Origin: Candidatus Spongiisociaceae bacterium
GTDB taxonomy: Bacteria > Actinomycetota > Acidimicrobiia > Spongiisociales > Spongiisociaceae
Length of the DNA stretch: 64,000 nucleotides
Direction: 5' to 3'
NCBI GenBank assembly: GCA_965219685.1
Contig: CBDCOH010000002.1
Span: 4,288,001 to 4,352,000 of the forward strand
Shown here: in pieces, positions 1-64,000 of the stretch
How positions within the stretch are numbered: position 1 is the stretch's first letter
Layout: each line of letters starts with the position of its first letter
The notes under the pieces: model-generated
The model's input: only the letters and a program-made list of their open reading frames with translations
Told to the model about the DNA's origin: nothing
Database searches by the model: none
Position numbers and translations under genes: made by a program

Positions 1-201
1 AAGGCGCCGGACCTGCTCCACCATGGCCCGGGCGATGTCATCCCGTCCCTGGCCGATGATCGCCGCGCCCGAAACGCCGCTGGTGAGATCCACCAACTCG
101 TGGCCGGCGTCGTCCCACAGCCGGCAGCCCTCGGCCCGCACGAACAGGGGGTACTCGTCGCCGGGGCTCCGGTAGAAGACCGCCGACGGGAACCTATCCA
201 T
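1..201 (-). CDS. Class III (PLP) aminotransferase, N-terminal part; runs off the window edge
   Basis: Own translation from ATG at 201: MDRFPSAVFYRSPGDEYPLFVRAEGCRLWDDAGHELVDLTSGVSGAAIIGQGRDDIARAMVEQV. This matches the class III N-terminal pattern (xxAEGxxLxDxxGxxxxD...G). Confidence 0.8.
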   Translation of the reverse strand, partial: MDRFPSAVFYRSPGDEYPLFVRAEGCRLWDDAGHELVDLTSGVSGAAIIGQGRDDIARAMVEQVRRL

Positions 202-548
202 CGTCGACGGTGTGGTCGCAAACGAATACTGCGGGGTTGGCTACGCGGCAAACTACCTGGTCCGGAGGTTGTGGGCCGGCGAGCGACCCCCTTCGCAGGC
301 ACCCGTCGATCACCTTCATCGGGATGCGCCCTCCTTCCTCCACTCGCGGTATGACACCTGATCAGCCTCGCCATACTCTATTATTCATGCTTATGTGTCG
401 TCTGGATCGGGTGAGCGGAGGAACCGATGCGGCTCAGGAGTGCATCCCCTCACGGCTCCAACCCCACCCGGTCGATGTCACCCTAGACGGCCCGGCCACC
501 CCGACAGCCACCGCTTCTAGTTCGGACACGTAGCACGGGTCCGCTTGT

Positions 549-1922
549 ATGGACGCACTTAGGGGTCGGCTATCCCCCACCGCCATTCTGGCGATGGCAG
601 CCGCGGCCGTCTTCCTGACCGTAGCCAAGACTTCCGCGGCGGCCGTCTCCCAACCCGCTATCGCACACGCCTTCGACGCCGGTCCGGCCGATGTCGGGTG
701 GGTCGTCTTCGGCTTCTCGGGTACGTTCGCCGTCGCCACTGCCGTCTACGGGCCGCTCGCGGTACGTTTCGGGGTGGGGAGAACCCTTGCGTTCGGAATC
801 CTGCTCCTTGCGTTCGGATCTCTCATCGCGCTCGTAGCTCCGACGCTGCAGATCGTGATCGCCGCCCGGATGATCCAAGGAGCCGGTTCGGGTGCCTTAC
901 CGACCCTCTTCCTGGCAATCCTCGCCACGAGGTTTCCCCCGGAGCGGCGGCCCTTCGCCTACGCGGTCATCACCGCCATGCTGGGAATTGCCCAGACGCT
1001 CGGTCCCATCATCGGCGGCCTGCTGGTCGAATTCGTCAGCTGGCGAGCCGCCCTGGCCATCGGGCTGCTCATCTCACCCGCAGCAGCCTTCGTCTGGTAC
1101 GACCTCCCGGAGCCGGGGGACCCGAGCCGGCGGCTCGACTATGCCGGAGCGGCATCCGCAGTCCTCGTGATCGGAAGCTTCGTCTACATTCTGAACCGGC
1201 TCCCCGTCGACGGCGCCACGCTCCTCACGGGGAGCGCCATCCTGGCCGCCGCCGTGGGATCGTTGTTCTCCACGATCTGGGCGAATCGTCACCCGGCGCC
1301 GTTCATCCCGTGCTCGATGGTGCTCGACCGCAGCTACATCGTGCTCGTGACTGCCGGCTTCGTGGGGACCGCCTGCTACCTGGGGACGATCATGGCCCTG
1401 CCGTCCGCACTGGCGAGAGTCCACACGATCGATGCGGTCGGGATCGGACTCGTCATTGTTCCGACCGGCGTTTCGGTAGCGCTCGGGTCAGCAGCGACCG
1501 GCGTCGTGATACGCCGGTTGGGAGATACCGGCGCCGCAATACTGTCACTGCTGTTCCTGTCAGCCGGAACCGGACTGTTCGCCGTGCTCGGCGTGGACAG
1601 GAGCCTCGTCTCGGTGGCCCTGGCCGGGATCCCCATGGGCATGGGGTTGGGACTTCTGAACCCTCCGCTGGTGAACGCCGTGACGCAGCGCTTCGTGGGG
1701 CCCTCCCAGCCGATCGCAATCGGCATCTTCTACCTGGGGTTCTTCTTCGGCGGCGCCGCGGGCGGCGCGGTGACGACCGCGATAGTCCAACGCGACCTGT
1801 CGGTCCCGCTGCTCGGTACAGGGTTTCCGGTAGGCGAGGCAGGGCTGGCTCTCCTGGCTCTCGCCGGAGCCGTCATCATGGCTAGGTCGCTCAACAACAA
1901 CTACGCCACCATCCGCGCGTGA
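549..1922 (+). CDS. MFS transporter (DHA2/14-TM-like)
   Basis: Highly hydrophobic 457 aa, motif-A-like GPLAVRFG and ARMIQGAG; paralog at 23892-25265. Confidence 0.9.
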   Translation: MDALRGRLSPTAILAMAAAAVFLTVAKTSAAAVSQPAIAHAFDAGPADVGWVVFGFSGTFAVATAVYGPLAVRFGVGRTLAFGILLLAFGSLIALVAPTLQIVIAARMIQGAGSGALPTLFLAILATRFPPERRPFAYAVITAMLGIAQTLGPIIGGLLVEFVSWRAALAIGLLISPAAAFVWYDLPEPGDPSRRLDYAGAASAVLVIGSFVYILNRLPVDGATLLTGSAILAAAVGSLFSTIWANRHPAPFIPCSMVLDRSYIVLVTAGFVGTACYLGTIMALPSALARVHTIDAVGIGLVIVPTGVSVALGSAATGVVIRRLGDTGAAILSLLFLSAGTGLFAVLGVDRSLVSVALAGIPMGMGLGLLNPPLVNAVTQRFVGPSQPIAIGIFYLGFFFGGAAGGAVTTAIVQRDLSVPLLGTGFPVGEAGLALLALAGAVIMARSLNNNYATIRA

Positions 1923-2025
1923 GACCCTGCCCGAGAGGGTGCGCGCATAGGCGGGCACGACTGCCGTGGCCCACCCTGCGTGGGACATCTGCACGGAAGG
2001 TAGATGCCCCGCAGGCTCCCGATGT

Positions 2026-3258
2026 TCAGGAATGGTCTGAGTGCCGGATGCGTCGCGCCAGGTACACGGCTCCGAGCAGGACGGGTATCGCCATGACCAG
2101 CGCTGCCGCTCTCACGTTCACGAGGGTGGCTACCGAGCCGTCGATCAGGCTTGCCACCGGCCGGAGGCCCAGGAAGGCCACGCCCCATAGAGCCATCACC
2201 CGGCCGCGATGCTCCTCAGCGACGTTCATCTGTACCAGGGTGGTGGACAGGGTCACCGAGATGATGTACATGATCCCGCCGACGAACAATGCGGCGAGAC
2301 CCATGTTCGGGTGGGTGGACAACCCGAAGAGCGCAATCGCCGTACCTAGGCCGGCCATACCGATTGCGATGCTCCGGAAGGAGGCTCTCACCTTCGTCAC
2401 CGCTAGGGCGGCGGTAAGCGCCGCTCCCAGCCCGAACGCACCGATGAGCACACCCGTGAAGGTGTCCGGCCTCCCGTATATCTCCACGGTGAACGCCGGC
2501 GTCAGATTGCTTACGGGGTCCACCGCGACCGAAACGGCAGCAACCGCGATCAGCAGCGGACCGAGCAGCGGATCCTTGCGGACGACGGTGATCGTCTCCC
2601 GCAGCTTGGCGCGTTCCGCGGGCCGGTCACCCTGGCGCCGCTCGATCCTGAGGATCATCACCGCCCCGGCCAGGGCCAGGTAGGAAAGGGCGTTGATCGA
2701 AAAGGCCCATGTGAACCCGAGGGTAAGGATGATCCCTGCACCCACGACCGGTCCGATCGCCCTGGCAAGGTTGAAGCTGATCGAGCTCAGAGCTACCGCG
2801 GCTTGCAGATCCTTCCGCTCCACGAGGTGCGGAACCAGGGCCTGCTGCGCCGGGAGCAGGAATGCCTTCGTGACGCTGAAGAGCAGGGCAGCCCCTATCA
2901 GCCACATGGGGGTGACCAGCCCGAGATAGTTGACAAGGGCAAGCACCCCGCCTGCTAGTGCAGCCGCCACTTGAGTGACGAAGATCAGCGTGCGCCGATC
3001 GAAGCGGTCGGCCACCGGGCCGGTCCAGGGAGCGAGCACGATCAAGCCCAGGAACTGGGAGAAGGTGGTCATCGCCACCAGGAAGGTCGACCCCGTTAGC
3101 CGGAAGATGAGCAGTGCCAGAGCGATGTTCTGGACCCACGTGCCCATGTTTGATGCCAGGTTTCCGAAGAAGTATGGCCCGAAGTTCCTTCGGAGCAGCA
3201 GGCTCAGAGGCGGGCTGGGCGTGATGTCCGGTTGGGTGGTGTCGATGTCTGAGTCCAT
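2026..3258 (-). CDS. MFS transporter (MFS_3/DHA3-like)
   Basis: GPVADRFDRR motif A, SNMGTWVQ, FNLARAIGP, RGRVMAL. Confidence 0.9.
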   Translation of the reverse strand: MDSDIDTTQPDITPSPPLSLLLRRNFGPYFFGNLASNMGTWVQNIALALLIFRLTGSTFLVAMTTFSQFLGLIVLAPWTGPVADRFDRRTLIFVTQVAAALAGGVLALVNYLGLVTPMWLIGAALLFSVTKAFLLPAQQALVPHLVERKDLQAAVALSSISFNLARAIGPVVGAGIILTLGFTWAFSINALSYLALAGAVMILRIERRQGDRPAERAKLRETITVVRKDPLLGPLLIAVAAVSVAVDPVSNLTPAFTVEIYGRPDTFTGVLIGAFGLGAALTAALAVTKVRASFRSIAIGMAGLGTAIALFGLSTHPNMGLAALFVGGIMYIISVTLSTTLVQMNVAEEHRGRVMALWGVAFLGLRPVASLIDGSVATLVNVRAAALVMAIPVLLGAVYLARRIRHSDHS

Positions 3259-3335
3259 TTACCCCGACCCTGAACAGTAGTGGTTACAGCGCGGGCCGCC
3301 CGACCCGGCGCCTGGAATCCCGGGACGATCTCCGA

Positions 3336-4328
3336 TCAGTTCGCCAGACCCAGTTCTCGCAACCGGGGCAGGACTTGATCACCGAGCAACTCGATCGACT
3401 CGAACCACCGGTCGAACCGGAGACGCAGATCGAACACCAGGTGTTCCACTTCGACCTCGGCGAACTTGGTCACCTCCTGCACGACCTCTTCGGGCGACCC
3501 GGCGATGAGGGACCCCTGGATGTCCTCGGCTGTCCTGAAGACGCCGGAAGGAGGCTTCACCCACCACTTGCCCCGTTCGTTCGCCCAGCGGAGCAGCCCG
3601 TCGATGTTGAGGCCGTCGAACGCCTCCTCATGGGTCTTGGCGATCGAGGTGGGGGGGATCACGGCAACCGTGGGGCGGGAGCGGCCTGCCTCGGCGGCCA
3701 TCCTGTCCATCGCCTCCACCCGCTTGGCGATAGTGGCCAGGGTGGTCCTTCCCGGCATCCAGCCGTCGCAGTAGCGCACCGCCCGCCGCGCCGAGGCGGG
3801 GGTCGATCCGCAGTACCAGAAGGGGACATGGCCGGACGGCTTCGGCTCGATCGAGATCTCCTTGAGCTCGTAGTGGGCGTCCCGGTAGTCGACCCGGTCC
3901 TCGGTGAACAGACGCTTGAGGATGTTGGCGTTCGACTCGACCAGTTCGGGACGGAAGATGCCTGGCATACCGATCGCCTCGAATTCGTGATCGAAGGTGC
4001 CGGCGCCGTAACCGATGATGATCCGGTCACCGACCAGTTGGGCGAGTGACCCGACCGACAGGGCGGTGTGGATCGGATGGCGGAAGGGGATCAGGGATCC
4101 CGTTCCGAGCGTGATCCGGTCGGTCACCGCACCGACCGCGGTGAGGGTGGTCAGGGCTTCGTAGAACACGATGTTCGGGTTCTCGAGTTCCTCATGGGGC
4201 TCGAAGACCAAATGGTCTCGTACCCAGAGAGAGTCGAAACCCAACTCTTCGGCGAGCCGGGAACCGACGAGTATCCGCTCGCGGTTGGCGTACGCGCCGA
4301 AGTGGGGTAGGAGCAGGCCGAATTGCAT
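3336..4328 (-). CDS. LLM-class (luciferase-like) flavin/F420-dependent oxidoreductase 1
   Basis: MQFGLLLPHFG...AEELGFDSLWVRDH...DGWMPG; start taken at ATG 4328 by alignment with the two paralogs. Confidence 0.9.
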   Translation of the reverse strand: MQFGLLLPHFGAYANRERILVGSRLAEELGFDSLWVRDHLVFEPHEELENPNIVFYEALTTLTAVGAVTDRITLGTGSLIPFRHPIHTALSVGSLAQLVGDRIIIGYGAGTFDHEFEAIGMPGIFRPELVESNANILKRLFTEDRVDYRDAHYELKEISIEPKPSGHVPFWYCGSTPASARRAVRYCDGWMPGRTTLATIAKRVEAMDRMAAEAGRSRPTVAVIPPTSIAKTHEEAFDGLNIDGLLRWANERGKWWVKPPSGVFRTAEDIQGSLIAGSPEEVVQEVTKFAEVEVEHLVFDLRLRFDRWFESIELLGDQVLPRLRELGLAN

Positions 4329-4347
4329 GGCGGTGAGTCCCCTTCCT

Positions 4348-5721
4348 CTAATTGCCGGGCTTCGCGTGACGGCCGTATCCGGGTTCCCCCTTGACGGTCC
4401 CGTCACCGTATACCTCGTTACCCCTCAGGAAAGTGCGTTCGACGGCCCCGACAACCCGACGCCCGTCATATGCGGTCCATCCGATCTTGGACAGCACGTC
4501 CTCGTTGCGGATGGTCCACTCCTTGGCGGGGTCGACGATCAGCAGATCGGCGTCGAAGCCCGGCCGAAGGTATCCCTTGGAACCGATGTCGAAGGACCGG
4601 GCGGGTGCTTCGGCTATCAACTCGACCACCCGTTCGACGGTGAGCTTGCCCTGGTTGGCGGCATCGAGCAGCAGCGGCACCTGGTGCTGGACTCCGGGAG
4701 TGCCGGTATGGGCGGCCCACATGTCCTCCCAGCCCACATCTTTCTCCGCCCGGGTATGGGGCGCGTGATCGGAGGAGACCATGTCTATGGTTCCATCGTT
4801 CAAGGCCTCCCAGATGGCGGCGCGGTGGTGGTCGGGCACCCAGTAGGACAGGCAGTAGGGCCCGAGTTCGAGCACGTCCTCCCACGTGCTGAGGAACAGG
4901 GCCCAGTGGTTGACCTCGCCCGTGACCGGGATGCCCTCGTCCTTGGCCCGGCGGATCATCTCTATCCCCTCGGTGGTCTGGACGTGGACGATGTGGAGGC
5001 GGCAGCCGGTGGCCTTCGCCATCCGCAGCAGGGTGGCGGTGGCGGTGTCCCAGATGATGCCGTCGTAGGCGGCCAGGGTCTTGGCGTATGCTTCCGGGCT
5101 GCGGTCCCCCCTCTTCCAGTAGCCCTGCTCGACGTGGTCCATCAGGGCTTGGTCGTGCGGGTGGACCATGAACACGCGGCCCGTTTCCTTTACGTCCTCG
5201 AACATCTGCAGCAGGTGGCCGTGGTCGTGGATACCCGTGCCCGCCGGATGGGGATAGGTGCGGCCGGTGTCCACCACCATATACACCTTGAAGGCGGCCA
5301 CTCCGGCCTCGGCCATGGCATCGGTCTCGCCATGGGTGGGTACCGGGTTGTGGTTGTAGTCGACGATGCTCTTGGCTTTGTAGAGGTCCAGGACTTCGTC
5401 TAGGTAGGTCCTGGTCACGGTGGGGGGATCGAGGTTGGGCATCCCGAAGATCGTGGTTACGCCGCCTGCCGCCGCAGCTTCGGTGCAAGTGATCAGGTCT
5501 TCCTTGTGGGTATAGCCTGGTTCGCGGGTGTGAACGTGAACATCCACCATGCCGGGCAGAACCAGTTTGCCGGTGGCGTCCACCACCCGGTCCGCCTCCG
5601 CGCCGGTACCGCTACCAGCGGCGACCTCGACTATCCGCCCGCCGGAGACGAGGATGTCCGCCCGCCGCCGACCCGAACCGGACACGAGAGTTCCTCCGAC
5701 TACGGCCAGATCGTAGGTCAT
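4348..5721 (-). CDS. Dihydroorotase/allantoinase-family cyclic amidohydrolase
   Basis: DVHVHTREPG (HxH), AAAGGVTT, FKVYM (carboxylated Lys position), SSDHAPH. Confidence 0.9.
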   Translation of the reverse strand: MTYDLAVVGGTLVSGSGRRRADILVSGGRIVEVAAGSGTGAEADRVVDATGKLVLPGMVDVHVHTREPGYTHKEDLITCTEAAAAGGVTTIFGMPNLDPPTVTRTYLDEVLDLYKAKSIVDYNHNPVPTHGETDAMAEAGVAAFKVYMVVDTGRTYPHPAGTGIHDHGHLLQMFEDVKETGRVFMVHPHDQALMDHVEQGYWKRGDRSPEAYAKTLAAYDGIIWDTATATLLRMAKATGCRLHIVHVQTTEGIEMIRRAKDEGIPVTGEVNHWALFLSTWEDVLELGPYCLSYWVPDHHRAAIWEALNDGTIDMVSSDHAPHTRAEKDVGWEDMWAAHTGTPGVQHQVPLLLDAANQGKLTVERVVELIAEAPARSFDIGSKGYLRPGFDADLLIVDPAKEWTIRNEDVLSKIGWTAYDGRRVVGAVERTFLRGNEVYGDGTVKGEPGYGRHAKPGN

Positions 5722-6644
5722 GATGTCGCTCCAGGGTCATGGTTGATCGTTACTGGTTCTCTTCGCAGGTGCGTGCTGAACCAGTCGGTGATCTGGGGGA
5801 TCACCGTGTCCGCGTGCTGCGCGTAGGCGCCGTAGTGGGTGGTGTGGCGCTGCATGAGCAGCTTCTTGGGAGGGCGCGCGCGCTCGTACAGGGCCACCGC
5901 ATGGTCGGTGGGGGTAACAGGGTCGTCCTCAACCCCGATGATAAGGAGGGGGGCATCGTCGATCCTGCTGACCGCTTCGATCGGCTTGTACGCGAGTATC
6001 CCGTCCACGCTCCTTAGCTGCACCCGGGTGGGCACGCGGGAGTCCACGTCCTTCTTCACCTTCGTAGCCCTGCGCTCGGGTGTCTGCAGCATGATGTCCT
6101 CGCGAGGATGGACGAGCGCACTCTTCCCCGTCAGGACCCGGTTCGTACGGTCGGCATGGAGGGACTCCAGCAGTTCGTACCATTCGTACTCGCGGCGCAT
6201 CCGCCGCAACCAGTCCTCCCCGTCGGCCACCGGCACCTGCGAGACGGCGCAGCGGATGCGGGAGTCAGCTGCGGCCAGCATTATGGCGTTCCCGCCGCCG
6301 GTTCCTCCGCTCCCGAAAGTGCCGATGCTGTCCTGGTCGACATCCGGCCGTGACGCCATGTAGGTCACCGCGTTGATCAGGTCCTCCAGCTGGCGGGAGG
6401 GCAGCAGGAGATCGCTCGCTCCCTCCGAGGATCCGAAGCCGCGGTAGTCAAAGATGAGCACCGCGATGCCGGCATCGGTGAGGGCTTCGTGGTAGGGGAG
6501 GTAGAGCCGAGCGTCCTTGAGGCCCAGCCAGCCGGGTCCCTGGACCACCGCTGCGTAGGGACCGTCGCCTGTCCGGTCGGGGAGCCGGAGGAGTGCCGAG
6601 ACGCGCTCCCCTTCCGAATAGAACGAAACATCCTCGGCCCTCAC
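5718..6644 (-). CDS. Alpha/beta-fold hydrolase
   Basis: FDYRGFGSSEG, atypical elbow GSGGTGGG, Asp (DDPVTP) and His (TTHY); 4-bp overlap with the next gene. Confidence 0.85.
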   Translation of the reverse strand: MRAEDVSFYSEGERVSALLRLPDRTGDGPYAAVVQGPGWLGLKDARLYLPYHEALTDAGIAVLIFDYRGFGSSEGASDLLLPSRQLEDLINAVTYMASRPDVDQDSIGTFGSGGTGGGNAIMLAAADSRIRCAVSQVPVADGEDWLRRMRREYEWYELLESLHADRTNRVLTGKSALVHPREDIMLQTPERRATKVKKDVDSRVPTRVQLRSVDGILAYKPIEAVSRIDDAPLLIIGVEDDPVTPTDHAVALYERARPPKKLLMQRHTTHYGAYAQHADTVIPQITDWFSTHLRREPVTINHDPGATS

Positions 6645-6690
6645 CGTCTACCCTTCGCCGCCGCTCACACCGGGGGAGTATAGATAGCCC

Positions 6691-6705
6691 GATATACGGT
6701 ATACA
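6691..6705. promoter_or_regulatory. Putative GntR operator (GATATA-CGG-TATACA)
   Basis: Matches the TGYATA-N3-TATRCA motif at 16551, 41999 and 42798; upstream of the 6644 operon. Confidence 0.5.
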
Positions 6706-6764
6706 GGTGCCGGATGTGACGTGCCAGGTTTCCGTAGAAGCCACTATCTGCTGTCCACCATCCG

Positions 6765-8033
6765 CTAACCACAGATTTCGGCGATGCACTGCGCATAGAC
6801 CTTGGTGCAGCTGACCAGGTTGTCGATGGAAACTATCTCCCCGTACTGGTCGTACACGTCGTAGACGCCGTCCTTGCGGATGCCGCCCGGACCGTAGGTG
6901 AGGGAGGGCACCCCGTATTCGTGGAGTATCGACGTATCGGCCGAGACGTCGTAGCGGTACGGTTCCACTTTGCGGGAGGGCTCTCCGAACACCGCGTGAT
7001 GGGCACGTCCCACCGTCTGGACCAAGGGCTCGTCATCGGTGATCTCGTAGCCGTTCCGGCACAGGAAGAAGGAGAGTTCGGTCTCCAGTTCCGGGTCGTC
7101 CTCCCGGAGGTCATCCAGGAACCCCCTGACCTGCCGGTGGATATCCATGATGGTTGCGGTGGGAGGGAAGCGGAAGTCGAGGTACAGGGTGCAACTGCGA
7201 GCCGGGTTGACCGCCGGCTGGAAGGGGTTCCCACCCCGGATCGCCCCGAATCCGATTCTCGAACCCATAGTCGGATGAGCGTGCGAGGCGGCGAACTCCG
7301 GCTCCCACGCCCGGAAGGCGTCCAGCACCCGGACCCCCTTGTCGATGGCATCGTCCCCGTGCTCCTTCGACCAGGTGTGGCGGGAGAGACCTCGTGTGGT
7401 GACCTTGGCGAAGATGTAGCTCGAGTTGCCGGTCTGGACCCTCAGGCCGGTCGGCTCGCCGATGATCGCCGCGTCCGCCACGACTCCGTGCTGGGCGGCG
7501 TACATGGTGCCCCAACCTCCGGCCCGGTAGGCCGGTCCGGAGAACTCGTCGGTGGGGGACTTCTCCGTCTCTCCGATCACGCCGGCCACGATGATGTCGC
7601 CCCGGATTTCGATGTTTGACTCCTGCACCGCCCGGATCGCTCCGTGGTAGGCGGCGAAGGCCGACTTCATGTTGGACACCCCGAGACCGTAGATCCACCC
7701 TGTCCCATCAAGGGTCGCCTTGGGAAGCAGCCCGAACGGCATACCCGGATCCTTGCCGGTCATCCCCGTGTCGAAGTGGGCTCCGAGCAGGAGGCTCCGG
7801 CCACGGCCGCTACCCCTCAGGCGGCCGATCACGTTGTAACGGTCGGGTTCGACCTCCTGCAGTTCGATGTCCATCCCGTCGATCTCCCGGAACCGCTGCG
7901 CCACGTAGTCGGCGATCGCGCCCTCCTCCCCTGTAGGGCTGGGAATGTCCACGAGGTCGCATGTCATGCCCACCATCTCGTCCCGGAGGTCGGGGGTGAA
8001 AGCCGGAAGCAACCGGTCGAGTAGTTCGTTCAT
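6765..8033 (-). CDS. M20/ArgE-DapE-family metallo-amidohydrolase with atypical metal ligands
   Basis: IPSPTGEE, GAHFDT, IYGLGVSNMK, IIGEPT, YGPG. Confidence 0.85.
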   Translation of the reverse strand: MNELLDRLLPAFTPDLRDEMVGMTCDLVDIPSPTGEEGAIADYVAQRFREIDGMDIELQEVEPDRYNVIGRLRGSGRGRSLLLGAHFDTGMTGKDPGMPFGLLPKATLDGTGWIYGLGVSNMKSAFAAYHGAIRAVQESNIEIRGDIIVAGVIGETEKSPTDEFSGPAYRAGGWGTMYAAQHGVVADAAIIGEPTGLRVQTGNSSYIFAKVTTRGLSRHTWSKEHGDDAIDKGVRVLDAFRAWEPEFAASHAHPTMGSRIGFGAIRGGNPFQPAVNPARSCTLYLDFRFPPTATIMDIHRQVRGFLDDLREDDPELETELSFFLCRNGYEITDDEPLVQTVGRAHHAVFGEPSRKVEPYRYDVSADTSILHEYGVPSLTYGPGGIRKDGVYDVYDQYGEIVSIDNLVSCTKVYAQCIAEICG

Positions 8034-8170
8034 AGTCGGGGTCTCTCTTCTATCTCGTAATGCTCGGGTTACGCAGGCAACGCGGTGGGCCTGCCGCCCG
8101 GTCGACTAACAAGGCTCGACCGGGTGGAGCGGCTGCATCCCGGTCGTCTGAACCTTCTCAAGCAGGGACT

Positions 8171-8572
8171 TCAACCCGCCCAGCCAACCAATGCGTCGAT
8201 GCTTATCTGGCCGGGACCCTGCATGAGGATGACCACACCCACGATGATGAGCGTGAACGGCCAGTCCCACCCATCCACGAAGCCCTGCTTCCACTTCACC
8301 ATCGGTATCGCCAGGATGAGAACCAGGATCAACGGGATGACCGCCACCCGGGTCGCCAGACCGACGACCAGCAGGATGCCGCACAGGGTCTCGACATATC
8401 CGGCAAGCAACGCCACCGCGGCGGGGTAGGGGACCCCCTTGCTCCGCAAGAGGTTCTCGGTGCGACGCGGGCCGTGGCCGGTGTCGGCGCTTCTGAAGAT
8501 CTTCGGCCATCCATGCGCTATGAAGACGGCACCCATCGTGGCCCGCAGCAACCCTATGCCGAGGTCCTCCAC
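8171..8572 (-). CDS. DoxX-family membrane protein
   Basis: LLRATMGAVFIAHGWPK...GLATR...GPGQISID. Confidence 0.9.
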   Translation of the reverse strand: MEDLGIGLLRATMGAVFIAHGWPKIFRSADTGHGPRRTENLLRSKGVPYPAAVALLAGYVETLCGILLVVGLATRVAVIPLILVLILAIPMVKWKQGFVDGWDWPFTLIIVGVVILMQGPGQISIDALVGWAG

Positions 8573-8666
8573 CGTTTCTCCTCCCGCCGTCCGCCACTCC
8601 GGAGCTCTGCTAGCGGCCTATCCGGCCGGTGGATCGTGCCCGCCCCGCATCGGATACTCTAACCGG

Positions 8667-9533
8667 GTGAAGCCCCCGCCCTTCAGCTACGCCTCGCCGA
8701 CCACCGTTACCGAGGCAACCAACATGCTGGACCGAGATAGTGGCGGTGCACGCGTGCTCGCGGGGGGCCAGAGCCTGATTCCGATGCTTCGCCGGCGCCT
8801 GGTAGAACCCGACACGCTGGTGGATCTCCGCGGGATCAACGCCCTGCACCGTATCTCCTTCGACGGGATCTGCACGCTCCGGCTGGGGGCGATGGTCACC
8901 CACGTCGCCATCGAGCGATGGGCTTCCGACCATGGGGAAGTTCTCCTCACCGATGCCGCCGCGCATATCGGTCACAGTTCGGTCAGGACTATGGGCACCG
9001 TGGTAGGAAGCCTGGCCCACGCGGATCCCGCAGCCGAGTGGAGCGCAATCGCCCTCGTCCTCCAAGGTGTATGCGACGTCGCCGGACCGGACGGAGAGCG
9101 GCAGGTGGCGATCGGCCGGTTGTTCACCGGCCCGTACTCGACCAGCCTTGGCCAAGCGGAACTGATCACCTCGTTGACCCTCAACCTGCCCGGTCCCGCG
9201 ACCGGAGCCGGCTTCGCGGAGGTGGCGCCCCGCCGAGGTGACCCGGCCGTGGCCGGTGCGGCCGCTGTTGTTGCCCTCGACGGGCCGGAGGTGAGGAGGG
9301 CCCGCGTGGCTCTCATCGGCCTGGCCCCCACCCCTTGCCGGGCGCCGTCGGTCGAAGCCGCCCTCACCGGCCGCCCGGCCTCGGTCGGCGTCGAAGCGGC
9401 CGCGCAAGCCGTGGAGGACGACACATCTCCATTGGGAGACATCCACGGTTCCGGGGACTACCGCCGGCGGGTGGCGCCGGTCGTGGTCACCCGCGCCCTG
9501 AAATCGGCGCTTGGCCGGGCTACGAAGGGCTGA
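8667..9533 (+). CDS. Xanthine dehydrogenase/CoxM-family FAD-binding subunit
   Basis: (M)KPPPFSY, LAGGQSLIP, IGHSSVRTMGTVVGSLAHADPAAE, DIHGSGDYRR; GTG start 6 nt after TACTCT (leaderless). Confidence 0.9.
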   Translation: MKPPPFSYASPTTVTEATNMLDRDSGGARVLAGGQSLIPMLRRRLVEPDTLVDLRGINALHRISFDGICTLRLGAMVTHVAIERWASDHGEVLLTDAAAHIGHSSVRTMGTVVGSLAHADPAAEWSAIALVLQGVCDVAGPDGERQVAIGRLFTGPYSTSLGQAELITSLTLNLPGPATGAGFAEVAPRRGDPAVAGAAAVVALDGPEVRRARVALIGLAPTPCRAPSVEAALTGRPASVGVEAAAQAVEDDTSPLGDIHGSGDYRRRVAPVVVTRALKSALGRATKG

Positions 9534-9535
9534 TC

Positions 9536-10021
9536 GTGAACCAGTCCGTCCAGGTCACGATGCTCGTGAACGGCGTCGAGCACACCCTGGCGGTAGAGCC
9601 CCGCATGGTTTTGGCCGACGTGTTGAGGGAACGCCTCGATCTGCACAGCATCCACCTGGGATGCGAGGAGGGAGTCTGCGGCGCCTGCACCGTGCTCGTG
9701 GACGGGGAGCCGGCTACGTCGTGCCTGGTCCTGGCAGTGCAGGTGGAAGGTCGATCGATCACCACGCTGGAAGGGTTGGACGGCGAGGCGACCATGACAG
9801 CCTTGCAGACCTCCTTCCATGAGAACTTCGCGCTCCAGTGCGGCTTCTGTACCCCCGGCATGCTGGTGAACCTGTTCTCCCTGCTCGAGGAGCGGGCAGA
9901 GCCCCCGGCTCCCTCCGAGGAAGAAGTTCGTCTCCGCCTCAACGGAAACCTCTGCCGGTGCACCGGCTACCAGAGCATCGTCGCGGCGGCTTTGCAGGCG
10001 GCCGGGCGGGAGGATCCGTGA
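9536..10021 (+). CDS. CoxS-family 2x[2Fe-2S] subunit
   Basis: GCEEGVCGAC, QCGFCTPG, GNLCRCTGY. Confidence 0.95.
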   Translation: MNQSVQVTMLVNGVEHTLAVEPRMVLADVLRERLDLHSIHLGCEEGVCGACTVLVDGEPATSCLVLAVQVEGRSITTLEGLDGEATMTALQTSFHENFALQCGFCTPGMLVNLFSLLEERAEPPAPSEEEVRLRLNGNLCRCTGYQSIVAAALQAAGREDP

Positions 10022-12426
10022 CGGCCGGCACGACCTTCGGCAAGCCGGTCCTCCGCCGGGAGGACGGCAGGTTCCTCAAGGGCAAGGGGGTCTACGTACC
10101 CGATGTCGTGTTGCCCGGTACGGCGGAAGCGGTCGTCGTGCGCAGCCCCCACGCTCATGCCCTGATCAGGGATCTCGACGTCTCAGAGGCAACCGTTGCG
10201 CCCGGCGTGGTCGCGGTCGTAACCGCCCGCGACCTGAGCGATACCGGGGTCTACCGGCCCTACCACAAGTCGCCGCCCGCATTCGCCGACCTGCTCCAAC
10301 CGCTCGAGAAGGGCCACGACGTGCCGCTCCTGGCCGCCGAGCGGGTGAGGAGGGTCGGCGAACCGGTCGCCTTGGTCGTGGCGGAGAACCGCTACCTCGC
10401 CGAGGACGCCGCCGGGCTGGTACGAGTCGATTACGAACCGCTGGAGCCGGTGGTGGACGCCGAGGCGGGCTTGCGGCCGGATGCTCCGGTGATCCACGAG
10501 GAGTTGGGGGACAACGTCCAGAGCCGGGTCAGGGTGGCGGTCGGCGACCCGGAAGGGGCAATGGCCGCCGCCGATCACACCGCCACGTTCCGGTTCACGA
10601 TCCGGCGCCAGATCGGGAGCCCGCTGGGACCCAGGGCCGTGCTGGCCCGGTTCGACCCGGAGGAGCGTCGTCTGGCTGTCTGGTCCGCCACCCAGATGCA
10701 GCACCTGGCCCGCAAGGTGATCGGGGGGATTCTCGGGCTTGCCGAGGACCGGATCCGGGTCGTCTGCCCGGACATGGGCGGCAGCTTCGGCGGGGGCGTC
10801 TACTACGAGGACATCCTGATCCCGTACCTGGCCCGCCGGATCGGCCGCCCGGTGCGCTGGGTCGAGGACCGCAGGGAGAACCTGGTCAACGCCCGCCACG
10901 CCCGTGACCAGACCCACGATGTCGAGGTCGGGTTCGACAGCCGGGGCCGGGTCCTGGCCCTTCGCGACCGGATCCTCGTCGACATGGGCATCGCCAACTT
11001 CTACGGGCTGGTGGTGCCCTACAACACGATCTCGCATCTGAAGAGCCAGTACCGGATCGACAACTACGAGGCGGAGGCGACCTGCGTGATCACCAACAAG
11101 ACTCCCAACGCCCCCGCCAGGGGAGCGGGGCGGGTCACGGCTGCATTCGTGATCGAGCGGGTGCTGGAGAGGGTGGCCCGCCGGCTCGACCTCGATCCGG
11201 CCGAAGTGAGGAGGATCAACCTCATTCCCTCCGATGCCATGCCCTTCGACACCGGGGTGCCGTACCGGGACGGGAAGCCCTCGGTGTACGACAGCGGCGA
11301 CTTTCCCGCGCAACTCGAGATGGCTTTGGAGGGGATCGGCTACCACGACTTCCGCGCCCGCCAGGCCCGGCTTCGGGCCGAGGGCCGCTGCGTCGGGATA
11401 GGTATTGCCGCTCACATGGAGGGAACCGGTTTCGGTCCCCCCGAGAGCGCCATCGTCAGGGTTGACGGATCTGGAGGCGTGACGATCCTCAGCGGCTCCA
11501 ACAACCACGGCCAGAGCCACGAGACCACCCTCGCCCAGGTGTGCGCCGACGTGCTTGGCGTGGACATCGACACCATCACCCTGCGGGACGGCGACACCGC
11601 CCTGATCCGCCACGGAGGCGGCACGTTCGCCAGCCGGACCGCGGTCACCGGGAGCATGGCGGTGACGGGCGCGGCCGGCAAACTCCGTCAGAAGGCCATC
11701 GAGATCGCCGCCCGCCTCCACGGACTGGATGCCGGCGGACTGACCGTGATCCGCGGGGTCATCCGGGACGGGTCCACCCGGATCATGACGCTCGCCGACG
11801 TGGCCCGGGTAGCGGGCGACGAGGCAGGGGACCTGGCGCGGCCGGCTGTGGAAGCGTGCTTGGAGGCGATCGACTCCTTCGCGTCGCCCACCGTCACCTG
11901 GGCATCGGGAACCCACGTCGTCACCCTGGAGGTGGATCGTGACACCGGACACGTCAAGCTGGAGCGCTACGTAATCGCCCACGACGCGGGCAACATCATC
12001 AACCCGGCGGTGGTCGAAGGCCAGATCGTGGGCGGCGTGGTGCACGGCATCGGCAACGCACTGTCGGAGGAGGCAATCTACGACGAGGCCGGCAACGTGC
12101 TCACCAGCAGCTTCACGGACTACCGGCTACCGCGCGCCATCGACGTCCCACCCATCGAGGTTCTCCACCAAGAGTTCCCCTCCGCGCTGAACGAACTCGG
12201 GATCAAGGGCTGCGGCGAGGGTGGAACAGTGGGGGCGCCCGCCGCCATCGTCAACGCCGTCGAGGACGCCCTCCGCCCCCTAGACCTACGGATAACCGAG
12301 ATGCCCCTCCAACCGGAGAAGCTACTGCGATACATTCATGAGGCCGAAGCAGCGTCCCGCATGGCAGGTCCGCAGCGCAGCTTGACGAGTAGTCCAACGG
12401 ATCGGACGACCGGCAATTCTGCTTGA
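10018..12426 (+). CDS. Xanthine dehydrogenase/CoxL-family molybdopterin-binding subunit (not form I CODH)
   Basis: RREDGRF, RSPHAHA, GGSFG, APARGAGR, HGQSHET, VVEGQIVGG, KGCGEGG. Confidence 0.92.
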   Translation: MTAGTTFGKPVLRREDGRFLKGKGVYVPDVVLPGTAEAVVVRSPHAHALIRDLDVSEATVAPGVVAVVTARDLSDTGVYRPYHKSPPAFADLLQPLEKGHDVPLLAAERVRRVGEPVALVVAENRYLAEDAAGLVRVDYEPLEPVVDAEAGLRPDAPVIHEELGDNVQSRVRVAVGDPEGAMAAADHTATFRFTIRRQIGSPLGPRAVLARFDPEERRLAVWSATQMQHLARKVIGGILGLAEDRIRVVCPDMGGSFGGGVYYEDILIPYLARRIGRPVRWVEDRRENLVNARHARDQTHDVEVGFDSRGRVLALRDRILVDMGIANFYGLVVPYNTISHLKSQYRIDNYEAEATCVITNKTPNAPARGAGRVTAAFVIERVLERVARRLDLDPAEVRRINLIPSDAMPFDTGVPYRDGKPSVYDSGDFPAQLEMALEGIGYHDFRARQARLRAEGRCVGIGIAAHMEGTGFGPPESAIVRVDGSGGVTILSGSNNHGQSHETTLAQVCADVLGVDIDTITLRDGDTALIRHGGGTFASRTAVTGSMAVTGAAGKLRQKAIEIAARLHGLDAGGLTVIRGVIRDGSTRIMTLADVARVAGDEAGDLARPAVEACLEAIDSFASPTVTWASGTHVVTLEVDRDTGHVKLERYVIAHDAGNIINPAVVEGQIVGGVVHGIGNALSEEAIYDEAGNVLTSSFTDYRLPRAIDVPPIEVLHQEFPSALNELGIKGCGEGGTVGAPAAIVNAVEDALRPLDLRITEMPLQPEKLLRYIHEAEAASRMAGPQRSLTSSPTDRTTGNSA

Positions 12427-12775
12427 TCATCGGTAAATGACAAGATCGGCCGGCAATCTTCCATCAGCTGGTTTGAACCTCGGGTCAGGTGGAGTTCGGC
12501 TGCCACCCGGCACCCTTGAGTAGGACCGAGTCGGCGACGCGGATGGGCAGCGACGACCATCCGACGGGGCAGACCCAGAGCGGGGGGTCGGCTCGATCTG
12601 ATCGCCCCGCACGGCGAAACGATTCCAACTAAGAGCGTGCGCGGATAGCTCCTGACCTGGGTAAACACACGACCGCCGATAATCGAGTCACTGGTTCTGA
12701 CCAGGGATTTCGAAGTCCGATCCAGTGTCGACACACTGACAGCGACCACGGAAACCCCACCTATCCGCGCATCCT

Positions 12776-14236
12776 CTAAGACCCTCGATCGTCAACTGTG
12801 TCCAGCAACAGCGGTGGACGGTAACCCCCTGCGGCTGTCTCGTAGGCAGCCGCAGCGCGTAGCAACTGCGGTTCTTGGAGCCGGTGAGCCGAGAGCTGCA
12901 AGCCGACCGGGAGGCCGTCGGAATGGCGGCCGGACGGGAAAGAGATGGCGGGTACACCGACCACGTTCCAGGGCAGGGTTAGCCGCGTGGTGAGGCGGCT
13001 CTGCGCCCCGGGCTGATTCAGGTCGATGTACCTTCCACCACCGATCCCCACCTGCCGGGAGTCGATGGGGAAGGCCACCGTCGAGTTGCAGGGGGTGAGC
13101 ACGACGTCCACTGTCTCGAACACCGTCGCAATCGTGGCGCGCATCTCGTTACGCAACTGCATACCCCTGCGTTGGTCGGCCGCTGTGACGAACTCACCGG
13201 CCAGAATGCGGAAGCGGATCTCCGGGGTGGCGAAGCCGTCAGGACGCGAAAGGGCGTATGGCAGGAGAACAGCCTGTGACTCGTGCTGAGCGGCCGCCAG
13301 CGCCAAAGGGATCTCGTAGAAGGTCGACAGGTCGACTTCCTCCACGGTCGCTCCTAGACCCTCGAAGACACGGGCCGCCTCGCGGACAGTCTCCTCGATC
13401 CCGGGCAATGCGTCGTCGAAGAAGAAGGAGGAAGGGACGCCCACCCTCAGACCGCTCATCCCACTTGCCAGGCCGTCCTGGTAGGAGCCCTCGAAGCCGG
13501 CACGGATGGACGTCGGATCTTTCGGATCGTATCCGGCCATGACGTCCAGCATGGTTGCGGCATCGCGGACCGTCCGGGCTATCGGGCCGATCGTGTGATG
13601 CCACGAACTGGTGGGTGGTAGCTCCCCGAAGCGGCTGGCCAGTCCGTGGGTGGGCATCAGACCCACCACGCCGCAGTAGGAAGCCGGGGTGCGGATCGAG
13701 CCCCACCCGTCGGTGCCCACCGCAGCCCACGCCATCCCGGCGCTCACCGCCGCAGCGGACCCTCCACTCGAACCGCCGGGTATGCGGGCCGGGTCCCACG
13801 GGTTGCGCACCGTACCGAAATACATGTCCTTGCAGGTGCCTCCCATGCCCCACTCGTGCATGTTGTTCTTCCCGAGCACGATTGCCCCGGCTTGCCGGAG
13901 GCGGGTCACGACCTCCGCATCGAAGTCGGTCGTGTGATCGGCCCACAGCACCGACCCGTTGGTGGTCGGGTGGCCGGCTACCGCCACGTTGTCCTTCACC
14001 GCGACCGGAATCCCGTGCAAGGGGCCGCGGTAAGCACCTTTCCCGATCTCGACTTCGGCGACCTGCGCTTCGGCCAGGGCGTCTTTCGCAAGCACAGTTA
14101 TGAAAGAATTCAGAAGGGGATCCAGGGTCCGGATCCGGTCGAGCACTGCCGTGACCAACTCGACTGGTGAAACCTCCCGGGACGAGATACGGGGCGCCGT
14201 CTCGCTGATGGGGGCGATCGTGATGTCGTCGGTCAA
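12776..14236 (-). CDS. Amidase-signature family amidase (GatA/AtzE-like)
   Basis: GPLHGIPVAVKD, GGSSGGSAAA, GTDGWGSIRTPA: Lys-cisSer-Ser triad present. Confidence 0.93.
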   Translation of the reverse strand: MTDDITIAPISETAPRISSREVSPVELVTAVLDRIRTLDPLLNSFITVLAKDALAEAQVAEVEIGKGAYRGPLHGIPVAVKDNVAVAGHPTTNGSVLWADHTTDFDAEVVTRLRQAGAIVLGKNNMHEWGMGGTCKDMYFGTVRNPWDPARIPGGSSGGSAAAVSAGMAWAAVGTDGWGSIRTPASYCGVVGLMPTHGLASRFGELPPTSSWHHTIGPIARTVRDAATMLDVMAGYDPKDPTSIRAGFEGSYQDGLASGMSGLRVGVPSSFFFDDALPGIEETVREAARVFEGLGATVEEVDLSTFYEIPLALAAAQHESQAVLLPYALSRPDGFATPEIRFRILAGEFVTAADQRRGMQLRNEMRATIATVFETVDVVLTPCNSTVAFPIDSRQVGIGGGRYIDLNQPGAQSRLTTRLTLPWNVVGVPAISFPSGRHSDGLPVGLQLSAHRLQEPQLLRAAAAYETAAGGYRPPLLLDTVDDRGS

Positions 14237-15408
14237 GGCGCGCTCGCGTACATTGCGGTCCGGGGATCGGCCGAGGCCGCAACGCGCTCGGCCAGCTTGC
14301 CCGACCGGCGGAGGATCTGGACGACGTACGGAACCAGATCGCCATGGTCGTCGGGGTTCACCGCGTCGCCGAACCGGTCCCGGATCAGTAGCCGGGCACG
14401 CGCCGCAAGGTCGGGATCCTCGCTGGGAGGCTCCTCCTCGTTTCTGGCCTCGTCACCCGCGTCTCCCTCGGGAGACCCACCCTTCCGGCCCCAGGTGAGC
14501 CGGAGGAGGTCGGGTCTGTCGTACTGGCGGTTCACAAGCTGCGCCCACGTTCCGGCGCCGGGGTCGATGTCGGCATATAGGATGCCCTCGCCGCGCTGGG
14601 GACCGGCCAGGATCCTGCCTCCGGGAGCGTAGATCATCGACCCAGGCTCCTCGGTCATCGCAACGAGGTTCTCCCGGAGGACCGGGTCGGCCCCGACCCG
14701 GTCGACAGCCTCCGTATCGGATGCAGCGGCCGCCGCCAGCACGTGGGCCGTGTTCTGGTAGGCAACCGCCCTCCCCGTGATCGCCACCACGTTCTGCATG
14801 ACCCCCGGAGCGTGGAAGTGGGGCGGCCACAGGGCTACGTGTACCCGGGCTCCGAGACTCCTCATCGCGTAGGTGAGAAGCGGGTTGGAGTTCTCGCCTC
14901 CCGCCAGCACGCTCACCGGTCCCCACGGTGAATCGAATACCCGGATCGACTCACCGTCCCCCGGATGGAAGAAGACTCGCTCACCCACGGCCGGCACCAG
15001 CTTTCGTCTCACCCCGAGCAGTTCGCCGTCCGGAGACACAACCATCTGGCTGTCGAACACCACGCTCACCCGAGGGTCGGGTCGCTCGACGAAACCGATG
15101 ACGACCATTGCTCCCGCGCGAGAGGCCGCCTCGCACAGGCGATCGCTCTCGGCGCCGGGGACCGTCAGGGCATTCTCCACCATTGAGGAGGCGAGTTGGC
15201 GGGAACGCCCGGAGGTCGGTGGCAGGGCATGGAACCAGATGGGATGGCCGGGAAGGGAGTTCTCACCGAAGGCGACCAGGCGGGCTCCTTCCGCTCCGGC
15301 CTCCCCGATCAGGTCGCAGGCCTTCTGCACGGACGCATCCCGATCGAGAAACACCGGGGCCACCTGCACGGCGGCCACCCGGACGGGTACTTCGGTTCCG
15401 GCAGGCAC
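14233..15408 (-). CDS. Nitrilase-superfamily protein lacking the catalytic Cys, with a C-terminal extra helical domain
   Basis: VAAVQ, FGENSLPGHP (Glu), RKLVP (Lys), LAGGENSNPL in place of LxCxEN. Start taken as GTG 15408, 6 nt after TACGAT; the track start is 15444. Confidence 0.85.
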   Translation of the reverse strand: MPAGTEVPVRVAAVQVAPVFLDRDASVQKACDLIGEAGAEGARLVAFGENSLPGHPIWFHALPPTSGRSRQLASSMVENALTVPGAESDRLCEAASRAGAMVVIGFVERPDPRVSVVFDSQMVVSPDGELLGVRRKLVPAVGERVFFHPGDGESIRVFDSPWGPVSVLAGGENSNPLLTYAMRSLGARVHVALWPPHFHAPGVMQNVVAITGRAVAYQNTAHVLAAAAASDTEAVDRVGADPVLRENLVAMTEEPGSMIYAPGGRILAGPQRGEGILYADIDPGAGTWAQLVNRQYDRPDLLRLTWGRKGGSPEGDAGDEARNEEEPPSEDPDLAARARLLIRDRFGDAVNPDDHGDLVPYVVQILRRSGKLAERVAASADPRTAMYASAP

Positions 15409-15414
15409 GGGCTG

Positions 15415-15426
15415 ATCGTATACGAT
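15415..15426. promoter_or_regulatory. Perfect palindrome ATCGTATACGAT giving a TACGAT -10 box on each strand
   Basis: Lies between the divergent nitrilase-like and LLM genes. Confidence 0.55.
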
Positions 15427-15453
15427 GCCTGTACGGATGGACACCCGGCCGCG

Positions 15454-16422
15454 ATGACGCTCAGCTTCGGTCTTCTAGTGCCACACTTCGGCCCGCACTC
15501 GACCTGGGACCGGGTGTTCGCCATCGCTCCGCGCCTGGAGGAACTGGGGTTCTCGAGCGTCTACTTCCGGGACCAACTGGGCTTCACTGGCGGAGTCTCG
15601 TTCGAGAATCCCAGTCACCACTTCGTAGATCCTTTCGTGGCCATGAGCGCCGTGGCGGCAACCACCGAGTTGACCGTGGGCATGGCGACCCTGACCCCGA
15701 TACGCCCGCCCGTTCTCCTCGCCCAGATGGTGGGATCCCTTTCCTACCTGGCTCGCGGGAAGCTGGTGCTCGGAGTCGGGTTGGGGGGCCAGCCCAACGC
15801 ATTCCGCCTGGCCGGGCTTTCGATCGATGACCGGATCGCCCTGTTCGAGGAGATGGTGACGGTCCTGCGCGCCACGTCCCATCCTGATGCCTCCCACAAC
15901 GGCTCCCTGATCGGCTTCGAAGGCCTCACTCTCGACCCGGCCCCGCCCGGGGATCTCACGCTTCTCTACTGCGGTTCCAGCCTGGCGGCTATCAAGCGGG
16001 CTGTCCGTTTCACCGATGGCTGGTTCCCCGGACGGTGTCCCCTCCGGGTGTTCGACCGCCTGCACGGAAGGCTCCGGGAGGAGGCCGGCGCCGAGGGCAA
16101 GACGATGCGGATCGCCATCGTCCCCCTGGTCTCGATCGACCGGAGCCGGGAACGGGCCCTTGCCAAGGTCAATGTCGACGGGATTCTCGAGGAGTCCCGC
16201 AGGAAGCCGGCCTGGCGCACGGACGGACCCTTCCTCACGGCGGAGGATCTGCGGGGGGCGCTGATCGCCGGGACGTCCGCCGACGTGGTGGAGGACCTCC
16301 ACGAGTTGGAACATCGCGGGATACACGAGGTGGTCCTCGACCTGCGGGAGAGGATGGAAGCTTTCGAGGAAGGCATCGAGCGTCTCGGGGCCGAGGTTCT
16401 CCCGTCTTTCGTGACCGGGTAA
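15454..16422 (+). CDS. LLM-class oxidoreductase 2
   Basis: MTLSFGLLVPHFG...EELGFSSVYFRD...DGWFPGR. Confidence 0.9.
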   Translation: MTLSFGLLVPHFGPHSTWDRVFAIAPRLEELGFSSVYFRDQLGFTGGVSFENPSHHFVDPFVAMSAVAATTELTVGMATLTPIRPPVLLAQMVGSLSYLARGKLVLGVGLGGQPNAFRLAGLSIDDRIALFEEMVTVLRATSHPDASHNGSLIGFEGLTLDPAPPGDLTLLYCGSSLAAIKRAVRFTDGWFPGRCPLRVFDRLHGRLREEAGAEGKTMRIAIVPLVSIDRSRERALAKVNVDGILEESRRKPAWRTDGPFLTAEDLRGALIAGTSADVVEDLHELEHRGIHEVVLDLRERMEAFEEGIERLGAEVLPSFVTG

Positions 16423-16550
16423 ACAAGCCGGGCTGCTGGGAGGGACCTGCCGCCCACGGCCACGCAACACCAACGCCACCACGCGAGCCCTTGCACGGGG
16501 TGGCAAGAAGGGTCTTAGAACCGGTAATCAGTTGCACGGGTAGGTCGCGC

Positions 16551-16565
16551 TGTATACATTATGCC
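16551..16565. promoter_or_regulatory. Putative GntR operator (TGTATA-CAT-TATGCC)
   Basis: Near-identical to the 41999 site; about 95 nt upstream of the ABC binding-protein gene. Confidence 0.6.
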
Positions 16566-16659
16566 TAAGTCGATTGGCTACGTGCCCGATGCGGTTCGTA
16601 GCGCCGTACCACCGGTGGCGGGGCTCCTCGCTCACCGACCAGCTACGGGAGGAGTTCAG

Positions 16660-18810
16660 ATGAAATACAAGAGGCTGCTAGCGCTGGTGCTCGGGTTCGC
16701 CTTATTGGCTGCGGCCTGCGGTGGAGACGAGGAACCAGCCGCTACCACCCAGGGGACGACTGCAACGCAGGCAACCCAGGCAACCCAGCCCCCGGCCGAG
16801 GAGACGCCCGCCGAGACCTCTCCGTCGGAGGACGAGATGATGGATGCGGATTCCATGATCGCCGATATCCGGTCTCGTATCGAGGGCCAGTCGGTGGTGG
16901 TGGGGAGTTCGGGATTCCCGAACGCTTCGTTGACGGGGGCGTTCCGGACTATGGACTTCCTCCGTGACGACTTCGGTCTCGACGTCGAGTTCCGGCTGCT
17001 GGACTCGGATCCGCTGGTAGCGGCGACCATCGCCGGTGAGGTGGAGGTCGGTCAGCTTTCCCTGGCTGGTATGGCCAACGCGGTGTCGGCCGGTTCGGAC
17101 TTTGTGGCGTTCGGTGGTGACGATCAGAAGAACTCGTTCATAATCGCTGCCAAGGCGCCGGTCAGCTCGATGGAGGAGTTGCGCGGCCAGCCGGTTGCGG
17201 CCACCCAGAGCCTGAACCAGATCACCGGCCAGACCCTCCAGAAGTGCTTAGCCGACGCAGGCATGACCGTCGACGACGTGCAGCTGGTCCGCCTCGCGCA
17301 TACCGGTGAGGCAACCCAGGCGATCTCGTCAGGACAGGTTGTCGGTGGTATCTCGGCGACATGGCGTCTCACCCAGTTGACCCTCAACGAGGGCCCAGGC
17401 GCATACAACATGCTTTGTGCAGGCTGGGAGGCCGCTCCCCAGATCTCGTCGGTGTGGTACGCCGAGCGGGCCTGGGTCGAGGCCAACCCGGACATCGCAC
17501 TGGCGTTCAACATCGCTTCGCTGAAGTCCGCCCGCTGGGCACAGGAGGACAAGCAGCGGTGGATCGACTACGCGCTGTCCAAGATCGAACGGCTCACCCC
17601 CGAAGCAGCCGCCATCGACTACGACAGCCTCTTGGGCGACCTTGACATGTGGCCGGTCAACGGGTCCCTTGACCACGACCTGCTGCAGACCACCCTCGAC
17701 ACCTCGCTCGAGTTCGAAGCCATCGACCGGGCCTACACCGTCGGCGAACTCGTCACCTTCGAGTTCCAGGACAAAGCACTCGAGATCCTCGGGGTCGCCG
17801 AGCGCAACCCCGACATTTCCATGGCCGAGGAGTCCGGCGATGCGATGATGGATGCGGATGCGATGATCGCCGATATCCGGTCTCGTATCGAGGGCCAGTC
17901 GGTGGTGGTGGGGAGTTCGGGGTTCCCGAACGCTTCGTTGACGGGGGCGTTCCGGACTATGGACTTCCTGCGTGAGGAGTTCGGTCTCGACGTCGAGTTC
18001 CGGCTGCTGGACTCGGATCCGCTGGTAGCGGCGACCATCGCCGGTGAGGTGGAGGTCGGTCAGCTTTCCCTGGCTGGTATGGCCAACGCGGTGTCGGCCG
18101 GTTCGGACTTTGTGGCGTTCGGTGGTGACGATCAGAAGAACTCGTTCATAATCGCTGCCAAGGCGCCGGTCAGTTCGATGGAGGAGTTGCGGGGCCAGCC
18201 GGTTGCGGCGACCCAGAGCCTGAACCAGATCACCGGCCAGACCCTCCAGAAGTGTCTGGCGGACGTGGGCATGACCGTGGACGATGTTCAGTTGGTTCGT
18301 TTGGCGCATACGGGTGAGGCGACCCAGGCGATCTCGTCGGGGCAGGTTGTCGGTGGTATTTCGGCGACTTGGCGTCTTACGCAGTTGACGCTCAATGAGG
18401 GTGAGGGCGCATACAACATGCTGTGCGCGGGTTGGGAGTCCAATCCCCAGATCTCGTCGGTGTGGTACGCCGAGCGGGCCTGGGTGGAAGCCAACCCGGA
18501 CATGGCACTGGCGTTCAATATCGCTTCGCTGAAGTCGGCCCGCTGGGCGCGGGAGGACAAGCAGCGGTGGATCGACTATGCGCTGTCCAAGATCGAGCGC
18601 CTGACCCCTGAAGCAGCCGCCATCGACTACGACGGACTCATCCACGAGTTGGACATGTGGCCGGTCAACGGGTCTCTCGACTATGACCTGATGCAGACCA
18701 CCCTCGACACGTCCCTCGCGTTCGAAGCCGTCGACCGGGCCTACACCGTCGAGGAACTCGTCACCTTCGAGTTCCAGGACAAGGCACTGGAAATCCTCGG
18801 GCATATGTAG
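16660..18810 (+). CDS. ABC substrate-binding lipoprotein (NitT/TauT/NMT1-like) with two tandem near-identical binding domains
   Basis: GGAG RBS, lipobox LAAAC, Thr/Ala/Glu/Pro linker, then two copies of a domain with 336-aa periodicity; followed by two permeases. Confidence 0.9.
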   Translation: MKYKRLLALVLGFALLAAACGGDEEPAATTQGTTATQATQATQPPAEETPAETSPSEDEMMDADSMIADIRSRIEGQSVVVGSSGFPNASLTGAFRTMDFLRDDFGLDVEFRLLDSDPLVAATIAGEVEVGQLSLAGMANAVSAGSDFVAFGGDDQKNSFIIAAKAPVSSMEELRGQPVAATQSLNQITGQTLQKCLADAGMTVDDVQLVRLAHTGEATQAISSGQVVGGISATWRLTQLTLNEGPGAYNMLCAGWEAAPQISSVWYAERAWVEANPDIALAFNIASLKSARWAQEDKQRWIDYALSKIERLTPEAAAIDYDSLLGDLDMWPVNGSLDHDLLQTTLDTSLEFEAIDRAYTVGELVTFEFQDKALEILGVAERNPDISMAEESGDAMMDADAMIADIRSRIEGQSVVVGSSGFPNASLTGAFRTMDFLREEFGLDVEFRLLDSDPLVAATIAGEVEVGQLSLAGMANAVSAGSDFVAFGGDDQKNSFIIAAKAPVSSMEELRGQPVAATQSLNQITGQTLQKCLADVGMTVDDVQLVRLAHTGEATQAISSGQVVGGISATWRLTQLTLNEGEGAYNMLCAGWESNPQISSVWYAERAWVEANPDMALAFNIASLKSARWAREDKQRWIDYALSKIERLTPEAAAIDYDGLIHELDMWPVNGSLDYDLMQTTLDTSLAFEAVDRAYTVEELVTFEFQDKALEILGHM
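16837..18801 (+). repeat. Intragenic direct repeat, period 1008 bp (16837-17793 and 17845-18801)
   Basis: Both copies start ATGATGGATGCGGAT and end ATCCTCGGG; long identical stretches. Confidence 0.97.
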
Positions 18811-18820
18811 GTAGGGCGAG

Positions 18821-18872
18821 GCCAGGACCCCCGAGGGATCGTCAGCTCAACGATCCTTCCGGGGGTTCCGGC
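18821..18872 (+). terminator. Strong stem-loop after the binding-protein gene (terminator or mRNA stabiliser)
   Basis: CCCCGAGGGATCGT-cagctca-ACGATCCTTCCGGGG imperfect inverted repeat; no U-tract. Confidence 0.65.
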
Positions 18873-18985
18873 GCTAGGGTTCTCGGAGGGTGCTGGACAC
18901 CCGCCGTCGGGCCACAGAAACGCGGGCGAGGGGCGGATGCCCGACCTCTTCCAGCCGCAATGATCGCACGGGGAGAAAACCGGAG

Positions 18986-19831
18986 ATGGCAGCAGTAGAG
19001 ACGCTGGGCGCCCAGGAGCGCGGTTTCACCTCCCTGGCCTCCAGAGTCGCCGGCCCCTTGATGCGTGCGCTGGAGGTCTTCCAGTCGAGTTGGACGATCC
19101 GGGTGCTCACGCTGGCAGTCATCCTCACCGGATGGGAAGTCTTCGGACGGCGTACCAGCACCGTCACGTTCGCGTCGGCAACCAGGACGCGTGACGCCCT
19201 CTGGGAGATGACCGTCAGCGGCGACTTGTGGAAGGCCTGGCGAGCTGACCTGGCCATCATGTTCACTGCCCTGGCAATCTCGGCAGTGGCCGGTATCCTG
19301 CTCGGCTTCCTGCTGGGACGCTACCGCTCGATAGACACGACTGTGGAACCGGTCTTCGTGGGTGTGTTCATGACGCCCAAGATCGCCCTGCTCCCGATCA
19401 TCGCCCTGTGGCTCGGTTACCAGTTCAATGCCAAGGTGCTCGTCGTGGTCCTGTTCAGCTTCTTCGAGGTCTTCTTCACCGTTCGTGACGGGATCAAGGT
19501 GACCAACGCCGAGTACGTGGACGTTGCGAGGTCCTACTCCATTCCCGAAGGCATGATCCTCACCAAGATCGTCGCGCCGGCCACCGCTCCCTACATCATC
19601 ACAGGGCTCCGGCTCGGCCTCCTCCACGGAATGGTCGGAGTGGTGCTGGCCGGATTCTTCCTCGAGGCGAACGGTATCGGCGGCCTCATCAGCAACCAGA
19701 CCAACGAGTTCCGGATGCATACGACTTTCGCCGCGATGCTGACCGTCATGGCGGTTGGAGTCGCCATCAACCTGAGCCTGCGCCTGCTGGAGCGCTGGGT
19801 GACACCTTGGAGTATCAAGGAGACGACATGA
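18986..19831 (+). CDS. ABC permease (NitT/TauT family)
   Basis: PKIALLPII, EAA-like loop YVDVARSY, PYIITGLRLG. Confidence 0.92.
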   Translation: MAAVETLGAQERGFTSLASRVAGPLMRALEVFQSSWTIRVLTLAVILTGWEVFGRRTSTVTFASATRTRDALWEMTVSGDLWKAWRADLAIMFTALAISAVAGILLGFLLGRYRSIDTTVEPVFVGVFMTPKIALLPIIALWLGYQFNAKVLVVVLFSFFEVFFTVRDGIKVTNAEYVDVARSYSIPEGMILTKIVAPATAPYIITGLRLGLLHGMVGVVLAGFFLEANGIGGLISNQTNEFRMHTTFAAMLTVMAVGVAINLSLRLLERWVTPWSIKETT

Positions 19832-20841
19832 CCGCCCAACGTTCGCCGGAGGAATCGGGCTCGCTCCCAGGCGGAGAATCGCGGCGCCCGTTCCGGCTGA
19901 GCCGTGTGAGGGTTCTGCAGTTGAGCGGCATCGTGGTGTTCCTGGCGTTCTGGCAGGTGTTCGGAGGTCGCAAGCCTGAGTGGTATTCCCAGCCCACCAG
20001 GACGCTGACCGAGCTCTGGTATCTGCTCGGGGCCGAAGAGGTACTCCCTTACATCGAGGGGAGCTTCTGGGAGCTATTCCTCAAGTCCTTGGGAGCGCTG
20101 TTGGTGGGCATCGTGCTCTCGTTCATCGTCGGGGTGACCCTCGGCTTTCTCATCGGCCGTTACCGCGTATTCCGGGTCGCGCTCGATCCCTACCTGGCGG
20201 CTGTCTACTCGGTGCCCCGGGTGGCGTTCGTGCCGATCATGGTGGTCTGGTTCGGTATCGCGGACAGCTTTCTGGCGGTGGGGGTCGAGGTCCCCCTTTC
20301 CAGGTTCGTGATAGCCAGCGTTGTGGTGGCTTGCTCGGTCCTGATCGCATTCTCCACCGCGGCGGGAGTGCACGAGCTCATGAAGGAGTACAACGAGGTG
20401 GCCTACGCCTTCAACCTCCGGGGCGGCAAGGGGGTAGTCGAGGAATGGGTGGGAGCAATCCTGCTCATCGTCGCCTTTCTTGCCACCGCAGCCGGATGGC
20501 TCAGCCTGATACAGGGTCTGGCGCTGGTGTTCGCCACGGTCGGTCTCCTGGTAGTCCGCGACCGGCACATGTTCTGGAAGATCCTCCTACCCGGAGCCGT
20601 ACCGTTCCTGGCGACCGGTCTGCGCATCGCGGTTCAGCGCGCCCTCATCGCGGTGATAGTGGCCGAGTTCCTGATCGGTGTGCCCGGACTCGGGTTCGTG
20701 ATACGCGACGCCCGCGCCGCTTACCACACCGACCGGCTCTTCGCCATGGCCCTACTCCTGATGGTGCTGGGCGGGACCATCGTCACCATCACGAAGGCAG
20801 TGGAGTCCCGGTTGTCCTCCTGGCGGCCCAGAGCATTCTGA
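19828..20841 (+). CDS. ABC permease (NitT/TauT family) with internal insertion
   Basis: PRVAFVPI, LPGAVPFLATGLRIA, AEF...GLG; ATGA overlap. Confidence 0.9.
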   Translation: MTAQRSPEESGSLPGGESRRPFRLSRVRVLQLSGIVVFLAFWQVFGGRKPEWYSQPTRTLTELWYLLGAEEVLPYIEGSFWELFLKSLGALLVGIVLSFIVGVTLGFLIGRYRVFRVALDPYLAAVYSVPRVAFVPIMVVWFGIADSFLAVGVEVPLSRFVIASVVVACSVLIAFSTAAGVHELMKEYNEVAYAFNLRGGKGVVEEWVGAILLIVAFLATAAGWLSLIQGLALVFATVGLLVVRDRHMFWKILLPGAVPFLATGLRIAVQRALIAVIVAEFLIGVPGLGFVIRDARAAYHTDRLFAMALLLMVLGGTIVTITKAVESRLSSWRPRAF

Positions 20842-21001
20842 ACAACCAGGAACGGGGGGATCCGATGCGATCCAGATGGCACGGAAGCGGGCTTGTCTCC
20901 CCTCCCGTCGATCGATTGGGGGATCCCGCCCACCCGCTCGCCCCGGGGCGTTTGTGAGCCGGCGCCCGGATACCCATCCGCTCCGGAGACCGGAGAGGGG
21001 G

Positions 21002-22003
21002 ATGACCTTCGGGGTGCTGCTCCCGCACTTCGGTCCGCACGCCTCCCGGTCCCGCCTGATCGAAGGCGTCAAGCTCATCGAAGATTTGGGATTCGACGCG
21101 GTGTGGGCCCGCGATCACCTTCTCTGGCACCCGCACAGCCACGAGGAGCACACCGACATGACCTTCCTCGAACCCTTCACGACGCTGGTCGGGCTGGGAA
21201 CCCTGGTGGAACGGTTGGTCATCGGGACCGGCGTGATGATCCCGGTGCGCCACCCGATCCGGGTCGCCCAGCAGTACATGACCCTCTCCTATCTCACCGG
21301 CGGACGGGTCATTGCCGGCTTCGGGGCCGGTCACGGGGGTGAGTTGCGGGCCGCGGGGATCGACCCCGACCGGAAACACCAGGCCGTGCTGGAGATGATC
21401 GAGATCGTTCGCCGGCTGTGGGTAGAGAACGGGGTCACTTTCGAGGGGGAGATCTTCAGGGTTCACCACGCTTCGCTCGAGCCCAAGCTCGAGCATCCGC
21501 TGCCAATCCTCTATGGGGGCCCCTCGCGGCGGGCAGCGCGGATAGCCGCCTGCCATGCGGACGGCTGGCTGGCCGGCACCGTCCCGCTCACCACGGTCGA
21601 CGCCCGGCTCTCCTACATGCGGGAACTTCTGGGCAGCATCGACCATCTATTTCTGTCGGTCACGCCCCGCACGATTCTCGACGAGGACCGGGATCTGGCC
21701 CGCAGCCGGGTGGACGTGGAGCGGATGTCGAGAGACGGCAAGCGAAACTGGGTGACCCCACCGCGGGGCGCCTTCCGGACCCTCGAGGACATCCGGGGCG
21801 TGGTGGTGGTTGGCGACGCCCATGACGTGGCGGCCGGCGTCCTCGAGTACTACAACCGTGGGTTCGACCACTTCACGTTCGACGTGCGCAACCAGTTCGA
21901 TCGCTTCGAGGAGACCCTCGAGGCGGTCAGCGGGTCAGTGCTGCCGATCGTTCGGGCGCAGATCGCCCGGGCGGACATGCCTCAAGCAGACAGGAGGAAA
22001 TAG
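21002..22003 (+). CDS. LLM-class oxidoreductase 3
   Basis: MTFGVLLPHFG...EDLGFDAVWARDH...DGWLAG. Confidence 0.9.
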   Translation: MTFGVLLPHFGPHASRSRLIEGVKLIEDLGFDAVWARDHLLWHPHSHEEHTDMTFLEPFTTLVGLGTLVERLVIGTGVMIPVRHPIRVAQQYMTLSYLTGGRVIAGFGAGHGGELRAAGIDPDRKHQAVLEMIEIVRRLWVENGVTFEGEIFRVHHASLEPKLEHPLPILYGGPSRRAARIAACHADGWLAGTVPLTTVDARLSYMRELLGSIDHLFLSVTPRTILDEDRDLARSRVDVERMSRDGKRNWVTPPRGAFRTLEDIRGVVVVGDAHDVAAGVLEYYNRGFDHFTFDVRNQFDRFEETLEAVSGSVLPIVRAQIARADMPQADRRK

Positions 22004-22006
22004 ACG

Positions 22007-22579
22007 ATGGGGATCGTCGATCACGGCAAGCTGAAGTCCAACTACCTGGGTGTGGTGGAGAAGTTGGCCGGCAACCACGCGGCCGGCCTTGTCCATCCCT
22101 ACGTGTCGGCCGTGACCATCGAGGACGTGAGCGTCCGATCGTCCTTCATCCAGTACGACCGGGAGTTCACCTTCTTCGGGGATGAGGCCTTCGAGCGGGG
22201 CGGGCACGAGCGAGGCCCGAGCCCCATCCGGTACTTCCTCAGCGGGATCGCCTTCTGCATGCTCGGCTGGTACGCCAAGGGCGCCGCATTCGCGGATTGC
22301 GAGGTCGAGGGTATGCGTATGAACATCACCACCCACCTCGACCTGCGCGGTGAGCACGGCTTCGAGGACAAGCCGATCCACATCCAGTGGCTGGTGTTCG
22401 ACGTCCACGTGGACAGTCCTTCCTCCGCCGAATCCGTGCTGGCCATGATCGACTGGGGCGACGCCCGGTGCCCGCTCGGCGCCTTCTCCCGGCGGGCGGT
22501 ACCCGTGTACACGGTCGTGCACCACAACGGAGCCACCATCCGGGATACGGTCCCGCGGGGGCATCGCAGCCAGGACTAG
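22007..22579 (+). CDS. OsmC/Ohr-family protein
   Basis: DE...GG...GPSP...SGIAFC and RCP: both conserved Cys present; AGGAGG RBS. Confidence 0.85.
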   Translation: MGIVDHGKLKSNYLGVVEKLAGNHAAGLVHPYVSAVTIEDVSVRSSFIQYDREFTFFGDEAFERGGHERGPSPIRYFLSGIAFCMLGWYAKGAAFADCEVEGMRMNITTHLDLRGEHGFEDKPIHIQWLVFDVHVDSPSSAESVLAMIDWGDARCPLGAFSRRAVPVYTVVHHNGATIRDTVPRGHRSQD

Positions 22580-22795
22580 TTGGTGATCGGTGGTTAAGTG
22601 TTGGATCGGGTCGTTTCCGGTCTCAGTCAGCGCGGCTCGGGTTCGTGGTCGCACCGACGAGGGCTCTCACGACGCGGAAGCGAGGGGATTCCGAGTCCAA
22701 GGACACGTGTAGACGAGCTGACAGATGCGTTGCGCGTGGTTGTGTGCCGATAGTACGGCGTAGCCGCTTCCGGTGAGACCCTTGGAACCGCTCGC
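22576..22795 (+). mobile_element. MITE-like dispersed element, copy A (left end missing)
   Basis: Collinear similarity to 53264-53485 (CTAGTTGGTGATC...CCGAGTCCA...CGCTTC.GGT.AGA.CC.TTGGAAC). Confidence 0.65.
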
Positions 22796-22843
22796 GGGGT
22801 CGGGGCGGCCATGAGCGGGCTCCGGGCCCGGTCATGGCAGGAG

Positions 22844-23662
22844 TCAGTTCTCGACCTTTTGGCCCGGGAGCAGCTTGTTCCAGATGTCGTAGCGCATGTC
22901 GGCGAACACCGGGTCGCGCTTGAGATCTCCCTCGGTCCGCGGGTAAGCGAACGGTACGTCTATGACTTCGTTGACCGTGCCGGGGTGCGCAGACATGATG
23001 GCGATCCTCCGGGATAGGAAGAGGGCCTCGTCGACGCTGTGGGTGACGAACACGACCGTCTTGCGGGTCTTCTCCCAGATCCTGAGTAACTCGATCTGCA
23101 TGAGCTCGCGTGTCTGGGCGTCCAGCGCCCCGAACGGCTCGTCCATCAACAGGATCTCGGGGTCCACGGCGAGCGCTCTCGCTATGCCGACCCGCTGCTG
23201 CATCCCTCCTGACAGCTCATGGGGATGGAGGCTCGCGAAGCTCTCCAATCCCACCATCCGTATGTACGTCCAGGCGATCTCCTCGCGCTCCGCCCTCGAC
23301 TTGCCCGCGGCCTCGAGGGGGAGGGTCACGTTGCCCATGACCGTCCGCCAGGGGAACAACCCGAATTGTTGGAACACGAAGGACCGGTCACGGCCGGGAC
23401 CGGTCACCGGTCTACCCGAAACCCTCACCTCGCCGACATCGTAGGGAACCAAGCCGTCCAGCACCTTCAGGAGGGTGGTCTTGCCGCAGCCGCTCGGACC
23501 GATCAGGCTGACGAACTCTCCGTCGGCCACGGTCAGGCTGGCGTCCCGCAGCGCCTGAACGGTCCCATGCTGCCTTCCCCGTCTGCCGAAGCGCGTGGAG
23601 GTCGTGCTGGCCTTCCGGTAGTACTTGTCGACGTGCTCGATCTCGATCTTCGGCCTGGCCAC
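22844..23662 (-). CDS. ABC ATP-binding protein (NitT/TauT family)
   Basis: GPSGCGKTT, LSGGMQQR, LLMDEPFGALD, VTHS. Confidence 0.96.
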   Translation of the reverse strand: MARPKIEIEHVDKYYRKASTTSTRFGRRGRQHGTVQALRDASLTVADGEFVSLIGPSGCGKTTLLKVLDGLVPYDVGEVRVSGRPVTGPGRDRSFVFQQFGLFPWRTVMGNVTLPLEAAGKSRAEREEIAWTYIRMVGLESFASLHPHELSGGMQQRVGIARALAVDPEILLMDEPFGALDAQTRELMQIELLRIWEKTRKTVVFVTHSVDEALFLSRRIAIMSAHPGTVNEVIDVPFAYPRTEGDLKRDPVFADMRYDIWNKLLPGQKVEN

Positions 23663-23728
23663 CGGCCCACTCCTCCCCGAACTGACAGAGCGACAAGAGG
23701 CGGACGTCAGAGGGACGTCCCGCTCATG

Positions 23729-23750
23729 TGTATACAGTGCTCTGTATACA
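23729..23750. promoter_or_regulatory. Inverted repeat TGTATACAG-TGCT-CTGTATACA, putative operator
   Basis: Perfect 9-bp arms sharing the TGTATAC core; between the divergent ATPase and MFS genes. Confidence 0.6.
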
Positions 23751-23891
23751 GACTAGCGGAGGCACGGACCCTGCTCGTAAGAAACCACGATTCCGGTGGG
23801 CACTCCCGCTCATTCCCGCCCACCGTACCCGACGCGGGGACTCCTGATCACGCGTCCGGTCCATCCGCACGGCCCCCGCAGGACCGGCTGC

Positions 23892-25265
23892 GTGGACACC
23901 GATAGAGGTCGGCTGTCCGCGACCGCCGTCCTGGCCATGGTGGCCGCGGCCGTGTTCCTGACCGTGGCCAACACCTCGGCATCGGCGGTCTCCCAACCCG
24001 CCATAGCTCAGACCTTCGGAGCGGGCCCGGCGGATGTCGGTTGGGTCGTCTTCGGTTACTCAGGTACCTTCGCCGTATCCACCGCCCTGTACGGGAGGCT
24101 TGCCGCCCGTTTCGGAGTGGGGAGAACCCTCTCGTTCGGGATCCTGCTGCTCGCGTCCGGTTCCCTGGTCGCGGTCGTGGCGCCGACCTTGCCGCTGGTG
24201 ATCGCAGCCCGGGTGATCCAGGGAGCGGGTTCCGGGGCCATCCCGACCCTCTCGGTAGCCATCCTCGCCACCAGGTTCCCGCCGGAACGGCGCCAGTTCG
24301 CCTACGGGATCGTCACCGCGGTCGTGGGCATCGCCCAGGCGCTGGGACCGATGATCGGTGGCCTGCTCGTGGACCTCATCAGTTGGCGGGCGGCGGTGGC
24401 AATCGGGATGCTGATCTCACCCGTTGCTGCGTTCATATGGTACGACCTGCCCCAGCGAGGGGACCCTACCCGCCGCCTGGACTACGCGGGTGCCGGCTCG
24501 GTCATGCTCATGATCGGCGGCTTCGTCTACGCCATCAACCGGTTCCCGGTAGACGGCGCCACGCTGCTGACCGGGGGCGCAGTGCTGATCGCCGTTCTGG
24601 GCAGCGTGCTCACCGCCTCTCGGGCGAAGCGCCACCCGGCACCGTTCATCCCCCTCTCGGTCGTGTGCGACCGGGGGTTTCTTCCCCTGGCAATCGCCGC
24701 CTTCGTGGGCAGTGCTTCCTACCTGGGTACGATCGTTGCGCTGCCGTCCGCCCTGTCCCGGGTCTACGAGATAGACGCGGTGGGGATCGGCCTGGTCATC
24801 GTTCCCGCCGCGGCCTCGGTCGCCGTCGCATCCACAGCGACCAGCCATGCAGTACGCCGCCTGGGCCATGCGGCTACGACGCTGGTTTCGCTGCTGTTCC
24901 TGATGGCCGGAGCGGGGTTGCTGGCCGCACTGGGGATCGAGCGCGGCCTGGGTTCGGTGGCCCTCATGGGGATACCGCTGGGTATCGGATTCGGACTGCT
25001 GACTCCCCCGCTGGTGGACGCGGTGACGAAACGCTTCGAAGGTCCGTCCCAGTCGATCGCCATCGGGATCTTCTACCTCGGATTCTTCCTGGGTGGATCA
25101 TCGGGTGGAGCGGTCACGACCGGGATCGTCCAACGCGACCTGTCCCTCCCCCTGCTGGGTTCGGGGTTTCCGGTCGGCGAAGCCGGGCTGGCTGCCTTGG
25201 CCTTGGCAGGCGTCATCATGATGGCGCGTCTGCTCAACCCGGATCCCCAACAGGGTGGAAGCTGA
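23892..25265 (+). CDS. MFS transporter, paralog of 549-1922
   Basis: End-to-end collinear with 549-1922; GTG start chosen by alignment. Confidence 0.9.
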   Translation: MDTDRGRLSATAVLAMVAAAVFLTVANTSASAVSQPAIAQTFGAGPADVGWVVFGYSGTFAVSTALYGRLAARFGVGRTLSFGILLLASGSLVAVVAPTLPLVIAARVIQGAGSGAIPTLSVAILATRFPPERRQFAYGIVTAVVGIAQALGPMIGGLLVDLISWRAAVAIGMLISPVAAFIWYDLPQRGDPTRRLDYAGAGSVMLMIGGFVYAINRFPVDGATLLTGGAVLIAVLGSVLTASRAKRHPAPFIPLSVVCDRGFLPLAIAAFVGSASYLGTIVALPSALSRVYEIDAVGIGLVIVPAAASVAVASTATSHAVRRLGHAATTLVSLLFLMAGAGLLAALGIERGLGSVALMGIPLGIGFGLLTPPLVDAVTKRFEGPSQSIAIGIFYLGFFLGGSSGGAVTTGIVQRDLSLPLLGSGFPVGEAGLAALALAGVIMMARLLNPDPQQGGS

Positions 25266-25384
25266 CCAGTGTCCCTCGGAGGCCGCTGTCAAGGAGTGGG
25301 ATCGCAGAGCGGTATCCTCGAGTACCGTGACCCGCCGAGACCACCGGACTCGAGGCAGATGAGCCAACTCGCGCAGGGAAACCC

Positions 25385-26461
25385 TTGAGCACCCCCAATA
25401 CCATGCGGGCGATGGCCCTGGCGAGAGTCGGAGGTCCCCAGCACATCGTCGCGACGAACCTGCCCGTACCGGAACCGGCAGACGACGACGTGCTGATCCG
25501 GGTCAGGACGGTGGCAGTCAACCACCAGGACCTCTTCACCATGTCGGGCCGGGCCCACAAGGCCAACCTCTCCTTTCCCCATGTCATGGGGATCGACCCG
25601 TCGGGAGTGGTGGCCGGATACGGATCCCGGGTCACCTCCCTGGGGATCGGGCAACGGGTGGTCGTCAAACCCCCCATAGCCTGCGACGCTTGCGACTTCT
25701 GCGCCCGGGGCGAGGACGACTCCTGCCCCTCCCTCCACAACGTGGGAGTGCACCGCTGGGGCGGCCACGCCGAATACGTCACGGTGCCCGAACGCAGCGT
25801 GTTCCCCATCGCGGGCGGCGTGGCCCACACCAATGCGACCGCGCTGGCCCACTCGTTTCCCGTCGCCGAGCAGATGTTCACGCGGGTGGGGCTCACTGCG
25901 GACGACGTGGTGCTGGTAGGGGGGGCGTCCGGCGCTATCGGCTCCGCCGCCGTCCAACTCGCCAAGCTCGCCGGGGCGTTCGTGATCGGTGCAGCCGGCT
26001 CGCCCGATCGGACCGCACGAGCGGCCATGGCAGGCGCGGACGCGACCATCGACTACACCGCTGAACCCGAGTTCTCGGCCCGGATTCGCGGGATCGCCCC
26101 CGAGGGGGTCACCGTCTTCCTCGACCCCGCCAGCAACCCCCGCGTGTGGGACGAGGTGCTCAAGACGCTACGGAGCCGCGCCCGGGTGGTGGTCTGCGGG
26201 TCGCATGCCGGCCCGATGGTCCGACTCAACAACAACTGGTTGTTCCGGTCGAGGGTGGCCATCTATGGAAGTGCGGGATCCACTCGTCGGGGGATGCAGC
26301 GGTGCCTCGATCTGGCGGCAGCAGGCCGGATCGCCCCGGCGATCGACTCGGTCCGGCCGCTCAGCAGCATCCGGGAGGCGTACGCCGACCTGGGTTCGAG
26401 GCGCAACGTAGGCAAGATCGTCCTAACCGTATCGGACGGGGACGTGCAACAACGCGGCTGA
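25385..26461 (+). CDS. Zinc-binding MDR-family dehydrogenase/quinone oxidoreductase
   Basis: VNHQD, structural Zn CxxCxxCx7C, GASGAIG, GKIVL. Confidence 0.9.
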   Translation: MSTPNTMRAMALARVGGPQHIVATNLPVPEPADDDVLIRVRTVAVNHQDLFTMSGRAHKANLSFPHVMGIDPSGVVAGYGSRVTSLGIGQRVVVKPPIACDACDFCARGEDDSCPSLHNVGVHRWGGHAEYVTVPERSVFPIAGGVAHTNATALAHSFPVAEQMFTRVGLTADDVVLVGGASGAIGSAAVQLAKLAGAFVIGAAGSPDRTARAAMAGADATIDYTAEPEFSARIRGIAPEGVTVFLDPASNPRVWDEVLKTLRSRARVVVCGSHAGPMVRLNNNWLFRSRVAIYGSAGSTRRGMQRCLDLAAAGRIAPAIDSVRPLSSIREAYADLGSRRNVGKIVLTVSDGDVQQRG

Positions 26462-26484
26462 TGGGTCAGCCGCCCGTCTCTGGA

Positions 26485-26832
26485 CTGCCTGGGAAGCGCT
26501 TCAAGAACTCTACCAGCTGTACGAGGCTGACGACCGGAGCAGACCAACAAGGCAACGAGCCGATTCGCTGATCCCGCGACAGGCCGGATTCCCGAATACC
26601 GCAAGATCGTGGACTCGATCATCGCTCGGGGAGAAGAAATCTTGGTATATCGCGACAGCAGACGAGCATCCAACGGGGCCTCTCGAGGGGGATCAACAAT
26701 CTCCTCTAGGTCCTACACCGCGTCGCTCACGGGTTCACGAACTATGACAAACTACACAGCCCGGAGAATCCTTGTAACGTGACCCCTAAACACCGACAAC
26801 AGCAGCACCCAACCCCACGAAGTCGTGCAGCC
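26485..26832 (+). mobile_element. ISL3-family remnant (frameshifted transposase C-terminus and right end)
   Basis: Reconstructed EALQELYQLYE...IPEYRKIVDSII..GEEIL...ASNG..EG.NN..RVAHGFTNY resembles the ISL3 NGxxEGxNN...GFxN motif; ends CCCCACGAAGTCGTGCAGCC. Confidence 0.75.
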
Positions 26833-26969
26833 TCAACACCTAGGACGCCGGTTACCAGAATCCTAAAGGCTGGCGGGAGCTATTCTGACAGGCGGATTGC
26901 TACGGTCAGCAGTAAGGGCGGTCACGGCCCGCCCATCCGCGTACTCTCTATCGTCGTAAAGAGCCTTCC

Positions 26970-29327
26970 TCAGGACACATGTGAGCAACCGGCCTCGTTG
27001 CATGTGTCATCGAGCAACCCTCTAATACCGGGCGACATATCAAGCTTTGTACGGAATCTCACTATCTCACCGTACAATTCGTCCGGGGCACGACTGATCC
27101 TGCCCCGATTACCCTCAACGAGGTAGCCAGCACGTATTGCCTCCCGAACGATGTCTTCCCGATGCTCAACAATACGCTTGCCCCGCTGTAACGCTCGTGT
27201 AGCGATGTCCTTTCGTCTCCCCCTCCCGGTCTCCTCCACGAACTTACCGAAGAGATGCCTCAGCTGTCGAGCTGCAGCACACGCAGGTTCTGTTACCTTG
27301 ACACTAAGGTGGTCTTTTCCGATCACCTCGCAGAACTGCGCGAAGTCATCCACAAAGCTATCGCCAACATAAGCTGAGTAGAATCTACGTATGTCGCCAA
27401 ACTGAACACTTCTGAGCATTTCTACATTAGAATCGAACCTAGTGCCTTTGATGAGACAGTTGTCTAGACTACTATTAGTGAGATCCGCTTGACGGAAGTC
27501 GGTGTTGGTAAGGTCGGCACCGTCGATTCTGGCTCCACGCAGAACAACGCGCCCGAATCGCATACCTGAAAGATTCAGACCAGCAAACTGGATATCCATG
27601 ATTCGCTTCGTATCTGCGGACATCTGAATCGCTAGTCGTCGAGCGTTCCTTCCGGCTACTGTATCCTCCCTAGTCTTCGCGACCAGCAGCCGCCAGATAT
27701 CATCAACAACGTTGGGATCGATGCATTTGTACATGAGCCGCATAACATTTTCTGGAAGTTCATATTTTTCCCAATCGTGGCCCAGATTACGTGGATGTGA
27801 TTGAAGATTCTGTGCCAAATACTTCGCCGCCGAATAGTGTTTCAACGCTTCGTGTGTAAACCTAAGTCGTCCATCATATCCAGGAGTGAATACAGCAATC
27901 TGTCCCATCTGTGTGATGAGCCTGCTTCCCTCCTCTTCGGTACAGTCAGGTATTACCAGTGCAGCGAACTCTCGGACATCTTCAATCAAGATACCACCCT
28001 CAAAGAGATCAGTGGTAGCACAAGTCCCTATGAACTCATGAACATCTTTGTCAGGTATGCCTAATAGAAGATCCTTCTCACGCTCACGGGCTACGATCCG
28101 TGTGAGCGCTTGCTGAAGAATATGGATTTCGGAACTGTCAGGCTGGAGACCCCCCGCGATATACTCCTCCGTGAGTAGTTTACAGTAATATGGTGTGGAA
28201 GCAAGGTCGTCAAGCACCGGATCGCTGGTTAGGCTCTCAATGAACCTTGCTACGTCGCTCCTCGAAGGTAGCCGCATACTGGCATAGTCGGTCTTAGACT
28301 GCTGTTGCCAGCCTTCCAGTTGATATACAATGACGTAGCTGCTGCAGTCCCCCTCGGAGAAGGCCTTCAGACCGCGATGTGTTTCCAATAAGGAGTCGCG
28401 GACACAAATGACAATAGAAGGTGGTGTTACACCTGAGGGCATAGTCATCAAGTCTTCCAAGTAATCGAAGAATGTCTCATCACGTTCAAGAATCTCATCA
28501 AGTCCGTCCAACAGCCATATTCCTAGTCCATGAATGAGCCTCCAGTTAAACATGTCGCGATCCATCGGCCTAGCGAGTTCAGTCCGAAGATATGCGTCTA
28601 GTAATGAACCTATCGTGGGGGCGGTGGCATCGTATAGGTGTTCAGGTAGCAAGGCAAAGGGTCTGGCGGAGAGTTGTTGTGCACGTTTGTTGGATTGAAA
28701 ATCATCGTACAGGTGTGCGTAAAGAGAAGCGAAGAGAAATGACTTGCCCATACCAGCTGGGCCGACGACAATATGGATTGTCGGGCGCTCAGTATTGCTT
28801 AGCGGTTTGCGAAGTTCACCTCTTAACCTGTCTAATAGATCGGAGCCGGTTCCGTCGCCGTTCGAGCTGGGGGACTGGATGACTCGGAAGGGCTGAGCTA
28901 TTCGTTTGTGAGCGATTTCGCTACCCCGCTTGCGGAGCTCGCTGGTTGCAGACGCGGTCCGTTCATCGCTTTCCCACCTAAAGTTGCGGTCGAAGAACTG
29001 TGCAGGGACGAGGATCCTGACTCCATGCCATCGGCGGGCACCTCTGCGAAACTCTGTACTGAGGCCCTCAAGTGTCGGTACGAGGAGTATCTTTTCCGCA
29101 GCTGGATGCTCAACCATTGCCTCTTCGAAACGGCGCAAATATGGACCTTCACGGGTGCTAAAGCTACCCCCCATGTGTGCTGGAACCCAGACGTAAATGT
29201 AGTCCTTCTCGTCGTCGCCGTGCCTACTATCGCGATTACCGTGTAACAGATCATGGCCACGGGTGCTAACGGCCCAGCCGTCAGCTTCCAAGTAGCTCTT
29301 AGCCAACGTCAAATAGTCCTCTATCAA
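26970..29327 (-). CDS. NACHT/STAND-type NTPase with pentapeptide repeats; candidate defence protein
   Basis: Walker A VVGPAGMGKS, Walker B WLLDGLDE, LASTPYY, pentapeptide run (LRGARIDGADLTNTDFRQADLTNSSLDN); AGGAGG RBS; visibly AT-richer than its flanks. Confidence 0.85.
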   Translation of the reverse strand: MIEDYLTLAKSYLEADGWAVSTRGHDLLHGNRDSRHGDDEKDYIYVWVPAHMGGSFSTREGPYLRRFEEAMVEHPAAEKILLVPTLEGLSTEFRRGARRWHGVRILVPAQFFDRNFRWESDERTASATSELRKRGSEIAHKRIAQPFRVIQSPSSNGDGTGSDLLDRLRGELRKPLSNTERPTIHIVVGPAGMGKSFLFASLYAHLYDDFQSNKRAQQLSARPFALLPEHLYDATAPTIGSLLDAYLRTELARPMDRDMFNWRLIHGLGIWLLDGLDEILERDETFFDYLEDLMTMPSGVTPPSIVICVRDSLLETHRGLKAFSEGDCSSYVIVYQLEGWQQQSKTDYASMRLPSRSDVARFIESLTSDPVLDDLASTPYYCKLLTEEYIAGGLQPDSSEIHILQQALTRIVAREREKDLLLGIPDKDVHEFIGTCATTDLFEGGILIEDVREFAALVIPDCTEEEGSRLITQMGQIAVFTPGYDGRLRFTHEALKHYSAAKYLAQNLQSHPRNLGHDWEKYELPENVMRLMYKCIDPNVVDDIWRLLVAKTREDTVAGRNARRLAIQMSADTKRIMDIQFAGLNLSGMRFGRVVLRGARIDGADLTNTDFRQADLTNSSLDNCLIKGTRFDSNVEMLRSVQFGDIRRFYSAYVGDSFVDDFAQFCEVIGKDHLSVKVTEPACAAARQLRHLFGKFVEETGRGRRKDIATRALQRGKRIVEHREDIVREAIRAGYLVEGNRGRISRAPDELYGEIVRFRTKLDMSPGIRGLLDDTCNEAGCSHVS

Positions 29328-29366
29328 GTTGTCCTCCTGATCAATGGTGAGGCGAGGTCAAGAGTC

Positions 29367-29375
29367 AGTATATCA
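29367..29375 (-). promoter_or_regulatory. Extended -10 promoter candidate (TG-A-TATACT) for the NACHT gene
   Basis: Minus strand reads TTGATATACT about 40 nt upstream of the TTG start. Confidence 0.45.
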
Positions 29376-29386
29376 AGAACGCCCCC

Positions 29387-30554
<1,168 letters not shown>

Positions 30555-31519
30555 AGCAGCATCGTGAACCGGGTCGTGCTCTCTACCAGTGTCCCGATAG
30601 CGGAACTCCGAACTGCAAAGGTTCAAGTCACCTTCCCTGTGTCCCGGCACTTCCCGGTCGGCGGCCTCGGCCGGTCGTTCGCTGATCATGATCTCGGGCG
30701 TGACGAACTTGCGGGCCCTGCGGCCGGGTCCGCACCCGCGGAACACGCAACGCTCGCCCGGTTCGCAGACTGCCACCAACTCCCGCGGCAGCCCGCCTAA
30801 GCCCTACACCTAAGCTGCCTGGTAGATCGCCTCGTGAGAGATACGCACAGACCTCATTGGGGGAATCGATCCGCAGGTGCCTCGGAGATCTGCTCGGGGC
30901 TCCAAGACGTTTCCCAGCGGTGATCAGCCCGCCGTCCCGGACGGCGACCTGACCACTTGACCGGCCGTGCTGGCACAACCGATCCTGCACATAGCGGCGG
31001 AGTTCGTCGTTGGCAGCCAGCTTGGAGACGTTCGGGCGGCTGGCGCGCCGTTCCGCGTGCCACTGCGCAGTCGTCGCCCGATCAACCACCCCACGGCTGC
31101 CGTGGACGCGTTCCGCCGCAACTCCCGGGAGATAGTCGACGCCGAACGGCCCAGCCGGCGGCCGACCTCCCGCAACTCCACACCCTGCGCATGCAGAATC
31201 GCGATCTCTTCCCGTTCCCCAGACGACAGAAACGGCCTGACTCCGGACCCAGAGAGATCGGCGGCATCCCACCCGCCTGCCGGAACCACCTCGACCCACC
31301 CGCAGACGACACCCCAGCCTCTGGGGCCTGGCGTCCTCACTCGATACACCCCGAGCGATCGCTTCCCAGATCCGGAGCCGGTCCTCACGCCGCGCTGTCG
31401 ACGGTCGACCAGGCGACCGCATCTGACCAGCCATCGCCTGAATCCCCTCCCGGCGCTTCACAACACTCACCATGAACCTCCTTCATCACCAAGTGTTGCG
31501 ACCACCAATTGAATCCGCC
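30555..31519 (-). mobile_element. IS30-family remnant (left end plus frameshifted transposase)
   Basis: End GGCGGATTCAATTGGTGGTCGCAACAC; fragments EREEIAIL...RSASTISRELRRN, WSPEQIS, ISERPAEAADR.VPGH.EGDL, IGTLVE.TTRF. Confidence 0.9.
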
Positions 31520-31625
31520 CAATACCTATCCATCCGCTACAGCAGCCAGCTCACCGAAGCTGAACCGCCCCTTCCCATGGCGGTGTGACCGAGGCCTGAA
31601 GAGTAAGGCTAAACGAGTCCCAGAA

Positions 31626-33896
31626 TCAGGACACTAAGGAGGGTGATGAGCGGATCGCCTGCCAGACCCGGGCCGGCGTGAGGGGGAAGTCCAGGGATGT
31701 CACCCCGTCCTCGCGAAGGGCGTCGTAGACGGCGTTTAGGATCGCGGGCGGAGCCCCGATACACCCGGCCTCGCCCGTTCCCTTGGCGCCGAGAGGATTG
31801 CCGGGTGAGGGGGTCGTGGTCCGCCGGATGGTCAGCGGGAAGGGCTGGATAGCGGTGGGGACGAGGTAGGCGGCCAGGTTGGCGTTCATCGGCTGCCCGT
31901 CGGGGTCGTATATGACCTCCTCGAGCAACGCCTCCCCGACTCCCTGCATGATCGAGCCGTGGACCTGGCCCTCGACGATCATCGGGTTAAGAACGTTGCC
32001 GCAGTCGTCGACCGCGACGAGGGACAGCAGCTGGACCTCGCCCGTCTCGCGTTGCACCTCGACCACCGCCACGTAACTGCCGAACGGGTATGCGAGTGTC
32101 TCTGCGATGTACATCTCCTCGGCGGCCAGCTCGACACCGGCGGCTGTCGCCGCCGCAGCCACCTCGGCGAGCGTGACCGTGGCGCCCGGCGATCCGACCA
32201 CGCCGAAGCTCCCATCGACCAGCACCAGGTCGGCCTCCGACGCCTCGAGCATCGCGGCCGCAACCGTGCGGGCCCGGTTCCGAACCTCGAGGGCGGTGCG
32301 AAGGACCGCCGAGCCTCCGAGCTGGGCGGAGCGGCTCGCGAAGCTGCCGACACCGTCCGCGACCTCGGCGGTGTCCCCCGTGTGGAAGGTCACGCTCCCG
32401 GCAGGCACGGAGAACACTCCGGCGGCTATCTGGGACCAGACCGTGCGGTGTCCCTGGCCGGCAGGGGTGGATCCGGTCCGCACGACCACGCCGCCGCGGT
32501 CGAGTTCCACCCTGCCGTACTCACCCGTGCCGAGCGCCCCTCCGGCCCGCTCGACGAACGAGGCGATACCGATGCCGATGGGGTCCTCCCCGGCGGCTCG
32601 CCGTTCGGCTTGGAGTCGCCGCCACCGGGCGATGTCGACCGTCTCGAGGGCGAGATCCAGGGCGGTGGCGTAGTCGCCGGAGTCGTAGACCGAGCCGGTG
32701 TGGGTCGCGAAGGGGAAATCTGTCCTTTCGATGAAGCTGCGCCGCCGCACGTCCTCGGGGAGCACGCCGGCCGCGTCCGCGAATGCCTCCACCGCCCGTT
32801 CGATCGCGATGGCCGCCTCCGGCCTGCCGGCGCCACGGTAGGGACCGACAGGGGCCCGGTTGGTCACGACGGCCGTTCCGGTCACTCTGAGATGCTCGAT
32901 GTCGTAGGGGCCCTGCATCACGGGAAGGGCGAAGAAGGGGACCCGGGCGCCCGCGCAGGGGTAAGCTCCGGCGTCGCCCAGAACATCGGCCGCCAGGTAG
33001 CGGATCCGCCCGTCTCGGTCACCGCCGATCCGCACGGTGATGTGCATGGCACGCCCGTGAGTCCCGCAGACCAACTGCTCGGTACGGCTCTGGAGCCAGA
33101 CGGCCGGGCGCCCCAGGCGATGGGCGACAGCCGCCACCACCGGGTACTCCGGGTAGAACTGGCCCTTCGTGCCGAAACCACCGCCCACGTCCGGAACTCT
33201 CGTCCGGATTGTGGTCGGGTCGAGGCCCAGGATCGCACCCAACTCGGCCGGGAGGCCGGCGGGTTGCTGGTGGCCGCACCAGACCTCGAGCCCGTGTCCT
33301 GCGGGACGGGCCAGGATGCTCAGCGGCTCGATGGTCACCGGCGAGACCCTGGGGATGTCCACCTCGATCAAGGCCTCGATGTCGACCGCGGGCCGCGGTC
33401 CTTCGGTCCCGATGGTCTGGCGGTGGACGACGTTCGATCCGGAGTCGGGGAACAGCAGCACGTCGCCGGCCGGCGCGGAGGCGGGATCCACCGCGGGGAG
33501 ATCCTCGACGTCGACCCACACCATGCCGGCGGCGTCCACCGCTCGGGTGGCGGAGTCGGCGACCACCACCGCCACCGGCTCCCCGACGTAACGCACCCGA
33601 TCACGCGCCAGCGGTGGCTGGCCCATGCCGGTGGCCTCCGGTGCGCCCGGATGGGGACAAGCGGGCATGTCGGGCAAGTCGAGATCGCCGGCGGTGAACG
33701 CAGCGACAACACCCGGCAGATCCCCGACCTGGCCGAGATCGGGCGGTAGCAGCCTGCCGTGGGCGACCGGGCTGCGTACGAATGCACAGTGGAGAGTTGC
33801 CTCGTCGACCAGATCGCCGACGTAGCGACCGGCGCCGGTGATCAGCGGGCGGTCCTCCAGCCGCACGGATACGCGGCCTAGTTCCACCATGTCCAT
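31626..33896 (-). CDS. Second CoxL/xanthine dehydrogenase-family Mo subunit
   Basis: VGGGFGTK, GPYRGAGRPEA, GQGHRT, FASRS, IVEGQVHG, KGTGEAG. Confidence 0.92.
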   Translation of the reverse strand: MDMVELGRVSVRLEDRPLITGAGRYVGDLVDEATLHCAFVRSPVAHGRLLPPDLGQVGDLPGVVAAFTAGDLDLPDMPACPHPGAPEATGMGQPPLARDRVRYVGEPVAVVVADSATRAVDAAGMVWVDVEDLPAVDPASAPAGDVLLFPDSGSNVVHRQTIGTEGPRPAVDIEALIEVDIPRVSPVTIEPLSILARPAGHGLEVWCGHQQPAGLPAELGAILGLDPTTIRTRVPDVGGGFGTKGQFYPEYPVVAAVAHRLGRPAVWLQSRTEQLVCGTHGRAMHITVRIGGDRDGRIRYLAADVLGDAGAYPCAGARVPFFALPVMQGPYDIEHLRVTGTAVVTNRAPVGPYRGAGRPEAAIAIERAVEAFADAAGVLPEDVRRRSFIERTDFPFATHTGSVYDSGDYATALDLALETVDIARWRRLQAERRAAGEDPIGIGIASFVERAGGALGTGEYGRVELDRGGVVVRTGSTPAGQGHRTVWSQIAAGVFSVPAGSVTFHTGDTAEVADGVGSFASRSAQLGGSAVLRTALEVRNRARTVAAAMLEASEADLVLVDGSFGVVGSPGATVTLAEVAAAATAAGVELAAEEMYIAETLAYPFGSYVAVVEVQRETGEVQLLSLVAVDDCGNVLNPMIVEGQVHGSIMQGVGEALLEEVIYDPDGQPMNANLAAYLVPTAIQPFPLTIRRTTTPSPGNPLGAKGTGEAGCIGAPPAILNAVYDALREDGVTSLDFPLTPARVWQAIRSSPSLVS

Positions 33897-34020
33897 GCTC
33901 CTCCGTGGTAACGCCCGGATCGTTGCTGCAGACCTGTCCCGGGACTCACGTCGTATTCGAGGTGCTTGCCGCCCGGTTCGGGCTGGAGACTAGACCGGGG
34001 GAGCGGGCAGCCTGGCACGG

Positions 34021-35007
34021 CTAGCCGGGACCGAGCCCGGTCACTCCCCGTACCGCCGCGACGATCTTGCCGGTGGTCGGCTCGATGTGCTGTTCGAGGG
34101 GCGGGCTGAACGGCACCGGGACATCGGCGGTGGTCACCCTGACCGGAGGAGCCACCAGGTCGCCGAACGAGTTCTCTGTCACCACCGCCATGATCTCCGC
34201 CGCCACGCCGCACCGGCGGTGGCATTCGTCCACGACCACCAACCGTCCGGTCTTCGCAACCGACTCGAGGATTCCTTGCTCGTCCAGCGGCGAGAGGGTG
34301 CGGGGATCGACCACCTCCACGTCGACGCCTTCGGCGCTCAGCGTCTCGGCTGCCTCGAGGGCCCGCTGCACCATCCAGGACGAGGCGAACACCGTGGCGT
34401 CTCCGCCCGGGCGCTTGACGTCGGCCACCCCGAACGGGATGGAGAAGTCCTCGTCGTCGGGAACCGGTCCACGCGTGTCGAAGAGACGCACATGGTCCAC
34501 CCAGGCGGTGGGGTTGTCCGACGCCGCGGCGGTCTTGACGAGCCCCATCACATCCCGGGGCGTGGATGGAGCCATTATCTCCAGCCCCGGCGTGTTCCAG
34601 AGCATCGCCTGCGGGCTGTGGGAGTGTTGGGCGGCGCCTCCGCCGCGGATCCCGTGGTTGAAGTGGAAGATCATCGGCACCTTCGTGGCGCCGCCGGACA
34701 TGTAGTGGATGTTGGCGGCCTCGTTCACGATCTGGGGAAAGGCCTGGAACATGAAGCTGGCGGTGGCGAGGTCGACAATCGGCCTCAGGCCGGCCAGCGC
34801 TGCTCCTATCGCCACTCCCACGTACCCGACCTCGGCAATCGGTGGGTGGTACACCCGGCCCGGGTAGTCGGCATGCAGGCGGGCCATGATCTCCCGGTGC
34901 TTGGTGAGACCCAGGAAGTAGAGGCCCATCAGGTGGACCCTCTCGTCGTTGGCCAACTGCCGCCGCAACGATTCGACCAGCGCCTCGGCGTAGAGCATCT
35001 CGCGCAT
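34021..35007 (-). CDS. ThDP-dependent dehydrogenase E1 beta subunit (copy 2, divergent)
   Basis: PIAE, GLRP, AQHS, EVVDPRTLSPLD, KTGRLVVVDE. Confidence 0.9.
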   Translation of the reverse strand: MREMLYAEALVESLRRQLANDERVHLMGLYFLGLTKHREIMARLHADYPGRVYHPPIAEVGYVGVAIGAALAGLRPIVDLATASFMFQAFPQIVNEAANIHYMSGGATKVPMIFHFNHGIRGGGAAQHSHSPQAMLWNTPGLEIMAPSTPRDVMGLVKTAAASDNPTAWVDHVRLFDTRGPVPDDEDFSIPFGVADVKRPGGDATVFASSWMVQRALEAAETLSAEGVDVEVVDPRTLSPLDEQGILESVAKTGRLVVVDECHRRCGVAAEIMAVVTENSFGDLVAPPVRVTTADVPVPFSPPLEQHIEPTTGKIVAAVRGVTGLGPG

Positions 35008-35023
35008 ACGTGTCGTCCCCTCC

Positions 35024-36043
35024 CTAGGCGTAGACGGACTCGAGCGCGCTGGCGACCGGCGGGTAAGGGCTGTCGAGCGCGAACCGGATGCCCTGCTGGA
35101 TCTGGTCCTTGACCTGGTCGTCCATCGCCAGCGCTTCGCCCGCGGTCAGCGCTCCCGCGGAGAGCAGTTCCCGGACGTAGCGGAGCAGCCCGTCCTGCTC
35201 GGTGTGCCAGACCGCGTAGTCGGCCGGGACCGCCGCAGGATCCCAGGCATACGAGAGATCGGTGGGACCGGTGAGCAGTTGAGGCCAGAGGGGCCGGCTT
35301 CCCGGCCACCGGACCGTGAGGGCTTCGACGAAGGTGGGGCCGCCGCCGGTTCGGGCTCGATCCACCGCCGCCGCCATCGCACCGTGGACCGCCCCGGTAT
35401 CGGTGCCGTCCACCGTGATGGTGGGAACCTTGAAGGCCGCCGCCAGGTCGGTCAGCGGCGCCGCTGCCATGGTGGACGACGGGTACTCGTTGGCCTTCTG
35501 CCCCAACGCCTCCAGGCTGTTGTTCTCGCACAGGTAGATGACGGGGAGGCTCTCGAGGGCGGCGATGTTGATCGACTCGTGGAAGGTGCCCTCCTCCAGG
35601 GCCCCGTCGCCGAACAGGCACACGGACACCCGGTCGTTCCCGAGCCGTGAGAACGCGAATGCGGCGCCGGTCGCCAGCGGCGTGCAGCCCCCGGTCGCGG
35701 CCGACGTGGTCGGGAAGCCGTGCTCGACCGAGGCGATGTGGAGGGTGCCGCCCTTGCCACGGTTGGTGCCGGTCTCCCTGCCCAGGATCTCGGCGTACAT
35801 GGCGGCCGGATCGGTACCCCTGGCCAAGAGATGACCGTGGTTCCTATGGGTGGTGAACCCCACGTCTCCCGGCTCGAGCTGCGCCAGGGCAGCCACGCCG
35901 GTGGCCTCCTGCCCGATGTAGACGTGGAAGTGACCGACGTCGTACTCGCCGGCCAGCTCTATGAGCCCCTCCTCGAAGCGGCGGATGACCAGCATCCGGC
36001 GCAGGTAGTCGCCGAGGCGATCAGGCGGTAGGTCGGGAACCAT
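35024..36043 (-). CDS. E1 alpha subunit (copy 2, divergent)
   Basis: IRRFEE, GQEA, HRNHGH, GKGGTLH, GDG...CENN ThDP motif; GGGAGG RBS before ATG 36043. Confidence 0.9.
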   Translation of the reverse strand: MVPDLPPDRLGDYLRRMLVIRRFEEGLIELAGEYDVGHFHVYIGQEATGVAALAQLEPGDVGFTTHRNHGHLLARGTDPAAMYAEILGRETGTNRGKGGTLHIASVEHGFPTTSAATGGCTPLATGAAFAFSRLGNDRVSVCLFGDGALEEGTFHESINIAALESLPVIYLCENNSLEALGQKANEYPSSTMAAAPLTDLAAAFKVPTITVDGTDTGAVHGAMAAAVDRARTGGGPTFVEALTVRWPGSRPLWPQLLTGPTDLSYAWDPAAVPADYAVWHTEQDGLLRYVRELLSAGALTAGEALAMDDQVKDQIQQGIRFALDSPYPPVASALESVYA

Positions 36044-37046
36044 GTACTTCCTCCCTTCTGTCGATCCGTTGGGGTGGCGCCTCGCCAACCAGGCCCTGCA
36101 CCGCCCTCACGATGTCTCCGGAACCGGGGAGGAACGCGTCCTCCAGTTCCGGTGCGGCCCCCACCGGGGCGAACGGCGCCCCCACCCGGGCGACCTGAGC
36201 GGCCGGGCGGACGCCGGGGGCGGCCAGGAGGCGGGCCGACACCTCGGCGCCCACCCCGCCGGTGGTTACGGCCTCGTGAGCGACCACCGCCCTACCCGTC
36301 CGGTTCAGCGAAGCTATGGCCGGCTCCAGGTCGAGCGGCGCCAACCAGCGGAGGTCGATCACCTCGCATTCGATCCCGTCCGCAGCCAGCGAGTCCGCCG
36401 CAGCCAGAGCCTGGCGCACCATCCTCGAGTAGGACACGATGGTCACGTCGCCGCCGGGGCGCCGCACCACCGATCCCGACGCGGGCTCGTCCCCCGTGAC
36501 CTCCCCCTTCATCCAGTACAGACCCCGGTGCTCGACGTACACCACCGGGTTGTCGTCGGCGATCGCCACCTCGAGGAGCGTCTTGGCGTCGCCCGGGAAG
36601 GCGGGCGCCACAACCTTCAGTCCCGGGGTATGGAGGAACCAGGCCTCGAGGCTCTGTGAGTGGTGGGCGCCGAACCTCCCTCTCACCCCGCCCTGAACCC
36701 GGACCGTGAGAGGGACCCGCAGCAGGCCTCCGGTCATGAAGCCCAACTTGGCGGCATGGTTGACGAGTTGGTCCATCGCGAGGGTTACGAAGTCGACGAA
36801 CATGATCTCTACCACCGGCCGCAGCCCCGTCGCCGCAGCCCCGGTGGCCACACCCATCACGGTCGCCTCGCTGATCGGAGTGTCGAGGATCCGGCCCTCG
36901 CCGAACTCGCCCGCCAGTCCTTTGGTGGCCCCGAAGGGCCCGCCGTAGCGGATGTCCTCGCCCAGCACGACCACATCGGGGTCGGCGAGCATCGAGGATC
37001 GCAGCCCCTCCCGCACAGCCTCGATGTAGCGAACCCTGGCTGTCAT
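36021..37046 (-). CDS. E1 beta subunit (copy 1, AcoB/PdhB-like)
   Basis: LGEDI, DTPISE, EIMFVDF, HHSQSLEAWF; TGATG coupling to the upstream alpha gene. Confidence 0.92.
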   Translation of the reverse strand: MTARVRYIEAVREGLRSSMLADPDVVVLGEDIRYGGPFGATKGLAGEFGEGRILDTPISEATVMGVATGAAATGLRPVVEIMFVDFVTLAMDQLVNHAAKLGFMTGGLLRVPLTVRVQGGVRGRFGAHHSQSLEAWFLHTPGLKVVAPAFPGDAKTLLEVAIADDNPVVYVEHRGLYWMKGEVTGDEPASGSVVRRPGGDVTIVSYSRMVRQALAAADSLAADGIECEVIDLRWLAPLDLEPAIASLNRTGRAVVAHEAVTTGGVGAEVSARLLAAPGVRPAAQVARVGAPFAPVGAAPELEDAFLPGSGDIVRAVQGLVGEAPPQRIDRREEVHGSRPTA

Positions 37047-38005
37047 CACACGTACACGTCGCAGGTCACGTCCAGCGGGTCGGCCGGCGGGTCCGCCAGT
37101 GCCTGCTCGGTTGCACCGTCGACATCCGACCGGGCTTCCGCCTCGATCGCGTCGATGGTCTCCACAGGAACCCCGGAGTCCAGCAGGTGTCCGGCGAAGC
37201 GTGCGACCGGGTCCCTCTGCTTCCATTCCTCCCGTTCGGACAGAGTCCGGTAACGGGCGGGGTCGCCTTCGTAATGACCGCGCAGGCGGTGGGTGAGCAC
37301 CTCCACGAAGGAGGGCCCGCGCCCTCCCCGGGCGATGTCGACCGCCCGCCGGACGGCGTCCCTGACCGCCAGGACATCACCGCCGTCGACCGTTACGGCC
37401 GGGATGGAGTACACGGATGCGTAGTCGGCGAGGCGTTCCACCACCGTGTGTGCAGACAGGGGAGAGAACTCGACGTACCCGTTGTTCTCGCACACGAGGA
37501 TCACCGGTAGCTTCCACAGCGCGGCCAGGTTGAGGCTTTCGTGGAAAGGCCCGCTCTGGCCGGCGCCGTCCCCGAAGAAGGCCACCGATACCCGGTCCTC
37601 GCCGCGGGTTACGCCGGTCAGCGCGGCTCCCAGCGCCAGGGGAATGTTTCCGGCCACCACCCCGGTGGCGGTTACGAAGCCCACCTCGGGGGCGGATATG
37701 TGCATCGACCCGCCCTTGCCCTTGCAGTAGCCGGTGGAACGCCCGGCTATCTCGGCCATCAACCGTCGCAGGTCCGCCCCCTTGGCGATGGCGTGCGCAT
37801 GCGAGCGGTGGGTGCCGAACACATAGTCATCACGACGCAAGGCGGAACAGGTGCCCACCGCCGATCCTTCCTGCCCGATGCCCAAGTGGATCAGCCCCGC
37901 CACCCGGCCGGCGGCGTACAGCTCCGACACCTTCTCCTCGAAGGCCCGAACCAGCCACATCCGCTCCAGGATCGCCAGATCCGTAGCGAGGCCACTCTCG
38001 CTCAT
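37046..38005 (-). CDS. E1 alpha subunit (copy 1, AcoA/PdhA-like)
   Basis: HRSHAH, GKGGSMH, GDGA...CENN, RLRGHYEGD. Confidence 0.93.
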   Translation of the reverse strand: MSESGLATDLAILERMWLVRAFEEKVSELYAAGRVAGLIHLGIGQEGSAVGTCSALRRDDYVFGTHRSHAHAIAKGADLRRLMAEIAGRSTGYCKGKGGSMHISAPEVGFVTATGVVAGNIPLALGAALTGVTRGEDRVSVAFFGDGAGQSGPFHESLNLAALWKLPVILVCENNGYVEFSPLSAHTVVERLADYASVYSIPAVTVDGGDVLAVRDAVRRAVDIARGGRGPSFVEVLTHRLRGHYEGDPARYRTLSEREEWKQRDPVARFAGHLLDSGVPVETIDAIEAEARSDVDGATEQALADPPADPLDVTCDVYV

Positions 38006-38011
38006 GCAGGA

Positions 38012-39775
38012 CTAGGTGGGGGTTTCGCCCGCCGGATCGCGGAGCGAGCGGGTCTGGTGCCGATCGATGGTCATCGTCTCGGTGTCGATCACCACCTTGT
38101 AGACCTCACGGGCGTGTTCGGGCGTCACCCACTCGTTCATGACGTCGTCGAGGACCTTCTCGGGATCGCGCTCGGTGGGATCCCCGATCCCGCCGCCGCC
38201 GCCGCTGACCTTCCCGAGGATCTCCCCGGACTTGATTTGCACCATGCGGTGGGTACGCGCCGGGATGACCTCGTCCCCCCGGCGGACGTACATCCTCGAC
38301 AGGGGACCGTCCTCACCCCCGATCGCTCCCGGCGGCTGGGTGAGGTCGCCGTCCGAGCTGCCGGTGGCCACCCCCACGTCGCCGCCGACGTTCTCGACTT
38401 CCCAGAGCATCCCCGAACCGCCCCGCCACCGGCCGGCGCCCGACATGTCCGGGACGAAGTGGTAGCGCACCGCCCTCCAGGGGAACCGGATCTCGATCTC
38501 CTCCACGCTGCCGCGCTGGATCGAGCCGAGGCCGGACATCCCCATTGCCCCCTCGAACCCGTCGTAGCCCCAGACCGCTCCGGAGCCCCCGTCGGCGTCG
38601 GTGGTGGTCTGCACGTAGCGTTCGCCGGTGCGGGGGTCGATACCCGCGATGTAGTGACCCCGCCGCCGTCCCCATCCGGCGATTGCCTTATCCGGCATGG
38701 CCTTCGACAGGGCATTCACGGTCGCCTCCAGCACCTGGGTCCCCACGTTCACCGGCGAGCCGCCCACCGTGGCCGGGTACTGGGCGTTGCAGACCGAGCC
38801 CTCGGGGGCGACCACCGTGATGGGGCGCATGCTGCCCTCGTTGTGGAACTCGGAGAAGGCCGGATCGAAGTACAGGAAGCTTCCCGCCACCGCCCGGCTG
38901 TAGGTGGACGAGTAGACGCAGTTCACGAAACCGCGTCGCTGGGCGTCGCTCTCTGAGAAGTCGAGGATCAGCTCGTCGCCCTTGATCGTGGCCGCGCACC
39001 GGACCCACACCAGCTCGTCGAGCACGGTGCCGTCGTCGTCGGTGGCCGACTCGCCGTAATAGGTGCCGTCGGGAACCTCGGCAAGCTGGGCGCGCACGTT
39101 GGCCTCCATCCGGTCCAGCATCTCCTCCACGGCATCCTTGACCGTCGGAACCCCGTACTTGTCGAGCAGGGTGACGATCCGGTTGTCGCACACCTGCAGG
39201 GCGGCCATCAGCGCGTAGTTGTCGATCTTGACGCCGTCCGGCCAGCGGACGTTGTTCCAGATGAGCTCCAGCACGTCGGTGCGCTCCCGGCCCCGGTCGT
39301 AGATCTTGGTGGGGGGGATCATCAACCCTTCGGCGTGGATGTCGTAGCCGTTGGGGAAGTAGCCGCCGGGGAAGGACCCTCCGGTGTCCATCTGGTGCCC
39401 CCGGGTCAGGGCGACGAACACCAACTCGTCCTCGTAGAAGATCGGCCTGAAGAAGCCCCAGTCCGGGAGGTGGTTGCAGTAGCCCTTGTACGGGTCGTTG
39501 CAGATGATCACATCCCCCGGATGGAGGTCGTCGCCGAACTTGTCGAGGATGTACTCCACCGAGAACTGCTGCGACAGGAACATGGAAGTGGGTCCCTCGG
39601 GCACCGCGATGGTGCGGGCCTGCGCGTCCCAGATACCGGCCGCCATGTCGTGGAGCTGCGCGATCAGGTAGTTCTGGGCCGTGCGGTCGATGACGTAGCG
39701 CATCTCGCGGCCCATGCTCTGGAACGAGTTCCAGATAGTCGACAGGGTGATCGGGTCGATGGTCCCGGGTTTCAT
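38012..39775 (-). CDS. Hydantoinase B/oxoprolinase-family subunit
   Basis: IDPITL, PGDVIICNDPY...HLPD, HQMDTGG, EGLMIPP, SGAGRWRGG, GGGGGIGDP. Confidence 0.95.
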   Translation of the reverse strand: MKPGTIDPITLSTIWNSFQSMGREMRYVIDRTAQNYLIAQLHDMAAGIWDAQARTIAVPEGPTSMFLSQQFSVEYILDKFGDDLHPGDVIICNDPYKGYCNHLPDWGFFRPIFYEDELVFVALTRGHQMDTGGSFPGGYFPNGYDIHAEGLMIPPTKIYDRGRERTDVLELIWNNVRWPDGVKIDNYALMAALQVCDNRIVTLLDKYGVPTVKDAVEEMLDRMEANVRAQLAEVPDGTYYGESATDDDGTVLDELVWVRCAATIKGDELILDFSESDAQRRGFVNCVYSSTYSRAVAGSFLYFDPAFSEFHNEGSMRPITVVAPEGSVCNAQYPATVGGSPVNVGTQVLEATVNALSKAMPDKAIAGWGRRRGHYIAGIDPRTGERYVQTTTDADGGSGAVWGYDGFEGAMGMSGLGSIQRGSVEEIEIRFPWRAVRYHFVPDMSGAGRWRGGSGMLWEVENVGGDVGVATGSSDGDLTQPPGAIGGEDGPLSRMYVRRGDEVIPARTHRMVQIKSGEILGKVSGGGGGIGDPTERDPEKVLDDVMNEWVTPEHAREVYKVVIDTETMTIDRHQTRSLRDPAGETPT

Positions 39776-41943
39776 CTCGCGCCTCCTCGAGGTTCTGCAA
39801 CCGCTCCGTTGCGGGTCAGGTGGTAGCTGCGCTGGGCGTCGACCGTGGCGACGAACGAGCCGGGGATGACCACCGTGGTCGTTGGTTCCTCGATGATGGC
39901 CGGCCCGGCGATTCGGTTGCCGGCCTGCAGGCGGCCACCGTCGAAAACGGGGGTGGACACCCGCCCGCCCCCGAACCAGCAGTCACGATGGGATTTGAGC
40001 GCTGCCGACGGATCCGGGCCCCCCCGCGGAATGCGGTGCAGCTCGAAGGGGGCCTTCGGCACGGTGGCCCGCAGCCGGAAGGTCAGCAACTCCACGCCCT
40101 GCCATGGCATGTTGAACGTGTACAGGTCGTAGTGCTTGGCGTGGAAGTTGTCGATGGCCTCCTCGACCGCGTCCAGCATCCGCATCCCGCCCGCGTCCCG
40201 GAAGACGCTCGCCCGGAAGGTCCTCTCCGCGGTGTCGGAGAGGTCCTGGCCGGGATCCATCGGCATCTCCACCTCCACCTCGTGGAACTGCCCTATGTAC
40301 CGGAGATCGGCGGTGCGGTGGAAGCTCACATCCTCGGCCCGGTATCCCATTTCTTCGAAGCCGGCGACGGCTTCCTGCTCCATCTCCCCGTAGAGTTCCT
40401 GTACCCGGTCGGCGTCGAGGTCGACGAAACGGGTGATGTAGGAGCGGGCGTAGTTCCGGCCCACATCCATCGCGAACATCCCGAAGGCCGAGTAGGTGGA
40501 GGCCACAGACGGTACGATCACGTTCGGGAGACCGAGTATGTCGGCGATGAACGCGGCATGCACCGGACCGGCCCCGCCCCCGGCCACCAGGGTCAGGTCC
40601 CGCACGTCTATTCCCCGCCGGGTCGAGACCTCGTTGATCTCATCGGCGGTGAACGAACTGACCGCGGTCATGATCGCCTGCGCAGCCTCCTCGAGGCTCA
40701 TCCCGAGGGGTCCGGCCACCCGCTCCATGATCGCCACTTCTGCCAGATCTGAGTCGAGTTCGATCTCGCCTCCCAGGAAGAACCCCGGATCTATGTACCC
40801 GAGGGCCAGATCGGCGTCGGTTACGGTGGGATCCTTCCCGCCCTTCGCGTAGCAGGCGGGCCCCGGATCGCTCCCGGCCGAACTCGGGCCCACCCGCAGC
40901 AGCCCCAGCGAGTCGACCCACGCGATGGACCCGCCCCCGGCGCCGGCCGAGACGATGTCCACCATCTTGATGGCTACGCGCTCGTCCTGGACCCATCCCT
41001 CGGTCGTGGTGGGAATCTCGCCCCGCATCACCACCCCGATGTCGATGGAAGTTCCTCCCATGTCAAAGCTGAGCAGGTTCCCGTGGCCGGTCTCGGCACC
41101 CAGATGGACAGCTCCGGCAGGTGCTGCGGCCGGTCCGGATCCGATCAGATAGACCGCGCGGGGAATGCAGTTCTCGACCGTCTCCACCAGACCGTCGGAG
41201 AGCATCATCATCAGGCTGCCCGAGAAGCCGTTATCGCCCAGCCGTTCCTCCAGTGCCAGCAGGTAGCGCTTCACGGCCGGTCCGGTGTACGCGGACACGG
41301 CCATCGTGGAGAAGCGCTCCCATTCCCGCCACACGGGGAGGATCTGGGATGAGGTGGTCACGTAGACGCCCTCGCCGAGTTCCTCCTCGACGATCGCAGC
41401 GGCGCGCTGCTCGTGGGCGGGGTTGGCGTAGGAGTGCAGGAAACCGACCGCCACCGACTCGACGCCCTCCCGGTCGAGCCGGCGGGCCGCCTCGCGTACT
41501 TCGTCCTCGTCGAGAGGGGTGAGGACCTCGCCCGTGTACAGCACCCGTTCCTCGGCCTCGAGCCGGCGACGCCTCGGGATCAGCGGCTTGTAGGGGGGCA
41601 CGAAGACGTTGTACATGGAGGTCCGCACGTTCTTGTAGCCGCGCCTTATCTCGAGCATGTCCCGGAAGTGTTTGGTCGTGATCATCCCGGTCCGGGCGCC
41701 GTCCTCGTTTATCAGGGTGTTGGTGGCGAGAGTCGTCCCGTGAATGAGGAGATCGACCTGTCCGAGGAAGTCGGCCAGTCCAAGACCGTAGGCCGTTGCC
41801 GCCTTGGAGAGGGCGTCTACGCAGCCGACCGAAGGATCAGGTGGGGTGGTGGGCGCCTTGAACTGCCGCAGGTCACCTCTCTGCTCGTCAAGGACGAGGC
41901 AATCGGTGAAGGTTCCTCCGACATCGATGGCTACCCGATACAT
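39772..41943 (-). CDS. Hydantoinase A/oxoprolinase-family ATP-dependent subunit
   Basis: IDVGGTFTD, HGTTLATN, SGPAA, DMGGTS, GAGGGSIA, PGPACY, PTVTDAD. Confidence 0.96.
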   Translation of the reverse strand: MYRVAIDVGGTFTDCLVLDEQRGDLRQFKAPTTPPDPSVGCVDALSKAATAYGLGLADFLGQVDLLIHGTTLATNTLINEDGARTGMITTKHFRDMLEIRRGYKNVRTSMYNVFVPPYKPLIPRRRRLEAEERVLYTGEVLTPLDEDEVREAARRLDREGVESVAVGFLHSYANPAHEQRAAAIVEEELGEGVYVTTSSQILPVWREWERFSTMAVSAYTGPAVKRYLLALEERLGDNGFSGSLMMMLSDGLVETVENCIPRAVYLIGSGPAAAPAGAVHLGAETGHGNLLSFDMGGTSIDIGVVMRGEIPTTTEGWVQDERVAIKMVDIVSAGAGGGSIAWVDSLGLLRVGPSSAGSDPGPACYAKGGKDPTVTDADLALGYIDPGFFLGGEIELDSDLAEVAIMERVAGPLGMSLEEAAQAIMTAVSSFTADEINEVSTRRGIDVRDLTLVAGGGAGPVHAAFIADILGLPNVIVPSVASTYSAFGMFAMDVGRNYARSYITRFVDLDADRVQELYGEMEQEAVAGFEEMGYRAEDVSFHRTADLRYIGQFHEVEVEMPMDPGQDLSDTAERTFRASVFRDAGGMRMLDAVEEAIDNFHAKHYDLYTFNMPWQGVELLTFRLRATVPKAPFELHRIPRGGPDPSAALKSHRDCWFGGGRVSTPVFDGGRLQAGNRIAGPAIIEEPTTTVVIPGSFVATVDAQRSYHLTRNGAVAEPRGGAR

Positions 41944-41998
41944 GGTGCCTCGCGCCTGCCGGACTGTTGAGGGAGGTTCGTCTGGTCCATGACGGGAT

Positions 41999-42013
41999 TG
42001 TATACCTTATGCA
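41999..42013. promoter_or_regulatory. Putative GntR operator (TGTATA-CCT-TATGCA)
   Basis: Quasi-palindrome about 55 nt upstream of the hydantoinase operon. Confidence 0.65.
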
Positions 42014-42093
42014 GAAGACGACCGTCCATCCTCCTTCCCTTGCGAAAACCCGCTTTAGACGGGAACAGGCTCTGTTCCCGTCTCGCGATGCCC

Positions 42094-42753
42094 CTACGGG
42101 GTCTCCTCCGACATGGTCGCCAGCAGGTCGTCCCGGGCTTCCTCAAGATGTGCCGCGACCGCGAGGGCGGCTCCGTCGGCGTCCCCGTTCTTGATGCAGT
42201 TGCGCACCTGCGAGTGAGCGGCGTGTGCCAGATCGGTATCCTGCAGGATGTGGTAGCGGCCGACGTTGTCCCGGAGTTGCATGATGAGGCGATGCATCCG
42301 GGGTCGCCCCGCGTGAGAGTAGAGCACGTCGTAGAACCTGCGCCGGGCGCTCCGTCCCTCGGACGCGTTCCGGTGCGAAGTGTCCATGTGCTTCGACAAC
42401 TCCACCACGTCCGCCATTTCCCGGCTTCCCGCGAGGTTCTGGACTGCGTACCGGATGCAGCAACCCTCGAGCATGATCCTCAACTCGTAGATCTCCGCTA
42501 TGTCGCGGGTGGACAGAGCCGTCACCCAGGCCCCCCGCCGTCCGTCGATCCTCACCAGTGCCTCCTCGCCGAGGCGGCGCAGCGCATCACGCAAGGGGAT
42601 ACGGCTGACTCCCAGTTGCCGGGCCAGTTCCGCCTGGGCGAGTCGTTCGCCGGGCATGAGCCGGCCGCTGAGAATGGCGTCTCGGAGGGCGGATGTCACC
42701 GCATCCTCGGCGCTGAGCGGTTCGACGACGGGTAGCAACTTGGTTCCGCTCAT
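42094..42753 (-). CDS. GntR-family (FCD domain) transcriptional regulator
   Basis: LRDAILSGRLMPGERL...LGVSRIPLRDAL...EIYELRIMLE...HLE. Confidence 0.95.
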   Translation of the reverse strand: MSGTKLLPVVEPLSAEDAVTSALRDAILSGRLMPGERLAQAELARQLGVSRIPLRDALRRLGEEALVRIDGRRGAWVTALSTRDIAEIYELRIMLEGCCIRYAVQNLAGSREMADVVELSKHMDTSHRNASEGRSARRRFYDVLYSHAGRPRMHRLIMQLRDNVGRYHILQDTDLAHAAHSQVRNCIKNGDADGAALAVAAHLEEARDDLLATMSEETP

Positions 42754-42797
42754 GGTGGCGGGAGCGTCGGTGGTCCGGGACTCGACGGATTCATCAC

Positions 42798-42812
42798 GGC
42801 ATATTGTATGCA
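42798..42812. promoter_or_regulatory. Putative GntR operator (GGCATA-TTG-TATGCA)
   Basis: Between the gntR start and the divergent amidohydrolase operon, the usual autoregulatory position. Confidence 0.65.
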
Positions 42813-43014
42813 GGGGTCGCCCGGGCGGCCCTGACTGATCGGGGTCTTCCGTAGAATGTAGCTCGAATACTCGCTAGGGAGGGTGGAGTGAAACTCCTGC
42901 ACGGGCCGCCGACTCGTGACATTATGCCTGGTCAGAGGAAGACAGGCCGTTGCTCACCACGGTCTTAGACCACCCTCCGGGGCCATCCCGCCACGACTGT
43001 CGAGGACACAGGGA

Positions 43015-44421
43015 GTGATTGTCGCAGACCTACCCCGCCGGGGGAGCTACGTGATCCGCAACACCACCGCGCTGACCATGGATCCGGCCCTGGGAGAACT
43101 CAGGGGTATTGATCTCCGGATCGAAGACGGGGTCCTGGTAGCGGTGGGCCGGCGGTTGGCCGCAGATGGGTCCGAGGCCATCGACGGAAGCAACTGCATC
43201 ACCTTGCCCGGCTTCGTCGATTCGCACTGGCACGTCTGGGGCACACTTCTCAGAGGGGTGGTCGGCGACGGGAAGCAGCACGGATGGTTCGCCACCAAGG
43301 GCAGGCTCGGGGGTTTCTTCACGTCCGAGGATGTGGCGGCCGGGGTGATGCTCGGCATGGCCGAGGGCATTGCCGCCGGGGTTACCACGGTCCACGACTG
43401 GTCACACAACATCATGCGGTACAGCGACGCCGAGGCAAACCTCGATGTGCATCGGCGGCTGGGAACCAGGGTGCACTTTTCGTACTCCGCGCCCTCGGCG
43501 CATCCCTCGATGCCGATGGAGAAGATGCGCGCGATCCTGGAGAAAGGCGGGGTCCTGCCCGACGAGGTCATGGACTTCGGGAACATCGGGAGGATCGCCC
43601 AGGAGTGGGTGCCGCATTCGGAGGGGCTCCTCACCCTCGGTGTGGGGGTTCGCGGGCCTGCCCGGTCGACGCCCCAGGTCTACCGCAAGGAATGGGCGCT
43701 GGCGAGGGAGCAGGGATTGACGATCTCGATGCACTGCGCCGGGACACGGGCGGAGGTGCGGCGCATCCACCAGGTCCAGATCCTGCATGACGACGGTCTC
43801 CTGGGACCCGACATGCTCCTGGCGCACTGCCTCTACATTTCCCCGGCCGAACGGGAGCATCTGGCCGTCAACCGGATCCCGGTGAGCATGAGCCCCATGT
43901 CCTCGCTGAGGTTGGGCATGGGTGCGCCCCCGGTCGGCGGGCACCTCGCCGCAGGGATCTCCGTCAGCCTTTCGCTGGACACCACGGCGATCTCGGCCTG
44001 CGCCGATGTCTTCGCAGCCATGCGAGTGGCGGTAGGGCTGGAGGCGATCGCCAACCAGGACGCCGAGGCGCTGAGCCCCCGGCGGGCCTTGGAGTTGGCG
44101 ACGATCGAGGGGGCTAGAGCCCTGGGTCTCGACCATCTGGTGGGATCGTTGTCGGTGGGCAAGCGCGCCGACCTGATCATGGTGAGGACCGACGCCCTGA
44201 ACATGGCGCCCGTCCATTACCCGGCGGTGGCAGTAGTCCATTCCGCTCAGCCGGCGAACGTCGACCTGGTGATGGTCGACGGACGGATCCTCAAGCGCGA
44301 CGGACGACTGACCGCGGTCGACGCCGCAGCAGCCGTCGACAACGCCTCCGGTCGCCTGAGGGATCTGTGCGCTCGGGCCGGATACCGGCCTCCCGACGGC
44401 CGGCAGGGGAGCGCGGGATGA
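43015..44421 (+). CDS. Amidohydrolase-family protein (Atz/Trz/SAH-deaminase-like)
   Basis: PGFVDSHWH, GVTT, AHC, SLD, ATIEGARALG, GKRADL; start uncertain. Confidence 0.88.
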   Translation: MIVADLPRRGSYVIRNTTALTMDPALGELRGIDLRIEDGVLVAVGRRLAADGSEAIDGSNCITLPGFVDSHWHVWGTLLRGVVGDGKQHGWFATKGRLGGFFTSEDVAAGVMLGMAEGIAAGVTTVHDWSHNIMRYSDAEANLDVHRRLGTRVHFSYSAPSAHPSMPMEKMRAILEKGGVLPDEVMDFGNIGRIAQEWVPHSEGLLTLGVGVRGPARSTPQVYRKEWALAREQGLTISMHCAGTRAEVRRIHQVQILHDDGLLGPDMLLAHCLYISPAEREHLAVNRIPVSMSPMSSLRLGMGAPPVGGHLAAGISVSLSLDTTAISACADVFAAMRVAVGLEAIANQDAEALSPRRALELATIEGARALGLDHLVGSLSVGKRADLIMVRTDALNMAPVHYPAVAVVHSAQPANVDLVMVDGRILKRDGRLTAVDAAAAVDNASGRLRDLCARAGYRPPDGRQGSAG

Positions 44422-45272
44422 AGACGACCATCCGGGTCGGTGATGTCGAGGTCACGGCCATACAGGACAAGGCCCACGCCTTCGACCGGGCGTGGCACTA
44501 CCCGGGCGTTCCCGAAGAGGCTTGGGCCCCGTACGTGGACCTCTTGGAGAGCGAGCCGGGGAGCGCAATGGTCAACTTCCATTGCTTCGTGGTTCGTGGC
44601 GACGACCGTGTGGTGCTGGTCGACACCGGCTGGGGACCCGAGTTGGGTCCTCCCGGGGCACCTAGGTCGCGGGGAGCCCTGCCGGAACGGCTGGCGGAGA
44701 TGGGGTTGCAGCCGGAGGATGTCGATCTGGTGGCCTTCACCCACCTCCACGCCGATCATGTGGGCTGGAACCTGGTGTACGACGGGGAGGCGATCGCTCC
44801 CCGCTTCGCTAACGCCCGCTACCTGGTCTCCGAGAACGACTGGACCTTCTTCAGCGCCCGTGAGGAGAACCACCCGAACATCGCCCGCCAGGCTCTGCCC
44901 CTGGAAAGCACCGGGGTCCTCGACACCTTCTCGGACGGTCACCGGGTCACCCCCTCGGTCACGGCGGTGGCCACCCCGGGACACACCCCCGGGCACACCA
45001 GCTTCGTGATCCACTCCGGCAGCGAGCGGTTGTTCATCCTCGGCGACCTGATCCACCATCCCGTTGTGGCAACCGAGACGGGCTGGGTTCACCGGTTCGA
45101 CGCGGATCCCCGGGAAGCGGTCGTGACGAGGAAACGGGAACTCCGCCGGCTCGAAAAGGACCGTACCCTCGTGGCGGCCGGCCACCTGAACCACCCCAGC
45201 TTCGGCAGGTTCGAGCGCCGGGACGGACAGAGGAAGTGGCTACCTTGGCCGAGCGCGCGGGACGGCGCCTGA
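44418..45272 (+). CDS. MBL-fold metallo-hydrolase (lactonase-like)
   Basis: LVDTG, THLHADHVG, TPGHTPGH, GDL, GH. Confidence 0.93.
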   Translation: MKTTIRVGDVEVTAIQDKAHAFDRAWHYPGVPEEAWAPYVDLLESEPGSAMVNFHCFVVRGDDRVVLVDTGWGPELGPPGAPRSRGALPERLAEMGLQPEDVDLVAFTHLHADHVGWNLVYDGEAIAPRFANARYLVSENDWTFFSAREENHPNIARQALPLESTGVLDTFSDGHRVTPSVTAVATPGHTPGHTSFVIHSGSERLFILGDLIHHPVVATETGWVHRFDADPREAVVTRKRELRRLEKDRTLVAAGHLNHPSFGRFERRDGQRKWLPWPSARDGA

Positions 45273-45275
45273 ACC

Positions 45276-45740
45276 GTGGATCTCTTCGGTGTCCTGCTGT
45301 TCCTGCATCTGTTCGGTGCGATGGCCGGGATCGGTCCCACCTTCGTGTTCGGAAGGATCAGCAGGCAGGGCGCACGAACCGAACACAGCCTCTTCGCCAC
45401 CCGGGTAGTCCGTCTCCTTACCAGCACCACCGCGATTCCACTCTCGGCACTGGTTCTGCTGTCCGGGATAGGGCTCATGGTGGTACAGGGCTACGGCTTG
45501 TTCGACCGGATGTGGCTGCTCGCCTCCATAGTCCTCTTCGCGGGCAGCTTCACCTATTCGGTGACGGTTCAGAACCCCACCCTGGCACGGGTAATCGAAG
45601 CCACCCGGGACGACGGGGAGCCCTCTCCGGAACGCATGGCGGAGATAACGCGGCTGCGTGCCCGGATTCGCCGGGGCGGAATCTACCTGCGCTCGACCGC
45701 GACCGTGATCCTGGCTCTGATGATCTTCAAACCCTTCTGA
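45276..45740 (+). CDS. DUF2269-like membrane protein
   Basis: Four TM segments, LFLHLF start, LMIFKPF end. Confidence 0.75.
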   Translation: MDLFGVLLFLHLFGAMAGIGPTFVFGRISRQGARTEHSLFATRVVRLLTSTTAIPLSALVLLSGIGLMVVQGYGLFDRMWLLASIVLFAGSFTYSVTVQNPTLARVIEATRDDGEPSPERMAEITRLRARIRRGGIYLRSTATVILALMIFKPF

Positions 45741-45786
45741 AGGAGGACCATGTGCACATTCACCCCTGAATCGGAGGTCTCAACCG

Positions 45787-46641
45787 ATGGTTGAAGCGAT
45801 CACCCCCCTCGTCTCGGGCGACTGGCTCGAAGCACGCCTCGACGATCCGACCGTACGGGTCATCGAGATCCAATACGAGGCGGACAGCAGCGAGTACGAC
45901 GACGGCCATATCCCCGGCGCTGTCAACTGGTATTGGAAGGACGTGCTCTGGCACCCCATGGAACGGCAGTTCCCCACCCCTCAACTGATGGCCGAGCGTC
46001 TAGGTGCCTGGGGTATCTCACCGGATACGACCCTCGTCTTCTACAGCGGGCGCAACCAGTATGCGATCTTCGCCTACTGGGTGACCTCGGTCATGAACGG
46101 CCATCCCGATGCCCGCGTTCTCGACGGGTCACAGAAGCGCTGGCAGATCGACGGGAGGCGGCTGACGACGGAGATCCCGGCCTTCGATCCGGTGCACTAC
46201 GAGCCGCAGCGGGCCGAACGCGACGACTCGACGCGGGTGTACTGCCGCCAGTTGCTGGCAGACCTGGGGAAACCGGGGCTGGTGGTGCTGGACGGACGGT
46301 ACGAGTCGGAGTATTCGGGAGAGCGGGTCAAGCCCGGCACCGGGTTCGATTACGGGGCCGAGCGCCACGGCCGCATCCCCGGCGCCAGGCACCTGATGTT
46401 CCGCCGCCTGTTCAACGACGACAACACACTCAGGACGCCAGGAGAACTGGAGGAGGTCTTCCGGTCGGTGGGCGCGGCGCCCGACCAAGCCGACGAAGTG
46501 GTCGCCTACTGCCGCCTGAGTCACAGGGCGTCCTTGCTCTGGTTCACCGCCACCCGGATACTCGGTTGGGATCATGTCCGGGTGTATGACGGATCGTGGA
46601 CCGAGTGGGGTTCGTCGGTCGGGCTTCCGGTCGAGCGGTAG
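45787..46641 (+). CDS. Tandem-domain rhodanese/sulfurtransferase
   Basis: GHIPGA, YCRLSHR active loop, YDGSWTEW. Confidence 0.95.
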   Translation: MVEAITPLVSGDWLEARLDDPTVRVIEIQYEADSSEYDDGHIPGAVNWYWKDVLWHPMERQFPTPQLMAERLGAWGISPDTTLVFYSGRNQYAIFAYWVTSVMNGHPDARVLDGSQKRWQIDGRRLTTEIPAFDPVHYEPQRAERDDSTRVYCRQLLADLGKPGLVVLDGRYESEYSGERVKPGTGFDYGAERHGRIPGARHLMFRRLFNDDNTLRTPGELEEVFRSVGAAPDQADEVVAYCRLSHRASLLWFTATRILGWDHVRVYDGSWTEWGSSVGLPVER

Positions 46642-46707
46642 CCGGGTCCCTTGGGAGGAACCGCCTGACAACCGGTCGATCAGCACCGCCGACCGGCGGC
46701 GGTTCGC

Positions 46708-47856
46708 CTACCCGGCAAGCAACTCTGCGGTCAGGTCCGTGTCCGCAGCCGCGTCGATCGCGGTCCAGGCCAGGGCCACCGCACCGTCGACGACCGCCTG
46801 GTCTGCGGCGGGGAGGGCGGCCGCGTCGGTGAAGCCGGGCTGGTGGTTCACCGCCGGGAGGGAGTCGATCCCGATGAAGGGATGGATGGTCGGAACCTCG
46901 AGCGAGACGTTCCCCATGTCGGTCGAGACGGGTGGGACGGGCCCGTCGTAGAAGGACCTTCCCAGCTGTTCCGCGTTGTACCTGTACCGTTTCGCCAGCG
47001 CTGGGTGGTGCTCCAGGTGACTGTACGGGGGGTTCGGCCTGTTCAGGGTCAGTTCCGCCCCTGTGGCCAGCGCGCCGGCCTCGAAGCATGCCTCCACCCG
47101 CCTGCGCAGGGCGTCGAGTTGGTCGACATGCGGGGTCCGGACCATGTAGGAGGCCGTCCCCAGAGCCGGAATGATGTTGGCGGCGGTGCCCGCCTCGGTC
47201 ACGATCCCGTGCACGCGGTCGGTGGCGTTCAAATGCTGGCGGAGCAGCCCGATCGCCACCTGAGCGACCACCAGCGCGTCGGCTGCGTTGACTCCCTGCT
47301 CGGGGAAGGCCGACGCATGCGCTTCCTTGCCCGTGTAGGAGACCTCCAGCCACTCGATCGCCACCACCGGAGGCGCCGCAACGTCGAAGGGGGCGGGATG
47401 AACCATCATGGCCGCGTGGGCGGCGTCGAAGGCACCCGCCTCCAGCAGCAGGACCTTGCCGCCACCGGCCTCCTCGGCCGGGGTGCCCAGGATCGTGACT
47501 TCGAGGCCGATGTCGCCCGCCACCTCGACCAGTCCCAAACCGGCGCCGACCGCAGCAGCCGAGATGACGTTGTGTCCGCACGCGTGCCCGATCCCTGGGA
47601 GAGCGTCGTATTCGGCGCAGATGACGACCCGGAGCGGTCCGTTCCCCGCCACTGCTCGGACCGCGGTCGGGATCCCGCCGTAACCGGTCTCGACGGAGAA
47701 CCCCGCACGGTCCAGGGCGTCCGCCACGGAAGCCGCCGACCGCACCTCCTCGAAAGCGGTCTCGGCGTAGCCATGGATTCCGTGGCTCAAGGCAAGCAAC
47801 TCACCCCTGGCCTGTTCGATTACCCCCTGAACCACCGCCTTGGCGTCCGTTCCCAC
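46708..47856 (-). CDS. M20 amidohydrolase (ACY1L2/PM20D2-like)
   Basis: EYDALPGIGHACGHN, GTPAEE.GGGK, STDMGNVS. Confidence 0.93.
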   Translation of the reverse strand: MGTDAKAVVQGVIEQARGELLALSHGIHGYAETAFEEVRSAASVADALDRAGFSVETGYGGIPTAVRAVAGNGPLRVVICAEYDALPGIGHACGHNVISAAAVGAGLGLVEVAGDIGLEVTILGTPAEEAGGGKVLLLEAGAFDAAHAAMMVHPAPFDVAAPPVVAIEWLEVSYTGKEAHASAFPEQGVNAADALVVAQVAIGLLRQHLNATDRVHGIVTEAGTAANIIPALGTASYMVRTPHVDQLDALRRRVEACFEAGALATGAELTLNRPNPPYSHLEHHPALAKRYRYNAEQLGRSFYDGPVPPVSTDMGNVSLEVPTIHPFIGIDSLPAVNHQPGFTDAAALPAADQAVVDGAVALAWTAIDAAADTDLTAELLAG

Positions 47857-48185
47857 CTCGATCTCCTCGTTCTTGCCGGACCTGGTCTGTCAAGAGACTA
47901 CCGGGAGGGGTTCCGCGCCCCGTCCGGGAACTCGCTACAAGGGGGTTGTACCTGTCACACCCGGACGGCATAGTGATAGGCAGTCGCAAGCACCACCGGT
48001 CCGTTCCGGCGCCGACATCGGACCGTGCCAGGGATCATGCACTCGAAGCCCGCCGACCGAGGGCAAGCGGGGCGCGCTTCGGACCCAGGAAAGGTGGCGG
48101 CGGGGGAGGGTCCGCCGGATCGGAGTCCAGTGGCGGTTTTCGCGACCTGGGCGTGCCGGACCCTGTGCCGAGCCCGAATGCAGCG

Positions 48186-48328
48186 CTAGACGAGTAGTCC
48201 CGAGCGATCTACCGGAAGCGACCGTACTCCACGATGCACCACCCAAACCGCGATATGGTAAGTAATCCGATCTAACGGAAACTGCCAATTACCTACTACA
48301 GGCTACAGACTAGGAACCAATCATCTAG
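48186..48328 (-). mobile_element. MITE-like element, copy C (internally deleted)
   Basis: Minus strand CTAGATGATTGGTTCC...GGGACTACTCGTCTAG; both ends match copy B. Confidence 0.65.
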
Positions 48329-48768
48329 CGGGTTTCTTCCAGTTGCGCGATCTTGGCGATTCGGCGGACGTGCCGGAGCTCTCCCGAGAAGGTTGCTTGC
48401 AGGAAGGTCCTGACCAGTTCGATCGCCACGTCCTCGCCGATCACGCGGCCTCCCAGGCAGAGTACGTTGGCGTCGTCGTGCTCGACAGCCTGATGGGCGG
48501 TGTAGTGGTCATGGGCGAGGGCGGCGCGGATGCCGGTCAGCTTGTTGGCGGTGATCGCTGCTCCGGCCCCCGATCCGCAGACCACGATGCCACGGTCGGC
48601 CCCGCCGGTGCGAACCGTCTCACCCACGGCCGCGGCGAAGTCCGGATAGTCGACCGACTTCGTGGAGTAAGTACCCAGGTCCAAGAGCTCGTGGTCATCC
48701 TCCAAGCATCGGAGCAGGTACTCCTTCAGCGGGTATCCGGCGTGATCGGAGCCGATTGCAACTCTCGT
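48325..48768 (-). CDS. rpiB: Ribose-5-phosphate isomerase B; ACG occupies the start-codon position
   Basis: (M)RVAIGSDHAG...VDYPDFA...CGSGAG..ANK...HDDANVLCLGGR...RHVRRI. Confidence 0.92.
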   Translation of the reverse strand, partial: TRVAIGSDHAGYPLKEYLLRCLEDDHELLDLGTYSTKSVDYPDFAAAVGETVRTGGADRGIVVCGSGAGAAITANKLTGIRAALAHDHYTAHQAVEHDDANVLCLGGRVIGEDVAIELVRTFLQATFSGELRHVRRIAKIAQLEETR

Positions 48769-48880
48769 ATGATCCTCCTCGGTGAGGGCGAGAATAGTCC
48801 ACCCGGAGGGCGAAACGGCCGTGGAGACGCCAGGGGTTTCGCCTGGATGCAGGGCACCCGGACCCTCCTAGGATGGAGCC

Positions 48881-49669
48881 ATGGCTCAGCTCCAACTCCG
48901 CCCGATGGGCGTGGGCGAGATAATCACAGCATCACTGACGGTCTACGCGAGGCGCTGGAGAACCCTCTTCGCGGTGGCCGGGGTGCTGATCCTCCCCTAC
49001 GCGGTCCTCTATCTCGCCCTGGCGGAGCCACCCCCGGCCATTCCTCTCGATCCGACGAACGACGAGGCGCGCGAGTTCCTGTCCACGATGGGGCCCTGGC
49101 TCCTCATCCGTCTCTTCATCCTGACCATCATGCTGGCGGCTGTCGTCAGGACGACGTTGGAGACATACGTCGGCATCGAGTCCCCGTGGCGGCAACCGGC
49201 GGCTGCGGCGATCAGCAAGATGGTCGCCCTGACGGTGGTCGCGGTTCTCTTCTGGTCCGCTGCCGTCCTGGGGTTCACCCTGTTCGTGCTACCCGGCGTC
49301 TTCCTGATCGTGTGCCTCAGCGCCTCCGTGCCGGTCGTGATGGCCGAGGGGGTGGATCCCATCGCGGCCCTGGGCCGTTCGTGGCGGATGACCTCCGGCC
49401 GGCGATGGCACGTGCTGGGGGTGCTGCTCCTGTCGTCGGCCCTGGTCGTGATCGGGAGCCTGGTCGTCTACCTCGTTCTGGGGTCGGTGCTGTACAGGTT
49501 CTGGGGGAGCTTCGGTCTGTCGTTGGCCTCTGAGCTGGTCTGGATCGCCCTCCAGCCGTTTCTCGGGGTGGCGCTGGCCGTCATGTACCTGGATCTGCGG
49601 GTGCGCAAGGAGGATCTGGACACCGAATGGCTCTCCCTGCAGCTCTCGGCCACGTCCTTCGATCGGTAG
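48881..49669 (+). CDS. Conserved actinobacterial multi-TM membrane protein
   Basis: LRPMGVGEI..., ALGRSW, YLDLRVRKEDLD. Confidence 0.8.
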   Translation: MAQLQLRPMGVGEIITASLTVYARRWRTLFAVAGVLILPYAVLYLALAEPPPAIPLDPTNDEAREFLSTMGPWLLIRLFILTIMLAAVVRTTLETYVGIESPWRQPAAAAISKMVALTVVAVLFWSAAVLGFTLFVLPGVFLIVCLSASVPVVMAEGVDPIAALGRSWRMTSGRRWHVLGVLLLSSALVVIGSLVVYLVLGSVLYRFWGSFGLSLASELVWIALQPFLGVALAVMYLDLRVRKEDLDTEWLSLQLSATSFDR

Positions 49670-49753
49670 GTGGCGGCCCCGCCTACAATGGGAACGGTCG
49701 GAGCAGGCCCCTGAGCGTCGCGCTGCTCCGGTTCCTGAGGGAGCGACCCACCG

Positions 49754-50041
49754 ATGAGCATCACCGAGACCGCGGTAATCCTTAACCCCCCGGGCCACCA
49801 GCCGGAACCCGGGTCGGTTGACGCCGACCTGCTGAACGAGACCCTCGAGTACATCCGGCCCGCCCTCCAGTACGACGGCGGCGACCTCATCCTCGAGGGG
49901 GTCGACGACGACGGGACCGTGAACCTCAACCTGGTCGGAGCCTGTAGCGGGTGCCCCATGTCCATGATGACCCTCACCGCCGGGATCGAGCGTATCCTCA
50001 TCGATCGGGTCCCGGGGGTCACAGCCGTCAACGCAACTTGA
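49754..50041 (+). CDS. NifU/Nfu-domain Fe-S carrier
   Basis: IRPALQYDGGD...GACSGCPMS..TL..GIE. Confidence 0.93.
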   Translation: MSITETAVILNPPGHQPEPGSVDADLLNETLEYIRPALQYDGGDLILEGVDDDGTVNLNLVGACSGCPMSMMTLTAGIERILIDRVPGVTAVNAT

Positions 50042-50110
50042 ACCCCCGGCATCCCGGGTCGGAGCCCGCCGGTCGGGTCCGGGCATGACGGGTAGGAGGT
50101 CGGCTTCCTC

Positions 50111-50902
50111 TTGGATACGAGAACGCTGATAGGAGAGGTGAGGGCCGGGGATCGCCGTGCCCTGGCCAGGGTGATCAGCGCGATCGAGGAGAGCACGCCT
50201 GAAGCCGCGGCACTGATCCAAGGGTTCTCGACGCTGGCCGGTGATGGACGGAGGATCGGGATCACCGGGGCGCCCGGCGTGGGCAAGAGCACCCTCGTGG
50301 CCGGTCTCGTGTCGAGCATACGCCGGGAGGCCGAGACCGTGGCGGTTATCGCCGTCGATCCGTCCAGTCCCCTGACCGGAGGGGCGATCCTCGGCGACCG
50401 TATTCGCATGCAGGAGCACATCGGGGATCCCGGTGTCTACGTGCGCTCCATGGCGGGCCGGGGCCATCTGGGGGGCCTGTCGGCTGCCGCGCCCCGCGTG
50501 GCGGATGTCCTCGACGGGGCGGGTTTCGGGGTTGTCTTGATCGAGACCGTCGGGGTGGGGCAATCGGAGGTCGAAGTCATGCACCACGTCCAGTCGACGG
50601 TGGTGGTGGTCACCCCGGGCTGGGGGGACAGCGTCCAGGTCGGGAAGGCGGGTCTGATGGAGATCGGAGATGTGTTCGTGATCAACAAGGCCGACCTTCC
50701 GGGCGCGGCCCGGACCCGGCGGGACCTCGAGACCATGCTCGCTATGGGCCCCGGCCGTGGTTGGCGGCCGCCGGTGGTCGAAACGGTCGCCACCGAGGGA
50801 GGGGGCTTGGACGAACTGTGGGAGCACCTGCAGGCCCACGCCGCCCATCTCGGTCGGAGCGCGAATACGGCCGCGGATCCGGCCACCCCCGACCGCATCT
50901 AA
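50111..50902 (+). CDS. meaB: MeaB/ArgK-family GTPase
   Basis: GITGAPGVGKST, VDPSSP.TGGAILGDRIRM, ETVGVGQSE, NKAD. Confidence 0.93.
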   Translation: MDTRTLIGEVRAGDRRALARVISAIEESTPEAAALIQGFSTLAGDGRRIGITGAPGVGKSTLVAGLVSSIRREAETVAVIAVDPSSPLTGGAILGDRIRMQEHIGDPGVYVRSMAGRGHLGGLSAAAPRVADVLDGAGFGVVLIETVGVGQSEVEVMHHVQSTVVVVTPGWGDSVQVGKAGLMEIGDVFVINKADLPGAARTRRDLETMLAMGPGRGWRPPVVETVATEGGGLDELWEHLQAHAAHLGRSANTAADPATPDRI

Positions 50903-50931
50903 CCTGTCGACCGGCACACGGAGGAGAAGAC

Positions 50932-51699
50932 GTGGACCTGGTCTCCTATACAACTGAGGGAGCGGTCGGAGTGATCGAACTCAACCGGCCGCCTGTCAAC
51001 GCGCTCTCGGAGCAGTTGGTGGAGGATATCGACGAGGCCGTCGACCACGCCTCCGACCCTGCTGTCCGGGCGGTGGTTATCACGGGGCGTCCCCACTTCG
51101 CGGCGGGAGCGGACATAAAACGATTCAAGGTGGCTCACGACACCGCCGCCAAGGCGCTGGAGGGACTGCGGCTGGGCGCGGTCGCCCGGCGGTTGGAGCA
51201 ACTACCCAAGCCGGTGATCGCCGCGGTGTTCGGCTACGCGCTGGGAGGTGGGTTGGAGCTGGCGATGGGCGCAGACTTCCGCTACCTGGCCGAGGACGCC
51301 AAGGTGGGGCAGCCGGAGATACTCCTGGGCATCATCCCCGGCGCGGGCGGAACGCGCCGACTGCTGCGGCTGGTCGGTTTCAACCGCGGGCGCGAACTTG
51401 TCTACTCCGGTCGGCATGTGGGAGCCGAGGAGGCGCTGGCCATCGGGCTGGCCGACAAGGTGTTCGCGGCCGATGAGTTGCTCGATGCGGCGGTGAAGGA
51501 TGCCGCCACCTACGCCGCCGGCCCGACCGTGGCCCTCGCCATGGCGAAGCGCTCGATCAACGAAGGCTGGGGGCGGCCCATCGACGAGGCTCTGGCGGTC
51601 GAAGCCGAGGCGTTCGACGAGGCGTTCGCCACCGACGACGCGAGGGAGGGGGTTTCCGCCTTTCTCGAGAAGCGGAAGGCGCGGTTCACCGGCACGTGA
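50932..51699 (+). CDS. Enoyl-CoA hydratase/isomerase
   Basis: LNRPPVNAL, FAAGADI, ALGGGLELA, GQPEILLGIIPGAGGT; GGAGGAG RBS. Confidence 0.95.
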   Translation: MDLVSYTTEGAVGVIELNRPPVNALSEQLVEDIDEAVDHASDPAVRAVVITGRPHFAAGADIKRFKVAHDTAAKALEGLRLGAVARRLEQLPKPVIAAVFGYALGGGLELAMGADFRYLAEDAKVGQPEILLGIIPGAGGTRRLLRLVGFNRGRELVYSGRHVGAEEALAIGLADKVFAADELLDAAVKDAATYAAGPTVALAMAKRSINEGWGRPIDEALAVEAEAFDEAFATDDAREGVSAFLEKRKARFTGT

Positions 51700-52064
51700 G
51701 CCCGTACCGGACCGCGCTCTTGGCCACGGTCCTCGTCTTGGGCATGGCCGGTTGTGGATCGGACGAGAGTCCCGAGGGGTTCGACGGGTCCATCGACTGC
51801 GGCGAGCCGGCCTGGTCGCTGACGCTGGACTACGAGCGGGACCACGAGGGGGAGAGGACCCCGTTCGACGCAATGGTCGAATGGTCCGGCGTTTACGAGG
51901 ACCGCGGGCATCGTATCCATGTGGAGAGTTCCCGCACCGGCACGGTGGTGATCGACGGATCCGAGGTCGCTTTCATGCGCGTCGTGGAACTCCCGACCGA
52001 GACATTCGAGGTGGTCGAGGCCGAAGGCTGTTCGGGCTTCGAACCGCCTTCGGGCAACGGGTAG
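51696..52064 (+). CDS. Hypothetical lipoprotein
   Basis: Signal peptide with MAGC lipobox; GTGA overlap. Confidence 0.7.
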   Translation: MSPYRTALLATVLVLGMAGCGSDESPEGFDGSIDCGEPAWSLTLDYERDHEGERTPFDAMVEWSGVYEDRGHRIHVESSRTGTVVIDGSEVAFMRVVELPTETFEVVEAEGCSGFEPPSGNG

Positions 52065-52121
52065 CGGCTCCCGACAGCCGCCCCGAGTGCGGCACTGCTG
52101 AATGCTTGTATAGTGATAGCA

Positions 52122-52352
52122 ATGCCACACGTCCTAGTTCGTGATCTCCCGGAAGATGTGCACCGTCGCCTTGTCGATCGCGCTCAGACCCAAGGCCGGT
52201 CTTTGCAGCGATACCTCGTCGCCGAACTGACTCGGCTTGCCCGCGGTGTGACAATCGAGGAATTCGTCGCCCGGATCGAAACCAACGAGGGAGGAAGGGT
52301 CGGCCTGACACAAGCAGTTGAAGACCTGGATGAACTGCGCAACAGCGGGTGA
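52122..52352 (+). CDS. FitA-like ribbon-helix-helix antitoxin
   Basis: VLVRDLPEDVHRRL..RA...GRSLQ.YL; TGATAGCA half-site immediately upstream. Confidence 0.88.
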   Translation: MPHVLVRDLPEDVHRRLVDRAQTQGRSLQRYLVAELTRLARGVTIEEFVARIETNEGGRVGLTQAVEDLDELRNSG

Positions 52353-52744
52353 TCGTCGTCGACGCCTCTGTGCTCGCCAACGTGGTGGCGGACGATGGTC
52401 CCGAAGGTGAGCGTGCGCGTGGTCTCATCGTCGATACGGGGCCGGTGGCCATCCCTGACCTGGCCGATGTCGAGACGATGGCTGTGCTGCGCAAGCGGTG
52501 GATCTCCAAGACGATCACCGGGCACCGGCTAGCCAAGGCGGCAACCGACCTGGCTGCCTTACCTTTCCAGCGGTATCCGGCGAGGCCGTTGCTGTATCGG
52601 GTCTACGAACTCCGCTCCAACGTCACGCCCTACGACGCGGTGTACGTTGCCCTTGCCGAAGCTCTGGGATACGACCTGCTGACAGCCGATGCTCGGTTGG
52701 CGCGGGCCTTCGGTCCTCGCTGCACGATCCGGGTCGTGAGTTGA
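52349..52744 (+). CDS. vapC: VapC/PIN-domain toxin
   Basis: IVVDASV, E, YDAVYVALAE, LLTADARLA. Confidence 0.93.
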   Translation: MIVVDASVLANVVADDGPEGERARGLIVDTGPVAIPDLADVETMAVLRKRWISKTITGHRLAKAATDLAALPFQRYPARPLLYRVYELRSNVTPYDAVYVALAEALGYDLLTADARLARAFGPRCTIRVVS

Positions 52745-52745
52745 G

Positions 52746-53186
52746 CTAAGGGCTCTGCTCGATCCGGCGCTTGAATTCCGCCAGGTTGGATCGCCATATG
52801 CGGGACAGGATGGGTCTCGCCACCCACGCCACCACCGGGCCTCCGAAGTACCAGGGGAAACGGATCCGCTCCCGCCAGGCGAAGCGGGTGCGGCCGGGCT
52901 CCGGCGAGGACAGTTCGAACCGTCCCTCACCTGTGAAGATCCCCCGATGTCGCCCGGTGATCAGTCTCATCGGGCTGACCTCGGTGATCTCGAAGCGGTC
53001 GACAGTCCGGAACGGGCCTACCCGTGTCTCGATGAGCAGAACCGTCCCCGGGCCTTCTTCCTGATCGCCCTCGAACTGGATGGCGAGGGCGTCCTTCATC
53101 CACTCGGCATGAGAGGCGAAGTCGACCGCCTCCGCCCACACCCGCTCCAGCGGAGCGTCGATGTCGATCGAGATGAGGCTCTCCAT
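52746..53186 (-). CDS. SRPBCC/polyketide cyclase-fold protein
   Basis: IDIDAPLERVW...WM...NLAEFK. Confidence 0.85.
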   Translation of the reverse strand: MESLISIDIDAPLERVWAEAVDFASHAEWMKDALAIQFEGDQEEGPGTVLLIETRVGPFRTVDRFEITEVSPMRLITGRHRGIFTGEGRFELSSPEPGRTRFAWRERIRFPWYFGGPVVAWVARPILSRIWRSNLAEFKRRIEQSP

Positions 53187-53227
53187 GTGGGTGAGTATGC
53201 CCACTCGGCCGGCCTATACGTTCACGG

Positions 53228-53488
53228 CTAGATGATCAGTTCCTAGTCGGTAGTCTCTAGTTGCTAGTTGGTGATCAGTAGTTAACGTTAAATTGGGTCA
53301 TTTCCCATCCTCCGTAGCACTGTTTGGGTCTCGCGTTTACGCCGCGGGTGGCTCTTCACCAAAAGGCAGCCCCTGGGGTCCGAGTCCAGGAACAGGGGCA
53401 TACGAGTTACGGATGTATTGTACAGCGTTGTGTAGCGATCGTAGAGTTCCGTCGCTTCTGGTCAGATCCCTTGGAACTATTCGCCTAG
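53228..53488 (+). mobile_element. MITE-like element, copy B (longest, 261 bp)
   Basis: Imperfect terminal inverted repeats CTAGATGATCAGTTCC / GGAACTATTCGCCTAG (12/16); AT-richer than flanks. Confidence 0.7.
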
Positions 53489-53615
53489 GTCCCTTCCGAC
53501 GGAATGGGACACCGCGATCGCTCTCCCATACGGAAGGTGGAGGCAGGGAGCAGCCCTGTCATACGGATGCTCCTCCTTGCCTGCGTACCAGGGCGCGCGT
53601 GCGACAATCCAAGCC

Positions 53616-54745
53616 ATGCTGTACCTCGACCACGCTGCCTCCTCTCCGCTGCGGCCTCAGGCCTGGGAGGCGATGGCGCCGTTCCGCGATGAGGACTACG
53701 GGAACCCTTCAGGGGGCCATGCGGTGTCGCGCCGCGCCAAGAACGCCTTGGAGGACGCCCGGGACCTGATAGCCGACCTGCTGAATGCCAATCCGCTCGA
53801 GATCGTGTTCACCGGGGGCGGTACCGAGGCCGACAACCTGGCGATCAAGGGAGCGGCCCTGGCGGGAGGAGCCAAGGGCGGTGCGGTCACGTCCACGGTC
53901 GAGCATGACGCGGTCCTGGCCAGCGCGGGTTTCGTGGAGGACGTCGGGTGCCCACTGGCTCTGGTGAAGGTGGACGCCGACGGGATGGTCGACCCGGCCG
54001 AGGTGGCGTCCCATGTGACTCCGGAGACAGCCGTCGTGTCGGTCATGATGGGGAACAACGAGACCGGAGTCCGCCAGCCCATCGAGCAGGTGGCCGAAGC
54101 GATCCTAGGCCTCCACCGGTCGACCGTGTTTCACACGGACGCGGTGCAAGGGTACGTCTCCGAGCGGGTCGATGTGGAGTCGCTGGGCGTTGACCTGCTG
54201 TCGCTGGCGGCCCACAAGTTCGGCGGTCCGAAGGGGGTGGGGCTGCTCTTCGTCCGGTCGGGCACGAGGCTCGAGCCGCTCATTCACGGGGGAGGCCAGG
54301 AACTGGGGCGGCGGTCGGGTACCCACAACGTGATGGCGGTGGTGGGAATGGCCGCAGCCATGGCGGCCCTGGAGTCCGAGCGCGAGAACTTCAGGACCCG
54401 GGTGGCGACGGAGCGGGACACGTTCGAGACGACGCTGGCGCGCCTGGTTCCCGACGTGGTGTTCACGGCCGCCGACGCTCCGAGAATGGTCCAGACCAGC
54501 CATGTGCGAATACCCGGGGTCCGCAACGAGGTGCTGCTGGTCCGGCTCGACGCGGCCGGCGTGGCCGCTTCCGCCGCTTCGGCCTGCCAGTCGGGCGCCG
54601 CTACCGTCTCCCACGTGCTGGAAGCGATGGGTATGACACCGGCCGAGGCCAGGGAGTGCCTCCGGTTCTCCTTCGGATGGCCCACGCGCGAGGGCGAGGG
54701 AAAAGCCGCTGCCCGGCTGGTCGCCCGGGAAGTCGAGGCGCTCCG

Positions 54746-54749
<4 letters not shown>
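53616..54749 (+). CDS. iscS: Cysteine desulfurase (IscS/NifS type)
   Basis: YLDHAAS, GNPS, FTGGGTEADN, HTDAVQ, AHKFGGPKG, SAC; adjacent to mnmA. Confidence 0.93.
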
Positions 54750-57912
<3,163 letters not shown>

Positions 57913-57963
57913 CTGTCAGGTGACGGGTGGACTGTAGTAATGGATAATAGTGTGTTATAATTG

Positions 57964-58058
57964 TCACCATTCACCATTCACCATTCACCATTCACCATTC
58001 ACCTTTCACCTTTCACCTTTCACCTTTCACCTTTCACCATTCACCATTCACCATTCAC
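57964..58058 (+). repeat. Heptamer tandem array (TCACCAT)5(TCACCTT)5(TCACCAT)3
   Basis: Counted directly: 13 full units plus a partial unit. Confidence 0.97.
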
Positions 58059-58459
58059 TAGAAGACTCGGAAGTCCCAGCTGTGCTGCCCTTCGTCGGGG
58101 AGGCCGGTCACCTTTCGCCACCGCAGCGACACGGTGTGGAGACCGGGACTCCACACGATGGTCGATGACCTTGCCGGCGCCCAGGAGTGGACACCGGTGC
58201 CCTCGACGAACCGCACCTCCGAGTCGGGCACCCTGAAGCCGTCGACCCAGATCTCCACCCGGTAGCCGACCGGCATGTCGACCTCGATGGGGGTCTGGAG
58301 GGGAACCTGGCTCCCGGGCAGCGGACTGATCTCCTCGAGGACGGTCGGCAGGGGCTCCCGCCCTGTCTCCGGCGATCCGAACAGGAAGGCCACCACCACC
58401 ACCCCGACTGCTAACAGCCCGAGAGCCATGAAGATCAGAAGGTATCGCCGGTCGCTCAT
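58058..58459 (-). CDS. Hypothetical membrane-anchored beta-rich protein
   Basis: N-terminal TM helix, then ISPLPG...PGLHTV...SWDFRV, resembling an Ig-like domain; CGAGG RBS. Confidence 0.75.
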   Translation of the reverse strand: MSDRRYLLIFMALGLLAVGVVVVAFLFGSPETGREPLPTVLEEISPLPGSQVPLQTPIEVDMPVGYRVEIWVDGFRVPDSEVRFVEGTGVHSWAPARSSTIVWSPGLHTVSLRWRKVTGLPDEGQHSWDFRVF

Positions 58460-58564
58460 GCCTCGGTCTCCACAGCGAGGATTCTACGGCAGCCCCGGCT
58501 CGCCGTGCGCAATGTGAACATCCCCCGTCCCACTGTCCACGCGCGTGCACTGTGTGCGATTTCG

Positions 58565-58606
58565 AACCGGCAACCGGCAACCGGCAACCGGCAACTGGCA
58601 ACCGAC
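58565..58606 (+). repeat. Heptamer tandem array (AACCGGC), about 6 units
   Basis: Four perfect and two degenerate units. Confidence 0.9.
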
Positions 58607-58621
58607 CGCTACGCTCGCTGT

Positions 58622-59761
58622 GTGCGAGTCAACCCGATACTCAGCCGGATCGGTTCCCATTCCATCACGGCTATCCAGGACCGGGCACGCCACCTGCGGG
58701 ACACCGGACGGCCGCTGGTCGACTTCTCGATCGGGGACCCGCGCGAGCCCACCGCTCCCTTCATCCCGGCCGCCTTGAAGGATGCGGTCCCGGTGATCTC
58801 CCAGTATCCGACGGTCGCAGGCCTCCCGCGGCTGCGGCAGGCCATAGCCGGCTATGTCGATAGGCGGTTCGGGGTTGCGGTCGATCCCGAAACCGAGGTG
58901 CTCCCGACGACCGGTTCGAAGGAGTCGATCTTCTCCACTCCCCTCGCGTTTGTCGACCGCGGCGCCGGCGACGGAGTCATCTGGCCCACTCCCGGTTACC
59001 CGATCTACGAGCGTGGAGGGCGCCTGGCCGGGGCGGCGCCGATTCCCGTCGCCCTCTCGGGGGACTTCGTGTTCCGGGCGGGCGACATACCCGCCGAGGC
59101 CTGGGAACGGGCCCGGATCGTCTGGGTTTGCAGTCCCCACAATCCCTCGGGGGCGGTGATGCCTCTCGACGAACTGGCCACCTTCCGGGAGCGTGCCGCT
59201 CTCCACGACGTGCTGGTGTGCTCGGACGAGTGCTACGTCGATCTGTATGACGGTGAGCCGCCGCGTTCGCTGCTCGAGACCGGAGGCACCGAGGGCGTCA
59301 TCGTCTACTTCAGCCTCTCGAAGCGGAGCGGAATGACCGGCTACCGGAGCGGGGCGATGGTGGGGGACGCCCGCGCCATCTCCGCCCTGCGGGCCCTCAG
59401 AACCGGCACCGGTACAGCCCCGCCCGAGTTCACCCAGGCGGCGGCGATCGCAGCATGGAGCGACGACGCGCATGTGGCCGAACGGCGGGAACTGTTCAGG
59501 CGCAAGCGGGAGATCCTGACCAGGGCGTTCGCCGACCTCGGATACCCCACCGTGGCTTCCGAAGCCGGCCTGTACGTGTGGTTGAAGGTGCCCGACGACG
59601 TGGAGATGACCGAGCGCCTGCTCGAGGAGGGAGTGGTGGTGTCGCCCGGTCGGGTGTTCGGCCCCGGCGGGGAGGGCTATATTCGCCTGGCGTTGGTACC
59701 GACACTGGACCAATGCGAGGAAGCAGTGGAGGTGGTGACCAATTGTCTGAACAGTCCCTGA
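58622..59761 (+). CDS. dapC: Succinyldiaminopimelate aminotransferase (class I/II PLP)
   Basis: SIGDP, GSKE, SPHNPSG, SDECY, SLSKRSGMTGYRSG; in an operon with dapD and dapE. Confidence 0.88.
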   Translation: MRVNPILSRIGSHSITAIQDRARHLRDTGRPLVDFSIGDPREPTAPFIPAALKDAVPVISQYPTVAGLPRLRQAIAGYVDRRFGVAVDPETEVLPTTGSKESIFSTPLAFVDRGAGDGVIWPTPGYPIYERGGRLAGAAPIPVALSGDFVFRAGDIPAEAWERARIVWVCSPHNPSGAVMPLDELATFRERAALHDVLVCSDECYVDLYDGEPPRSLLETGGTEGVIVYFSLSKRSGMTGYRSGAMVGDARAISALRALRTGTGTAPPEFTQAAAIAAWSDDAHVAERRELFRRKREILTRAFADLGYPTVASEAGLYVWLKVPDDVEMTERLLEEGVVVSPGRVFGPGGEGYIRLALVPTLDQCEEAVEVVTNCLNSP

Positions 59762-60549
59762 TCGAAGCCGCATATCGCGACCGGTCGGCCTTGGGCGACG
59801 CGAGAGATGCGGTACTGGACACGATCGCCCGGCTGGACGCCGGCGAGATTCGCGTCGCCGAGAAGATCGACGGCGCCTGGGTGGTCAACGAATGGATCAA
59901 GCAGGCCATCCTGCTCTACTTCGGGGTGACCGACATGGAGGTCATGCAGTCGGGGCCGTTGCAGTTCCACGACAAGATCCCCCCGAAGCAGAACCTGGCC
60001 GAAGCCGGGGTCAGGGTGGTGCCGCCGGGAGCCGTCCGCTACGGGGCGTTCTGCGAGCCCGGTGTGATCGTCATGCCCGGATACGTCAACATCGGCGCCT
60101 ACGTGGCCACAGGAACGATGGTGGACACCTGGGCCACCGTCGGGTCCTGCGCCCAGATCGGATCCGGGGTCCATCTGTCGGGTGGCGTCGGGATCGGCGG
60201 GGTGCTCGAACCCCCCAACGCCCGTCCTGTGATAGTCGAGGACGGGGCCTTCGTGGGGAGCCGGTGCATCGTGACGGAAGGCGCCCTCGTTGAAGAGGGT
60301 GCGGTGCTGGCCGCCAACGTGACCATCACCGCCTCGACGCCGATCATCGACCTGACCGGGGAGGAACGGGTGGAGCACCGGGGCCGGGTGCCGGCCCGTT
60401 CGGTGGTCGTGCCCGGCACCCGCCCGAGGGAGTTCGCGGGAGGAACGGCCCATCTCGCCTGCGCCTACATCATCGGCCAGCGGTCGGCCCGCACCGACGA
60501 CCGAACATCGCTGAACGAGGCCCTGCGCGCCTTCGAACTCTCGGTTTGA
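59743..60549 (+). CDS. dapD: Tetrahydrodipicolinate N-succinyltransferase
   Basis: WVVNEWIKQAILLYF, RVVP, VNIGAYV, MVDTWATVGSCAQIG, GGVLEP. Confidence 0.96.
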   Translation: MSEQSLIEAAYRDRSALGDARDAVLDTIARLDAGEIRVAEKIDGAWVVNEWIKQAILLYFGVTDMEVMQSGPLQFHDKIPPKQNLAEAGVRVVPPGAVRYGAFCEPGVIVMPGYVNIGAYVATGTMVDTWATVGSCAQIGSGVHLSGGVGIGGVLEPPNARPVIVEDGAFVGSRCIVTEGALVEEGAVLAANVTITASTPIIDLTGEERVEHRGRVPARSVVVPGTRPREFAGGTAHLACAYIIGQRSARTDDRTSLNEALRAFELSV

Positions 60550-61598
60550 CGCTGCTCGACACCCTCTCCTGGCTGGTCGACATCTCCTCGGTCACCGGGG
60601 AGGAGGGACCCATTTGCGAGGCCTTGGCCACCCGGTTGGGCGAGACCTACCGGGATCGGGACATCCGCGGGATCGGTAACAGCCTGGTGGTGGGAACGCC
60701 TACGGACCGCCCGCTGGTACTGCTGGTCGGCCACATAGACACGGTCCCGCCGCAGGGCCAGGGCCCGGCGCGCGTGGAGGGGGACAGGCTCTTCGGACTC
60801 GGTACGTCCGACATGAAATCCGGGGTGGCGGTGATGGTCCACCTCCTCGAAGAGCGGTCGGTCAGGGAAGGCCCCTATGACGTGGTGGGGGTCTTCTACG
60901 ACGCCGAGGAGGGTCCCCACGCCCTGAACGGCCTGGAGCCGGTGCTGCAAGGTCTCCCATGGCTGGCGGAGGCGGCCTTCGCGGTGGTCACCGAGCCGAC
61001 CGACCTCGAGCTGCAACTCGGCTGCCAGGGACTGGTCAACGCCACCGTCCGCTTCGAGGGCAAGGCTGCCCACAGCGCGCGGCCCTGGTTGGGCGTGAAC
61101 GCGGTTACCAAGGCAGGCAACTGGCTCGCCGCGCTCCACGAGCGGGCGCCCGAGCCGTACGAGGTGGGCGGACTGACCTTCTACGAGGTCTTCTCGGTCA
61201 CCAGGGCGTCCGGGGGAATAGCGAACAACGTCATTCCCGCGACATTCGACCTGAACCTCAACTACCGTTTCGCTCCCCACCGTACCGGAGCGGATGCCCT
61301 CGAGAGGCTGGCGGAGATCACCGCAGGGGCCGACTCGGTGGATGTGCAGGAGTGCGTCGACGGGGCGCCGGTCCCGGCGGGGAACCCGTACCTCGACCGG
61401 CTCATCGCGATCGCCGAGGCGCCTGTCACTCCCAAGCAGGCCTGGACCGACGTGGCGCGCCTCGCCAGATACGGGATCCCGGCGGTCAACTACGGTCCCG
61501 GGGAGGTCGCCCAGGCCCACAAGGCGACCGAGAGCGTCCCCATCGCCAACCTCGAGCCGGCCTACCGGGCGCTGCACTCCTTCCTGACCGACGAGTGA
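60546..61598 (+). CDS. dapE: Succinyl-diaminopimelate desuccinylase
   Basis: GHIDTVP, SDMKSG, EE, EPT, AHSARPWLG.NA, WTDVAR, AH..E. Confidence 0.93.
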   Translation: MTLLDTLSWLVDISSVTGEEGPICEALATRLGETYRDRDIRGIGNSLVVGTPTDRPLVLLVGHIDTVPPQGQGPARVEGDRLFGLGTSDMKSGVAVMVHLLEERSVREGPYDVVGVFYDAEEGPHALNGLEPVLQGLPWLAEAAFAVVTEPTDLELQLGCQGLVNATVRFEGKAAHSARPWLGVNAVTKAGNWLAALHERAPEPYEVGGLTFYEVFSVTRASGGIANNVIPATFDLNLNYRFAPHRTGADALERLAEITAGADSVDVQECVDGAPVPAGNPYLDRLIAIAEAPVTPKQAWTDVARLARYGIPAVNYGPGEVAQAHKATESVPIANLEPAYRALHSFLTDE

Positions 61599-61607
61599 TG
61601 GTTGGGG

Positions 61608-62039
61608 ATGAACCTCTACCAACGGACCCAGTACGCGAACACGGCGTTGACGGCGCTGCTCACCCTCGGGTGGCTGCCAGTCGTCCTCGTGCTCGGATTG
61701 AGGGGGGGTGCAGGGTCACTACGGTTCCTGGTGCTGCCCTTGGCTCTGGCGTCGGTTGCCTTCTTCGGGTTCCGGAGCCTCATGGTGACAGTGACCCCGG
61801 CCGAGGTGGAGTTGGCCTACTCGCTCGGATGGCCTCGCAGGACCATCGAGCGGGCGAGCATCGTGTCGGCCGAACCGCTCCGGATACCCTGGTGGTGCGG
61901 GGTGGGCATCCGCCGCACCCCCGAGGGTTGGATGTGGAGCGTATGGGGGTTCGACACGGTGTTGTTGCACCTCTCGGACGGTAAGCGGTTCCTGATCGGA
62001 ACCGACGACCCGGAAGGTCTGGCCGCCGCTCTCCGCTGA
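61608..62039 (+). CDS. Hypothetical membrane protein (2 TM plus PH-like domain)
   Basis: Two TM helices, G.GIR...W, IGTDDPEGL; start uncertain. Confidence 0.75.
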   Translation: MNLYQRTQYANTALTALLTLGWLPVVLVLGLRGGAGSLRFLVLPLALASVAFFGFRSLMVTVTPAEVELAYSLGWPRRTIERASIVSAEPLRIPWWCGVGIRRTPEGWMWSVWGFDTVLLHLSDGKRFLIGTDDPEGLAAALR

Positions 62040-62046
62040 GGCGGAG

Positions 62047-62551
62047 TCAGGAGCCGACGACCGAAGGCCCCCACCAAGCTGGCCGTTTCGGCGAGTCGGC
62101 CGAGAATCGGGTACAGGGCGTTGTGCACCGTGAACACCGTCGGGACGGGGGAGTGGAGGGCGGCAGGTCCGGTATGGGCGTCGTGCAGGTGCAAAAGGTC
62201 GTAGCCCCTCGCCAGATCCCGCACGGTGGCTGGGAACCGACCGAACCGGCGCCACTGGTCCTCGTAACCCGAACCGGGACCTGGTCCGTAGATCCCGGGC
62301 CGTTCGAACGAAGGCGGGTCGTCGACGAGGAGCGTGGAAAGCCGTCGTGTTCGAACCGGGCCACGGCCTGAGCGGCCCTGGGGGCCTCCTTCTCGACACC
62401 GAGCCCGCCAAGGTGACGGTACCGGCGTATCGCGACGGTGGCATAGACTCCGTTCCTGCCAAGTGCCCCGGCCCAGGCCCACTACCGCCTCTCCCGGACC
62501 GCCGGTCCGGGCCAGTGGCGAGCATTCGGATGCAGCAATTAGCACCCTCAT
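62047..62551 (-). pseudogene. glgA: Truncated, degenerate glycogen synthase N-terminal fragment
   Basis: MRVLIAASECSPLARTGG, FERPGIYG, YED..RRF, DLLHLHD.H, PTVFTVHN; the C-terminal GT1 domain is absent. Confidence 0.8.
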
Positions 62552-62631
62552 CCGGTCTACTCCTTGGATGTCGGGCGTTGAACGACTCTACAGTCTTGTG
62601 TAATGCCAGAACTTCGTTACACTTTACTGGC

Positions 62632-63249
62632 ATGAAGGGTTCTGTATCCCAGAAGGTCACGGATCACATTGCAGCTCTACCGGAACAGTCGTTCGTTCGC
62701 GTGAGAGACATCGAAGGCTCCCGCACCGCGGTCGAGTCAGCCTTCTCCCGTCTGGCAGCCACCGGAACGATCACTCGTGTTCGCAAGGGTCTGTATTGGA
62801 AAGGAACCCTGACAGCGATGGGCATGTCGAGTCCGCGTATCGAAGAGGTGGCACTGGAACTCGGAGGCCCGGGCGCCGGTCCGTCGGGCGTCGCGGCGGC
62901 GCATTGGCTTGGTCTGACCTCGCAAGTGCCTGCCACCTATCTGAGTTCAGTTCCTAGACGTGTTCCAAAGCCCTGGGGACGGATCCGGTTCACTCAGCGC
63001 CCTGTCGAAAGACTGCTTCGCTCTCTGACTCCATCGGAGGTGGCTGTCTTGGAGGTATTGCGCGACGGGCCGAGGGTGGTCGAGTTCGGATGGGTTCGGT
63101 TCACCGAGGTGGTCGAGAAGTTGGCGACCGCGGGGACGATAAGAGTGGATGTACTGGACCGTCAGGTGTGGGATGAGCCCCACCGCGCTGCTAGAGCACG
63201 CTGGGCGGACATCCGTGAAGCCCTCTTTGAGGACGTGTCGGCAGCGTGA
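62632..63249 (+). CDS. AbiEi/DUF6088-like antitoxin
   Basis: SRLAATGTITRVRKGLY, AAHWLGLTSQVP; GTGA overlap with the toxin. Confidence 0.88.
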   Translation: MKGSVSQKVTDHIAALPEQSFVRVRDIEGSRTAVESAFSRLAATGTITRVRKGLYWKGTLTAMGMSSPRIEEVALELGGPGAGPSGVAAAHWLGLTSQVPATYLSSVPRRVPKPWGRIRFTQRPVERLLRSLTPSEVAVLEVLRDGPRVVEFGWVRFTEVVEKLATAGTIRVDVLDRQVWDEPHRAARARWADIREALFEDVSAA

Positions 63250-64000
63250 GTTGGTCCCTCCGCGAGTCGCCCGATGCGGTGGCTGTGGCCGCCTCCCGCG
63301 TCGAGGGCGTGACCGGGATTCCCATGGCACATGTGGAGAAGGACTTCTGGGTGACCGAGGTTCTCCGTGGTGTCGCTCGTTGCAGCGCTTCCACGGGAGT
63401 CAGTGCTGTATTCAAGGGTGGGACCAGTCTGTCGAAGGCATTCGGGCTGATCCAGCGATTCTCCGAGGATGTGGACATCATCGTCATAGTCCCCGGCCAG
63501 AGCACGGGCGGGGACAATCGTATGCTGAAGCAGTTTGTATCCGCTGCGGAGAAGTCGACCGGGCTCGATTCAGAGCTTGATACTCGTACTGCCACCAAAG
63601 GCGTCAAGCGCACGGTAACGCTAGCCTATCCAACTGATTCGGCGCCGAGCCCACTGCGTTCCGGTGTGCTTCTGGAACTCGGCACCAGGGGTGGTGCGAT
63701 GCCCACTTCCCAACGACACGTAACCAGCCTTTTGGTCGAGCATGGACCACGCGCCGGGATTGACCTCGACTTTGTCGAAGCGGAACCGGTGGCGACGCAC
63801 GTTCTCGCTCCAGTGCGCACTCTCGTCGAGAAGCTGATGATCGTCCATCACGCCGCCTCGACAGGTGATGCCGTGGAACAGCAACGTCTAGCTCGCCACT
63901 ACTACGACATATGGTGTCTCCTCACCGACCACGACACAGTCGGAGCTCTTGCAGAATCACCAGCCGATGTCTTAGCCCGCGAGGTGTCGACGTTTACGGG
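63246..64000 (+). CDS. AbiEii-family nucleotidyltransferase toxin; runs off the window edge
   Basis: Own translation: VEKDFWVTEVL...FKGGTSLSKAFGLIQRFSEDVD...RTLVEKL...RHYYDI. Confidence 0.92.
   Translation, partial: MSWSLRESPDAVAVAASRVEGVTGIPMAHVEKDFWVTEVLRGVARCSASTGVSAVFKGGTSLSKAFGLIQRFSEDVDIIVIVPGQSTGGDNRMLKQFVSAAEKSTGLDSELDTRTATKGVKRTVTLAYPTDSAPSPLRSGVLLELGTRGGAMPTSQRHVTSLLVEHGPRAGIDLDFVEAEPVATHVLAPVRTLVEKLMIVHHAASTGDAVEQQRLARHYYDIWCLLTDHDTVGALAESPADVLAREVSTFT

Follow-up and report, generated by a model that had tools for sequence, protein, structure and literature searches.

A block of about 40 kb, rich in genes for ring-opening and C–N-cleaving enzymes, is real and probably constitutes a heterocycle-degradation island in the genome of this sponge-associated member of the Acidimicrobiia. 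The coherent unit extends from position 2026 to 46641 of the window (the whole 64-kb stretch of DNA analysed) and comprises three separable modules, A, B and C, instead of one operon (Table 1). We lean, with a little more conviction than doubt, towards a horizontally spread catabolic island that was built from three older modules and constitutes mostly one regulon, with a GTATAC-core operator likely read by a GntR/FCD regulator. The original prediction of one co-regulated 48-kb pathway for an imported N-heterocycle is partly supported.

Extent and gene content of the island

All families listed in the original prediction were found at their predicted places by Pfam and NCBIfam. Within the chromosome 16 of 126 loci of the window's enzyme families sit in this 48-kb stretch, against seven in the runner-up window of equal size, and 0.09% of all 48-kb windows reach 16; as the list of families was drawn from the window itself, this count has an element of circularity. 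The supposed contiguity of the 48 kb did not hold. The left flank is g01, a 72% paralog of g20 whose best matches in relatives land on the g20 ortholog, and the right flank is g38, which among the nine carrier relatives adjoins the island in just two, G001 and G002. Moreover, the segment between g21 and g26 is interrupted by a foreign mobile insertion that is present only in this genome among the relatives compared. It holds IS3/IS30-type remnants (HTH_38 was matched) and an ALIL pseudoknot; the gap between g21 and the second Mo large subunit (MoL2) measures 5171 bp here versus 23–500 bp in six relatives, and g22 of the insertion occurs in none of the nine carriers. The inventory also contains genes beyond those listed originally, namely the alpha/beta-hydrolase, DoxX, the FAD and [2Fe-2S] subunits, the OsmC-like protein, the Zn-dependent alcohol dehydrogenase (Zn-ADH), the MBL hydrolase, DUF2269, the double rhodanese and the insert.

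Table 1. Features of the island and its flanks (positions within the window).
Feature	Position	Strand	Module	Assignment	Source
g01	549–1922	+		MFS (DHA2-type)	Pfam
g02	2026–3258	-	A	MFS_3 transporter	Pfam
g03	3336–4406	-	A	LLM1, luciferase-like oxidoreductase	Pfam, NCBIfam
g04	4348–5721	-	A	cyclic amidohydrolase (hydantoinase, allantoinase, dihydroorotase group)	Pfam, NCBIfam
g05	5718–6644	-	A	alpha/beta-hydrolase	Pfam
ATATACgGTATAC	6692–6704		A	operator-like site upstream of g05; one of 3 strict 13-mers in chromosome
g06	6765–8033	-	A	M20 (ArgE/DapE-type) deacylase	Pfam, NCBIfam
DoxX	about 8171–8617	-	A	DoxX-family membrane protein; stop-to-stop frame, start uncertain	Pfam (63 bits)
g08	8439–9533	+	A	Mo-hydroxylase FAD subunit	Pfam, NCBIfam
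g09	9335–10021	+	A	[2Fe-2S] subunit; XdhC- and glyceraldehyde-DH-gamma-like, under cut-offs	NCBIfam
g10	9838–12426	+	A	Mo large subunit 1 (CoxL/Xdh family)	Pfam, NCBIfam
g11	12776–14236	-	B	amidase-signature enzyme	Pfam, NCBIfam
g12	14233–15444	-	B	nitrilase-fold protein without catalytic Cys	alignment
tGATCGTATACGATg	15418–15423		B	GTATAC core, g12/g13 divergent spacer
g13	15196–16422	+	B	LLM2	Pfam, NCBIfam
GTATACATTATGC	16552–16564		B	operator-like site; overlaps opening bases of annotated g14 ORF (start 16561)
g14	16561–18810	+	B	tandem double NMT1/SsuA-type substrate-binding protein (SBP), fused	Pfam, NCBIfam
g15, g16	18890–20841	+	B	two ABC permeases	Pfam, NCBIfam
g17, g18	20876–22579	+	B	LLM3 (20876–22003), OsmC-like protein	Pfam, NCBIfam
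g19	22844–23662	-	B	ABC ATPase (TauB/NrtD-like)	Pfam, NCBIfam
TGTATACAgtgctcTGTATACA	23729–23750		B	double site, g19/g20 spacer
g20, g21	23796–26461	+	B, C	MFS (DHA2-type; 23796–25265), Zn-dependent MDR dehydrogenase (Zn-ADH)	Pfam
Insertion	26462–31625			low-GC mobile insertion, 5.2 kb, GC 0.56
NTPase-like ORF	26970–29327	-		785-aa AAA_16 + pentapeptide-repeat protein, inside insertion	Pfam
ALIL	29696–29811			pseudoknot, inside insertion
g26	31626–33896	-	C	MoL2, lone Mo large subunit; final gene of hyuA operon	Pfam, NCBIfam
g27, g28	34021–36088	-	C	E1beta-2, E1alpha-2	Pfam
g29, g30	36021–38005	-	C	E1beta-1, E1alpha-1 (canonical PDH-type E1)	Pfam, NCBIfam
g31, g32	38012–41943	-	C	HyuB (38012–39775), HyuA (39772–41943), ATP-dependent hydantoinase/lactamase-type enzyme	Pfam, NCBIfam
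GTATACCTTATGC	42000–42012		C	operator-like site, 57 nt upstream of hyuA
g33	42094–42753	-	C	GntR/FCD regulator	Pfam
GCATATTGTATGC	42799–42811		C	inverted repeat GCATA-n3-TATGC, gntR/g34 spacer
g34–g37	42916–46641	+	C	AtzA/8-oxoguanine-deaminase-type amidohydrolase (ring deaminase; 42916–44421), MBL hydrolase, DUF2269 membrane protein, double rhodanese	Pfam, NCBIfam
g38	46708–47856	-		M20 (TIGR01891) amidohydrolase	Pfam, NCBIfam

In module A g05 leads the operon g05-g04-g03(-g02). Its product scores 135 bits with PDB 7qjm and 49 of 80 metagenome loci contain both g05 and g04, while the best solved relative of g04 is the L-hydantoinase 1gkr (213 bits) and every NCBIfam equivalog remains below its cut-off. 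The oxidoreductase g03 is probably F420-dependent: it reaches 156 bits with TIGR03619 (cut-off 167), the genome contains CofG and a CofD-like gene, and in loci L050 and L083 CofD and an Fgd-like LLM adjoin a unit homologous to g03–g05. Orthologs of g02 occur in nine relatives at 79–87%, and an MFS_3 gene likewise stands beside the g03–g05 unit in locus L062. Among the Mo-hydroxylase genes g08 probably starts later than annotated, since its domain begins at residue 81, and the true starts of g09 and g10 lie probably near 9530 and 10018; g10, with 30 paralogs in the genome, obtains 682 bits against the 950 of CODH group 5 (NCBIfam). The DoxX frame shows a conserved codon-like pattern in the alignment. 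A plus-strand ORF at 8085–8429 is spurious, the DoxX frame being located on the minus strand instead.

Module B encodes a NitT/TauT-type importer composed of the SBP g14, the permeases g15/g16 and the ATPase g19 (247 bits versus an NCBIfam cut-off of 357). The counterpart of g14 is single copy in G001, G003 and G021 and contains an in-frame TAG in G023, G026 and G027. Translation of g13 probably starts near 15440, since its orthologs span about 80% of the ORF.

It had also been claimed that many active sites are non-canonical, and this stood for two proteins. In g12, aligned with NitA (6zby), LCCAEH is changed to LAGGEN and the nucleophilic Cys is gone; LAGGEN is kept in all nine orthologs, and CWEN is found in paralogs of the same genome. 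By alignment E1alpha-2 is a divergent ThDP subunit without the loop His (RWPGSRPLWP against human RYHGHEMSDP), and the E1_dh profile is covered only from 2 to 227 of 300 on the g27/g28 pair (Pfam). E1alpha-1 (RLRGHYEGDP) aligns with human RYHGHSMSDP. The other motifs checked look ordinary when judged by motif definitions that we take to be the accepted ones: GDG-x26-NN in both E1alpha, GGSSGG in the amidase g11, HxH in both amidohydrolases (g04, g34) and HxHxDH in the MBL protein (g35).

A conserved operator-like motif

The left operon of module A and the operons of B and C are headed by one conserved candidate operator with a GTATAC core, the fullest form of which is G[C/T]ATA-n3-TAT[A/G]C. 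Its strict 13-mer class has three copies in the 4.39-Mb chromosome, one per module and all in the island, and the exact 13-mer GTATACnTTATGC, for which 0.02 occurrences are expected in the chromosome, has two there, one upstream of hyuA and one upstream of the SBP gene. All seven GTATAC sites of the window fall in the island, and in the 2.6 kb of DNA between the island's genes the top three hexamers by enrichment are TATACA, GTATAC and ATACAG. Alignments with the relatives reveal these sites as invariant inside otherwise diverged spacers. The g05, g12/g13 (at the orthologous place), g14 and hyuA sites are present in 9/9 relatives and the g19/g20 double site in seven, the other two being without g19/g20 in the fetched stretches. 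Invariant in 10/10 genomes are CTGTATAC(A/C)TTATGC at g14, with GTTGC conserved upstream, ATTGTATGCA in the gntR/g34 spacer, and GCATA(A/T)nGTATACAATC at hyuA amid otherwise unalignable DNA. Also in L050/L083, L062 and L129 GTATACAAT occurs beside hyuA or g05 homologs. Since a -10-like hexamer (TACAAT or TATACA) shares bases with the GTATAC block, and since at g14 the conserved GTTGC stands about 16 nt further upstream, the promoter itself may account for part of the conservation.

Most likely this operator is read by g33, the sole regulator in the island, orthologs of which occur at 76–87% in nine relatives, at 52% in L062 and at 57% in L047. The GntR beside the motif in L050/L083 is just 27% identical to g33, and GTATAC adjoins g05 in only 3/8 GntR-bearing metagenome loci. 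The motif was not found at the Mo-hydroxylase operon, g06 or g38. Through this island-specific motif the suggested co-regulation gains real support from the sequence over about 30 kb, a stretch that leaves out the Mo-hydroxylase operon and both M20 genes.

Distribution within and outside the family

In line with the original prediction, the sub-operons are found together in other genomes too: each of the three blocks has orthologs in the same nine of 60 relatives, which are kin, so that these carriers may reflect only a few independent events. No other relative searched carries the blocks except for a decayed block-A remnant in G004, and an intact single block was not seen among them. The blocks stay in one genome through at least four rearrangements; in G005 and G006 A and B lie 620–690 kb away from C, and g21 is still beside MoL2, i.e. 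it travels with block C. Co-transfer on one island would produce the same phyletic pattern even without a functional link. Island protein identities are decoupled from those of housekeeping genes: they amount to 83.9–85.8% in genus g7 and to 82.8–83.4% (G002, G003, G005, G006) or 87.1% (G001) in genus g1, with HyuB at 94–97% in relatives, whereas between genera LigA falls from 78–86% to 70–71%, MnmA from 76–78% to 71–73% and the IscS-like protein from 81–82% to 73–74%.

Beyond the family the modules seldom lie together. HyuAB with two E1 pairs forms a cross-phylum core, and the g03–g05 unit recurs with Mo-hydroxylases and is joined to this core just occasionally. HyuA/B adjoins g04 in 2/80 metagenome loci (1/30 among loci whose flanks reach 8 kb or more); the unit touches the core in the L050/L083 lineage and L062, accompanies a HyuA homolog in L142, and g05 alone adjoins the core in L047 and L048. 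Mo subunits (including MoL2, which adjoins the core only inside the family and has no FeS or FAD partner adjacent), amidase, nitrilase fold and M20 adjoin the core in 0/29 outside loci. Chloroflexota loci show homologs of g34–g37 (43–58%) flanking the core and, in eight cases, a g21 homolog (46–54%) immediately downstream of the E1 genes, and in L056 an NMT1-type SBP, permease and ATPase flank it. In the proteobacterial loci L069 and L070 the core lies amid LysR, TRAP, CoA-transferase, acyl-CoA dehydrogenase, SDR and UbiD genes, and C–N hydrolases were not found around it in Proteobacteria.

Proposed function and rival explanations

The probable role of the island is the degradation of a cyclic amide or N-heterocycle taken up by the cell. 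The sequence itself establishes gene content, module boundaries, co-occurrence, the operator motif with its conservation and both altered active sites; from there we infer which regulator reads the operator, the substrate class and the order of steps. A cyclic amide, ureide or N-heteroaromatic compound would enter via the NitT/TauT importer and/or MFS carriers. The Mo-hydroxylase could add an oxo group beside a ring nitrogen, and reduction of the ring by an F420-type LLM would be followed by its opening by the hydantoinase-like amidohydrolase. Acyl or carbamoyl groups may be taken off by the alpha/beta-hydrolase, M20 and amidase. HyuAB would spend ATP on opening another ring, an unactivated lactam or hydantoin, and resulting 2-oxo-acid-like products could be decarboxylated by the two E1-type ThDP enzymes, one of which is unlikely to serve a lipoyl-E2; Zn-ADH may handle the alcohol or aldehyde, and the AtzA-like amidohydrolase may finally remove an exocyclic amino group. 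In keeping with the original prediction, no block maps to a characterised pathway, and only 2/38 window proteins reach any NCBIfam cut-off, both with generic matches.

Less probable, though to be taken seriously, is that at least three sets of catabolic operons, each independent of the others, have come to lie on one mobile island or at one insertion hotspot without forming a single pathway; the similar operators would then reflect a common promoter type or a broad-specificity regulator. The genome is indeed rich in paralogs (30 CoxL-type subunits, 12–16 HyuA, 17 PRK08204-like amidohydrolases, 10 E1 pairs), the blocks are physically separable and lie apart outside the family, the motif overlaps a -10-like hexamer, and an unrelated IS/NTPase insert sits mid-region. 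Confinement of all three strict 13-mers to the island argues against such independence, as do the lack of an intact single block in the relatives searched and the fact that the left unit of A and the core of C are neighbours in other phyla too. It is rather improbable that the substrate of the HyuAB–E1 core contains no nitrogen, being for instance a ketone or a cyclic carbon compound, and is handled in the style of acetone/acetophenone carboxylase or acetoin cleavage; the C–N hydrolases would in that case have been added later, in particular lineages, to deal with another compound. The gene neighbours in L069 and L070 and the Zn-ADH after the core in Chloroflexota would suit this, but HyuB resembles lactam and hydantoin hydrolases more closely than carboxylases: its closest solved relatives are 6yra (276 bits) and N-methylhydantoinase (268), against 110 bits with acetophenone carboxylase. 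Caprolactamase subunits are furthermore the best NCBIfam matches of HyuAB, and Chloroflexota versions include an AtzA-like amidohydrolase and an NMT1-type importer.

The pathway of lumichrome/riboflavin catabolism named in the original prediction does exist (PMC12746152), but we regard its identity with the island as highly improbable. Ring hydrolases, a ThDP enzyme and a xanthine-oxidase-family enzyme are common to both at superfamily level. Of the enzymes that define the pathway in that account, P450, Rieske dioxygenase and extradiol dioxygenase were not found in the island by Pfam, and the small two-subunit TPP decarboxylase and the single-chain xanthine oxidase are missing as well. The E1 alpha and beta subunits of the island have 319–401 amino acids as called, in contrast with LumK and LumL of 20 and 23 kDa, and its Mo enzyme consists of three split subunits instead of the 140-kDa single chain described there.

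Gene content and organization of the island

Genes were called by third-position GC and the encoded proteins were scanned with Pfam and NCBIfam; the source assembly comprises 4.42 Mb in two contigs, and the window corresponds to G000:C2:4288001-4352000. The gene families which the original prediction had named for positions 1-47856 were all recovered in their places. Additionally, genes were detected for an α/β-hydrolase, the FAD and [2Fe-2S] subunits of the first Mo-hydroxylase, a DoxX membrane protein (two overlapping open reading frames are spurious, see the table) as well as OsmC-like, Zn-ADH, MBL, DUF2269 and double-rhodanese proteins. The island is flanked by g01 and g38, of which g01 is a paralog of g20 (72%), and three blocks were resolved within it by tblastn of all window proteins against neighbourhoods taken from relatives. 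Block A (g02-g10) contains an MFS_3 carrier (g02), LLM1 (g03), a cyclic amidohydrolase (g04), the α/β-hydrolase (g05), an M20 protein (g06), DoxX and a Mo-hydroxylase (g08-g10). In block B (g11-g20) there are an amidase (g11), a nitrilase-fold protein (g12), two LLMs (g13, g17), a NitT/TauT-type importer (SBP g14, permeases g15 and g16, ATPase g19), OsmC (g18) and an MFS carrier (g20). Block C (g21, g26-g37) comprises the Zn-ADH (g21), a lone Mo subunit (g26), two ThDP E1 pairs (g27-g30), HyuB and HyuA (g31, g32), a GntR regulator (g33), an AtzA-like amidohydrolase (g34) and MBL, DUF2269 and rhodanese genes (g35-g37). Beyond 48 kb the window contains the housekeeping genes RpiB, NifU, MeaB, IscS-like, MnmA, LigA and DapE, and neither riboswitches nor tRNAs were found in it. 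Its GC content is about 66% apart from 26.5-30.5 kb, where it falls to about 56%.

A curated NCBIfam cut-off is reached by only two of the 38 proteins, namely g34 (NF006056, "hypothetical protein") and g38 (TIGR01891, "amidohydrolase"). Both models are generic, so no part of the region can be assigned by sequence to a characterised pathway, and none of those compared fits. Across the genome the families in question occupy 30 loci (CoxL-type large subunits), 19 and 22 (FAD and FeS subunits), 12-16 (HyuA), 13 (HyuB), 17 (PRK08204-like amidohydrolases), 10 each (cyclic amidohydrolases, E1 pairs) and nine (amidases). Sixteen of the 126 loci of these families fall into 1-47856 and every other 48-kb window contains at most seven, a concentration that overstates the case since the families were chosen from the window itself.

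Coordinates of features in and around the island (window positions unless a contig is named)
Feature	Position	Strand	Remark
Island	2026-46641		between g01 and g38
GTATAC site	4408		dropped, not conserved in relatives
ORF	8085-8429	plus	spurious
ORF	8106-8597	minus	spurious
DoxX gene	8171-8617		real gene in this frame
Nitrilase-fold gene g12	14233-15444
SBP gene g14	16561-18810		tandem duplication
Insertion	26462-31625		5.2 kb, GC about 0.56-0.58
AAA_16 NTPase with pentapeptide repeats	26970-29327	minus	785 aa, within insertion
ALIL pseudoknot	29696-29811		typical of IS3-family frameshifting, within insertion
HTH_38 fragment	30924-31388		IS30-type, within insertion
PIN-domain gene	52349-52744
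AbiEi/AbiEii pair	62347-63998		type IV toxin-antitoxin, right end of window
Second HyuAB/E1 locus (L081)	G000:C2:3284001-3304000		same genome
Relaxed 13-mer match	C2:3633545		only one elsewhere, dropped, without core
Corrinoid-dependent methyltransferase set (L082)	G000:C2:4268001-4288000		immediately left of window
Decayed block-A remnant	G004:C1:1055854-1060961		relative G004
Whole island in relative G021	G021:C1:228001-288000

The set left of the window consists of a URO-D-like methyltransferase, a B12-binding protein, a RACo activase and a pterin-binding protein, and the same locus carries phosphotriesterase-family, cupin and class-III aminotransferase genes.

A conserved operator-like motif

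GTATAC occurs seven times in the 64-kb window, each time within the island (shuffled sequences contain 2.9 on average and seven were reached in 3 of 100 shuffles), and TATACA, GTATAC and ATACAG are the top three enriched hexamers in its 2.6 kb of intergenic DNA. Six sites are located at or beside operon starts: upstream of g05, between g12 and g13, upstream of g14, between g19 and g20 (two sites) and 57 nt upstream of hyuA. At orthologous places the hexamer is kept in all nine relatives carrying the island genes for g05, g12/g13, g14 and hyuA, and in seven of nine for g19/g20, the stretches compared from the other two (G005, G006) not including these genes. Alignments of the spacers from ten genomes reveal invariant motif blocks in flanking DNA that is barely alignable except for short blocks beside the motif (GTTGC upstream of g14, CATG near hyuA). 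These invariant blocks read GCATA(A/T)nGTATACAATC in the hyuA spacer, CTGTATAC(A/C)TTATGC in that of g14, ATATACgGTATACA in that of g05 and ATTGTATGCA between gntR and g34. The exact 13-mer GTATACnTTATGC occurs twice in the chromosome (hyuA and g14) compared with 0.02 expected from a first-order Markov model, and the class [GA][CT]ATA[ACT]nGTATAC, defined only after the sites had been seen, occurs three times, once per block, compared with 0.2 expected in the chromosome.

The fullest form of the motif is an inverted repeat, G(C/T)ATA-n3-TAT(A/G)C, which is the type of operator bound by FadR-type GntR regulators. The sole regulator in the island, g33, combines an N-terminal GntR wHTH (61 bits) with a C-terminal FCD domain (53 bits; both Pfam) and thus belongs to the GntR/FCD (FadR-type) family. 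Outside the sponge family, GTATACAAT is found between hyuA and g05 (loci L050 and L083), upstream of a GntR ortholog (L062) and 18 nt upstream of g05 (L129). The five Chloroflexota loci L053-L057, which show no GntR match, contain a single GTATAC, in L056, and every conserved gene is over 1.5 kb away from it. Some points call for caution: a -10-like hexamer overlaps with the motif, the GntR of L050/L083 shares only 27% identity with g33, and a site stands beside g05 in just three of eight GntR-bearing metagenome loci. The Mo-hydroxylase operon, g06 and g38 are without a GTATAC site. Five copies of TGTATACA outside the island, located in or beside a ResIII helicase gene, Fic and DUF4143 genes, an unannotated stretch and another NMT1/ABC locus, were not counted as regulon members.

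Distribution of the blocks and of their modules

Sixty genomes of relatives were searched, the tallies including two unpublished ones (G032, G043) to which none of the individual statements refers. HyuA orthologs (87-93% identity) are present in nine (G001, G002, G003, G005, G006, G021, G023, G026, G027), with next-best matches of at most 43%, and the same nine carry g04 orthologs (87-93%) and the g14 SBP. Other g04 matches are a truncated copy in G004 and 61% homologs in G008 and G059. The three blocks are contiguous in the order A-B-C in G001, G021, G023, G026 and G027. In G002 the order is C, 21 kb, B, about 28 kb, A; in G003 block C adjoins A with B on a separate contig, and in the complete genomes of G005 and G006 A and B are together with C 620-690 kb off. 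The closest relative by LigA (G007, 88%) is without all three blocks. G004, a 2.8-Mb relative without blocks B and C, retains block A only as a decayed remnant, in which the MFS_3, amidohydrolase and M20 genes are truncated and the Mo genes and the operator are missing. In G021 the whole island lies between NifU/membrane-protein genes and RpiB, which stand together right of the island in the window; this suggests a shared insertion region.

Identities of housekeeping proteins to the carriers in genus g1 and genus g7 are 78-86% and 70-71% for LigA, 76-78% and 71-73% for MnmA, and 81-82% and 73-74% for the IscS-like protein. The island proteins show means of 82.8-83.4% (G002, G003, G005, G006) and 87.1% (G001) in g1 and of 83.9-85.8% in g7. 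This pattern is alike for blocks A, B and C, which means that all three are decoupled in the same manner from the species signal. Transfer of the blocks as a set would fit these identities, which are an indication and not a proof of it.

The gap between g21 and g26 amounts to 23-500 bp in six relatives versus 5171 bp here, and g22 is found in none of the nine carriers, so that the low-GC stretch between them represents an insertion specific to this genome. PADLOC gave no match for its AAA_16/pentapeptide protein.

An alignment of HyuB orthologs served to scan one genome per GTDB species, which yielded 37 loci, 29 of them outside the known carriers. Both E1 pairs (at least 55% identity) accompany HyuB in 14 of these 29, in Acidimicrobiia, Chloroflexota and MAGs labelled as Delta- and Alphaproteobacteria. 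The Zn-ADH (46-54%) is a neighbour in eight, the rhodanese (57-58%) in four and the AtzA-like amidohydrolase (57%) in three, and none of the 29 has a Mo subunit, amidase, nitrilase fold or M20 beside HyuB. In the Chloroflexota locus L056, genes for MBL, an amidohydrolase, an NMT1-type SBP, a permease and an ATPase are divergent from HyuA, HyuB, E1 genes and rhodanese. The g03/g04/g05 unit adjoins the core of HyuAB and two E1 pairs in L050 (64-70%) and in L062 (44-62%, with MFS_3 and a 52% GntR), and g05 alone does so in L047 and L048.

A scan of metagenomes anchored on g04 gave at least 547 relatives, of which the best 80 were kept; of these 80 loci, 45 contain a homolog of LLM1 and 49 one of g05. 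Thirty of the best 80 of at least 547 have at least 8 kb of flank, and their neighbours are LLM1 and g05 homologs (21 each), ABC ATPase (14), CoxL-type subunit (11), FeS subunit and GntR (eight each), FAD subunit (six), M20 (five) and HyuA/B with E1 (one, L083); an amidase or nitrilase fold occurs in none of the 30. In L111 the genes for CoxG and for FAD, FeS and Mo subunits are lined up in the same direction with all three unit genes; in L127 the unit is represented by its amidohydrolase and LLM, accompanied by GntR and by FAD and Mo subunits, and L086 has GntR, MFS, aldehyde dehydrogenase, a POX-type ThDP enzyme, amidohydrolase, LLM, M20 and ABC ATPase. The low-GC loci L050 and L083, labelled Pseudomonadota, have a common arrangement and probably represent one lineage. 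There the unit and the HyuAB-E1 genes are beside CofD, an Fgd-like LLM, 6-phosphogluconolactonase and 6PGD, which looks like a self-contained F420 supply beside catabolic genes. From both surveys block A emerges as a recurrent environmental module and the core of block C as a second one, the two being joined only occasionally. The amidase and nitrilase-fold pair of block B was found in the sponge family alone in these surveys.

Relation to known systems and possible substrates

HyuA and HyuB are full-length members of the ATP-dependent hydantoinase/oxoprolinase family with its domains split over two subunits (Hydant_A_N, Hydantoinase_A and Hydant_A_C with 260, 182 and 85 bits; Hydantoinase_B with 455 bits). 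They share this architecture with caprolactamase CapAB and N-methylhydantoinase, and CapA (592 bits) and CapB (358 bits) are their best NCBIfam matches, far below the 1000-bit cut-offs of the equivalogs NF050156 and NF050157. In contrast to both systems the island genes are translationally coupled to two E1-type ThDP pairs. Neighbouring genes from hyuA to E1beta-2 are separated by gaps, or share overlaps, of 4 to 16 nt, which indicates one transcription unit. The parts available of the literature matches listed contain nothing relevant on HyuAB combined with E1 or on hydantoinases in sponge Acidimicrobiia. In the same genome, L081 has a paralogous nitrilase fold, two Mo large subunits, E1beta, E1alpha, HyuB and HyuA; the HyuAB-plus-E1 theme is thus duplicated.

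The E1 proteins resemble 2-oxo-acid and acetoin dehydrogenases in having E1_dh and Transket_pyr/Transketolase_C subunits, with a PDH E1alpha as best solved relative. In lipoyl-E2-dependent E1 enzymes the alpha subunit shows the ThDP motif GDG-x(24-30)-NN, and the histidine of the loop R-x-x-G-H-x-x-x-D-P has a role in lipoyl acylation. Both island alpha subunits have GDG-x26-NN; the loop histidine is kept in E1alpha-1 (GH..DP) and is serine in E1alpha-2, whose Pfam match is shortened to positions 2-227 of 300, as in its counterparts in L056, L070 and L083. Unlike the known complexes, the island contains no E2 or E3 gene detectable with Pfam.

The nearest solved relative of g04 is an ATP-independent L-hydantoinase (1gkr, 213 bits). 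The protein remains below the NCBIfam equivalog cut-offs for dihydropyrimidinase (256 versus 393), allantoinase (286 versus 358) and dihydroorotase (308 versus 452) and just below that of TIGR00857 (278.1 versus 279.05). The hyu genes of Arthrobacter encode this L-hydantoinase together with an M20 L-carbamoylase and a permease, and block A likewise has an M20 deacylase and an MFS carrier. It differs in that the Pfam scan of the island gave no hydantoin racemase and that g04 stands between an LLM and an α/β-hydrolase, often with a Mo-hydroxylase (11 of 30 loci from the best 80 of at least 547). Anaerobic nicotinate breakdown in Eubacterium barkeri follows a hydroxylate-reduce-hydrolyse logic with Mo nicotinate dehydrogenase, 6-hydroxynicotinate reductase and enamidase. 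Block A likewise unites a Mo-hydroxylase with an F420-type LLM, possibly a ring reductase, and with a cyclic amidohydrolase; the reductase family is a different one and the island organism is of aerobic type, so the likeness is an analogy of mechanism without sequence-level membership. No literature on the F420-LLM/hydantoinase unit was among the matches listed.

In block B the NMT1/SsuA-like SBP, two permeases, TauB-like ATPase and LLM genes resemble Ssu/Tau systems, in contrast with which SsuA_fam gives 78.5 versus 163.5 bits, the SsuD models 36-48 versus 510-518, and TauD is missing. Also unlike these systems, the best LLM matches are F420-type. The LLMs are more likely F420-dependent, as the genome encodes CofG (452 bits, over cut-off) and a CofD-like protein (250 bits versus a cut-off of 257) and the island has no flavin reductase in Pfam or NCBIfam. 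Against the RutA equivalog of the Rut pyrimidine pathway, g03 and g13 score 29-30 bits versus 498. Similarly g10 (682 versus 950 bits) and g26 (508 versus 790) remain below the large-subunit equivalogs of CODH/xanthine dehydrogenase, and the AYxCSFR-like loop typical of form I CODH (AY(R/x)CSFR) is present in neither. The nearest relatives of g34 are AtzA and 8-oxoguanine deaminase; for the g14 SBP no close solved relative was found.

The original prediction of one co-regulated 48-kb pathway holds in a reduced form. Some 30 kb resemble a single regulon, and the three blocks are carried jointly; the region as a whole, however, is a mosaic of separable modules with flanks and an insertion. On balance we regard a single regulon of about 30 kb, made of three co-travelling blocks in this mosaic, as probable, with a cyclic amide, ureide or N-heteroaromatic compound as best guess for the substrate. 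That independent pathways merely share an island is somewhat unlikely: the modules occur apart in the environmental surveys and block C lies far from A and B in two complete genomes, whereas the operator-like motif is found in every block and the same nine relatives carry all three. The regulon hypothesis is directly testable, as it names a single regulator, a defined operator and five promoters.

A nitrogen-free substrate for the core is improbable. In the Proteobacteria-labelled loci L069 and L070 the core is beside LysR, TRAP, CoA-transferase, acyl-CoA dehydrogenase and UbiD instead; the solved structures nearest to HyuB are the lactam/hydantoin hydrolases 6yra (276 bits) and 7hk5 (268 bits) versus 110 bits for acetophenone carboxylase. 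Breakdown of lumichrome, which the original prediction had mentioned, is a real system. As described in PMC12746152, the operon of Nocardioides simplex comprises a self-sufficient P450 (LumU) for oxidation of the methyl group at C7, the hydrolases LumH, LumI and LumM, the TPP decarboxylase LumK/LumL (20 and 23 kDa), the single-chain 140-kDa xanthine oxidase LumJ, the four-component Rieske dioxygenase LumABCD and the extradiol dioxygenase LumE. Both clusters, as far as described there, join C-N ring hydrolases (pyrimidine-ring ones in the operon), a ThDP enzyme and a xanthine-oxidase-family enzyme. Pfam detected neither a p450 domain (39 ORFs of 1-47856 scanned) nor Rieske or extradiol dioxygenase domains in the island; unlike LumK/LumL, its ThDP proteins are E1 alpha and beta subunits with called lengths of 319-401 aa, and, unlike LumJ, its Mo enzyme has separate FAD, FeS and Mo subunits. 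With the defining enzymes so described missing, this pathway was ruled out for the island and has a negligible probability.

Beyond the regulon itself, a more specific proposal is speculative and rather unlikely in its entirety. HyuA-HyuB and the two E1-type ThDP heterodimers would constitute an undescribed ensemble across Acidimicrobiia, Chloroflexota and Proteobacteria-labelled MAGs, in which the His-less alpha subunit of one pair could not serve a lipoyl-E2. The opening of an unactivated lactam or hydantoin ring at the expense of ATP would be coupled to ThDP-dependent decarboxylation of the product, in spirit like LumK/LumL. In sponge symbionts a single GntR operator would have come to unite the ensemble with the F420-LLM/hydantoinase/hydrolase unit, Mo-hydroxylase and dedicated importer, so as to mineralise a host- or sponge-derived bicyclic N-heterocycle outside known pathways.

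The analysis describes an uncharacterised catabolic island that probably moves between sponge-symbiont lineages and separates two building blocks, widespread in environmental genomes and without assigned substrate: HyuAB with two E1 pairs, and the unit of F420-type LLM, hydantoinase-like amidohydrolase and α/β-hydrolase, often with a Mo-hydroxylase. A ligand, once found, would annotate hundreds of homologous loci (at least 547 metagenome stretches with g04 relatives) and could also reveal which nitrogen-rich compound the symbionts obtain from their host. Two proteins, the E1alpha without the loop histidine and the conserved nitrilase-fold protein without Cys, may have new activities or else serve in non-catalytic roles.

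The catalytic triad of nitrilases (CN_hydrolase) is Glu-Lys-Cys. In g12 the Glu and Lys align with those of NitA and the Cys position is Gly (LCCAEH to LAGGEN), here and in all nine orthologs; homologs with Cys are the genome's own paralogs (CWEN) and a 44% homolog in G008. Judged from these alignments, g12 may act as a partner subunit, catalyse by a different mechanism or be a pseudoenzyme. Despite the loss of Cys it is 75-83% conserved in nine genomes and appears co-transcribed with the amidase. Finally, the tandemly duplicated SBP gene g14 forms one fused ORF of 749 aa here and in G002, G005 and G006; the copies are separated by an in-frame TAG in G023, G026 and G027, and G001, G003 and G021 have a single copy.
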